A stretch of 64,000 nt of DNA from Chrysomallon squamiferum (Eukaryota; Animalia; Mollusca). Every line of letters starts with the position of its first letter. Positions within the stretch are counted from its first letter, which is position 1. The stretch lies in NCBI GenBank assembly GCA_012295275.1, contig CM022678.1:2418001-2482000 (forward strand). The letters are read 5' to 3'. Positions 1-64,000 of this stretch are shown here, in pieces. The position numbers and the translations under genes were made by a program. The notes beneath the pieces are model-generated. The model searched no databases. It had not been told where the DNA came from and saw nothing but the letters and a program-made list of their open reading frames with translations.

Positions 1-1679
1 AAGGGCTGAAAATAAAACCTATAAACTCATAATCAAATGAGAGCTTATTCAGTTACCTTTCCAACAATGTGCATTTGACGTAGAACAGCTCCGCATTTGA
101 AAGTAATGCGTTTATAGCGAAATCGCCATTACTTTCGTTTTCTTCAGAGTTTTTGGTACAACTAGAAAGGATTGGCATCGTTTAAAATTATTATATTTAT
201 ATATTGTTTATATTTTTAATAACTTGTTGGCTGGCTGTATGTTTTTCTTCACTGTTTCTACTTTTAACGTACACATTGTAGCATGTGCGTAGCGAAATCA
301 CCGTAAATAATTTCCTACCGGGCCAAATCGCCGTAGATTTTATGTGCAACTAAAAAGGACTGGCGCTATTTAAAATGATATTTCTATGTTGATTATATTT
401 TTAATAGCTTGTACGATGCTTGTTTAATTATATGTTCTGACTCTTAATGTATATAATATAAATACGTCCTGAAATAAACGAATTAACTTTGTGTTTTGCC
501 GATTACTATCACTTCCGTTCTAAGTCAGGCGATTGTTTTGCTTTCAAAATTCTTGCGATAAACGGCGAATTAAGAATGTATTCAGAGGTACTGATAGAAT
601 GCTGAATAAAAAACCAAACACTTCTTTTAATATCATAAAATCATAAATTGATCAGCTGTAAAACAGATTATGTTTGCTTTTTGATGAGCTCCATCACAGA
701 AAATTTCACCAATAGTCCGATGATAGGTAACTTTTGTTTGCAGTCAAATCGCAGCAAGTTCAAAGATAAGAAAATTATTTTATGTCTGCTTCATATGGCA
801 GACGTATCACATCTGTGCCTTGAATTGCTTCTGGTGTCATTATTGTACACAATTGCCTCCAATTAGTACCTACAATACCTTTCTGAAGTAGACTCCAAGG
901 ATTAGCTGAGTTTAGATATTGCAGAGGATTATAGTTAAATGTCAGATGCTGGTAGCTGTTTAAATAACATTTATATAAACTGTATTTGTGAAATGTAAAA
1001 ACTTGGTTTTGTAATTCCTTTCCTTAACGTAAAACCAAAAAATTAGAAAGATCCTGACTGGATGTTATCAGTGACATGACATTTTCCTTCCAAATCAACA
1101 ATAAAAGAATATTGATTACATTTTTTTCTCTCTCTCTCTTTCAAATGGTTAAAGTAGCCTATCTGACTAAGTTATCTGTTCCAGTTATTAAAACATTTTG
1201 TTTTACTTCCTTTCATCTCATCAGTCACATCCATTGACACAGGATTTTTTTTTATGATTTTTTTTTTTTTTTTTAGGTAACATCAACACATGGTCTCAAA
1301 CTATCTTCTAGTTCTTTAATTTATTAAAAAATAAAAGTAAGAAAAATAATTTTCAAAACAGTACCTTTCTGTCATACGTCAAGGCTCAGCTTCTATGAAT
1401 GGGTCATTATATATATATATATTTCTGGATTTAAAATTTTAATATGGAATTTCAACTCATTAAAATTATTATTGACAACGTCATGAAAGATTCACATTAG
1501 CGAAGTATTAAATTTATCGACTTCATTACACGAAAATGTAATTACTTATTAGATTACATCCCTACGATGAATTATACCAAAAAATAAATACTGCGAGGCA
1601 AATAATTTTGTAAACATTCAGAATGAAATGTTTATTATTAATGTTTTCGCTGTTGCTAATATCGAAACTAGACTGTTAC

Positions 1680-1760
1680 TCACGATTTCCGGTATAAACC
1701 GCAGCACGGTTTACATTTTACGTGAAGGAACAGAACGTCGTCATTTAAAATGGCGGAATG
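1680..1760 (+). promoter_or_regulatory. Candidate core promoter of gene A (ETS-like and YY1-like sites)
   Basis: Local CpG enrichment in AT-rich DNA. TTTCCGGT at 1686-1693 and AAAATGGCGG at 1747-1756, followed by a good donor AAG|GTAAGA at 1921/1922. Confidence 0.45.
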
Positions 1761-1921
1761 TTACATTAGAAAATGAAAAACAAAAAAATAATAATAATTG
1801 AAGTTCTTTTCGAAACTCAAAGATTAAATGTTAATTGTTCAATCCACCGAAAGAAATTCAATGCTGGTTTATAAAAAGTCAGAGATCAGGAATTATTTTA
1901 TGCTGTCAATATATTTTCAAG
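1750..1921 (+). other. Putative first, non-coding exon of gene A (start approximate)
   Basis: Ends at the donor AAG|GTAAGA. The ATG at 1750 gives only MAECYIRK*. The 3' part is homologous to ~40165-40255, upstream of gene B. Confidence 0.4.
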
Positions 1922-2323
1922 GTAAGAGTTCGCTGATCCCAAGATATTTTCCGTTGATTGACGACTTCTCATGCAAGAACAAGTGAACGATGCTATGTCA
2001 GTCTTTCACAAAAGAATAATAATAAAAAAATTTCACGCCAGACATTGACAACACTCCGCATGTGTGGCGGGGGGTAGAATTAGTTCTCATGGAAGTTTTG
2101 ACTTAGTGTCTGCAATAATCTGTAAAGCAGAATAAAAACAAGTTAACTATAGGTTGTTACGAACTAATTAATATATATAAAACGTTAAATTATTTCTTTA
2201 TGTATTTTAAAGATGATTTCTCAACATTAAATATACATGTATTTAATAATATAAGAAATTATTTGTAAAAACAATTAACATTATATATTGAATATTAATG
2301 TTTGAATACTACATTATTTACAG

Positions 2324-2537
2324 ATGTTTGTCAAGATGACAGCTGCCAACCACAGCAGAGAGGAAGTATGTCTGTGCATTAACATGAAATCATGAAGTGA
2401 TCAAGATTTGGAATGGAGAATGTAGCAGACTATTGAAAGCTGAAAGCTACAAATTCTCAAAGTGTGTTTATAGAAGCAGACACAATGAAGAAAAAAATGA
2501 TCATGTACAACATGTGACAGCATCATCCTGATTTGAG
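2324..2537 (+). other. Putative 5'UTR exon of gene A
   Basis: Acceptor TTTACAG|, donor GAG|GTATTT, higher GC than flanks. Homologous block at ~40820-41022. Confidence 0.4.
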
Positions 2538-3836
2538 GTATTTATAACTATTTTATAATTATTTGTTCAAAAAATGAAAAGTTAACCAAGTTCATATATT
2601 GTATTAAATAAGAAATACATTTCAATTTTTTTAAATTTTAGAATCAAATTGAATACATATAAATATAGACAGTTAGAACTGAAAGTGTGGTCTACTAATA
2701 ATCTCAGTGTTCTGTACTTATGACTGGCCAAGGCAGAATTATTATAGTTTTGTTTTACACTGTCAAACAGTTAAATATTTAATATTTATACTGCAGTTTG
2801 ACAAAAAGCATGGAGACATGATACACTATTTCAAAAATATGGAACATCATTCTGTTGTTAATCATCACAAAGTTGTAATTACTTGTCACATGATGTCACT
2901 CATTACCTCGGTGCTTAAATTTTCTTTTCACGTATATTTGTGACATTTTCACTGTAAATCCTGTGAAAAATGTAAAATTGATGTCATGACACCTAAAATA
3001 ATGGCAGTGCTGTAATTTTTATGGACTGTTGTTACATTGCACATGTTTAGTTCATTTCCAGGAATTTCTGACAACTATTCCCTGAAAAGATCAAATGCAA
3101 AATGTTGTAAGGCTAATTCATTAGATCTAAGTTTTACATTAATAGCATTGTTATCACTATTCTTTCATGAGTAATTTTGTATAACAAAATATAAAATTAC
3201 TATTTACATTTGTTAACTTAATAAAAGTATTCAGATGTTATATTTATATTTATTTCATTTATATAACATAATTTAATACATTACACAAAACTAAGAATAT
3301 AACAGTAAAACTATTCACGTATTTAACTGAATTCTGATGACATAATTTTACCCATGTTATTGTCGCACAGCAACTCAAAAACAAAGTAAGACTAATTAAT
3401 TAGGACTACATTTTTATGCACAACATTGTGAAAATTATGTTTTCATTAATATTTTTAAATAACTTTAAAAACTTAGAACTATTATTAAAACCATTTTTAT
3501 TTGATCATTTTTTTTATAATGTTCCAGGAATATGTTTATAGAATAAAAGTTCAGAATACAGTCTGTAAGGCTAAAATTAGTATTGATACAAGGAACTAGA
3601 TATGCTCCAGTGTATTCAGATCTGTACTGATGACTGGCCAAAGCAGAATTACTAAACTTTCGTTAAATATTTATACCTGGTAGGTGAACATATTACGTCT
3701 CTTGTTACATTGCACAGCTTTAGATTATTTCCAGTCATTTCTGAGAGCTGTTTTCTTGATATTTACTATGTATAATTTTAATATTTACACATTTTTGAAA
3801 TACCGCTAGTAAATCTCTATGTGTTTCAGTTTGAGT

Positions 3837-3934
3837 ATGTCTACTGAAGAAAACAGAACAACTGAGAAATACAGCAACCCAGCTGCCAAGTCACCATCCC
3901 CTAAAAAGAGTAAAAGAAATAAATTCAAAATGAG
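3837..3934 (+). CDS. Gene A cassette exon 1 (exon 3830-3934, ATG at 3837): MSTEENRTTEKYSNPAAKSPSPKKSKRNKFKM
   Basis: GTGTTTCAG acceptor, GAG|GTAATT donor, 105 nt, phase 2-2, open frame. Homologous to gene B exon 43341-43466. Confidence 0.65.
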
Positions 3935-5633
3935 GTAATTGTAGAGAACTGAGTTTTTATGTAATGTTATATTATAATTGTATTTTCATGAGCATTTTTT
4001 AATTGAATTAAATTTAGGTGTAGTTGCTATATTTCAAAAATTTGGAAACTTATTAAAACTATTTATCTTTCATCATTATTTTTTTTCTTTTTTAAATGTT
4101 CCAGGAATATATTTATAGAACAAAAGTTGAGAATAGTATTAATACAAGGAAACAGACGTACTTCAGTGTATTAAGACCCGTACTTATGACTGGCGAAGGC
4201 AGAATTGCTAAAGCTTTGTTTTGCACTCTGTCAATCTTATGCATAATGCAGTTTCAGAAAAACATGGAGACAGGATACACTGGCCTGTCACAGTGAAATC
4301 AGTTGTTCCTGTCAGGCAGAAACAATATCATTCTGTTGTTAATCATCACAACGTTGTAATAACTTGTCACATGTTGTCACTCATTATCTCAGTGCTAAAA
4401 TAGCCTCCAGGTGTATATTTGTGACATTTTAATTTGTATCATTTATATCACAGAATTTACTATAATTACAATATCTTTAGTAATTTAGTAATGGACTAAA
4501 CTAAGAATATAACATAGTAAAACTACTGACATGTTATATTCATAATTCTCTTGTTTATTAAATGTAATTTATTCTTATGTTATTTTTATAATGATATTGT
4601 TTATATAACATAATTTAGTACAATTGATTATACTATGAATATAATTTAATAGAAGTACTGACAAGTTATGTATTATTTATAGAGCATGAATTCTGACAGT
4701 TTCCAAAACTAAGACTATAACTTAACAAAACTATTCACATGTTATATTTATAATTCTCTTTTGTATATAACAGTTTACTACAGTTGAAAAAAACTAAGAA
4801 TATAACATGTAGTAAAACTGTTCATGTTTTGTATTTATTTGTATTGTTTATATAACATAATTCAGCACAGATGACAAAACCAAGAATATAACTCAGTGGA
4901 GCTATTGTCGTCATATGTTTCATTGTGTTGTTTACATAACATAATTTAGTACAGATGAGAAAAATAAGAATATAACTTGATAGAACTATTCATATATTAC
5001 ATTTATAATTGTCTTATTTATATAGCATGATTTAGTATGGTTGACAAAATTAAGAATATAAGTTAGCAAAACTGTATAACATAGATTGGTAATAAGAGTG
5101 GAACTGATTCTAGTGTTATTGATATGATGTAGTACATGAATATGGATCCTGAACTATGTGAAGTGAATCAGCTGAGATTGCTCTGTATCTTTTAAAGATT
5201 ATTATTTGAGAAATAATGTTTTTATTTCAAGAAGTATGACATGGGAGTTTGAAAATCAAATATGAAAGTGTTTATCCGCTTTCAGTGAGACAAATTTGTC
5301 GGTCACTTATCTAACTGAATTCTCATGATATGATGTTAAACATGTTATTGTGATTAGCTGTTTAGAATTTGTTTTTGACTTTCCTTTGTGTATGCAGACT
5401 GATGAACATGTTTGTCTTCAGTATGAAAAATGCAATAAAAGCAATATTGATGACCAGCATATCCTGAAACCTAAAATAATCGCTGTGCAGTAACTTTCAC
5501 TGTCTCTTATTACGTTGCACACCTTTAGTTATTTCCCGTCATTTCTATGAATTTTTCCCTTCATATTTACCATGTGTATTTGTAATATTTAGAAACAATT
5601 GAGATAACACTAGTAAATCTCTGTGTGTTTCAG

Positions 5634-5729
5634 ATTGACTATCAGTACTGTCAAGAAAGAGAACAACCCAAAGCGAGAACATGCAGCAGTCAGAAGAAAG
5701 ATAAAAAAAATGAGAGAGTTGAGCATGAA
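5634..5729 (+). CDS. Gene A cassette exon 2: LTISTVKKENNPKREHAAVRRKIKKMRELSM
   Basis: GTGTTTCAG acceptor, AA|GTAAGA donor, 96 nt, phase 2-2, open. Confidence 0.55.
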
Positions 5730-6582
5730 GTAAGATTTAGTATTTAGAACTAAGATTTTTCATTAATAGCATTCTGACCAATATGTTTTCATGAGTTCTT
5801 TGTATAATAAAATCTAAAATTTATCTGAGTACTTTAGTATTTTCAAAAATATTTCAGGAGTTTATTTCTACAAAACGTTAAAGAACAAAAAGACTACAAC
5901 TGGCACAAGTATATAATTTATACAAATTAAGGTGAATCAAGGAAACTAACAATATACATTAGTAACACTATTCACATTTATGTTTATATTTGCATTATTT
6001 ATATAGCATAATGTAACACAGATGAAAAATCCAAGAATATAACGTAGAAGTTACTCATGTTACATCTATATTTGTATTGTTTTTATATCGTAATTTAGTA
6101 CAGTGAACAAAACTAAGAATATAACATAATAAAGCAATTCACATGCTACATTTATAATGGAATTGTTTATATCACATGTTTTGGTACAGTTGTCTAAACT
6201 AAGAACATAAGTAAGTAGAGTTGACAAATCTAAGAATATAACTTGATAGAACTATTCACATATTACACTTATAATTTTCTTGTTTATATAGCATAATTTA
6301 GTACGGTTGATAAAATTTGTTTTTGACTTTCCTTTGTGTATGCAGACTGATGAACATGTGTGTTTTCAGTATGAAAAATGAATTAAAAGGAAAGTTTATG
6401 ACTTGCATATCCTGAAACCTAAAATAATCACAACACAGTAACTTTCATTGTCTCTTGTTACAAAGCAGAGCTTTGGATACTTTCCCGTTATTTCTAAAAA
6501 ATGTTCCCTTCATATTTACCATGTGTCTTTGTAATATTTAGAAACAATTGAGATAACACTGGTAAATCTCTGTGTGTTTCAG

Positions 6583-6711
6583 GTTGACTATGAAAACTCG
6601 GCAAAGGAAAAGAATTGCCGAGAAAGAGAGCGACCCAAAGCAAGAACCTGCAGCAGTCAGACAGTCATCACCCAGTAGAAAGATGGAAAAAAAGACAAAG
6701 TCGAACACGAG
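6583..6711 (+). CDS. Gene A cassette exon 3: LTMKTRQRKRIAEKESDPKQEPAAVRQSSPSRKMEKKTKSNT
   Basis: GTGTTTCAG acceptor, GAG|GTAAGA donor, 129 nt, phase 2-2, open. Confidence 0.65.
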
Positions 6712-7560
6712 GTAAGATTTTGTATTTAGAACTAAGATTTTTCATTAATAGCATTCTGACCAATATGTTTTCATGAGCTTTTGGTGTAATAAAATGTAAA
6801 ATTTATCTGAGTACTTTAGTATTTTCAAAAATATTTGAGGAGTTTATTTCTACAAAATGTTAAAGAACACAAAGACTACAACTGACACATAATTTATACA
6901 AATAATTAAGTTTAATCAAGGAAACTAACAATATAAATTAATAACACTATTCACATTATGTTTATATTTGTATTATTTATATAGCATAATGTAATACAGA
7001 TGAAAAATCCAAGAATATAACGTAGAAGTTACTCATGTTACATCTATATTTGTATTGTTTTTATATCGTAATTTAGTACAGTGAACAAAACTAAGAATAT
7101 AACATAATAAAGCAATTCACATGCTACATTTATAATGGAATTGTTTATATCACATGTTTTGGTACAGTTGTCTAAACTAAGAACATAAGTAAGTAGAGTT
7201 GACAAATCTAAGAATATAACTTGATAGAACTATTCACATATTACACTTATAATTTTCTTGTTTATATAGCATAATTTAGTACGGTGAATAAAATTTGTTT
7301 TTGACTTTCCTTTGTGTATGCAGACTGATGAACATGTGTGTTTTCAGTATGAAAAATGAATTAAAAGGAAAGTTTATGACTTGCATATCCTGAAACCTAA
7401 AATAATCACAACACAGTAACTTTCATTGTCTCTTGTTACAAAGCAGAGCTTTGGATACTTTCCCGTTATTTCTAAAAAATGTTCCCTTCATATTTACCAT
7501 GTGTCTTTGTAATATTTAGAAACAATTGAGATAACACTGGTAAATCTCTGTGTGTTTCAG

Positions 7561-7663
7561 GTTGACTCGGCAAAGCAGAAGGATTGCCGAGAAAGAGAGC
7601 AACTCACACCCAGAGCCTGCTGTAGTCAGACAATCATCACCCAGTAGAAAGATAAAAAAGAGA
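7561..7663 (+). pseudogene. Truncated cassette exon copy lacking its donor site
   Basis: Same acceptor and peptide type (LTRQSRRIAEKESNSHPEPAVVRQSSPSRKIKKR), but it runs directly into intron-type sequence with no phase-2 donor. Confidence 0.55.
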
Positions 7664-7808
7664 ATAACTTTCATTGTGTCTTTTTACATTGCACAGATTT
7701 AGATTATTTCCAGTCATTTCTGAGAGCTGTTTCCTTGATATTTACTATGTATATTTATAATATTTAAACATTTTTGAAATACCGCTAGTAAATCTCTATG
7801 TGTTTCAG

Positions 7809-7913
7809 TTTGAGTATGTCTACTGAAGAAAGCAGAACAACTGAGAAATACAGCAAACCAGCTGCCAAGTCACCATCCCCTAAAAAGAGTAAAAGAAATA
7901 AATTCATAGTGAG
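7809..7913 (+). CDS. Gene A cassette exon 4 (near copy of 3830-3934)
   Basis: GTGTTTCAG acceptor, GAG|GTAATT donor, 105 nt, phase 2-2, in-frame ATG at 7816. Confidence 0.65.
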
Positions 7914-8893
7914 GTAATTGTAGAGAACTGAGCTTTTATGTAACGTTGTTATAATTGTATTTTCATGAGCATTTTTTAATTGAATTAAATTTAGGTATAG
8001 TTGCTATATTTCGAAAATATGGAAGCTTATTAAAACTATTTATCTTTCATCATTTTTTTTTTTCTTTTTTAAATGTTCCAGGAATATATTTATAGAACAA
8101 AAGTTGAGAATAGTATTAATACAAGGAAACAGACGTACTTCAGTGTATTAAGACCCGTACTTATGACTGGCGAAGGCAGAATTGCTAAAGCTTTGTTTTG
8201 CACTCTGTCAATCTTATGCATACTGCAGTTTCAGAAAAACATGGAGACAGGATACACTGGCCTGTCACAGTGAAATCAGTTGTTCCTGTCAGGCAGAAAC
8301 AATATCATTCTGTTGTTAATCATCACAAAGTTGTAATAACTTGTCACATGCTGTCACTCATTATCTCAGTGCTTAAATTTTCACCAGATCAGATGTATGT
8401 TTGTGACATTTTTATTTTAGTTGTTTATATCACATAATTTGCTACAGTAAGAATATTATTAAAACTATTCAGATATTATCTATACATTTATTTTATTTAT
8501 ATATTTTAATGCAAATGTCAAACCTAATAGTACACTTCAGTTATTATTAATTATTCTGATAATTATTATGTTTAATACAAAACTAGAATATATCTTGGAA
8601 TAAATTTTGTGTTGATTAAAGTTAATACAGTTAAAAAAGAAGACTACAAAACTAAGATATAACATGGTATAACTATTCTAATAGTTATTATGTTTACAAT
8701 AAAACTAAAGAATATCTGTGTTTGACTATTGTTATAATTATATTGTAGGTTGCAATTCAGGAAAAGATCCTACAAATGCTTTATGATAAAAGTTCCTTCA
8801 CTATATATCTGATACCATATAACAGTGAATGCAGTTTATTAAATAAAGCCTTCCTTTTCTTCTATATCAAAAATCATTAATATATATTTCCAG

Positions 8894-9024
8894 CTCAGCC
8901 AATATGGATGACAAATATAAGAGATCAGATGTTTCCGTTAGCACCTCCGATGTTTATTCCTCATCCAACATCTTAGCTGTTTCTTCCAGAGGCCAAAATG
9001 TACCTACATCGCATCATCATTATG
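8894..9024 (+). CDS. Gene A Ser-rich linker exon (SANMDDKYKRSDVSVSTSDVYSSSNILAVSSRGQNVPTSHHHY)
   Basis: TTTCCAG acceptor, G|GTAATA donor, phase 2-1. Homologous to gene B exon 43967-44166. Confidence 0.7.
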
Positions 9025-10272
9025 GTAATAGCATATTATTTGCCTTTTATGTTTGGAAATTCTAAACAAAATTTGTATTTGTATTTGTTCCAAAACATTC
9101 ATTATACTGTTTTTATGGTTAATTCTAAACTGATATAATAACTATTTATATCTGTAACTGTCGTTAAACATTCATTCATTTGCTATATCTTTAACAATGC
9201 AATATATTAATAGACTGTTTATTGTTTTGAATAGCTTTTGTAAACTGACACTTTTCTGATTTAAATTAATAATATATTTACAAGTTAAAGGATTTTATGT
9301 ACTGTGTGACAGATCAATACAGCATGTTATAATTATTCGTGTATTGGCCATTTTTTTAATTTATGTTGTAATGGATGAAAACAGTATTCCATTAACAACT
9401 TCATGTCACAAACACATTCCGTGCTTTCTGACTTTTAGAAGTCATTTTACTACAGTGCAGATTTTCTAGCAAATACTTTTGCTAGACTATACCACTACAA
9501 AACTATTTTTCATTAAATAGAAGAAAAACCGATTTCTTTTCATAAGTTTTTACACATTTATTTTGGTATATAAGAAAGTGGTCATCTGCTATTTATGGCA
9601 ATTACACAGTTTTTTTTGCCTGTTTTTTTACACTCATTCTAAAACCATGATTACCTTTAACGTTTCAAGTTTGAAAATGTACATACTGACAGTAAGTTTT
9701 CAGCAGTAAATACATCTTTATTTATCTATTTATTTATTTATAAATAATGTAAAACCTAATCACTTACACATGGTCATCTAACTTGCAACTCCTTGGCAGA
9801 TAGCAAGTCACAGACATATATGCATATATGCTAAACAAACATATAATTTAAATGTAGTTTGCTGAACAGTATTAAAAATATTAATTATTGGTTGATTTTT
9901 TGTTATCATATCTGAATTAACTTTTCTGTCAACATTATGAAATTACTACACACACTGTTTTGCTAGACTGCTCCAGATTTTCTTCTAGTAAAAAAAGTAA
10001 TCCAAATCAGTTTATCATAAATTAACAATCCAGAGACTTTTGTCTGCTTTTTATTAGAAAATGCACACGTGTTATTATTTGATTATTTATGCATAATTAG
10101 TTAAGAATATTAAACAAATTTTTTTAAACATGTAATTTTATTTTTGTATTCAGTAACACTGTTATGACAGATTGTATTAATTCTGTACATTGTCATATCT
10201 TTACATGTAGATCAAAAATAGTTTGATAATTATTTTTATGAATTGTGATTTTAAATAATTTCTTTTACTCAG

Positions 10273-10398
10273 TTGACAAAGATACTGGAAGAAAACAACC
10301 AGTGGTAGAACATAATGTAAATATCAGCACAGTTCAGAATTACCAGGCTGTGTCAAATAACAGGAATATTGTGTTTGGAGATCAAGTTATTAAAATCA
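10273..10398 (+). CDS. Gene A exon with RHIM-like motif (DKDTGRKQPVVEHNVNISTVQNYQAVSNNRNIVFGDQVIKI)
   Basis: TTTACTCAG acceptor. Donor A|GTAGTT sits at the position homologous to the gene B donors A|GTAAGTT. 126 nt, phase 1-1, open. Confidence 0.65.
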
Positions 10399-10834
10399 GT
10401 AGTTAAAAACTGAAAGTTTTATAGTCTCTAGCTGTTTAATACATAACAGAATACACATGACAGCAGTCATTAGTACTTTTCTGTCATTCACTGTGACATG
10501 ACCAACATAGAAAGATGCACATGCACACACAGTCACACACACACAGTCACACACACAAATTATAAAGAGTGTTACTCTTATCTAGAATTTCGTTTTAATA
10601 TAAATTATTGATATAATTCAACCTGATTTAAACAAGCCAGTATATCTGTCATTATCACTTGGAAACACTGAAATACAGTACAAAGAACATACTACTACTA
10701 CTACTACTACTACTAAAAATAATAATAATAATAATAACAGGATATAAGTAACAACAGTAATAACAAACACCACAGTAGTTTCGATAAAAGTAATAATGAA
10801 ATGTAAAATATAAACTTTTTTTATATTATTTCAG

Positions 10835-10867
10835 CAGAGACTGATGAACAAATATCCCATTTAACAG
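10835..10867 (+). CDS. Gene A 33-nt microexon (ETDEQISHLT)
   Basis: TTTCAG|CAG (NAGNAG) acceptor, CAG|GTATTT donor, phase 1-1. Confidence 0.6.
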
Positions 10868-11075
10868 GTATTTTATAATTATTATTTGTAATAGTTTTCA
10901 AAGATATTCATAAATAACAAGATAACCTTTACACCATCTAAAATTATGACAAATAAATTGATGCATTTTTTTTTAAACTTCACATCTGATAAGCAGTTAA
11001 AACTGATATTGCTTATATTGAACTGATAAAATATGTTCTAAACAATTAATAATACATTTTTATATTATGATACAG

Positions 11076-14000
11076 AGTCTACCAGGTCAGTGTTAAACTC
11101 AGTTGACTGGAGTGTCTATGTTGAAACAAGAGCAGAGAAAAGAGGTGTTGCACTTTTGAAGAGGAGCGGTGCTGTGATTGTAGTAGGATGTCCAGGTTCA
11201 GGAAAGACAACTCTAGCTTTAAGCATGATGAAACAGATAGAAAAAGAAGAAAAAAGAGAATCTTACTTCCTGACTCATCACAATGAATTCAGTGACATCT
11301 CTCCATCTAGAAAAAACAGATCTGTTGTTCTCATTGATGATATACTTGGTAAAACTAATCTTGTTTCAGATTGTATAAACAAACAGGAACACAAATTTTC
11401 AGAGCTATGGAATCTTGTTCTGTATGGTTCTGTGAAATGTATTATTACTTTAAGAAAACAAATATATTTAGAAAGTGAAATTAGTTTGAAGGAATTTGAT
11501 CTCTTTTGTGAGAATCCTGTTCTTGATCTGCAGAGTGATGACTGTTGTCTGAATTATGATGAAAAGGCAGAAATTCTAAACAAATATCTCAAACAAAAGG
11601 ATGTTCCAATGAATGAAACTGATAGAACGACTGTCATTTACAGTTCATATACAGAGTTAGGATTTCCTCAGATGTGTGTGTTTTATGTTAATTCAAGTGA
11701 TGCACAGAAAAGAGGAGTTGAGTTTTTTAAGAAACCTGTAGAATATCTCAAAGAAGAGCTGGAAAATTTGAAAACTGACAAATCTTCACAGATCAACTAC
11801 CTGGTTCTACTGTTGATCATGTTCAAACAAGGCAGTCTCAGCATTGATTCACTGGACCCTTTTGAAAATGACACTGACAGTGACATAATGAAATTAGTAA
11901 GAAAGCTAGAGCGATTCTGTCAGAGTGTAAAAAATACTGATCTTACAGATATAAAGAAAACTGCTGATGTAATGTGTGGTACATATTTGAAGTGTTGTGA
12001 CAATAAATACACATTTATTCACCAGTCAGTTTTTGACTGTTTGTTTCTGATGGTTTCATCAGAGTTTCCAAAGAAAGCAGCAGAGTTGCTAGAAGTGTGT
12101 CCAGTTTCCATATTGTTAGAATATGTTGTGACGCCTGGAGTGTCTAACAAAAGTCACATTACAATGACTCTGACACCTGACTGCTTTGATGTTCTTGCTC
12201 GCAGATTTACTGACCTGCTGGCATCAGACAATGCAAGAGAAATTATTTCACATCCATCACTGAAAGATGAAGAATTTCTGAAATATGTTACAGAGGAAAC
12301 TAACTTTTATGGTAGGCTCTCTGAAATACTGGATTACAGAGTATGTGGAAATAAATATTTTTACATATCATCTGTACATGCAGACAGTGTTAATGAAATA
12401 TTTAGCAATATTTCGTGTCTTCTTGACAGTGATTTAAAGTTTCATTTATTGGAATTTAATTTTTGTTATGTAAATTCATCATCTGTTGCAAGTGAGTGTG
12501 TTGCAAATGGACTAAGAACATTGTCACGATTTTTCACATCAAACTGGTGTAAAATGGAATTAACAGATCAGCAAAAAGAACTTTTGGGTATCTCTTGTTT
12601 GTTTGGTGATGAAGATGTTGTGAGAATGTTGCTAAAATCAGGAGTTGCACAAACATTTGTAACATTCTGTGCAGCTGCTTCTTCAAAAACAGACAGTGCT
12701 ACCATACTCAAAGAACTGTTACAGTATAAAAAAGAGATAAAATTGACTATGTGTTCTCACTTGCTGTATATTTCAATTTGTTCAGGTAACATGAACATTG
12801 CCTGTCTGTTGGCTGACATGATAAACACTAACAAACATAACAGTGAAATCAAGGAAAAAGCTGTGAAACTGTTATTGGTTAGATTTCATAGACAAGTACG
12901 ACTTAAATCAAGTAATATGTGTTTTGAAAACTTAAACACATTTAAAGTTTTTGATGTAGGCCACCTATTTAAGAAACTGGTTACCACTGATATAATAAAC
13001 AAAATTAAAGACATTGCTATCGTTGCTGCTGGTCAGAGTACTTCAAGTGTTATAAAAGAAATAGTAAAATTGAAACCTGATTGTTTAAATGATGAGAACA
13101 GAGATAAAGTACTTTTAGCAGCAGCAATGTGGGGATCTACTGACACAGTGAATTTTCTCATTGAGCAGAGATGTAATGATACAGATGAGAACAACTGGAA
13201 GAAAGGTGAAGTACTGAAAGTGGCAGTGATGTTTAACAGTGTAGATGTTGTTCAGTGTCTTCTTGATAAAGGAGCTGATCCTAATGTGAATACAGCTGTT
13301 AACCAGAAATTGATTCAGTTGTTTGAAGAGGAAATTAGATTAAAACTGGTGTCTGGTGACAAAACTAGTTTGAAATTGTTACCTTCAGACTCACCACTCC
13401 ACATTTCAGTTCTGTGTGGTGACTTACATATGCTAAAATCACTGATAGAGAGAAAAGCTGATGTTAATGCAGTAAACACTGAAGGTAAAACTCCTCTGCT
13501 TCTGTCATTAAGTTATGACAAACCTGAAATAGCTTTATATTTACAACAGCATGGAGCTGATCCTAATTCAAGAGACAATGATAACAATTCTGTTTTACAT
13601 CTAGCAGCTAAACATGAATATAAGGAAATTAAAACAGCACTGATTGAAACCAGTGAAAAAAATAATGTTTGGCCATCTTCTCCTGAAAAGCAGGACAAAC
13701 TAGTTTTGTATTTACTAAAACATGCAACTGGTCATTATTTAACAGAGAAAGATACCAATTCTGTTTTACATCTAGCAGCTGTGCATGGAAACATAGAAAT
13801 TGTGACAGCACTCATTAAAAAAGGTGTTGATGTAAATATTAAAAACTGTAGAGGTGAAACTCCTCTCTTTAGTGCTGTTAATTTTGATGAAGATAAATTC
13901 TGTCCATCTCTGAATTATGGAAAATGGCAAGTATTTTCTTATTTACTGGAACTTGGAGCTGATCCTAATTTAACAGACAGTGATAACAATTCTGTTTTAC

Positions 14001-15397
14001 ACCAAGCAGCTGCACATGGAAATACAGAAATTGTGAAGGCACTGATTGAAAAAGGTGTTGATGTCAATATGAAAAATAGTAAAGATGAAACTCCCCTTTT
14101 TATAGCTGTGAACTGTAATCATACCAAAGTAGTTGTGAGTTTACTGGAACATGGAGCTGATCCTAATTTAACATACAATGACAACAATTCTGCTTTACAC
14201 CAAGCAGCTGCACATGGAAATACAGAAATTGTGAAGGCACTGATTGAAAAAGGTGTTGATGTAAATATTAAAAACTGTAGAGGTGAAACTCCTCTCTTTA
14301 GTGCTGTTAATTTTGATGAAGATAAATTTTGTCCATCTCTGAATTATGGCAAATGGCAAGTATTTTCTTATTTACTGGAACATGGAGCTGATCCTAATTT
14401 AAGAGACAGTGATAACAATTCTGTTTTACACCAAGCAGCTGCACATGGAAATACAGAAATTGTGACTGTACTGATTGAAAAAGGTTTTGATGTAAATATG
14501 AAAAATAGTATGGGTGAAACTCCTCTTTTTATAGCTGTGAACTGTAATCATACCAAAGTAGTTGTGAGTTTACTGGAACATGGAGCTGATCCTAATTTAA
14601 CATACAATGACAACAATTCTGTTTTACACCAAGCAGCTGCACATGGAAATACAGAAATTGTGAAGGCACTGATTGAAATAGGAGTTGATGTCAATATGAA
14701 AAATAGTAAAGGTGAAACTCCTCTTTTTAAAGCTGTGAACTCTCATAAGAACAAAGTAGTTTTGTATTTACTGGAACATGGAGCTGATCCTGAGATAACA
14801 GATAATGATAACAATTCTGTTTTACACCAAGCAGCTGCACATGGAAATACAGAAATTGTGAAGGCACTGATTGAAAAAGGTGTTGATGTTAATATTAAAA
14901 ACAGCCGAGGTGAAACTCCTCTTTTTGCAGTTGTTTATTATGATGAAGGTGAGCTTGAACTTAATCGATGTCTGAATGATGACCATCCTGATTTACACCA
15001 GTCAGCTGAATATGGAAATATGGAATTGATGACCCTTGCGCCCAAATCATTAGGTTCTGGAATTGTTGTAAACAGTCGAGGTGAAACTGCTTTTCTTGCA
15101 GCTCATAAGAACAAAGTATTTTTTTATTTATTGGAACATGGAGCTGATCCCAATTTAAGAGACAATGACAACAATTCTGTTTTATTCTTAGCAGCTAAAC
15201 ATCAGAATATAGAAATTGTGACAGCACTGATTGAAGAAGGTTTTTATCTTAATCGTGATGAACTTGACACATTGCTGAAAGATAAAAAATGTCAAGCAAG
15301 TTTTGATTTACTAGAACATGTAGCTGATCGTAATTCTGTTTTACACATAGAAAGTATACCAATTTTTAAAACATCTAATTCAAAAGATAAATACTGA
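11076..15397 (+). CDS. Gene A terminal exon: STAND (nSTAND3-like) P-loop NTPase plus ankyrin repeats
   Basis: 1435-aa ORF extended to the in-frame acceptor TACAG|. Walker A GCPGSGKT (11186-11209), Walker B VVLIDDILG, FIHQSVFD motif, many GETPLF..A / NSVLH.AA..G ankyrin repeats. Confidence 0.93.
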
Positions 15398-17374
15398 AAA
15401 CTCAGTTGATGTTATTAATTCCAGTGATTAAACTGCTCTTGATAAACCTGAGAGTTGACAATTGCTTTGTAAGAAATGAGAAACTGTTTTGTATTTACAG
15501 GAGAATGGTGCTAAAGATAGTAACAGATAAATAAAATTTGTTATAAAACCTCTGAACATTTTGATTTAATACTTTATGTATGCAGACTGTCACTTATAAG
15601 TGGAAGATTATCTGGTGAAAAAATTTCAAAATACTGCAGAAAACTTTATATATCAAAAAGATGTTCATAATAAACATAATGAAGAAATCTAAATTTTCTT
15701 TGTAATTTTTGTGGTTCAAAGTTTTTGTATTCAAATATTTTGTTGTAACCAGATGTTTTATAATATTGTGTATCTTTATGAAATTATTACTTTCTTATTT
15801 CTTTTCACTGAAACACTTTGGAGGACTTACTGCACAATTCTATTTAAAAAAGTGTTAAGATATGTTAGGGTTCCCAGGAATAAAACATAATACAACAGTA
15901 CTAATACTGATGTTAATTTTGATCAGGTTATTCAGTCAGTGAAAAGTCAGGCAGTTTTTAAATCAGATTTGTTATTCATGATTTGATTATTACTTGTGTT
16001 GCTGTTAGACTGTTCATGTGTGAAAATATCTGTTAAACAGGATGTTATAATTAAACTTGTGTTTTAATTTTGAGTGCAAAATTTTTGATGTATATTTTTT
16101 TATTTTATACAGTTGTTCTTATTACTAAATGTTTTACTGTTTGTACTAAGTAAACTTGTTAAATTTAAAGGTTTTATTTTATTTTATTTTCAAATGTAAA
16201 GTTTATATACAATTTGATTTGATAAAATTGTTGTGTTATTTTTGCTATGTTTATGGTAGTAAACTATTATAATGTTTAATATAAGATTTTTTGTATATTT
16301 TTATTTTATTTTTTAATAAATGTATTTGTATTTTAAAGTATATATATGTAGACATGTTTTACTATAATAAGCATATTTTACGTGTTATAGTCTATTTCTT
16401 ACTGTTACTTTGGTTTATTTTATTGTCATAAAAATCTGCATTTGTTTTTCTCTTACTGATTATGAGATTCTTTCTTTGAATATTTCAATTTGACTAAATC
16501 ATCATTAGAAAATGTAGCGTAACAAAATTAATAAAACAAATTCATTTGTCTACATTTATATAATTAACAGAAAAAGTGCACAGTAATGTACAGAGTTAAC
16601 ATTTTCATACTTAACTGTTTTTGATGTATAGCAAAGATAACCTATTATATATATATATTAGAAAAACTAAAAAATCAGTAAAGTAAATAAAAGTTGAGTG
16701 TAGAAATATATTTAGTTAATAATGTTTATATATGTGTGTGTGTGTTTAATAATTCTAAAATATTCTATAAATGCAAGTATATATTAGGAATATTTTTATT
16801 TAATAATGACTACATATGACTCTAATAATTATAAAATAGTGAATAATTAATAAATTAAATTTAAAATGAAAATAGGATTTTTTTTTTTTCTGCTTAATAG
16901 TGTTTACATTTTTTCTATTTAATAATTATAAAATAGTGAGTAATTAATAAAGTGAATTTAAGTTGAAATTAGGAATAATGTTTACATTTTTCTGTTCAAT
17001 AATTTTAATATATGAATAATTAATCAAATAAATTTAATTTTAACTTATGAGCAGTTTTAAAGTTTACATTTTTTTATTTAACAATTGTAAACTAGTGAAT
17101 ACATAGTAAGATAAATTTAAGATTATTTTCGTAGTATTTTTATTTGATGGTGTTTATCTGTTTAATTAATAAAGTATATGTAAGTTTAAATTAGAAATAG
17201 TTTAGTTAATAGTGTTTATAGTTAACTGTTGACATTGAACTATGAGTGTTAAGTTGAATTGATTTAATTTGTGAAATGAAATTTTAATACTACCTTTATT
17301 TTATTTGTAAATAACTTGCATCAAATTACTTTTTAATGAATAATAACAACAACAGATACATGGTTGTTGGTGTT

Positions 17375-17415
<41 letters not shown>

Positions 17416-17977
17416 CCAAAATTATTTTGAGGAATGTATTGGACTTTATATTACCTTGAATGATAGCTTTGTACATAAAAAACAATGAAAGATAAAATAG
17501 AAATAAAATTAAAAAATGTTTATTTATTTATTTATATATTATTATTATTTTATTTTTGTTATATTTCTTTATTTATTTACATTATTTGGCTTCTGTTTGA
17601 TGTTTCTTTCCTTATAGAAATTATGTATGAAATCATTTAGTTATTAAATTATATATATATATAATTATTATTAATAAATTTTATATGATGTAGTACAGAG
17701 AAGTAATTTTAGATTTTCTTATTCCATTTAAACATTTGTTTTTTTAACTATTGTTTTGTCATTATTATTATTAAAAATATATATATGTTTACCAATGTGC
17801 TAATCATTAAATTATATTGAATAATTGTAGAAATACTTTGTATTTTTTGACAATTTTTTTCGTTACAGAAATTATTTTATATATAATATTATTTTGTTAC
17901 TGAATTTTGAATTTTATTTTTATTATGTGAGGTAATTTTAGATTGTTTTTTTGTTTTTATTATTGTTGTTATTGCCA

Positions 17978-18038
<61 letters not shown>

Positions 18039-18753
18039 AGGGAATCTGTTCACTTAATTTATTCATTTATTTATTTTTTATTTTTACTTTTATCAAGTTA
18101 ATCATTTGAATATACTGAATGAATTTTCATATATATGTGTGTGTGTGCATGTTTGTATATATGTATGTATGTATATATTCAACATACAGTTTTATAATTA
18201 ACTGTGTCTTTAATGAATGTATAAAAAGCCATAAATGGTGAATGTTTCTCATTTGTTACATATCCATTTGTTAAAGTTAGTTGAACAGTTAATAATATTA
18301 GTACAACAGTCTCCTGTGATCAATTGTTTTTCATTTTATTGTTATTAAATACAATGAAAATAAAGAATAATAAAAAAAAAATTAAAAAGAATTTACTGAA
18401 TGTCATAATAATAATGATGATAACAAGAAAGACAGAAGAAATAATATCCTAATGTTTATATAGCTGAGACATGTTAATGTACTTTTATATACTTTATGTA
18501 GCACAATAAGTTTATCTACGATTGTCACAAAAAGCAGCAAATCAGTTTAACAAAATACTTGGTTTGGTTGGTTGTGCAAGTCACGTGATAGAGGGGTTGT
18601 CTTAAGCTGTTGTTTTTGTTGGGATTAGTGACAAAAAACAATTAATCAACTTTCCAGTAACATCGGTAATCAAACTGCTTTAAATTGCTTTGTGTTTGTT
18701 TTTTGTTTTGACTTCTGGTATATTGCAATAGAGATTAATTGCTTAATTATTCC

Positions 18754-19239
18754 CTAAGCTAATTGTGTCACAACTGAAAGATGAGTCTATTATTGTATGC
18801 TAGGTAGCTAAGCTAATTGTGTAACAACTGGAAGATGAGTCTATTATTGTATGCTAGGTAGCTAAGCTAATTGTGTAACAACTGGAAGATGAGTCTATTA
18901 TTGTATGCTAGGTAGCTAAGCTAATTGTGTAACAACTGGAAGATGAGTCTATTATTGTATGCTAGGTAGCTAAGCTAATTGTGTAACAACTGGAAGATGA
19001 GTCTATTATTGTATGCTAGGTAGCTAAGCTAATTGTGTAACAACTGGAAGATGAGTCTGTCATTGTATGCTAGGTAACTAAGCTAATTGTGTAACCACTG
19101 GAAGATGAGTCTATCATTGTATGCTAGGTAGCTAAGCTAACTGTGTAACAACTGGAAGATGAGTCTATTATTGTATGCTAGGTAACTAAGCTAATTGTGT
19201 AACAACCGGAAGATGAGTCTATTATTGTATGCTAGGTAG
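18754..19239. repeat. 54-bp minisatellite, 9 units
   Basis: CTAAGCTAATTGTGTAACAACTGGAAGATGAGTCTATTATTGTATGCTAGGTAG x9 (486 bp). Confidence 0.95.
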
Positions 19240-19447
19240 AGGGCATCTGATTACCAATTCGGTCATGAACTGTGTTTTTATAAGGCATGTGACAAATGGA
19301 TGTGTACAAAATGGGATGATACTGATAAGAGTACCACTTGGTTGTGAAAGTCCATTAAACTGCTAATGTCTTAAAATAATAATTAAATATCATAAAACTA
19401 ATTTTATTATATTGAATACTAAATGAAACATATAATAAACGTTATTA

Positions 19448-19479
<32 letters not shown>

Positions 19480-19677
19480 CACAATATAATCTTATTAAAT
19501 AAGTAAATACTAAATCTGATATTATTATTATTATTATTAATATGCAGTGTATTGCAATTAATTTTTATTATTAATATGGAGTATTGTTATTAATTATTAT
19601 TATTACGATTATTATTATTATTATTATTATTAATATTATTATTAATATGGAGTGTATTTTAATTAATTAATTAATTA

Positions 19678-19715
<38 letters not shown>

Positions 19716-20034
19716 CATTATTAACACGGAGTGTATTGTAAGGCCATTAACAGTTATAATAAATATGCTTTACAAATGGTAATTACTTTTGTTTTCTTTA
19801 TCAGATGAAGTATATTTAAAAAACAAAACCACACTGCAGTGGAATAATTCAGTGTATGAGTTCAGCCTGACTTTCACTAGTGACACTGAATTACACACCA
19901 GCATGTCTGCTAACTCTGCTAATGGAATCTTCCATGCAAGTAAATTGTGGAATGTTCTAACATAACACAGGCCCAGTTTATTATGTTAATTTCCTCATAA
20001 AAAGTAAATTAGTCATGTCATGTTTGACATGTTT

Positions 20035-21563
20035 TAGTGTATATTCTCTAGGTTTGGGGTGGAATGCAATATTTGTTATGTTTCAATGTATTTTCTTAGG
20101 AATTGGGGTAGAGTGTGATAAATGTAATGTTTGGTATATTTCAGTGTATATTTTCTAGGTTGGGGTAGATGTGATAAATGTAATGTTTCGTATATTTCAG
20201 TGTAGATTCTCTAGGTTGGGGTAGAGTATGATAAATGTAATGTTTGGTATATTTCAGTGTATATTCCCTAGGTTGGGGTAGAATCTGATAAATGTAATGC
20301 TTGGAATGTTCCAGTGAATATTCTTTAGGTTGGGGTAGAGTATAATAAATGTAATGTTTGGTGTATTTCAGTGTATATTCTCTAGGTTGGGTAGAGTATG
20401 ATAAATGTAATGTTTGGTATATTTCAGTGTATATTCGCGAGGTTGGGGTAGAGTATGATAAATGTAATGTTTGGTATGTTTCAGTGTATATTTTCTAGGT
20501 TGGGGTGGAGTATAATAAATGTAATGTTTGGTATGTTTCAGTGTATATTCTCTAGGTTGAGGTAGAGTATGATAAATTTAATGTTTGGTATGTTTCAGTG
20601 TATATTCTCTAGGTTGAGGTAGAGTATGATAAATGTAATGTTTGGTATGTTTCAGTGTATATTCTCTAGGTTGAGGTAGAGTATGATAAATTTAATGTTT
20701 GGTATGTTTCAGTGTATATTCTCTAGGTTGAGGTAGAGTATGATAAATGTAATGTTTGGTATGTTTCAGTGTATATTCTCTAGGTTGAGGTAGAGTATGA
20801 TAAATTTAATGTTTGGTATGTTTCAGTGTATATTTGTCTAGGTTGGTGTAGAGTGTGATAAATGTAATGTTTGGTATGTTTCAGTGTATATTCTCTAGGT
20901 TGGGTGGAGTATGATAAATGTAATGTTTGGTATATTTCAGTGTATATTCTCTAGGTTGGGGTGGAGTATGATAAATGTAATGTTTGGTATGTTTCAGTGT
21001 ATATTCTCTAGGTTGGGTGGAGTATGATAAATGTAATGTTTGGTATATTTCAGTGTATATTCTCTAGGTTGGGGTGGAGTATGATAAATGTAATGTTTGG
21101 TATATTTCAGTGTATATTCTCTAGGTTGGGTAAAGTATGATAAATGTAATGTTTGGTATGTTAAAGTGTATATTCTCTAGGTTGGGGTAGAGTATGATAA
21201 ATGTAATGTTTGGTATGTTTCAGTGAATATTCTCTAGGTTGGGTGGAGTATGATAAATGTAATGTTTGGTATGATAAAGTGTATATTCTCTAGGTTGGGT
21301 TGCAGTTTGATAAATGTAATGTTTGGTATATTTCAGTGTATATTCTCTATGTTGGGGTGGAGCATGATAAATGTAATGTTTGGTATATTTCAGTGTATAT
21401 TCTCTAGGTTGGGGTAGAGTATGATAAATGTAATATTTGGTATATTTCAGTGTATATTCTCTAGGTTGGGGTAGAGTATGATAAATGCAATGTTTGGTAT
21501 ATTTCAGTGTATATTCTCTAGGTTGGGGTAGAGTATGATAAATGTTATGTTTGGTATGTTTCA
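20035..21563. repeat. 56-57-bp minisatellite, ~27 units
   Basis: Consensus TCAGTGTATATTCTCTAGGTTGGGGTAGAGTATGATAAATGTAATGTTTGGTATATT. It explains the 19-aa periodic ORF at 21220-21564. Confidence 0.95.
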
Positions 21564-21679
21564 AGCTGGTTGCTCTGTGACTAAACAGGGAATGATGATT
21601 CCAAGCAGCAGCACAGAAAACAACATATTCATTAATCCAAGTATATTGGTATATTGACTGTGTTGGTAAAGAAATAAAT

Positions 21680-21729
<50 letters not shown>

Positions 21730-21770
21730 TATATATATATATATAATGTTTTTATTACATATATATACTC

Positions 21771-21850
21771 ACTCAGTATATATTAAATAAAATGTTCTTA
21801 TTACATATATATATAATAAGAACATTTTATTAAATATATACCGACTGAGT
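21771..21850. repeat. Short AT-rich inverted repeat (copy 2 at 57984-58067)
   Basis: AATAAAATGTTCTTATTA ... TAATAAGAACATTTTATT arms, closed by ACTCAGT/ACTGAGT. Confidence 0.85.
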
Positions 21851-22976
21851 TGAAGGTAAAGTTTCTGTGAGTTTTCTGTTACTTGTAGCCAGGGATTTCA
21901 GACTGATGTCACTCACAGTACAGAACCTCAGCAATCAGATCTTTCTCCTGTTTTTATATCTGCTTCCACATTCCTTGTGAAAAAACCCATAACAAAATTC
22001 AAATAAGAAAATGTTTCCTGAAATGTTGGCTGTTGACAGTACATTATGCAGTAGGTTGTTATAAACAGAGTTCACTGTAATATCTTTAGTCTGCATAAAA
22101 ACAATCTTAATTCTTTTGTCTGTAGAAAAAAACAGCATACTCTCTGGAATCTTTCACAAGAAAATATAATCTCTTATGTTTGTGTAAAAACTTGAATCTC
22201 TTTCAAGTGTCAAAAAAAGAAGAAAAAAGACAACAACAGTATAATATGTTTAGTCTGTTTTTATTTTGGTAACAGTATAGTATTAAGATTAAATAATTAT
22301 ATGAAATACTATATATCTACACACAGTGACATAAATTAAAATACTCTTTGACACACACCTACACAATAACCCATTAAAATGCTCGCAGACATAATAATAA
22401 TAATAATAATAATAGTAATAATAAGAATAATAAGAATAATAAGAATAAGAATAAGAATAATAATATATGTACTCCACATCTGGTACTTTCTACACCTAGA
22501 GTAACACACTTTAATTATCAACACAAACACACAAACAAAAGTACATTAAATACTTGCTAAGTCAGATGTATGTTAAAATGCTCACTAACTTTTACTGAAC
22601 AAAATACATTAAAACTATCACAGACATAAACAAAGCAACCACTAAGAATATCTTCATTAACCTTGATGAAGAATTTAACAAAATTTCTCTTTATTAATTG
22701 AAATTATTGATAGGAGGAAGGAAATATAAATAATTCTGTTATGGAATGATTCCTGTCATGTTTTTTCAGTGGTTGAGAGGGTGTGGCTTATGTGCTGTAT
22801 AGTGTGTTACAAAGAAAGCAAGCTATAATTGCTTTTTTAAAATTATTTTTTTATTATTTTATTTTGTTTTATAAAATCAGGTAGCAATACAGTGAAAATA
22901 AATTCTGTGGGTCTTGACAGCTATTGCGCAAAGAAAGAAATTGTTGTTATTGCTATTATTATTATTATTATTATTA

Positions 22977-23026
<50 letters not shown>

Positions 23027-23264
23027 GTTATTATTATTATTATACTTGAGTTATTTCACTTTTTTTATTTTCTCATTCTGTATGGCTATTTCCCCCTCAC
23101 ACTTCAGTGTGTATGCATGTGTGTGTGTGTGTGTGTCTGTGCATGTGTGTATGTGTGTGTTTGTATTCTAATATAAAATGAACTAAATATTAAGTATATA
23201 TGTACATAAGTATGCAAGCATGTATGTATATATGTATGTATGTATGTATGCCTGTATCTATATT

Positions 23265-23303
<39 letters not shown>

Positions 23304-23793
23304 GTGTGTGTGCATGTGGCTGCGTGTATGTGTAAAGAAAGTGACCATGTTTTCATTCATGGAGGGGAAGTAACTTTACTGTTGCTACAGAGGATTTCAG
23401 TTAATAAACAGGTATTATGTTTGAAATAAAAATAATAATAAAAAGAAAATTAAAAAAAAGTTAAAAAGTTAAAATGAAAGATTATATATATAGATAATAA
23501 TAAAAGCATTGTATGTCTAAAGGGAAAAATAATTTTATTTAATATTAACTGTTTCTGGTATCATAGACAGAGAAATACAGATTGCTTTTTCGGGTCAATG
23601 TAAGGTATTTCATGTAAATATTGAAGACAGTTATAGAAATATGATAATTTACAAACTACAAGCAGAGTGATGAATCCAACCTATGACTTGCTTTGCAAAC
23701 TTGTCTTGTTCTGTACATTCTACAGCTATAATACTAAAGTATATTTTAGAATTTTGTTTGAAACAATAAATAAATAAATAAATAAACCAACAA

Positions 23794-23846
<53 letters not shown>

Positions 23847-24315
23847 ATAAAAACATTTTATTTAATGTTAAGACTACCAGGTATCAGAGATAGAGAAATA
23901 CAAGTTTATTGTTGAAGTCAATGTTAGGTATTAGATGTAAATATTGAAAACAGAAATATAAAAATTTACAAACTGCAACCAGAGTGAAAAGTCATTTTGA
24001 ATAAAACCTAGACACAACCTCAGTCTAGTTTTGAAAATCAAACATAACATTTAAGTATATTTTAGAATTTTAACTAACAGTCATGTTCTTATTGTTTTAT
24101 TATAGTGAAGTGTGCATATGTGCAAATGTGTCTTTATTTGCTTGTGTGTGTGTGTATTTCTATATGTACGTATGTGTTAGTAATTTAAACAAATACAATA
24201 TTTACTTATTTATAATTCAGTTTAATCCATCTTTAGACTTTAGGTGAGTGCATATTATTAAACTCTGTACATATTTTATTTCATTTTATTATTATTATTA
24301 TTATTATTATTAGAG

Positions 24316-24348
<33 letters not shown>

Positions 24349-24835
24349 ACATTTTATCACAACACTATATTATATTTTTTCATATAATTTTATTTATTTA
24401 TTACTACTACTACAAATAAAATAGAAGTTAAAAGAAAATACATTATTTAGAGAATTTTATAACACAGAATGGATGTACATCAATATGTTGAAATATTAGC
24501 CACAGGAAGAAATAAATGTGTATCACTAAATGCTATGAACGATAAAGAATCTGATAATCTTTGCACTAACACGTCACTAAATATTTCTATTAATATCTAT
24601 CAGATTTCCTCTTCGTGTGCTTACTCGTCGTAACAGGTGTATATCACTGATCATAGTTTTGTGTACGTTTAAATATTTTATTTAATCGTCTGGACTGTGT
24701 GATAAATTATTGCATTTGGATGTGTGTGTATATCGGTGTGAGTGTAATAATATTGTTACCGGTGAAAGCAGAAAAAATAAATTATCTATCGTTATTCTTT
24801 TCGTTTTCTTTTCTTTTTGATTAATTATTGTTAGG

Positions 24836-24882
<47 letters not shown>

Positions 24883-27800
24883 TGTTTATTTATTTATTTA
24901 TTTTTTTTTCATTTTGTATTTTTCACTAAGAAATGGTGTTAGAATTGAATTTCATTTAATCTTATATTAAAGGTGCTTTGATTTTGATAGTGGAATTATA
25001 CTAAAGAAAACGGATATTCTCTTAGAAAAGGAGCTCTCTTTTTAAGAGGAAGTTTAATGAACACTTTGTAATGGCTGCTTCCATGTGGTAAAACTTTTTG
25101 TGAAGTACAAATCGTTATCGAACGATTATGTCAGATGATACGAGAGGAATAACTTGTCCAGAAGTTACATTAAACTGACTGAATTCGACAGAGCTGCTAT
25201 GATGGGTGATGCAGTGATAATTAAAACCACAGCTCTTTGAAATAATGAAAATCGTTGGATCATCATCATTTATTTTATTAAATATTAAAAAAAATAATGT
25301 TATATTTCTTTCAATTTTCAAAAGTTAAATACCAGTGTAAGTGTTCAAGAATATGGACGTAAAGCTGAAGAGGTTCGACCTTTGTGTAAGTTAATTTATT
25401 TATATTATTTTTAATTGTGTATAAATTATTATATTAAATACATTTTTTGGTTTCCAGTTCGTAGTTGGGAATAAACTTTAAAGTTTTGAAAAGTTCTCAG
25501 AAACCTGAACTAGATTCATATACTTTTGAAATCAAATCAAGAACTACTTAAAATTGAAAAATATTTGTAAATTGTCCAGTATTTGTACTTATTTAAGTCA
25601 TTAATAAATCGTTAATTGTTTTTATTTGTTTGCATATTACTAAAAGTTTTGTTAATATACCTGTCCTTGTCATACTATTTTCCTGGGCCGTAGACGATGC
25701 ACATAAACTATTTTTTATTATTAATTTAAAAAACAAGATTAGCCACTGCATTAAGACTGTGAGTTTTCTCTTTCACTACTTTTGTTTCTGACAACACTGT
25801 ATAATGAGTACTAGTATTTGAATTTACCTGTATTGTATAATATGTATCTATGGCTTCCAGGTAAATCTTTGGCCTCCAGCCTACATGTATAACTAGTATT
25901 TGAATTTACCTGTATTATGTTCAGTGCTTGCAGGTGAATCTGTGGCTTGGCCTATGAATTTACCTGTGTTACACAGTTTATAGATGTGGCTTACAGGTAA
26001 AACTGTATAACCATTCAGTACTGTTACACCTGTACAGGTTTTGTTTTGTTCAAACAGGTATGGGCCACGTGAAGTGTTAAGGAAGGAAGACTTCAGCATG
26101 AAGGGACAGCTGACCTGTACAACACTGTTACACCTGTACAGGTTATGTTTTGTTCACACAGGTACACGTGAAGTGTTAAGGAAGGAAGACTTCAGCATGA
26201 AGGGACAGCTGACCTGTACAACACTGTTACACCTGTACAGGTTTTGTTCAAGTTTGCATGAAGGGACAGTTTTGTTTTGTTCGTTTTCCTGAAGGGACAG
26301 CTGACCTGCGAGTTCAAGTTTGCAACGTTTTCCTGCTGACAACGTCAACAACACCAGCAAGACAGCGAGGAGAAAGACTACTCACTTCAAATCCTGGAAG
26401 CTCTTGAACCAGCTGTCTGTCTGGTGAGTCTGTATGTGTGTCTGTCTGGTGAGTTTGTATGTCTCTATCTGTCAGTCTGTCTATTTGTTATAATTTATAA
26501 ACTAATATATAATTTAACTTTAATCATTAAAACACTATTGTACAATAATCTGAAAAATAATGATGGCAGAAACTTAAAATAAAATAAATTCATTGTTTTG
26601 TTAAACACTTTACTTTATGAATTTTCTTTTTTGGCTGAGAAAAACTGATGCATTTTTTATTATTTGTGTCTACACCAAAAAACCCCTAAAAATACAAGCC
26701 TAAATGATTTCCTGTGCTTCAAAGTAGTTGTATTACAGGTTTGTTGTTAAATTGTTGATTTCTTAATACTAACAAAGTAACAAGAATTCAGAATATCTTT
26801 TCTATAATTTCAAATGATTATTATGTTTTTCCATAAAATGTAGTTAAGTTAATACATACAAGTATTCAGAATATATTTTGTATAATTTCAGATGACTGTT
26901 ATGTTTTTGCATGAAATCTTGGTAAGTTAGTACTAACAATACACTGAAACAAGATTATATATATCTCTCAATCTTGCCTTTTATTTATTTATTTAATGTT
27001 AAATTTATTTTATTATCCAAAGTGAATATTCGAACATCCTTTCCTTCATATATTAGTTCTAACTATTAAATAAATGAATACATTTTTTCTAATATATTTT
27101 GAATTTTTCCCTTAAATGATAGTTTAAAATAAATTATTATATTTTCATTTTTAGACAGAGAAAACCCTCTGTTTCTGTTAAAACCAATTTATTCTTTATT
27201 TACAGATTGTCCAATGAGATGACTGGTGGGCGTGGTAACAGTAACAAGTAAAACAAAAACCTGTCAATCAAAATCTTTGACATGGGAGGTAGAAGGAAAA
27301 GCTCATCTGTTGACCCAGGTCAGTCCACTGCAGAGCTTGAAGTAGTGAGTAGTGAAGTAGTATCTAAGACAGCAGTGTGTAATTAAGTAGCATGAAAGCA
27401 GTATTCACTGAAGTAGTATGAAAGTAAAGTATATCGAAATTGTGTGGAAATAGTATGAAAGTAGTGTATAGCTAAATAGCAAGAAACTTAGTTGAGTAGT
27501 ATGAAAAGAGTAGTCAAGATGTATGAAATTAGTTTGTATTGAAGTAGTATGCAAGTAGTGTATGGTGAAAGTAGTATGCAAGTAGTGCATAGTGAAGTAG
27601 TATTCAAGTAGTGTATAGTGAGGTAGTATGAAATGATCTCCGTTTGTCTGTCTCTCATTCATGTCTCCCTTTGTATTATTAAAATAAAATTAATTCCACA
27701 GAAATAAATAAATAAATTATTAGGTAAGTAAGTAAGTAAATAAATAAATTAGTAGGTAAGTAAATAAATAAATAAATAAATAAAATAGTAATTATTTCTG

Positions 27801-28630
27801 CGGCTCAACATCTTCTTATTATCTCAGAAGATGTCAGTGATGTTATCCTGGACATTTCAAGGGCAAGGAAAGAAGGTTAAACCTGAAAACCAGAAGACCA
27901 AGCCTCACTTTCATATTCATGAATGTAGCGAAAACTAAAAATGATAAATTAACTCCGGAACAAAAGGAACAAATAAACCAAACTTTGGAATGGATAAAAA
28001 ACTAACTGGTATGTGAGACCACTGTTCCACTACTGCTACTACTACCATAGTAATAATAACAGTAATATTATTATCAATATGACTTCTATTATCCAGAGTT
28101 CAATTACTGTTACTGCTATCATTGCAGTGTTTACTACCACTGCTATACTATCACATCTACTATTATTATTATTATTACTTGAACATCCATACCGCTACTA
28201 CTACTACTACTACTACTACTATTACTACTACTGTTACTAAATCAGTTTGGCAAGTCTTGATATGAAAAAGATATGTTTATAAATTTAGTTTCAGTAATAA
28301 TTTAGTTTTAGTATATTTTATCAAATCACTTACATATATGCTTTGACAGTAGTTTGTTTGGTGTTGTACGAGTTGCCTCCCTTTATTTGTTTATTTATTT
28401 ATTTATTTATTATTATTATTATTATATTCATTTGTTGAATGGATAATCTCCTTTTAATTTTATTTTTATTTACTATTACTACTACTACTACAACTACAGT
28501 TGATATCATTATTATCTTCATCATCATCAGTATTATTATTCTTATTATTCCTTTGTTGTAGTAATGATAATCTCCCTTTAATAATCATCAGGTAGTAACC
28601 ATCACAAGAAACAGTATTGTGAATAACGTC

Positions 28631-28686
<56 letters not shown>

Positions 28687-28909
28687 TAATAATCATAATA
28701 ATAATAAAATGAGCAAGATGTATGTGTCTATGTAAATAAATAAATAAGTCGGTAAACAAAGTCAAATGTTTTGATCAATGATATTTTTATTACAAATAAT
28801 TATGGACAATACAATGAATATCACAATAAAATTAGAACTTTTCACAACACATTTAACCATATTCTCTCAATATATACACACATATATACATATATATATA
28901 TACATATAT

Positions 28910-28949
<40 letters not shown>

Positions 28950-29445
28950 CATGATGTTTTTCGTTATTATTTAATAAAAACGTTTTATATAAGTAAAAAA
29001 TCAATATTTTACTTGCTTCATTAACTACATATTTTTAAAATCAGTTTTTAAATTGATATCTTAACAACATTGCAATATCAAACATATAAAGAGCTATTTT
29101 AACAAAGAACATCAAAATCAGTTTAATTTGCTGTATTTGTTTTACAACAGGATAAACATTTGATCAATAATTAAATAATTACACCATAGCCAAACACAAT
29201 AATAATAATAACAAATTAATTGATAAATAAATTATATTAAAAATTGAAAAATAAGAAGAAAATAAAGAATGCAAAAAGAAAAGATAAAAGAACACAATTA
29301 AATAAAGTGTGAATATACATATGTAAGTCTGAGAGTGTCTGCTTGTGACACCACTGTGCTAGGTTACTGAAGTTTTTGATTAGAAACTTTGTATGAAATT
29401 TACTTGTATTTCTCTCCCTTTCTTAGACTGCATCTTTTTTCTATT

Positions 29446-29488
<43 letters not shown>

Positions 29489-30267
29489 CAGTGGACTACA
29501 TATCAAGAAAAAGATGATATATTGCGACTATTCTATTGTCATATTAAATCATCGTATTTTCTGCTAATCGGTGTAAATGATGTCTGTATAAAAACAATAT
29601 TAACTCTTTTGTCTGTAGAAGAAATACAGCAACAACTATATAAAAGACTGAAAGAGTGATGATTAGAAAGGAGATGATGAAATCTTGGAAGTTTAATATT
29701 TTATCTTTTCCCACCAAGAATTTCAGTTAATTGGCAGGTTTTTTTCTAACAGTTACAGTTACACTTTTTGGCCAGAAAACTGAAGTAACTAGATAACAAC
29801 AAAATTAAACTAACTAGATACCAGGAAAATAAAAATAAGTAGATGAAATTAAATAACAATAGCTAAACAGCGAGAAATTCAAAATAAGAATTTTGAAATA
29901 AAACAACAAAGAAAGCCGCACTTGTATGTGTACAAACAGTTACAGTGCCACACTAGAACGTCGAAAAAACTAGATATCAAGAAAATCAAACTGATTAGAC
30001 AATGTCAAAATAAGTAGATACGAGGAAATAAAAGTATCTAGATAAATTTAAATAACAAAAGCTAAACAGCGAGAAGATCAAAATAACTATTTAGTAAGTC
30101 CATGTGTACTGTGTTAGTACAGGATCATCTAATTTATATACATCTATGTGGGATTGCGAGTTGACTAAGAAGAAAAAATACAATAACAAATGTGTGAAAG
30201 TATATTCCTCAGAACAAGTTTAAAACTACAACGACATTAGATTCTTCACACATCTTTGTCTGCTATT

Positions 30268-30314
<47 letters not shown>

Positions 30315-30475
30315 GTCTATTTATCTATCTATCTAGCTATCTATCTATCTGTTTCTATCTATCTCTATCTCTCTATCTGTCTGTCTATCTGTGTATCTGT
30401 CTGTCTATCTATCTATCTATCTATTTATCTATCTATGTATCTATCTATCTATCTATATCTATCTGTCTATCTGTC

Positions 30476-30506
<31 letters not shown>

Positions 30507-30511
30507 CTATC
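30268..30511. repeat. (TCTA)n microsatellite. Many (TTA)n, (TG)n, (CT)n and (TA)n tracts also occur in 17-33 kb and 54-64 kb.
   Basis: Directly visible simple repeats. Confidence 0.95.
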
Positions 30512-30648
30512 TTTAATTACCTGCCTTCATTTTGTTTTTTAAAAAAATCCCTCTTTTCATTGTCTTCATACAATTTTATTTCATTCAGTAAAATTTTATT
30601 TTATTTTTTATTTTATTTTTTTTATATTTCATTACCTTATTTAACTCA

Positions 30649-30690
<42 letters not shown>

Positions 30691-31277
30691 CATGTTGTTG
30701 TTGTTGTTGTTCTTTCTGTTATTTATTTATTTTTTTTTTTTTGTGTCTTTTGTTTAATAGCTCTAAGATACTTAGATCACGTGTTACTCGAGTTCACGGT
30801 TGAATTGTAAACAAAGAGAATTTGAAACCTGTGTAGTTAACTCTTTGTTAGAGAATAGAGATATGTCGTTATACAGCTAGTGTTGATAATATGGCTAATA
30901 CTGGCTAATGTTTACAGATTTCAAACTTTAATGTTAAGCTACACATCATTATTGTGGTTGTTGTTGTGAAATCGAATTATATATTTGTATATGCAATAAT
31001 AATGATGATGATGATGATGATGATTATATTAAGGGAGGTGTTAGGCCTCCCTGGAAGCTCCTGGATTTATTTGATGAAGACAGCGAAAATAATACCCGAA
31101 ATGAAATACTTGCCGTTGACTTAACGTTATTTATAGACAATTGTAATTTGAGAAAAGAATTAGAAAGAAGAAGATGAAAAATATAAAGAAATGAATGTTA
31201 ATGTGAATTGTTTAAAATACAATTTATCAGTTTATTTTCAGTATCTTTGCAGTGTCGTGCTTTATATGGATCAATTA

Positions 31278-31431
31278 CAGTGGAATCTCGGGTTACCCTA
31301 TCCAATATGGCACCCAAGAAAACAAAAAGATAAATCGATAATGTTGGTGCAGAGTATAAATGTATAACACAAGGTTAAGAAAGAAAGAATTGCAAAGCAA
31401 AGAATTAAGTTCGTAACCCGAGGTTCCACTG
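31278..31431 (+). mobile_element. Tigger/pogo-like MITE (internally deleted DNA transposon)
   Basis: 19-bp TIRs CAGTGGAATCTCGGGTTAC / GTAACCCGAGGTTCCACTG (1 mismatch), TA on both sides. The internal ATG GCA CCC AAG AAA (MAPKK) resembles a Tigger transposase N-terminus. Confidence 0.85.
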
Positions 31432-32445
31432 TAATGCTAAAATCATCGTAGCTGCAGAATACCTATCTCTTGGGTATTAAAGCATCGAATTTTTCATTGC
31501 TTACTTAATTATGTAGTCAATTCTTAAACATGACAGAAGTAAATAAATTTTAGATATTAATTCGATATTCTAGGGAATTTTGTAAAGCACGATATTACAG
31601 TTTAGTTTACGTGGTTGCCCCATAATCTTTCCATCTCTTTCTTACCCTGCATGCAAACCAGTTTCAACAAATTTCTAAAAAATAGTTACGATCTAACTGT
31701 ACTCAAATTTGACCTCAAAGACAATAACAAACTGTGTGGGTCCTAAAAGTTCTGTACTAAAACTTGAAGCCAATCATCTGAAGTCAGCTAGAAGAGAATC
31801 ACGCAATGTGGCTTGGGCACGTGGTGTCACATGAGTGACAGCATTGAAAGGTCACCGATTGAGTTAAACACAGCTACCCAGTCTTTTTGTGAGTTGTCAG
31901 TGTCCATAGTCAGAGGTCAGATGTGTTATGTACAGAATGTGAAACGTTTATTAAAACCAGTAAAAGACCCAAAGTGGTTGCAGAACGAACTGTACTTTGA
32001 CGTATATCATCAAAATGACGAGAGATTTGTGTATTAACCCTGTAACTGTTATTCATCCTGTATGTAGAAATAAAAGTCTTAAATAAATAAATATACAACA
32101 ATAATTAAAAAACAGTAACATTATTATTATTATTATTTCATCTATATATTTTTTTCTTTACTTTTCTTTCTTTTTTTTTTTTCTTTCTAGACGAATGTTA
32201 TTTTATTATTATTTGAGGTATTCATTTATTTTTTGATTACGTTTGTGACAGATAACTACATATATTTATATGTAGATGTTTTATATATATTTTGATCGAT
32301 TTGCATATTGGTATCGTCTTTGACCAGTCTATTAAAAAAGAAAACAAAATTTGTATTTCTGTCCACGTCTCCGACAGCAAAAAACCCCAAAATCAAGAAC
32401 ATCGAAAGTAACAAAAACAGTAAATTAATACATCAATAAATAAAC

Positions 32446-32495
<50 letters not shown>

Positions 32496-34401
32496 TCTTG
32501 TGTTAAGTGTTACAGAAGAAAAGTTAAGTTTTTATACACATGTACATATGTATTGTGTGTTTGTTCGTGTGTATGTATGCATATATGTATGTATGTATGT
32601 ATGCATCTCTGTATACATGTATGGAACTTTTCACGTTCATTTAGCTTCAAGAAACATTTTATTTTCACTTTCATATTATTTTATTTCACCCATAATTTTA
32701 TTTTTGATCTGATTTTATCATTTCATTTGTTTCATTCATTTTATTTCCATTGTTATTATTCACTGTTCTTGTTGTTGTTCTTATTATTACTATTATTGTT
32801 TTAGTATTACTATTACTACCTCTAACTACTGTTAAGTTATTGCGAGGCTACTGCACATTGACAGTAATCCTGTCTCCTCCCACTTTCCATCAAGTTAAGA
32901 GTAAATTTTACAATTTCACCCACAACCATCCTAACCTGACAAACTTCATCAAACCTAGACTACATTTTTCTACTGTACACTGTTCTTTACATAGAGTGTA
33001 TGACATTTCTGTACATTGTTTTTATGTTAGTACATCTTACATTATGTTAATATCCTTTCCAATATATCATGCATATATATCTTAGAAATTGATGTTATAG
33101 CACTTTCTAATACTCCTGTCACCAAGACACAGACGAAACATTTCAGATTAGCGGTTAATGTAGGTGGTACACTTGGAGACAATGAATTTCCGCTGAAAAT
33201 GAATGTATTTCCTGAAAGTGCCACAATATACCCAAATGGATTATCATAAGGCTGTTATCATAAAAATGAAATATAAATCTTTGATTAAAAGCTGAATAGC
33301 AGCCCATACCAGACTTCAAGGACTAATTTCCTTGTTCACAACTATTAATGACAAAACATTTCCACTTCCACAGCGAAGTCAAAGAGTTAAATACTATAGT
33401 CCTATAAATGCTATAAACAGTATTACAATGGGGGGGGGACCATTTATTCCTCTTTTATAAGAGGATTTGTCATACTTTGGTTTACACTTTCTTAATGGAT
33501 GAAAAATCTAATCACCAGACAAGATTTGGTGTTTTCTGATTTTAGAAGTCATTTTAATTCAGACCTTGTAGCAACTATTGAGCTAAATTTTACCATGACA
33601 AAACTATTTATTTTTCATTGAATCAGAGAAAATAGATCTCTTTATACATTTTTACACATTTATTTTGGTATCAAACACAATGTTTTATATAAGCAAGTCG
33701 TGATCTACCATTCACAACAATTGCACAGTTTTTCGCCTTAGTTTTATTTTTTTCTTTGACACTGCTTCTAAAATCAGATATATATATATAAACAAGAAAT
33801 CAGATTAACAAAATACTTGGTCTGCCTGGTGCTGGAAGTCAGATTAGCAACACGGGAAATTAATTAACTTTCCAGTATCACCAGCTTTAAATTGCTTTGT
33901 TTAAACTTTGTCGTTTTCTGTTTTGACTTCTTGTAAATTGTAATAGAGATCAACTGTTTAATTAGTCCCTAAGCTTTTTGTGTAACAATTGGGTAGATGA
34001 GACCATGATTATGTACTAGATAGAGGGCATCTCTTTATCAGTTCATTCAGCCATGACCTACTTTTTTTCTTTTCTTTTTTTAAATGGATGTGGAACAGAT
34101 GTAAAGATCTTCCACATAGGTATCAGTTAGGTATAAACACTGTCATCTAACTTGCATCTCCTTGACTGATAGCAGGTCCCATACAGACATATAATTCATA
34201 TATATAGTTTACTTAACCATATAGAAAAATACTAGTTATTGGTTGATTTTTGTATCATGAATATTACAGTTACTTTTCTATCAACACCATGAAATTAATA
34301 GTATTTTGCTAGACTGATTTAGATTTTCTTCTTGTAGAAAAAAGTCATTCAAAGCAGTTTATTATAGATTCTAAGTTCAAAATGTTTAAACAGAAAACTA
34401 G

Positions 34402-35345
34402 ATGTCTAATGAGTTATATCTCCACATTTCAGATTTGAAGACAAAAGTAGTGGAAGGTGAATCGCCTGCTAAAAATGAACAGGTGGAAATTCTAGAAAAG
34501 CTGCATGAGAAAGGGGTTCAGCTAAATTCTATAAACAATCTAGGTGAAACACCAATTATTATAGCTCTGAATGCCAATAATAACCCTGCAATTTTGAATT
34601 TCCTGGAACATGGAGCTGATCTCAGCTTAACAGACAAAGATAACAATTCAGTTTTACACCTAGCAGCTAAACATGGAAATCTACAAATTGTGAAAATATT
34701 TATTGAAAAAAATGTTAATGTAAATTATAAAAACAGTACAGGGGATACTCCGCTTTCTACAGCTATTAAGTTTGAACAAAACAAAGTAGCTTTGTATTTA
34801 CTGGAACATGGAGCTGATCTCAGCTTAACAGACAAAGATAAGAATTCTGTTTTACATCTAGCAGCTGAACATGGACTTCTAGTAATTGTGACAAAACTGA
34901 TTGAAAAAGGTTTTGATGTAAATTATAAAAACAGTACAGGGGAAACTCCTCTTTCTACAGCTGTTAAGTATGAACAAAACAAAGTAGCTTTGTATTTACT
35001 GGAACATTGAGCTGATCTCAGATTAACAGACAAAAATAAGAATTCTGTTTTACACGTAGCAGCTGAACATGGAAATCTAGAAATTGTGTAAAACTGATTG
35101 AAAAAGGTTTTGATGTAAAATTTAAAAACAATAAGGGGAAACCCCTGTTTTTATAGCTGTTAAATTTGACCAGAACAAACTATTTTTTAATTTACTGAAA
35201 CATGGAGCCGATCCTAATTTAAGAGACAATGATAACAATTCTATTTTACACCTAGCAGTTAAGCAAGGAAATACAGAAATTGTGAGAGCACTGACTGAAT
35301 AACGTTCTGCTGTAACATATTTTAAGCAGTAGAGGTGAAACAACC
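34402..35345 (+). pseudogene. Ankyrin-array fragment of a third paralogue
   Basis: Same 66-aa double-ankyrin unit (LLEHGAD..LTDKDNNSVLHLAA). The stop at 35010 falls where GGA is expected, with further stops and frameshifts after it. No NTPase upstream. Preceded by sequence homologous to the gene A intron at ~9420-10020. Confidence 0.85.
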
Positions 35346-36621
35346 CTTGATGGAACATTAAGTTAAACTTCAACTTTACTTGTTATTCAGTGACATACAA
35401 CAAAGGAGATTTGTATACATTTACTCTGAAGGACAAATCATGACACTCCTGAAACAAGACACACCCCACACTGGTGTTAATTGCCTCACTTATACTGTTA
35501 TTGTCAGTTAAAAATCTTTAATGTACTTTAGTGTGATGGCCTCTGAAACAGTGGTTAAATCAAAAGTTAGTAATACTAAGGGCAGTTGTATAAATATATA
35601 GCATATTGCTTATCTTGTTTCTTTCTTGCAGAAATTATTTTATACATAATGTTATTTTCTTATTGAATTTTGAATTATAATTATTATTATTATTATTATT
35701 ATTATGAATGAGTACTGCTCATTACTGTTTTATTTTTATGTCAAAGAGAAAAATAAATTGTTAAATATGATAACCTTTGCTTGTTATGTTACTATTACAT
35801 AAACAGTGTGCAAGTTTTATGTATATATTTTTCAATACACTGATGTAAATATTTAAAAAAATAGATATATTTTATATAACGTTTGCCTATGTATACAATT
35901 AATATTTTTCATACATTTATTTTACCGTCATACACAGAACAAGAAAAAAGTATATATGCTCTTTATTCATCTATATTTGTTTAATATTATTGTTATTATT
36001 TTTTATTTGTTCTTAATATTGGTTGAAAATCCATCTGGTTAACAATTTTTCACTTTTATCCATTTAATTATTAGAATATATTGAATGAAGTTATACTAGA
36101 AATGCAGTGATTTCTTTTTTCTTATTTAATTTGCATCGAAGAATGTTTTTATAACCTTTATTTAGTGTATCAACTAACTTTGGATGAAACTTCAATTTAC
36201 TGTTTTATAATTAATTGTATCTTTAATGCATGAAAATGGACAAATGCTGTTTGTCTCTCATTTGTTTCTCATCCCATTTTTTTACACATCCAACTGATAC
36301 AGATGAAGTATTATTTGAGTTTAATAGTCACTAATGATCAAGTGTTTTTTCATTTTATTCAGTTACTATATGCAATGGTAATAAAGAATAAGAAATGGAA
36401 AGAAGGAAAATACTAGTAGTAGTAATAATAATAATAATAACAGTAGAAGAAGAAGAAGAAAAAAAAAAAGATAAAATCTTAGAGAAATATCTTCTAGTGC
36501 ACAAAAAATTAAATTATAATTGTTATATAGTTAATACCGGTATGTATACCTTACGTGGCTTTGAATTTGGTATATATATTTATGTACTTGGTACATATAT
36601 CTCAGTATTAGTTGATAAGAC

Positions 36622-37450
36622 AACAGAGATAAAGTACTTTTAGCAGCAGCAATATGGGGATGTACTGATACAGTGAATTTTCTCATTGACCAGAGACGAA
36701 ATGATACAGATGAGAACAACTGGAAGAAAGGCAAAGTACTGAAAGTGGCAGTGATGTTTAACAGAGTAGATGTTGTTCAGTGTCTTCTTGATAAAGGAGC
36801 TGATCCTAATGTGAATGTGGCAGTTATGGACAAATTGATTCAGTTGTTTGAACAGGAAATTAGATTAAAAGTGTTGTCTGATGACAAAACTAGATTTGAA
36901 CTATTGCCTCCAGACATACTTCTTCACATTTCAGTTCTGCTTGGTGACTTAGATATGTTAAAATCACTGATAAGGAAAAATGCTGATGTTAATGCAGTAA
37001 ACAGCGAGGGAAAAACTCCACTTCATGAAACTGTAAAAGCAGTGAAACACAGAAAGGAAATAGCTTTGTTGTTACTAGAAAATGGTGCTGATACTGACAT
37101 AACAGATTGACATTGCATATGCAATCTCATATTGACCAGAACTACTTTAACATTGATTGAAACAAGGAGCTGAACCTAATTTAACAGACATTGATAACGA
37201 TTTTGTTTTACACCTAGCAGCCAACCATGGAAATATAGAAATTGTGACAGCACTGATTAAATATTTTTACAGCTCTTAAGTATGAATATTACAAAGTAAT
37301 TTTGTATTTATCGGAACATAGAACTGATCCTGATATGACAAAAAATAATAGTTGTGCTGGAAACTTAAAACTTGTGAAAGCTTTGGTTATAAAGGGTGTT
37401 GATGTAAATATTATTAATTATATTACTTAAACTCCTCTTGATAAAGTTTG
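36622..37450 (+). pseudogene. Internal fragment closely matching gene B 49148-49660, followed by deleted ankyrin remnants
   Basis: ORF 36673-37110 is nearly the same peptide as gene B (NFLIDQRRNDTDENNWKKG...LLLENGADT). Homology begins abruptly, the ORF stops at 37110, and the sequence is degenerate afterwards. Confidence 0.9.
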
Positions 37451-37679
37451 AATTATACATTTAACATTTTTATTAAAACTTATTTTGAGAATTACTTAAT
37501 TACTTTCGAAAGATTCTGAATGAGAGAAAGAAGTAAATTTAGAAATTTTGTTTTTCATTTGTTTTCATTCGAAGCACGATATTATTATTTATTATACATG
37601 GTTGGTGTAGTCACGCTCCATTGCTTTCTGACTTCGTATTGAAACCAGTTTTCAGAAACGTGATATAGTTAGAACATTC

Positions 37680-39670
37680 AGTGACGTCACAGGGTAACAA
37701 GAGTAATACACTGTATTGAAATAAACGGGTGACCTAGAACGAACTGCAGTTAGAATTACATAGACAAGTTTAAACATGAGACATCTGCGTGTTACTCTTG
37801 TGACATTTATTCACATTACAGGTAAAAAATTGTAACTGGACATAAAAAATAAAATAAAATAAAGTAATAATTAAAAAAAGGTGAAGAGGGACTAAAGGTT
37901 TTAGAATAAAATTGTTTACAATAGTTAAAATAACGTTTTCAAGGGTTTTGTATGTTTGTGCGTGTATGTGCGTGTGTATACACATATGTGTGTGTTTGTA
38001 TGTATATATATGTGTGTGTTTATTTATGTGTGTATTTGCATATGTGTGTGTGTCGTACATTTTATATCAAAGGACATTTGATTCTTAGTGTAATAAAATT
38101 CTCTGAAAATCAAGAATAACAACATTGAATCTGATTTTCTCTTTCAAGAGTCAGTTTGAAGAAATTCGCAAATATAAATATTACAAATCAGATATGTAAA
38201 TCAGTTAGACATTTTATTTCCCGGAATATTTAATATTCTACAAACCGATATTACATAAAATAACATGTTCTACATCCCGGTACGATTAGAGGAAATTAGA
38301 GCGATCAGTCCCATTACGTGATGACGTCACGACTTCAGCTGTTTCGTAACAGTATTATTGTCAAACTTTGTTATGTGTAATGATAGGTCGCTCTAAACAA
38401 AGACATAATAACGGAAGTGTTAAGAATTTTACTAGAAAATATCTGTTCTTATTGACTCAGATTTACTTTAAAGTGGGAGAAACATTGGTGTTATATTGTT
38501 ATATTCAGTGTTCAGTATATACATATCAAATATTGTATCTGAAACGGGCATATAATAAATAAATAAATACAAGAAGAAAAGACTCAAATCAGTGAGATAC
38601 CAAACCCCGGCCTGCCCACCCCGTGGACGCTCCTGGACTTGTTGTCAAGACAACGAGATAAATACTCTGTACCCGAAGTAAACAGATTGCTTAGAATGAC
38701 TGATCCTATGATCACAAGAGATTTGCGTTTTACTGCTCTGAATAAGCTATTTATAGATAACTGTTACTTGATGAAAGGAGAAGAAAGAAGAGAATCGAAC
38801 GGTAATATGAAAGCTTTCAATATATAATTTAAGAGAGTTAAGCTTTTTCTTTACGTCCAATGTCATGTTCACTATAGTAATAATTAATGTTAAGCGTCAT
38901 GTTACCAGCGAAATACAAATAAAGAAATGAAGAAAGAAAGACAGAAAGAAGGAAAGAAAGAAACCGAAACAAATTAAATTTATCGGTTACTAAAAGATTA
39001 GTTTTTTCTTTACTTACTTTCAAGACTAAACATGAGAGATCTGTATGCTAGTCACATAACTTTTATTATTGTAGAAAATAATAACAAGACGTCCAAAAAG
39101 AAACTCAAATTATATCAAATTAAATAAATATAAATAAATAAATAAATGTGAAACGTATAACTGGATGAAAGGTTATTATATCAAATTATAGTTACGAGTT
39201 AGCATACTCATGACGGCTGAATGAAGACTAAAAGTAGAGTGATTGAGAAATAAAATAAATAAATAAACAATGTCTGCGCTAAACAGAATAAATCTTAATA
39301 TCAATAATAATAATTGTGTGTGTGTTATAAATCTATTGGCCATGACATAAGGTAGTAAATTTAAAATAATTAACATCCAGGCACGATTTATTTACTGTAA
39401 GAAACGATATATTGCACCCCATAGTATACAGCGTATATTCGAGCAAGTATACAAACTAGTTTGAAAGGCGTGCTATATTTAGAACTGATTTGTAAAGCTG
39501 CAGACATTGTCACCAAGTAAACAGTAAAACCTGTGACGTCACGTCTTACAAAAATATCACCTGACGTGTCTAAGCAAACGATTCACAGAGCGAGCAGACG
39601 GCACAGAATGTGTGTCAGTTTGTTAGTTGAAAAGATTCGGGTTTTACTTCGATTTCGATTAGAGGTAGGC
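37680..39670 (+). promoter_or_regulatory. Candidate regulatory region and first exon upstream of gene B
   Basis: TGACGTCA at 37682, 38322 and 39534; TTCCCGGAA 38218-38226; ACGGAAGTG at 38411; GAAACCGAAAC 38960-38970; TCAGTT 39615-39620 followed by the donor GAG|GTAGGC at 39664/39665. Confidence 0.45.
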
Positions 39671-40282
39671 AAACTTAAACTATACTGCTTTTAGTAGTGA
39701 CTGTTGATTGTTTATGTAAAACATTAAAAATTTTCTATGCTAATCCGAAACTCACATTTCTTTTCAGTTTTCATTTTTTTTATTAAAGGTATGACCAAAT
39801 AAAATTATAATATTTCTATTTAATTAATTTGTACATAAAACAATAAGCATATGAAGAAAAAGTGTATTATCGTCTGGTATATTTAGTATAGGTCATGGCC
39901 GTAACTGCACTGAGGCAAGTGCCTCATACCGAAAAAAAAAAATATATATATATATTTTTTTTTTTTATATACCAAAATTTATTTTAAAAAATATAAAACA
40001 TAAATGTCTATTCCAATAGACACAATATTCAATAAATTAATTTCATGATCCTGTAAGTGTGCCAGAAACAGGCCTGACATCGGACAAGTTTCGCCTCCAA
40101 ACGCAGTGACCGATAATTTGCGCTGTATAAAAAGGCCTAAGTTTTAGAAGGGCACAAAAATGGTAACTGTTCAATCCACAGAAAGAAATTCGATGCTGGT
40201 TTATAAAAAGTCAGAGTTCAGAAATTATTTTATGTTGTCAACATATTTTCAAAGTAAAAGTTCACTGATCCCAGGATACTTA

Positions 40283-40501
40283 CCAGAATATTTACCCGCT
40301 TTGCGTTAACTGAAAAATTATATATGAGACGAGACTAAACAAAACAGAAGCTGTTTCACAGATGTTCACGGCGTTGTGAGAAGAAGGCATATCCCCCTCC
40401 TTTAAGAATTGAAAACGTTGTCGTTATATAATATGTCGAGAATTAACTGACAACTTGTTTGCTACTAAGCTGGACCAAGCCACGCTTTGTAATATCATAG
40501 A
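40283..40501 (-). mobile_element. Possible non-autonomous Helitron-like element
   Basis: The minus strand reads A|TCTATG...CTGG|T (TC...CTRR between A and T), with an imperfect hairpin (plus strand TTACCCGCTTTGCGTTAA) just inside the 3' end. Confidence 0.45.
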
Positions 40502-43347
40502 TTAATGCTTTTATTCTTCATTACTGCAGACACTAATTAAAAAATGCAATGATTTTTGTGATAATGTTTTTTGGTTTATTTCCCCACTCGTTAACATTTT
40601 TATTCTTTCAGTTTTGAACAGAACTTCAATTAGATTTTATTAAATTTCAGTTTATAAAATAAAAGATTTTCAGTCTGTACGACTTGTTCTTTTATTTGAA
40701 TATATATATACTACTTGTATATTTAATGTTCAAAAATCATCTTTTAAATAAATAAAGAAACTATCTGTAAAAAATGTAGTTATGTAAGAGTATTAATGGT
40801 TGAATACTCTGTTATATATGTCAGCAGCCAATCACAGCAGAGGGAAGGAAATATGTCTGTACATTAATATGAAGTCATGAAGTGAACAAGTTTGAGAATG
40901 TAGCAGATTACTGAAAGCTTAAAATCGCAAATTCTGAGATTATGTTTATGCAAGCAAATACAAACGTTTGAGCGTGGGGAATTCTTGTAGAATCAAAATG
41001 ATAGAATCACTCTCATTTGAAGTATTGCTCACTGTTTTATAATTGTTTGAAAAATGAAAATTAACCAATTTCATATTTTGTATTAAATAAATAATACATT
41101 TAAAAAAATAATAATTTAAGAATCATATTGAATACAAATAAATATGAGCAGTTATAATTGAAAGTGTGGTCTACTGAAAAATTCAGTGTTAAATTATCTA
41201 TTTGTTTAAATTGAACAGAAAAGAGTGACACCTTCTCTAAATCCTTTGCAATATTTACCTGGAAAAATGTTGAGCACTTGGAAATATTTTACTATGACTA
41301 AAAAAACAAGTGTTGCAAAGGCTGGTAAATAAGCTGAGAAAAATGAATTTGTTTTGTAACATCAAGCCACTGGCAATAAGAAAATGGAACAAATGTGTTA
41401 GACTTCAGATTTCTTTACATCACAGTATTATCACATAATCACTTCAAAATAATTTGCAGAGTTCATAAAGCAGGAACAAAATGTTAGTTTGAGTCTCAGA
41501 TTACATCTGTGATTAAAGGTTCAGTAACAAGTAAACTGCTACATGGTTCTGTGTGACTGACTACACTGTCTCTCTCCTCCCTGTATTTACATTTTTATTT
41601 TGTGGGTGTGGCAGCTACTGTGACTCAAATAATGCCCCAAATATGCTCCAGTGCATGACTAGTCAAGACAGAATTGCTAAAGCTTTGTTTTGCATTCTGT
41701 CAGACACTTTAAGTATTTATAGCTGATAGGTGAGTATATTGCAGTTTGAGAAAATCAGTGAAATCATTTGTAACTGACATTCAGAATCATGGAACATCAT
41801 TCTGTTGTAATTACCTGTCACATGTTGTCACTCATTATCTCAGAGTTTAAATTTTCTCCATTTGTATTATTTATATTATTTACTGCAATAGACAAAAGTA
41901 AGAATATAACTAAATAAAACTATTATATTATCTATGCATTTAATTTGTTTATGTAACATAATTTAGTAAGACAACCGAGTGTAATTTTGAATCTTGATTC
42001 AAATGTGATTGTTCTACATGTTTTAAACACTATTTGCAAATTGTGTGTGGTTTTCAAAGAAGCAACAGGAAGTTCTAAAATTCAACCTGAATTTGTTTTC
42101 CATTCTCGACAAGATAAATATGTCTGTAGATTTTTCATTAACAGTATTGTGATCACTTGTATAACATAATTTTGTAGAATCCACATAAATAAGCATATAA
42201 CTTAACAAAATTATTCACGTTATGTTTTTATTTGTACTGTTTATATAACATAATGTTTTACAGTTGACAAAACCAAGAATTTAACTTTATAAAACTATTA
42301 ACATGTTGTTTGTATTTGTATGGCTTATATAACACAGATTAGTAACAGGACAGACAAGGCTTAAGGATTGATTCTGATGTTAAATGTAAGGTTATTTCTT
42401 TGATACCATGCATCAATCTGAATCCTGAACTATGTGAAATGACCCAGCTATAATTCTTCTACATGTTCAAAAGATTATTGTTTACTAATTATGCTATTTT
42501 TTACGATAACATTTTTTTAATTTATTTTTTGTTCACACTGAATGATTGAGCTTGAGTTAAAAATTCATATCTTATAATGTGAGCTCCAGTGTATTCAAAT
42601 CTGTACTCATGACTGGCCAAGGCAGAATTGTTAAAGCTTTGTTTTGGACTCTGTCGGACAGTTAAATATTTATAGCTGTTATGTGAATATGCTGCAGTTT
42701 CAGAAAAACAGAGTGATATGGTACCCTGGTCTGTCACAGTGAAATCAGTTGTAACAGTCATTCAAAAACAAGGAACATCATTCTGTTGTTAATCATCACA
42801 AAGTTGTAATTACTTGTCACATGTTCTTACTCATTATCTCAGTGCTTAACTTTTCTCCAGGTGTATATTTGTGACATTTTTGTTTGTAGTGTTTATAATT
42901 TTAATTACTAAATTGACAAAACAAAGAATCTAACTCAATGAAACTATTCTGATAATTCTGTACATTTATATTGATTACATAACATAATTTATGTATATAG
43001 GTTTACGTGTAAGTTATTCTGATATTACTAGTGTAAATCATGAATTATTGAACTCACCCAACTATGATTCTTCTACATGTTTTAAACATTATTATTTGCA
43101 GTTTGTCAATGGTTTTCAAACAAATGAAAGGAAAATTTAAATCAACCATGAAAATGTGTACCCATTTTCAATAAGACAAATCTGTCTATCACTTACTTAA
43201 CTGAATTCTGATGATATGGATTCTTGTTCAGTGCATGGATTTAGTTCATTTGCAGTGATTTCTGAAAACTGATTTTACCATTTATATTTGTAATGTTTAT
43301 AAAAAGTATAAATAGTCCAGTAAATCTCTGTGTTTTTTAGGTTGACT

Positions 43348-43466
43348 ATGTCTACTCGACAAAGCAGCAGAATAGCTGAGAAACACAGCAACCCAAAGTC
43401 AGAATGTTTCTCACTCAGCCTATCAACACCCCCTAAAAAGAAGAGGAAAATCGAATCCAGTACATG
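43348..43466 (+). CDS. Gene B first coding exon (exon from 43341): MSTRQSSRIAEKHSNPKSECFSLSLSTPPKKKRKIESST
   Basis: TTTTTTAG acceptor, TG|GTAAGA donor, 126-nt phase 2-2 exon. Homologous to the gene A cassette exons. Confidence 0.75.
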
Positions 43467-43966
43467 GTAAGAGTAATTAATTAGAAGTAAGTTTTTACAT
43501 AACAACTTTGTGAAAATTGTGTTGTCATAAGTATTTTTAGATAAGATAATCTAACACCTGTATTAAAAATATTAGGACATTTATTAAAACCTTTTTATTT
43601 CATTACTTTTATGAAATGTTCCAGGCATATGTTTAATAACAAAAGTTGAGAATACAGTCTATAAGTATAAGGCAAAGACTAGTGTTAATACAAGGAACTA
43701 GGTCTTTGGGTCGATTCCTCCTGGTGTAATCTTGAGCTGTTTCTTTTTAGCAGTACTCAACAGCTGATGTGTTAAATAGTATGGATGTCTGTGGGTAGGT
43801 GTAAATGAAATATCACTTGTGGTTAATAAGAAAATGTAGACTGTGAAGTGACAGCAGAGGTTTTATTCTTTTCCTTAAACATATGATTCACCAAATAACT
43901 GTAAGTAAAATGAGTTAAATAACAATTTTTTTCTTCCTTAAAAAATCATTATACCATTTTTAACAG

Positions 43967-44166
43967 GTCAGCCATTATTAATGACAAAAACAAGAGTTCA
44001 GAAGATTGTTCTAACCTCACACCTGTTCCTTCCTCAGAGTCACTGACAGCTGTTTCTCTCGCAAAAAATATCAGTCGTGTACCTCTATCTGACATGACGT
44101 CTCCGTCTTCCAATGGCATCACAAATACAGAACGTTGTTTACAACAACCTGTGTCAACCAGCTCTG
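43967..44166 (+). CDS. Gene B Ser/Pro/Thr-rich linker exon
   Basis: TTTTAACAG acceptor, G|GTAATA donor, 200 nt, phase 2-1, open. Confidence 0.75.
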
Positions 44167-44560
44167 GTAATACACACAATTTTTCAATATATTATTTATT
44201 TTATTAATGTTAAATTCTGACATATTATTTACTTGTGTGTTAGACATTATGTGCTTTTTGTTTCACAGATAAAAACAGTAAAGCAAAATATACTGTTGTT
44301 ACTGTTTGATTATTTCATTAAGACCATTATAGTTATTCTTGTATTTTCTGTTATATATTTTTATACTGTAAAGTTATATTTATTTCATAGTACCTACACA
44401 TAATCAGTTAAAACCTTTTAACATATATTGTTATATTCAGTAATACTGTTAACAAATAACAGATTGTATTAATACTGTATGCTGTCCAGATAACATTTTT
44501 TTTAAATTCTCCTTGTGAGTTATAAATTTAAAAAAACAAATTATTTATTCTATTTCATAG

Positions 44561-44644
44561 ATAGACAAATAATATGCGTACAATCAACAGTGAACATATC
44601 TGTTTCTGAAGATGGTGATTTAGGAATCGACAATTATTTAAGTA
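44561..44644 (+). CDS. Gene B exon (RQIICVQSTVNISVSEDGDLGIDNYLS)
   Basis: TTTCATAG acceptor, A|GTAAGT donor, 84 nt, phase 1-1. Confidence 0.65.
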
Positions 44645-45720
44645 GTAAGTTGAAAACTGAAACTTTTCTTTTTCTCTACATGTTTTATATATATCAGAAA
44701 ACACATCAGGTTGTTATTACTATTTTTCTGTTTCCGAGATATATATATATATATATATCTTGGAAGCCGACTAAGTTATAGTAGTTTCTTATATTGATGT
44801 CACCAAGTCATCACAAGAAACGTGCTTGTTAAAAATCCTTAAAAACATCCCGAGAAGCCTGCAATAGAATACCCAACCAATAACTTGCTGAAACATTCAG
44901 AAATGTTATGTCATAGAACAGCAGGAGTCAAAACTATGAAAATGTATGTGTCCAGATTCTAAAAGGCATTGTCAGTGACAGATTAAAAACAGCCTGTAGA
45001 AGAAATACTTAGTAGAAGTATCAATGTTACTAATAATGTGAAGAGCAATATTTCATATCATGATTCAGAATTAAAAAGTACACATGCACTAAGATGGTAA
45101 TGTTTGTACATCTATCTATCTGCCTACCTATCGACCTATCTATCTATCTAGTCTAATATAATCTATCTATATCTGTCTGTCTATCTTTCTGTCTGTCTAT
45201 CTATCTATATATTTTATGTAAACTTGATTGAGGTTTTGTCCTGTTTTGGCGCACATATTCTTGCTGGATGTAACCTAAAACAGCAGTGAACTACACAAGT
45301 AAAAGGTAATTAACAGACAAGTTGACATCACCAAGCTCACTTAGTAAAGGTTTACAAGTCATTTTACTGCAGTGCTGACCTTCTACCAACTACAGAGCTA
45401 CATTTTACCATGACAAAACTACATATTTTTCATTAAATCAAACACTGTCTAAAATGTTTGATATCCATTAATGTTACCCTGAATACGAAGCACATTTGGT
45501 ACATGTGACCTGTCTCAACCAACAACAGCAAACATAGCAAGAGAGAATAGTTTGTTTTCTAAAATGTTCAGCTTGTGAGTCAATGAAAATGATAAAAGAC
45601 AAAAGATCTTCCTGATCTTTTTGGTGTGAAACAAAATATATTATGCAAGGATCCTGTGATTGGATATTCTCTGCAATTAGAAAGTTTTTCTCACCTTTGT
45701 TTACCTTTGTATTTAGCCAC

Positions 45721-45936
45721 GTGAATATGCATGTTTTAGCATTTTTAACACGGATGTTCTGATGCAGTGGTGGTCAGTTGTTATTTTATTTATGTATTTA
45801 TGTTTACCTAATCTCCATTTAACAATATGTCAGAATCTCCATTAGGTAAACATAAATACATAAATAAAATAACAACTGACCACCACTGCATCAGAACATC
45901 CGTGTTAATTAAAAAAGCTAAAACATGCATATTCAC
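45721..45936. repeat. Long inverted repeat in a gene B intron
   Basis: 68-bp perfect arms (45745-45812 / 45841-45908), 20-bp perfect outer arms, 28-nt spacer. Confidence 0.95.
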
Positions 45937-46205
45937 CATTGTTCTAGAAACAAGATCATTTTTTCAAAATCAGGCTATACGTTTGTTTCTCATTTAGCAA
46001 TATCTGGTGACAAATGCAAAAACATGCGCATGCAAACACACACACGCACATATACAAATGATGTTTAATATATTGGTATATTCAGTAATACTGTTAACAT
46101 TATTACTACTGTATGCTACCACAGCTGTACATATAGGTACCGACATTTCTAGAAATAACACTGATGGGCTGTGATTTTAAATAATTTATTTTTCTATGTT
46201 TGCAG

Positions 46206-46241
46206 CAACACAACCTGTGGTAGATGAAGCTGATGAAACCA
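46206..46241 (+). CDS. Gene B 36-nt microexon (TQPVVDEADET)
   Basis: TTTGCAG acceptor, A|GTAAGT donor, phase 1-1. The flanks and QPVV match gene A exon 10273. Confidence 0.65.
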
Positions 46242-47105
46242 GTAAGTTAAAAACTGAAACATACTTAATACATAACAGAACTAAATACTTCCATATTTAT
46301 AAAACGTCACCATGTTGTGGAATCACCCACTTGTCATTTCTTTTTTTAGTCCCAGAACCAGAACTTGAACTTCTCACCCCATCTCAAAGCCATAGATATA
46401 CGTTTCCTATGGCTGCTAATTAAACTAACCTTAAATTTAAATATGCATATTCACTTATTTTCCAGTTAAACAGTTAGTAAAAGAAATATATCACAGATAA
46501 CCAGGTTTTATGTTAAGCAATGATGAGATTATCTCATTTCATAATAACATATATCTGCACATATGAACGCAGAGACAATAAATTAGCAACATTAAACATG
46601 CACGCACTTATGTGCACATACACACACACAGTATAGAATACATATTCAAAAAGAATAATAATACCAGCAATAACAGTAAATAACAGCAGTGATAAAAAAT
46701 ATCACTGAAATTAATAGTAGTTGTTCTAATTATATAAATTCAATAACAGAAACATAATAATATAATATTTAGTGTTCCATGAATAATTAAACAGATAATT
46801 TAAATCATTAGTAACAAAAACTTACTTGGAGTTTTTGGTTGTTTTTTCCTACTATTTCAGCAAAGATTGATAGATGAGCATTGTTTTCAAAGATATTCGT
46901 TACTTTTTGCACCATCCAAAATTGTGACATTTTATAATCTTTGTTATATTCTGATGAACAAAAAGTATGACAACCAAATTGCTGCTTTATTTTAAAAATG
47001 TGATACCTGATAACCAGTTAAAAAGTATATTATTTATGTTTAAAATTTAAAATATGCTCTAAACAGTTACTAACAAAATCTTTTTTTTTTATTGTTGTGA
47101 TTTAG

Positions 47106-50100
47106 ATTTTCCCAGGTTAGCATTAGACTCAGTTGACAGACGTGTCTATGTTCAAACAAGAGCAGAAGAAAGAGGTGTTGCACTTTTGAAGAAGCATGGT
47201 GTTGTGATTATAGTAGGATGTCCAGGTTCAGGAAAGACAACTCTAGCTTTGATCATGATGAGACAGATAGAAAATGAAGAAAAAAGAGAATCTTACTCAC
47301 TGACTCAAGCCTCTGAATTCAGTGAGATCTCTCTATCTAGAAATAAGAAATGTGTTGTTCTCATTGATGATATATTTGGTAAGACTAATCTTGTTTCACA
47401 TTTTATAGACTCATGGAAACTGAAATTTCCAAAGATATGGAATCTTGTTCAGAATGGTTCTGTGAAATGTATTATTACTTTAAGAAAACAAATATTTTCA
47501 GAAACTGAAATAAGTCTGAAGGAATTTGATCTGTTTAATGAGAAACATGTTCTTGATCTGCAGAGGGATGACTGTTGTTTAAATTATGATGAAAAGTTTG
47601 AAATTCTAAACAAATATCTCAAAGAAAAGCATGTTACAATGGATGACAATGATAAATACACTGTCATTTACAGTCCATATAAACAGTTAGGATTTCCTCG
47701 GGTGTGTGCATATTATGTTAGTTCAAGTGATGCACAAAAAAGAGGAATTCAGTGTTTTGAGAAACCTGTAGAATATCTCGGACAACAGCTGGAATATTTG
47801 AAAAATGACAGATCTTCACAGATCAACTACCTGGTTCTACTGCTGATCTTGTTCCAACAAGGCAGTCTCAGCATTGATTCACTGGACCCATCTGAAAATG
47901 ACACTGACAGTGACATAATGAAATTAGTAAGACTGCTAGAGCGAGTCTGTCAGAGTCTAGAAAACACTGATCTTACAGAGATCAAGGAAACAGCTGATGC
48001 AATGTGTGGTACCTATTTGAAGTGTTGTGACAATAAATACACATTTATTCATCAGTCAGTGTTTGACTCTTTGTTTCTGATGTTTTCATCAAATTTTCCA
48101 AAGAAAGCAGCAGAATTGCTAGAAGTGTGTCCAGTTTCCATGTTGTTAGAATATGTTGTGACGCCTGGAGTGTCTAACAAAAGCCACATTACAATGACTG
48201 TGACACCTGACTGCTTTGATGTTCTTGCTCGTAGATTTACTGACTTGCTGGCATCAGACAATGCGAGAGAAATTATTTCACATCCATCACTGAAAGATGA
48301 AGAGTTTCTAGGATATCTCATGGAGGAAAAAAACTTTTATGGTAGGTTGTCTGAAATACTGCAACAGAGACTATATAAACATCAAAATGAATTTTCTTAT
48401 ATGTCATTTGTACATGTAGACACTGTCAATGAAATATTTTGCAATAGTTTATATATTTTTGACAATGAGTCAACATTTCATTCTAGTTACATGTGGTATT
48501 TGGAAGTTGAAGAGTGTTATATAAATTCTTCATATTTTGTAAGTGAGTGTATTGTGAACGGACTAAGAACACTGTCAAGATTTTTCACATCAAATCTCTG
48601 TAAAACAGAATTCATGTATCTGAAAAAAGAAGTTTTGGACATTTCTTGTTTGTTTGGTGATGAGGATGTTGTGAGAATGTTGCTAAAATCAGGTGTTATT
48701 CCAACATTTGATACATTCTGTGCAGCTGCTTCTTCAAGAGCAGACAGTGCTACCATACTCAAAGAACTGTTACAGTATAAAAAAGTTGTAACATTGGATC
48801 TGTGTTCTGACTTGTTACATATTTCAATTTGTTCAGGTAACATGAACATTGCCTGTCTGTTGGCTGAGATGATAAACAAAAAGAAACACAACAGTGAAAT
48901 CAAGGAAAAAGCTGTGAAACTGTTTTTGGTTAGATTTCATAGACAAGCAAAACTTTACACAAGCAACAAGTATTTGGAAAACTCAAAGAGTTATAAAGAT
49001 GTTGATGTAAGCCATCTATTTAAGAAACTTGTTACCTTTGATATAATAAACAAAACTAAAGACATTGCTATCATTGCTGCTTGTCAGAGTACTTCAAGTG
49101 TTATAAAAGAAATAGTAAAACTGAAGCCTGATTGTTTAAATGATGAGAACAGAGATAAAGTACTTTTAGCAGCAGCAATATGGGGATGTACTGATACAGT
49201 GAATTTTCTCATTGACCAGAGACGAAATGATACAGATGAGAACAACTGGAAGAAAGGTGAAGTACTGAAAGTGGCAGTGATGTTTAACAATGCAGATGTT
49301 GTTCAGTGTCTTCTTGATAAAGGAGCTGATCCTAATGTGAATGTAGCAGTTAAGGAGAAATTGATTCGGTTGTTTGAACAGGAAATTAGATTAAAAATGT
49401 TGTCTGATGACAAAACTAGATTTGAACTGTTGCCAGCTGTTAAAACTAGATTTGAACTATTGCCTCCAGACACACTTCTTCACATTTCAGTTCTGAGTGG
49501 TGACTTAGATATGATAAAATCACTGATAGAGAGAAAAGCTGATGTTAATGCAGTAAACAGTGAGGGAAAAACTCCACTTCATGAAGCTGTAAAAGCAGTG
49601 AAATACAGAAAGGAAATAGCTTCGTTGTTACTAGAAAATGGTGCTGATACTAACATAACAGATAAACAAAAGAATTCAACATTGCACATAGCTTGTCAAA
49701 TTGACGTAGATGTGGTGAAAGAAGTAATAAAAAAAGGTGTTGAAATAAATGCAGTTAACACTGAAGGTCAAACTGCTCTTTTTATATCTTTATTCTATAA
49801 CACACCAGAAATAACTTTATATTTACTGGAACATGGAGCTGATCCTAATTTAACAGACAATTGTAATAACTCCATTTTACAAAAAGCAGCTCAACATGGA
49901 TATAGAGAAATTGTGATAACACTGATTAAAAAAGGTGTTGATGTCAATATTAAAAACAGCCGAGGTGAAACTCCTCTTTTTACATCTGTCAAGTATGAAC
50001 AGGACATGGTAGTTTTGTATTTACTGGAACATGGAGCTGATCCTAATTTAACAGACAAAGATAACAATTCTCTTTTACACCTAGCAGCTAAACATGGAAA

Positions 50101-51619
50101 TATAGAAATTGTGATAACACTGACTGAAAAAGGTGCTGATGTAAATTTTAGAAACAATCAAGGTGAAACTCCTCTTTTTGCAGCTCTTAAGTATGATGAG
50201 AACAAAGTAGTTTTGTATTTACTGGAACATGGAGCTGATGCTAATTTAACAGACAAAGATAACAATTCTGTTTTACACCTAGCAGCTAAGCATGGAAGAA
50301 TCGAAATTGTGAGAGCACTGATTGAAAAAGATATTGATCTAAATATTAAAAACAGTTCAGGTGAAACTCCTCTTTTTACAGCTGTTAACTATGAACAGAA
50401 CAAAGTAGTTTTATATTTACTGGAACATGGAGCTTATCCTAATTTAATAGACAATGATAAGAATTCTGTTTTACACACAGCAGCTAGATGTGCAAATATC
50501 AAAATTGTAACAGCACTCATTGAAAAAGGTTTTGATGTAAATGTTAAAAATTGTAGAGGTGAAACTCCTCTTTTTGCAGCTGTTAAGTATGAACAGAACA
50601 AAGTAGTTTTGTTTTTACTTGAGCATGGAGCTGATCCTAATTTAACAGACCATGATGACAAATCTGTTTTACACCAAGCAGCTGAAGAAGGAAATACAGA
50701 AATTGTGAGAGCACTGATTGAAAAAGGTGTTGATCTAAATATTGAAAATAGTCGAGGTGAAACTGTTCTTTTCACATCTGTTAAGTATGAACAGAACAAA
50801 GTAGCTTTTTATTTACTGGAGCATGGAGCTGATATCGATACAATAGACAATGACAACAATTGTGTTTTACACCTAGCAGCTAAACATGGAAATATGGAAA
50901 TCGTGACAGCACTGATTGAAAAAGGTGTAGATATAAATATTAAAAACTGTCAAGGGGAAGCTCCTCTTTTCTCAGCTCTCAACTACTACGGAAGTCATTT
51001 TTGCAAACATCCAGATGTGTATTCTTGTACGAGTAAAATATTGTTGTATTTACTGGAAAATGGAGCTGATCCTCATTTAACAGACAATGATAACAATTCT
51101 GTTTTACACCTAGCAGCTAAACATGGAAATATTGAAATCATGACAGCACTGATTGAAAAAGGTGTAGATATAAATATTAAAAACTGTCAAGGGGAAACTC
51201 CTCTTTTCTCAGCTCTCGACTACTACGGACGTCATTTTTGCAAACATCCAGATGTGTATTCTTGTATGAGTAAAATATCGTTGTATTTACTGGAACATGG
51301 AGCTGATCCTAATTTAACAGACAATGATAACAATTCTGTTTTACACCTAGCAGCTAAACATGGAAATATAGAAATCGTGACAGCACTGATTGAAAAAGGT
51401 GTAGATATAAATATTAAAAACTGTCAAGGGGAAGCTCCTCTTTTCTCAGCTCTCGACTACTACGGACGTCATTTTTGCAAACATCCAGATGTGTATTCTT
51501 GTATGAGTAAAATATCGTTGTATTTACTGGAACATGGAGCTGATCCTAATTTAACAGACAATGATAACAATTCTGTTTTACACCTAGCAAAACATGGAAA
51601 TATAGAAATCCAGCACTGA
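47106..51619 (+). CDS. Gene B terminal exon: STAND (nSTAND3-like) NTPase plus ankyrin repeats
   Basis: 1477-aa ORF extended to the acceptor TTTAG|, which is homologous to the gene A acceptor. Walker A at 47216-47239, VVLIDDIFG, FIHQSVFD, long ankyrin array. Confidence 0.92.
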
Positions 51620-51686
51620 TTGAAAAAGGTTAAATATTAAAAACTGTCAAGGGGAATATTGTTGTCATTTTTGCAAACATCCAGAT

Positions 51687-52217
51687 GTGTATTCTTGTAC
51701 GAGTAAAATATTGTTGTATTTACTGGAACATGGAGCTGATCCTAATTTAACAGACAATGATAACAATTCTGTTTTACACCTAGCAGCTAAACATGGAAAT
51801 ATGGAAATCATGACAGCACTAATTGAAAAAGGTGCAGATGTAAATAAAAAAAACACTAAACGGGAAACGCCTCTTTTTACAGCTCTCAGCTACAACAAAC
51901 ATCCAAATGTGTATTCTTGTAAGAATGAAGTAGTTTTGTATTTACTGGAACATGGAGCTGATCCTAGTATAACAGACTCTGATGAGACTTCTGTTTTACA
52001 CCTAGCAGCTGAACATCAAAACATAGAAATTGTGAAAGCACTAATTGAAAAAGGTGTTAATGTAAATATTAAAAACAATCAAGGGGAAACTCCTCTTTTT
52101 ATAGCTGTCAAATATAAGCAGAAATTAGTTATTTTTTATTTGCTGGATCACGGAGCTGATCCTCATTTAAAGGACAATAATAATAATTCTGTTTTACACT
52201 TAGCAGCATCTGATTGA
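51687..52217 (+). CDS. Out-of-frame continuation of the gene B ankyrin array (probably the true C-terminus)
   Basis: Intact repeats of the same type resume after a garbled unit at ~51585-51670. Confidence 0.65.
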   Translation: MYSCTSKILLYLLEHGADPNLTDNDNNSVLHLAAKHGNMEIMTALIEKGADVNKKNTKRETPLFTALSYNKHPNVYSCKNEVVLYLLEHGADPSITDSDETSVLHLAAEHQNIEIVKALIEKGVNVNIKNNQGETPLFIAVKYKQKLVIFYLLDHGADPHLKDNNNNSVLHLAASD

Positions 52218-52887
52218 AGTATAGAAATTGTCACAGCACTGATCAAAAATGGTGGTAATGTGAATATTAAAAATGTCAATGTGAAACTGCTCTATTTATC
52301 TATTGGGACAAGAAGCTGATGCCAATGCAACAGAAAGATATAATAACAATTATAGCAGCTGAACATAGGAAATATAAAAATTGTAAAAGCACTTATTGAA
52401 AAAGGTGCTGATTTAAATGTTAAAAGCAGTGGAAATCAAACTCGTCTTTATACAGCTGTTAAGTAGTTTTGTTTTTACTGGAACAAAGAGCTGATGCTAA
52501 TATAATAGAAAGATATAATAAGAATTTTCTTTTACACTGAGTAGCTGAATACGAAAGTGTAAAAATTGTGACAGGACTGATTGAAAAAGATACTGATGTA
52601 AATATTAAAAACAGTCACAGAGAAACTCCTCTTTTTACAGCTGTTAAGTATAAAAAGAACAAAGTAGTTTTGTATTTACAGTGGCTTGGAAATGATGCTA
52701 ATTCAGCAGATACATATAACAATTCTGAAGATTGAAATATTGAAATTTTGACTGTAATAATTGAAAAAAATGTGTTGATGTAAATGTGTTTAATTCTCTT
52801 GATAAAGCTAAGAATTGCAGATTTTGTTGTGAAAGGGAAACTGTTTTGTATTTACTGGAGCATGGTGCTAAAGATGGTAACAGATAA
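52218..52887 (+). pseudogene. Decayed ankyrin repeats downstream of the gene B stop, ending in the apparent ancestral terminus ETVLYLLEHGAKDGNR*
   Basis: Recognisable repeat DNA with stops and indels. The homologous terminus (ETVLYLQENGAKDSNR*) lies after the gene A stop at ~15480-15530. Confidence 0.8.
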
Positions 52888-55325
52888 ACTAATTGTGATA
52901 TAATACCCCTGAACTTTTAAATTTAATACAGATACAGATATAGTGTACATAGACTGTCACTTTATATGGAAGATTACATGTTGAGAAAATTGTGCAGCTA
53001 TAATATTTTACAAAGTATCTTAATTTTCTAATTTGTCCTCAGACAGGTTGAGTTCTTACATAGTTTCATTATGAATTATTTCATTTGAACTTTTAATGTA
53101 ATGTTGTGTGTAAGTAATATGTACAGTTTTTACTTTTTGATTCAAATGTGTGATGAAGAGTTAATGCCAATGTAACTATATTGCTGGTATATGTCTAGAT
53201 ACTGTAAATAATTTCTATTCAGATATTATATTATAGTACTCCGTACTCTGCTGTATCTATTCAAGTATTGTATTAATGTAAAGTTGTGTTTTAATTTACA
53301 TTTTTAATATACATTTATTGCTTTATAAAATAGTTCTGTATTTACTTTATTATATACTAAGTAAACTTTTAAATTAACTGTTAAACAGGATTAATGTTAA
53401 ATGTAATTTTTTTCTTTTATAAAATAGTTTTCTCATACTAAATGAATGTTTTAGTATGCTTATACTAAGTAAAATTGTGTTTCCATTTTAAAGGAAATAT
53501 TTATATATTTTTTTATTTTATTATATTTTAATAAATATATTTGTATTTTAAAGTAAAATGTTATATATATATAAATGTTTTACTATGTATATAGTCTGAT
53601 TTGTTACTGCTAGTTTCATTTGTTTGTAATAACAGCAATTTCTTCTCTTATTAATTAGGGAGATTCTTTCATAGAATGTTTACATTTGACTAAATTATCA
53701 TTAGAAAATAGAGAGTAACAAAATTAATAAAGTAAATGTAAGTTTTCATTGTGAATATATATATATATATATTTAACATTTAGAAAACATTAATGTACAG
53801 TTAATATTTTCGTACTCTTATATTTTTATTGGAGATATACTGAACATAATTTTATTTTACTCTGTGTGTGTGTGTGGTATATATGCAGGTTTATATATAT
53901 GTGTGCGTGTGTTTACAGTTATCTGTTTGATAATTGTAAAATAGTGAATAGTGAATAATGAATAAAGTTAATTTAAGTTTAAAGTAGAAATATTTTTGGT
54001 TTATAATGTTTACAGTTTTCTATTTAATAATTATAAAATATTCAGTAAATAATAAATGAAATGTAAATGTAAAATAGGAAAATTTTAGTACATAATATTT
54101 ACATTTATCTATTTAATAATTATAAAATATTCAGTAAATAATAAATGAAATGTAAATATAAAATAGGAAGATTTTTAGTATATAATATTTACATTTATCT
54201 ATTTAATAATTATAAAATAGAGAATAATTAATAAAGTAAATTTAAATTTAAACTGGGAATAGTTTTAGTTAATAATGTTTACATTTATCTATTTAATCAT
54301 TATAAAATAGTGATTAATTAGTAAAGTAAAGTTTTAAATAAAAATATTTTTATTTAATAATGTTTACAAATAACTTTAAAAATTATAAAATAGTGAATAA
54401 TTAGTAAAGTAAATTTAAGTTTAAATTAGAAATATTTTTTGTTAATAATGTCTACATATTGTTTTATTCCATTGTTCATTTTTTTTATAACTATTGTTTT
54501 CTCATTATTATTATTATTATTATTATTAAAAATTAATTTGAGTAATGTACTGATCCTTACATTACACTGACTAATTGTATTGTATAAATAATTTGTATTT
54601 TCTGTTTGACTTGATGATTGTTTTATTGCAGACATTATTTTACACTTAACATTATTTTGTTAGAGTTAAAATATATTATAAATGATTTATTTTTGTTGTT
54701 TTTATTTTTTTACTTTCAGAAATTATGCATAATATTATTTTGTTACTGAATTTAGGTTTTTTCCATTATGTGCGTTATATTTTGATTTTTTTAAATTCTT
54801 TTATTAATGGTTCATTTTTATTGTTATTGTCATTATTATTATTGATATTATTATTATTATTATTAAATGAGGATCTATGCAGTTATTTTTCTTTTTCTTT
54901 TTTTAACTTTTATCTGTTTAATGATTAGAATATACTAAATGAATATACATAGCAAATACATGTACATATTTTTAATTACACTGATTTTCTTTTCTTATTT
55001 AATATGCATGATAGAATGTTTTTACTATCTTTATTTTGTGTACCAACTAACTTTAGATCTAACTTCAATTTACTGTTTTATTATTAACTGTATCTTTAAT
55101 TAATGGATTAAAAAGGAGAAATGCTGTTTGTCTCCCATTTGTTACACGTCCAGCTGTTACACATCCAGTTGTTACAGTCAGTTGACTGATTTACTTAGCC
55201 AACACCTGTAATATTAATGTAATAGTCACTAGTGATCAAGTGTTTTTCCATTTTCTTCTGATCACAAAGAATAACGAAATAGAAAGAAATCACTAAATAC
55301 AATAAAGAAAAGATCACACATAAAA

Positions 55326-55360
<35 letters not shown>

Positions 55361-55858
55361 GAAAGAAAGAAAGAAAGAAAGCAAAAAATCCCAATTTTTA
55401 CATAGATAAGACCGGCACTTGTACTTTTATGTGGTATATATATTTATGTACTTGTTACGTATGTTCTAATATTAACTTATATACATGTTTTTCTATATTA
55501 TATTCTTTGTATAAATGCACTTTGACTTTACAGTGTTGCTAACTGTTTTCTGTCAGATTGTCTTACGATAAAATGCCACAACAGGTTTTCTCTACGACTG
55601 TCACAAGATATTTTTGTTTGCACTTTCAGAAAGAGGAAATCAAATTAACAAAATACTTGGTCTGGTTGGTTGTGAAAGTCACCTGATAGTTGGGTTGTCT
55701 TAAGCTGTTGTTTTTGTTGGGATTAGCGGGAAATTAATTAACATTCCAGTGTCATCGATAATCAAACTGCTTTAAACTGCTTTGTTTTAACTTTGTTTTA
55801 ACTTTTTTTGTTTTGACTTCTGGTATATTGCAATAGAGATTAATTCCTTAATTATTCC

Positions 55859-56344
55859 CTAAGCTAATTGCGTAACAACTGGAAGATGAGTCTATCATTG
55901 TATGCTAGGTAACTAAGCTAATTGCGTAACAACTGGAAGATGAGTCTATCATTGTATGCTAGGTAACAAAGCTAATTGCGTAACAACTGGAAGATGAGTC
56001 TATTATTGTATGCTAGGTAACTAAGCTAATTGTGTAACAACTGGAAGATGAGTCTATTATTGTATGCTAGGTAACTAAGCTAATTGTGTAACAACTGGAA
56101 GATGAGTCTATTATTGTATGCTAGGTAACTAAGCTAATTGTGTAACAACTGGAAGATGAGTCTATTATTCTATGCTAGGTAACTAAGCTAATTGTGTCAC
56201 AACTGAAAGATGAGTCTATTATTGTATGCTAGGTAACTAAGCTAATTGTGTAACAACTGGAAGATGAGTCTATCATTGTATGCTAGGTAACTAAGCTAAT
56301 TGTGTAACAACTGGAAGATGAGTCTATCACTGTATGCTAGGTAG
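55859..56344. repeat. 54-bp minisatellite, 9 units (duplicate copy)
   Basis: Same unit as 18754-19239, mostly the GGTAA variant. Confidence 0.95.
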
Positions 56345-56699
56345 AGGGCATCTGATTACCAATTCGGTCATGAACTGTGTTTTTATAAGGCGTGTGACAA
56401 ATGGATGTGTACAAAATGGGATGATACTGATAAGAGTAGCACTTGATTGTGAAAGTCCATTAAATTGCTAATGTTTTAAAATAATAATTAAATATCATAA
56501 AACTAATTTTATTATGTTGAATACTAAATGAAAGATATAATAAACGTTATTAATGTGTGTGTGTGTGTGTGTGTGTGACCAATATAATCTTGTTAAATAA
56601 GTAAATACTAAATTTAAATTTTGTTGAAATAGTTTAGATTAGAATTTACTGTATCACTAATTTCTTTAAGATTTTTATTGTATATATATTCTAATGGTA

Positions 56700-56735
<36 letters not shown>

Positions 56736-57044
56736 ACAGTGTGTATTGTAATGCCTTTAACAGTTATAATAAATATGCTTTATAAATGGTAATTACTTTT
56801 GTTTTCTTTATCAGATGAAGTATATTTAAAAAACAAAACCACACTGCAGTGGAATAATTCAGTGTACGAGTTCAGCCTGACTTTCACTAGTGACACTGAA
56901 TTACACACCAGCGTGTCTGCTAACTCTGCTAATGGAATCTTCCATGCAAGTAAATTGTGGAATGTCCTAACAAAACACAGACCCAGTTTATTATGTTAAT
57001 TTCCTCATAAAAAGTAAATTAGTCATGTAATGTTTGACATGTTT

Positions 57045-57690
57045 TAGTGTAGATTCTCTAGGTTTGGGGTGGAATGCAATATTTGTTATGTTTCAATAGA
57101 TTTTCTTGGGAATTATGTTTGGTATATTTCAGTGTATATCCTCTAGGTTGGGGTAGAGTCTGATAAATGTAATGCTTGGAATGTTCCAGTGAATATTCTT
57201 TAGGTTGGGGTAGAGTATGATAAATGTAATGTTTGGTGTATTTCAGTGTATATTCTCTAGGTTGGGTAGAGTATGATAAATGTAATGTTTGGTATATTTC
57301 AGTGTATATTCTCTAGGTTGGGGTAGAGTATGATAAATGTAATGTTTGGTATGTTTCAGTGTATATTTTCTAGGTTGGGATAGAGTATGATAAATGTAAT
57401 GTTTGGTATATTTCAGTTTATATTCTCTAGGTTGGGTAGAGTATGATAAATGTAATGTTTGGTATATTTTAGTTTATATTCTCCCTGTTGGGGTGGAGTA
57501 TGATAAATGTAATGTTTGGTATATTTCAGTGTATATTCTCTAGGTTGGGTAGAGTATGATAAATGTAATGTTTGGTATATTTCAGTGTATATTCTCTAGG
57601 TTGGGGTAGAGTATGATAAATGTAATGTTTGGTATATTTCAGTGTATATTCTCTAGGTTGGGGTAGAGTATGATAAATGTTATGTTTGGT
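57045..57690. repeat. 56-57-bp minisatellite, ~11 units (duplicate copy)
   Basis: Same unit as 20035-21563, followed by garbled sequence to ~57900. Confidence 0.93.
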
Positions 57691-57904
57691 TGGGTAGATG
57701 TTTCAAGTTGGTATGCTTCAGTGTATACTAAACATAAATGTAATGATGATATTCTCTAGGTTGGGTAGCATGATAAATGTAAAATATTTCAATATTCATA
57801 TTCATTAATCCAAGTATATTGGTATATTTTGGTATGTTTCAAGTGGTTGGGGACTAAAATTGAAATGAAAACAGCAGCATAGAAAACAACATATTCATCA
57901 ATCC

Positions 57905-57952
<48 letters not shown>

Positions 57953-58606
57953 TATATATATATATATTTTTTATTATATATATACTCAGTCAATATATAT
58001 TAAATAAAATGTTCTTATTACATATATATATAATAAGAACATTTTATTAAATATATATTGACTGAGTTGAATGTAAAGTTTCTGTGAGTTTTCTGTTACT
58101 TGTAGCCAGGTGTTTCAGACTGATGTCACTCACAGTACAGAACCTCAGCAATCAGGTCTTTCTCCTGTTTTTTTATCTGCTTCCACATTCCTTGCTTAAA
58201 AACCCATAACAAAATTCAAATAAGAAAATGTTTCCTGAAATGTTGGCTGTTGACAGTACATTATGCAGTAGGTTGTTATAAACAGAGTTCACTGTAATAT
58301 CTTTAGTCTGCATAAAAACAATCTTAATTCTTTTGTCTGTAGAAAAAACAGCATACTCTCTGGAATCTTTCACAAGAAAATATAATCTCTTATGTTTGTG
58401 TAAAAACTTGAATCTCTTTCAAGTGTCAAAAAAAGAAGAAAAAAGAGAACAACAGTATAATATGTTTAGTCTGTTTTTATTTTGGTAACAGTATAGTATT
58501 AAGATTAAATAATTATATGAAATACTATATATCTACACACAGTGACATAAATTAAAATACTCTTTGACACATACCTACACAATAACCCATTAAAATGCTC
58601 GCAGAC

Positions 58607-58668
<62 letters not shown>

Positions 58669-59201
58669 GAAGAAGAAGAATAATAAGAATAAGAATAATA
58701 ATATATGTACTCCACATCTGGTACTTTCTACACCTAGAGTAACACACTTTAATTATCAACACAAACACACAAACAAAAGTACATTAAATACTTGCTAAGT
58801 CAGATGTATGTTAAAATGCTCACTAACTTTTACTGAACAAAATACATTAAAACTATCACAGACATAAACAAAGCAACCACTAAGAATATCTTCATTAACC
58901 TTGATGAAGAATTTAACAAAATTTCTCTTTATTAATTGAAATTATTGATAGGAGGAAGGAAATATAAATAATTCTGTTATGGAATGATTCCTGTCATGTT
59001 TTTTCAGTGGTTGAGAGGGTGTGGCTTATGTGCTGTATAGTGTATTACAAAGAAAGCAAGGTATAATTGCTTTTTTAAATTTAATTTTAATTTTTTTTTT
59101 ATTGTTTTATAGAATCAGGTAGCAATACAGTGGAAATAAATTCAGTGGGTCTTGACAGCTATTGTGCAAAGAAAGAAATTATTGTTATTGCTATTATTAT
59201 G

Positions 59202-59237
<36 letters not shown>

Positions 59238-59300
59238 CTTGAGTTATTATACTTTTTTTATTTTCTCATTCTGTATGGCTGTTTCCCCCTCACACTTCAG

Positions 59301-59331
<31 letters not shown>

Positions 59332-60531
59332 GTGTGTGTGTGTGTGTGTGTGTCTGCACATGTTTGTATGTGTTTGTATTCTAATTTGTATATAAAATGA
59401 ACTAAATAAGTAAGCATATATGTATGCCTGTAAGTATGCAAGCATGTATGTATTATGTACATATATATGTATGTATATATACATGTATATATGTATGTAT
59501 GTATGTATTGTTTTCTCTCTCTGTATGTGTGTGTATCTCTCTCTCTCTCTCTCTATGTGTGTGTGTTGTGTGTGTGTGTGTGTGTGTGTAAAGAAAGTGA
59601 CCATGTTTTCATTCATGAAGGGGAAGTAACTTTACTGTTGCTACAGAGGATTTCAGTTAATAAACAGGTATTATGTTTGAAATAAAAATAATAATAAAAA
59701 TAAAATTAAAAAAAGGTTAAAAAGTTAAAATGAAAGATTATATATATAGATAATAATAAAAGCATTGTATGTCTAAAGGGAAAAATAATTTTATTTAATA
59801 TTAACTGTTTCTGGTATCATAGACAGAGAAATAACAGATTGCTTTTTCGGGTCAATGTAAGGTATTTCATGTAAATATTGAAGACAGTTAAAGAAATATA
59901 AACATTTACAAACTACAAGCAGAGTGATGAATAAAACCTGGACCCAACCTGGGACTTGATTTGAAAACTTGTCTTGTTCTTTACATTCAACAGTTATAAT
60001 ACTAAAGTATAATTTAGAATTTTGTTTGAAACAATAAATAAATAAACAAATGTGTGTGTGTATATGATAAAAACATTTTATTTAATATTAAGAGTAATTT
60101 GTATCAGAGACAGAGAAATACAAGTTGATTGTTCAAGTCAATGTTAGGTATTTGATGTAAATATTGAAAACAGAAATATAATTTACAAACTGCAAGCAGA
60201 GTGAAAAGTCATTTTGAATAAAACCTAGACACAACCTCAGTCTAGTTTTGAAAATTAAACATAACATTTAAGTATATTTTAGAATTTTAACTAACAGTCA
60301 TCTTCTTATTGTTTTATTATAGTGAAGTATGTATACAGGTATGTCTCTTTATTTGCTTGTGTGTGTGTATTTCTATATGTATGTATATGTTAGAAATTTA
60401 AACAAATACAATATTGACTTATTTATAATTCAGTTTAATCCATCTTTAAACTTTAGGTGAGTGTATATTATTAAACATTGTACATATTTTATTTCATTTT
60501 ATTATTATTATATTATTATTATTATTATTAT

Positions 60532-60566
<35 letters not shown>

Positions 60567-61049
60567 ACATTTTATCAGGACACTATTATATTTTTTCATA
60601 TAATTTTATTTCTTTACTGCTACTACTACAAATAAAATTAAAATTAAAAGAAAATACATTATTTAGAGAATTTTATAACACAGAATGGATGTAAAACAAT
60701 ATGTTGAAATATTAGCCACAGGAAGAATTAAATGTGTATCACTAAATGCTATGAACGATAAAGAATCTGATAAACTTTGCACTAACACGTCACTAAATAT
60801 TTCTATTAATATCTATCAGATTTCCTCTTCGTGTGCTTACTCGTGATAATGGGTGTATCACTGATCTTAGTACTGTGTACGTTTAAATATTTTATTTAAT
60901 CGTCGGGACTGTGTGATAAATTATTGCATTTGGATGTATGTGTATATCGGTGTGAGTGTAATAATATTGTTACCGGTGAAAGCAGAAAAAATAAATTATC
61001 TATCGTTATTCTTTTCGTTTTCTTTTCTGTTTGATTAATTATTGTTATG

Positions 61050-61090
<41 letters not shown>

Positions 61091-62760
61091 TGTTTATTTG
61101 TTTATTTATTTTTCTCATTTTGTCATTTTCACGAAGAAATGGTGTTAGAATTGAATTGAATTTAATCTTATATTAAAGGTGCTTTGATTTTGATAGTGGA
61201 ATTATACTAAAGAAAACGGATATTCTCTTAGAAAAGGAGCTCTCTTTTTAAGAGGAAGTTTAATGAACACTTTGTAATGGCTGCTTCCATGTGGTAAAAC
61301 TTTTTGTGAAGTGCAAATCGTTATCGAACGATTATGTCAGATGATACGAGAGGAATAACTGGTCCTGAAGTTACATTAAACTGACTGAATTCGACGGAGG
61401 TGCTATGATGGGTGATGCAGTGATAATTAAAACCACAGCTCTTTGAAATAATGAAAATCGTTGGATCATCATCATTTATTTTATTAAATATTAAAAATAA
61501 TGTTATATTTCTTTCAATTTTCAAAAGTTAAATACCAGTGTAAGTGTTCAAGAATATGGACGTAAAGCTGAAGAGGTTCGACCTTTGTGTAAGTTAATAT
61601 ATTTATATTATTTTTAATTGTGTATAAATTATTATATTAAATACATTTTTTGGTTTCCAGGTCGTAGTTGGAAATAAACTATAAAGTCATCAAAAGTTCT
61701 CAGAAATCTGAACTAGATTCATATACTTTTGAATCAAATCAAGAACTACTTAAAATTGAAAAACATTTGTTAATTGTCCAGTATTTGTATTTATTTAAGT
61801 CGTTAATAAATCCGTAAAATCGTGAATTGTTTTTATTTGTTTGCATATTACCAAAAGTTTTGTTAATATACCTGTCCTTGTCCTACTATTTTCCTGTGCC
61901 GTAGACGATGCACATAAAATATTTTTTTATTATTAATTTAAAAAACAAGATTAGCCACTGCATTAAGACTGTGAGTTTTCTCTTTCACTACTTTTGTTTC
62001 TGACAATACTGTATAATGAGTACTAATATTTGAATTTACCTGTATTGTATAATATGTACCTATGGCTTCCAGGTAAATCTTTGGCTTGGCCTATGAATTT
62101 ACCTGTGTTATATTTATAGGTGTGGGTTACAGGTAAAATTGTATAACCTGTTCAGCACTGTTACACCTGTACAGGTATTGTTTTGTTCACACAGGTACAC
62201 GTGAAGTCTTGAGGAAGGAAGACTTCAGCATGAAGGGACAGCTGACCTGCGAGTTCAAGTTTGCAACGTTTTCCTGCAGGCAACGTCAACAACACCAGCA
62301 AGACAGCGAGGCGAAAGACTACTCACTTCAAATCCTGGAAGCTCTTGAACCAGCTGTCTGTCTGGTGAGTGTGTATGTCTGTCTGTCTGGTGAGTGTATG
62401 TCTCTGTCTGTCTGGTGAGTTTGTATGTCTCTGTCTGTCTGGTTAGTTTATATGTGTGTCTCTCTGTCTGGTGAGTTTTTATGTCTCTGTCTCTCTGTTT
62501 ATTATAATTTATAAACTAATATATAATTTAACCATAATCATAAAAACAGTAATCGTACAATAATCTAAAAAATAATGATGACAGAAACTCAAAACAAAAT
62601 AAATTGACCATTTTGTTGCACACTTTACTTTATGAATTTTCTTTTTTCACTGAGAAAAACTGATGCATTTGTTATTATTTGTGTCCACACTAAATAAAAA
62701 CTAAAAATACAAGTCTAAATGATTTCCTCTGCTTTAAAGTAGTTGTATTACAGGTTTGTT

Positions 62761-63192
62761 CTTCCATTCGTGCTGAATACTTTGTTTCAGTTGATCAATG
62801 GTCCTAGGTTGATTAGCATAAACTGCACTTTTGAGAACTCCCCATAGAAAGAAATCAGGTGTTGTCAGATCCAGGGATCTTGCAAGTAATTCTGAAGTAA
62901 TAATGAAGATACATTCGTTTAAATCTAAAGTTCTTCGCTGCATTTTTAAGAGTGAGGGTACCATTTCAAGTCAAACCATGGAGAGTCCAGTAGCGCATGC
63001 TAAAACAGAAGTCTCGATCACAAAGAACACTACAATCAGGTAACAAAAATCATTCCAAAGACTACTACTGACAGAAGTAAATTAATAGTACAAAAGATAA
63101 CATAAAATGACGTAAAATATGGAATTAAATTTGTTATTTTTAATATCTAATTTTATTTAAGTTTGTAGTTCGGTTAATTTTGGGACACCCTG
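62761..63192 (-). mobile_element. Truncated, internally deleted Tc1/mariner element
   Basis: The minus strand starts TA-CAGGGTGTCCCAAAATTAACCG (TIR-like). The peptide ARSLDLTTPDFFLWGVLKSAVYANQPRTIDQLKQSIQHEW matches the transposase SPDL.P.DFFLWG.LK motif. Absent from copy 1. Confidence 0.9.
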
Positions 63193-63866
63193 TATATTAG
63201 TTCTAACTAATAAATAAATAAATTTGAATTTTTTCCCTTAAATGATAGTTTCAAAATAAATTATTATCATTTCATTTTTAGTCAAAGAAAATGCTCTGTT
63301 TCTGTTAAAACCAATTTATTCTTTGTTTACAGATTGTCCAATGAGATGACTCGTGGTTACAGTAATTAGTAAAACAAAAACCTGTCAATCAAAATCTTTG
63401 ACATGGGAGGTAGAAGGAAAAGCTCATCTGTTGACCTAGGTCAGTCCACTGCAGAGCTTGAAGTAGTGAGTAGTGATGTAGTAGGACAGAACACAGTGTG
63501 CAGTTAAGTGTGAAAACAGTGTCTACTGAAGTAGTATCAACTTTGTCAGTCTGTCTGTCTCTCTTTCATTGCTCTCTTCATATTATTAAAAACTAAAATT
63601 ACTTCCTCAGTATCAAAGCAATACTACTTCTACTAGTATTACTGTTCTACTATTAATACGATATGTTTATAATTTGGTTTCAGTAATAATTTTGGTTTTT
63701 GTTTATTTTATCAAATCATTTACATGTGTACTGTGACAGTAGCTCGTTCGGTGTTGGACGAGTTGCCTCCCTTCATCTGTTTGTTTATTATTATATTCGT
63801 TTATTGAATTTTTAATCTTCCTTAAATTTTATTTTGATTTACTTTTAATGGATTACTGTTATCATT

Positions 63867-63901
<35 letters not shown>

Positions 63902-64000
63902 TATTATTATTATTCCTTTCTTGTAGTAAGGATAATCTCTATTTACTTATTTTATTTTTATTTACTAGTACTATTATTACTATCATCATAATCATCATCA

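Follow-up and report, generated by a model that had tools for sequence, protein, structure and literature searches.

Two nSTAND3-ankyrin genes of Chrysomallon squamiferum and a RHIM-like motif in their molluscan branch

Introduction

The window analysed here, a 64-kb stretch of Chrysomallon squamiferum DNA, contains two neighbouring genes, G1 and G2, which raise the question of how proteins built from a STAND-type NTPase and an ankyrin array might signal. A sequence-only reading of the locus had described a cluster of rapidly diversifying immune or allorecognition receptors. The best explanation as a whole, which we hold with a little more confidence than doubt, is that the genes encode molluscan nSTAND3-ankyrin sensors with RHIM-like amyloid signalling in their branch.

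Results

Organization of the locus

Both genes are encoded on the forward strand, 36 kb apart, with predicted proteins of 1679 (G1) and 1650 (G2) amino acids. They share an architecture in which small 5' exons precede a single long exon for the nSTAND3 NTPase, a winged helix and an ankyrin array (Table 1). The corresponding long open frames (11042-15394 in G1, 47063-51616 in G2) stay open for 4.3 and 4.5 kb despite the 29% GC content of the DNA. The two full paralogues, the accompanying fragments (the two orphan remnants of Table 1) and the tripartite layout reported by the sequence-only reading are all borne out. That reading placed the start of the cluster at 3830; G1 begins further upstream, with two non-coding exons, and the CpG observed/expected ratio is 1.07 across 1-2300. 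Position 1732 is the beginning of a contig and not a mapped transcription start. For G2 the small exons are a prediction based on its splice signals, the open reading frame and similarity by descent to G1 exons. An Rfam search gave no matches.

Table 1. Coordinates of features within the window
Feature	Position	Strand	Evidence or content
G1 non-coding 5' exons 1 and 2	1732-1921, 2324-2537	+	Joined in an X5 contig; CpG-rich stretch
G1 cassette exons 3-6	3830-3934 (ATG 3837), 5634-5729, 6583-6711, 7809-7913	+	Joints in X1 and X5; open frame
Extra (fifth) cassette-exon copy	7561-7668	+	Bypassed by the 6711>7809 joint
G1 exon 7, low-complexity linker	8894-9024	+	Joints 7913>8894 and 9024>10273
G1 exon 8	10273-10398	+	RHIM-like motif VSNNRNIVFG at 10350-10379
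G1 exon 9 (33 nt)	10835-10867	+	Paralogous exon 9 spliced to NTPase exon in X5; own joints not among the joints displayed
G1 exon 10	11076-15397	+	NTPase, helical domain, winged helix, arm, beta insert, degenerate then canonical ankyrin repeats
Walker A and Walker B in G1 exon 10	11186-11209, 11324-11341	+	
Orphan ankyrin fragment	34402-35345	+	Stops and frameshifts; no NTPase
Orphan late-middle and first-ankyrin fragment	36619-37440	+	80-84% amino acid identity to G1/G2, then broken; no NTPase
G2 small exons	43341-43466 (ATG 43348), 43967-44166, 44561-44644, 46206-46241	+	Predicted
G2 NLS-like STPPKKKRKI	43423-43452	+	In exon 43341-43466
G2 homolog of G1 exon 8	44561-44644	+	Without tetrad
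G2 long exon	47106-51619	+	Spans nSTAND3 NTPase (Walker A 47216-47239) through ankyrin array; terminates after a frameshifted repeat
G2 frameshift and stop codon	near 51600; 51617-51619	+	
Out-of-frame decayed ankyrins past the G2 stop	51624-52890	+	Open for 197 codons; broken by stops and frameshifts after that

The NTPase belongs to the STAND class

The Pfam nSTAND3 profile (PF20720) matched G1 with 79.4 and G2 with 95.5 bits, against a gathering cut-off of 27.2, over positions 1-154 of its 155; 13 Ank stretches follow in G1 and 16 in G2. The NACHT profile stayed below its cut-off (19.4 and 15.7 bits in G1 and G2 versus 26.7), as did NB-ARC, which covered the P-loop only (14.2 and 13.9 versus 23.5). 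The sequences GCPGSGKT, VVLIDD, TLR, GFP and FIHQ occupy identical positions in the two proteins; we take them to be Walker A, Walker B, the sensor arginine, GxP and an MHD-like FIH motif. Across 61 aligned family rows G40, G42 and K43 are invariant, and D87, R126, G195-P197, F313 and H315 are at least 90% conserved.

A predicted model of the first 421 amino acids reached a pLDDT of 87. Its top VIA matches were MalT (Z 15.3, 327 aligned, rmsd 5.0), NRC2 (Z 14.1, 286 aligned, rmsd 4.0) and, ranking third, PH0952 (Z 14.1, 308 aligned, rmsd 5.0), while Avs5, NLRP3, NLRP9 and Dark appeared at Z 12-13, interspersed with non-STAND AAA+ rows. Foldseek likewise matched this model to STAND proteins mixed with other AAA+ proteins, and matched an 841-aa model mainly to ankyrins; a PDB sequence search with the NTPase region gave weak P-loop matches only. 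The profile search, the motifs and the predicted structure uphold the assignment of the NTPase to the STAND class, and the modelled NBD-HD1-WHD-arm STAND fold is supported. Pfam also agreed with the earlier claim that neither protein carries a Death, TIR or CARD domain. With no NACHT or NB-ARC domain above cut-off, and an ankyrin C-terminus without LRR, the two are not NLRs in the strict sense.

G1 is spliced and carries duplicated basic cassettes

Read contigs were analysed over the G1 region 1500-16200. Two runs from two studies, X1 and X5, yielded contigs with six GT..AG joints connecting exons 2-8; the joint 2537>3830 is found in both, and the first intron, between exons 1 and 2, in X5 only. 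Run X1 is tagged 'DNA?' and has no library record, and it was taken as RNA-derived on the basis of its joints. We set aside the idea that the joints stem from a retrocopy because they are missing from both large DNA runs, X6 and X8. RNA contigs also contain the 3' end and UTR of G1. The joints in X1 and X5 support transcription of G1. The exon-8 donor of G1 is non-consensus, and other copies in the DNA runs have a consensus donor. Read-through into intron 8, seen in G1 contigs of both RNA-type runs, meets a stop at 10404-10406 and gives a 230-aa short form that terminates right behind the RHIM-like motif. Summed depth in the DNA runs was 200-950 on the NTPase exon versus about 5-20 for single flanking contigs, an excess that hints at many close paralogs; contig depth is unfit for ranking expression and was taken neither as copy number nor as expression level.

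Exons 3-6 of G1 are symmetric duplicates of a single exon (mutual DNA homology z 25-86). In the spliced model the N-terminus is of low complexity, and the cassettes are basic, rich in Ser and Lys, with NLS-like patches and 52 K+R per 240 aa. The STPPKKKRKI stretch of G2 resembles a classical NLS of the SV40 type. The basic cassette is kept by both genes and the RHIM-like motif by G1 only; similar basic patches occur in 6 of 39 other branch proteins. Six small exons of the window that were scanned had no family match in Pfam. Neither the basic NLS-like cassettes nor the RHIM-like motif had been noticed in the earlier reading.

A molluscan family with exchangeable N-termini

A homolog search returned 750 relatives at E<=0.001, the nearest of which are Gigantopelta aegis proteins at about 40% identity. 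All 22 named clusters that were looked up are molluscan, and the family is also present in abalones, mussels, scallops and freshwater mussels. A follow-up search added one abalone protein, the rest being mostly generic ankyrin matches. Every one of 30 near relatives scanned combines nSTAND3 with Ank, one of them also with a caspase domain. In another 30 relatives, chosen mostly for long N-termini, these termini contain HEPN_DZIP3 (nine), Death (two), SAM (two), CARD (one) or DED (one) domains, some below cut-off, which shows that N-termini are exchangeable among relatives. The branch that includes G1 and G2 (41 rows) reached an SH-aLRT value of only 86 in a quick tree.

The combination of nSTAND3 and ankyrins is already listed for the oyster Crassostrea virginica, e.g. 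XP_022297444.1, in source data of Kaur et al. 2021 (PMC8195603), where nSTAND3 is by definition the kind of STAND domain that accompanies TRADD-N proteins in bivalves. Because of this record, and of the Death, CARD, DED, SAM, HEPN and caspase N-termini in relatives, the nSTAND3-ankyrin core is not new, and the novelty that the sequence-only reading attached to it is smaller than implied. The new element is a RHIM-like motif that often stands right before the NTPase in the G1/G2 branch. RHIM itself is an amyloid-forming motif that acts in the cell-death signaling of mammals.

The RHIM-like motif

The RHIM core tetrad is (V/I)-Q-(V/I/L/C)-G (PMC9444067), within a register of hydrophobic positions 0, +2, +8 and +10, Asn at +4 and Gly at +7/+11 (10.64898/2026.02.19.706818; PMC9444067). 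Of 42 branch proteins, 3 contain the strict RIPK1/3 register from published RHIM work (hydrophobic residues at 0, +2, +8 and +10, Asn at +4, Gly/Glu at +7) versus 0.1 expected (0 of 2000 shuffles), with no match in 25,517 control residues. Relaxed patterns, defined after the sequences had been viewed, occur in 7, 5 and 11 of the 42 versus 0.6, 0.5 and 2.5 expected, and in 1, 0 and 1 of 25 proteins outside the branch. One relative, P0006, starts with a strict VQFG tetrad, which lies about 60 aa ahead of its first Walker A and recurs before its second NTPase. The core tetrad was found in 3 of 67 family segments (0.56 expected), and the relaxed tetrad alone in 16 of 67 family windows versus 8 of 67 control windows.

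The tetrad of G1, IVFG, falls outside the core consensus. G1 fits positions +2, +8 and +10 (three of four hydrophobic positions), Asn +4 and Gly +11, misses position 0 and Gly +7, and matches relaxed versions of the pattern only; G2 has no motif.

Hydrophobic spacing alone is not enriched in the branch (12 of 42 versus 9.5, p=0.22), and enrichment extends to loop lengths 7 and 8, so the signal may reflect a general Asn/Gly beta-strand pattern. De novo EM motif search gave best log-likelihoods of 193.5 (60 starts) and 174-184 (20 starts) against a baseline of 167-178 (8 shuffles, 20 starts), which is marginal support. When beta alternation was scored without any pattern, the branch stood apart only weakly (mean z 0.67 versus 0.14; G1 z 0.1). 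The Pfam RHIM profile made no call in the six window exons, stretches of 16 relatives or 60 whole relatives, and a 12-motif profile retrieved no RHIM chain from the PDB at E<=10, both searches being without a positive control; RHIM profiles are underpowered (PMC4262963). Atlas searches made no RHIM call, and a homolog search with G1 exon 8 found nothing. In literature mostly outside subscription journals, we found no account of RHIM-like motifs on molluscan nSTAND3-ankyrin proteins.

Ankyrin repeats and selection

The ankyrin units had been described as nearly identical in DNA, which does not hold in general: mean identity is 90% for A-type and 78% for B-type units of G1, the values for G2 being 83% and 81%, and individual pairs reach at most 98%. 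G1 has a tandem unit of 429 bp (2.4 copies, 91% identity), and G2 has units of 198 bp (5.9 copies, 83%) and 237 bp (3.6 copies, 94%). The proposed hypervariability of the repeats is partly retained, as positions on the concave face are more variable (mean entropy 1.08 versus 0.58, p=0.004), but pN is below pS overall; alleles and paralogs are not separable in the contigs. The strong divergence claimed for the paralogs is confined to their N-termini; elsewhere G1 and G2 are 74% identical over 860 aa, with extremes of 48% in one beta insert and 93% in the arm. Pairwise dN/dS is 1.3-1.8 in the NBD, HD1 and beta insert, an excess over 1 that is not significant for NBD+HD1 (p=0.18) and does not establish positive selection. 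Purifying selection acts on the winged helix (0.46) and arm (0.25), significantly below NBD+HD1 (p=0.0009).

Discussion

G1 and G2 belong to a large family of STAND ATPase-ankyrin proteins in molluscs, likely intracellular immune sensors and quite probably NLR-like. An immune role is a fair inference given the Death, CARD, DED, HEPN and caspase N-termini of relatives; nothing points to allorecognition, the other half of the original proposal. By what is known of STAND proteins, a ligand meeting the ankyrin face would bring about ADP/ATP exchange and oligomerization. As in NWD2/HET-S and RIPK1/RIPK3, oligomerization would then stack the RHIM-like motifs and seed a partner with a matching motif, although the 64-kb window showed no further conspicuous long coding frame that could be such a partner gene. 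A RHIM-like motif would permit signaling without a death domain, and its amyloid clustering could stand in for that domain in the G1/G2 branch. By analogy, amyloid signaling of the branch is plausible, with the balance tipping somewhat against it, and a function for G1's own motif is doubtful. Between these two in standing is the tentative broader proposal that a mollusc-wide nSTAND3-ankyrin branch swapped Death-fold domains for exon-encoded RHIM-like motifs and signals like NWD2/HET-S, the intron-retaining 230-aa form of G1 being a decoy or seed. G2 has lost the motif and may act as a sensor alone or be in decay. Segmental duplication, repeat gain and decay, and duplication of N-terminal exons would together amount to birth-and-death evolution of the locus.

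The N-terminal cassettes could point to another role. If they are NLSs and the RHIM likeness is incidental, G1 and G2 would be effector-less sensors, nuclear or helper-dependent. Nuclear NLRs exist (CIITA, NLRC5), G1 splices four copies of the cassette, and the cassette, unlike the motif, is found in both genes and has counterparts in the few branch proteins noted above. Yet disordered regions often contain basic patches, most branch members have none, and the excess of RHIM-register motifs would be left unexplained; we regard this account as unlikely. It is less probable still that both genes are products in decay, thrown off by a family that duplicates fast, with G1 yielding mainly a truncated transcript and divergence due to relaxed selection. 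The intron-8 read-through at a donor that is consensus in other copies, the frameshift and decayed tail of G2, the two orphan remnants and the raised dN/dS (for NBD+HD1 not significantly above 1) would all suit decay. Against it, the long frames remain open in AT-rich DNA, all catalytic motifs are intact, the winged helix and arm show purifying selection, and the 3' end and UTR of G1 are found in RNA contigs.

A role of the family in symbiont recognition or allorecognition, in place of pathogen defense, is very improbable. It would fit the nearest relatives' host, G. aegis, a symbiont-bearing vent snail for which PMC7895826 reports an expanded ankyrin family, and the allorecognition function that PMC7889193 describes for fungal NLRs of like layout; the family is, however, also present in the bivalves and abalones named above. 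We retain nSTAND3-ankyrin immune sensors with RHIM-like signaling in the branch as the preferred reading and compare them with known systems.

The bivalve proteins of PMC8195603 share the order of nSTAND3 and ankyrins and the molluscan host, but the rows seen there carry TM, Cys-rich and TRADD-N modules, whereas G1 and G2 have only a disordered N-terminus; RHIM is unnamed in the main text and in 12 of 13 supplements of that paper. Fungal NWD2/HET-S and PP-motif NLRs similarly combine a short amyloid-type motif, a STAND NTPase and tandem repeats, and among animals a RHIM-NACHT-repeat protein, BF82280, has been predicted in Branchiostoma (PMC4262963). In contrast to these, the NTPase of G1 and G2 is nSTAND3, not NACHT, and the window yielded no effector gene with a matching motif, which in NWD2/HET-S systems usually lies next door. 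The internal repeats of the fungal receptors are highly similar and polymorphic in length, with variable binding positions under selection; those of G1 and G2 are 78-90% alike. The hydrophobic/Asn/Gly register of RIPK1/RIPK3 RHIM and insect cRHIM is strict in three of 42 relatives and loose in G1, which differs from RIPK1/RIPK3 in lacking the tetrad Gln, one hydrophobic position and a profile call. Bacterial Avs5 (SIR2-nSTAND3-helical repeats), whose anti-phage sensor-switch-effector function is shown in 10.1101/2025.07.08.663546, has an NTPase of the same family, with a structural match of Z 12.7-12.8 across the core. Unlike Avs5, G1 and G2 lack SIR2 (spliced model, Pfam scans), have an ankyrin and not a TPR/Sel1/PPR sensor, and are intron-bearing animal genes.

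Animal NLRs and molluscan NACHT proteins (PMC9646362, PMC9334734) share the tripartite layout, tandem expansion and, with the relatives, Death and HEPN N-termini. They differ from G1 and G2, in which the NACHT profile is below cut-off and LRR is absent; NACHT-based surveys would therefore miss the nSTAND3-ankyrin family. Gastropod NLR counts from NACHT matches are low, with one NLR in Aplysia (PMC9334734), and the nSTAND3-ankyrin family, if large, would fill a gap in the known set of intracellular receptors of molluscs. The breadth of amyloid signaling in animals is posed as an open question in PMC7889193. If the motifs are functional, NLR-type amyloid signaling, shown in fungi and, in the literature consulted, only predicted for amphioxus, would extend to a big animal family. 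The expanded 'ankyrin repeat proteins' of G. aegis may partly belong to the nSTAND3-ankyrin family as well.

Genomic organization of the nSTAND3-ankyrin locus

The window DNA is of animal type, with 29% GC and many microsatellites. The sequence-only reading had described a tandem locus of receptor genes with STAND-class NTPases, and both descriptions held up on examination. Two long plus-strand frames, those of genes G1 and G2, match nSTAND3 above the cut-off (E 3e-22 and 3e-27) and carry ankyrins C-terminal of it, and between the genes lie two broken fragments, both without an NTPase. The full set of STAND motifs is intact in G1 and G2. AlphaFold models of the core are confident (pLDDT 89 and 87), and the closest structures to the first 421 residues of the predicted model are STAND proteins, namely MalT (Z 15.3), NRC2 (14.1) and PH0952 (14.1), with Avs5, NLRP3, NLRP9 and Dark at Z 12-13; non-STAND AAA+ proteins are mixed among these matches, over shorter aligned spans.

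G1 and G2 are parts of a duplicated block with an offset of ~36-37 kb, the similarity of which extends 3' of the genes (~16300-28600 matches 53500-63900). Identity between the copies is 81% in coding exons and 66-75% in those few pieces of intron that can be aligned, both lower than in the 3' non-coding flanks (88-89%); therefore the genes either outpace their flanks in divergence or, once duplicated, exchanged sequence with further members of the family. The duplicated flank also contains minisatellites, and an inverted repeat was seen by eye in a G2 intron.

Coordinates of features in the G1/G2 locus (window positions)
Feature	Positions	Strand	Remarks
Candidate G2 5' non-coding exons	40140-40255, 40738-41190	+	resemble G1 exons 1 (by eye) and 2 (alignment match); CpG-rich stretch
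Insert-bearing ankyrin units	13853-13987, 14282-14416; 50954-51567	+	Cys inserts, 11-13 aa
Non-coding flank pair	20862-25873 / 57025-62085		88-89% identical
Non-coding flank pair	18528-19663 / 55627-56752		88-89% identical
Minisatellite, 54 bp	18754-19239; 55859-56343		x9 in both copies
Minisatellite, 57 bp	20063-21563; 57115-57690		x26 vs x10
Minisatellite, 99 bp	26020-26248		x2.3
Inverted repeat, ~65 bp	~45750-45815, 45842-45905		G2 intron; short spacer
Dead ankyrin ends	~15400-15530; 52790-52890		after the G1 and G2 stops
NBD/HD1; beta insert	11078-11780; ~12320-12500		G1
NLS-like STPPKKKRKI	43423-43452		G2

Gene models and transcripts

The long exon of G1 is present in nine runs from three studies, all of a single organism, and joints were mapped from four runs over 1500-16200. 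Six GT..AG joints (2537>3830, 3934>5634, 5729>6583, 6711>7809, 7913>8894 and 9024>10273), among the 15 listed of 184, are common to X1 and X5, RNA-type runs of two studies, which shows transcription of G1; among the same 15 of 184, these joints are absent from the large DNA runs X6 and X8. When exon 9 and the long exon are added by splice signals, the open frame of G1 comprises 1679 codons from the ATG at 3837, while the G2 model (1650 aa) is a prediction only. One X5 contig joins a sequence like exon 8 to a paralogous 33-nt exon and then to the NTPase exon, so this exon order occurs in family transcripts.

The donor of G1 exon 8 reads gtagtt, and other copies in X6 and X8 are one A longer (gtaagtt). 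Intron 8 is read through for 96 nt in X1 contig sequence that is spliced elsewhere, and likewise in an X5 contig; the G1 form that retains it (non-consensus donor, site 10399-10406) has a predicted stop after 230 codons, 8 residues past the RHIM-like motif. The CpG observed/expected ratio is 1.07 in the stretch upstream of both genes and 0.12 and 0.22 in coding exons, a depletion that is the expected pattern of methylated gene bodies.

The N-terminus is basic and of low complexity. G1 exons 3-6 are symmetric copies of a single exon, each with a basic patch, and their homologue is the first coding exon of G2. NLS-like basic motifs follow Ser/Thr-Pro sites in G2 and, as SPSPKKSKRNK, twice in G1 (exons 3 and 6); the related protein P0003 has repeated basic motifs of similar kind.

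Relatives of G1 and G2

The NTPase-to-middle region retrieved 750 cluster representatives at E<=0.001, the best 150 of which were listed; sources were looked up for 23 of those 150, 22 with a name. Among the matches listed, the best relatives belong to Gigantopelta aegis (35-43% identity), followed by Haliotis and then bivalves, and in a quick tree G1, G2 and six G. aegis proteins form a clade (SH-aLRT 100), a placement that points to a related gastropod as the likely host. All 30 near relatives scanned combine nSTAND3 with Ank. N-termini differ across the relatives, including caspase, HEPN_DZIP3, Death, CARD, DED and SAM domains. The caspase is fused to nSTAND3-ankyrin in P0011 of Haliotis rufescens; another relative, P0001, starts with a hydrophobic stretch resembling a membrane helix. 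Entries in the source data of Kaur 2021 (PMC8195603) define nSTAND3 from bivalves and list nSTAND3+Ankyrin for C. virginica, so the core architecture was already known. G1 and G2 are members of this recorded molluscan architecture, and the new part is the RHIM-like, exon-modular N-terminus.

RHIM-like motifs and a possible mechanism

Of 153 proteins, 69 have more than 45 residues ahead of the NTPase; in these, or in 67 once two redundant rows were removed, we surveyed the 130 residues N-terminal of it. Short beta-type, Asn/Gly-rich motifs ending in hydrophobic-x-hydrophobic-Gly (NVHVG, NVQFG, GVEIG) precede the NTPase, and their counterpart in G1 exon 8 is NNRNIVFG. A relaxed tetrad occurs in 16/67 proteins vs 5.8 in shuffles, control windows also giving 8/67. 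All nine stricter-pattern matches lie within the 41-row tree branch (support 86) that holds G1 and G2 (9/41 vs 0/25; the Fisher p of 0.01 is overstated, since rows share ancestry), and the carriers of Death, CARD, DED and SAM fall outside it. The strict RHIM register, taken from a RIPK1/3 mutational scan and a RHIM review (10.64898/2026.02.19.706818; PMC9444067), is matched by 3/42 branch proteins (the 41 rows plus P0039, placed by similarity) vs 0.1 expected, and by none of 25,517 control residues. Relaxed registers are still enriched after related rows are collapsed (5/26, 4/26 and 9/26). Loop lengths other than that of RHIM are also enriched in the branch, hydrophobic spacing by itself is not, and RHIM was not called by any profile or language-model search. 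We conclude that part of the family genuinely carries RHIM-like motifs, as sequence patterns. That of G1, which fits relaxed forms only, is plausible; the homologous exon of G2 has lost the tetrad. The relative P0006 consists of two tandem units, each with its own NTPase and a VQFG motif at its start, ahead of that NTPase.

The component parts, G1 splicing, exchangeable N-termini and the turnover of repeats and exons are observed. A ligand would be bound by the ankyrin face; the NTPase, by analogy with Avs5 and NLRs, would exchange nucleotide and then oligomerise; and the motifs, once clustered, could seed a partner in the manner of NWD2/HET-S. A comparable layout was predicted for one amphioxus NACHT protein by Kajava 2014 (PMC4262963). 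Amyloid signalling, drawn from such analogies, is a tentative reading for this branch of the family. It seems rather unlikely that these sensors act instead in the nucleus or via a helper protein, and improbable that G1 and G2 are decaying copies; a role in symbiont or self recognition we regard as still more doubtful.

Ankyrin repeats and divergence

Canonical repeats alternate between a 32-aa type A and a 34-aa type B, and some B units carry gene-specific Cys-containing inserts, which sit in the helix-to-helix turn, also contain His in G2, and have duplicates with 95-97% DNA identity. For 14 A and 10 B units, irregular and insert-bearing ones excluded, DNA identity within a gene averages 78-90% and recent duplicates reach 98%. 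Entropy is 1.08 at 14 concave-face positions vs 0.58 at the other 52 (p=0.004, two further B units excluded), under a scheme of designed-ankyrin positions plus one added helix-1 position, the scheme being applied after the column table was seen; overall, pN is below pS among repeats.

Between G1 and G2, dN/dS reaches 1.8 in a beta insert of 60 aa, followed by the NBD (1.5) and HD1 (1.3), vs 0.46 in the winged helix and 0.25 in the arm. The contrast of NBD/HD1 with winged helix/arm is significant (p ~0.001), and the excess of NBD+HD1 above 1 is not. NBD/HD1 and the beta insert, with the highest ratios, may form a second recognition surface besides the repeats. In X6 and X8, contig sequence departs from the window by 1-2% at some places, and several X1/X5 contigs match it exactly, allelic and close-paralogue differences being inseparable here. 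A homologous dead ankyrin end follows the present stop of each gene, so an older common C-terminus was given up in both.
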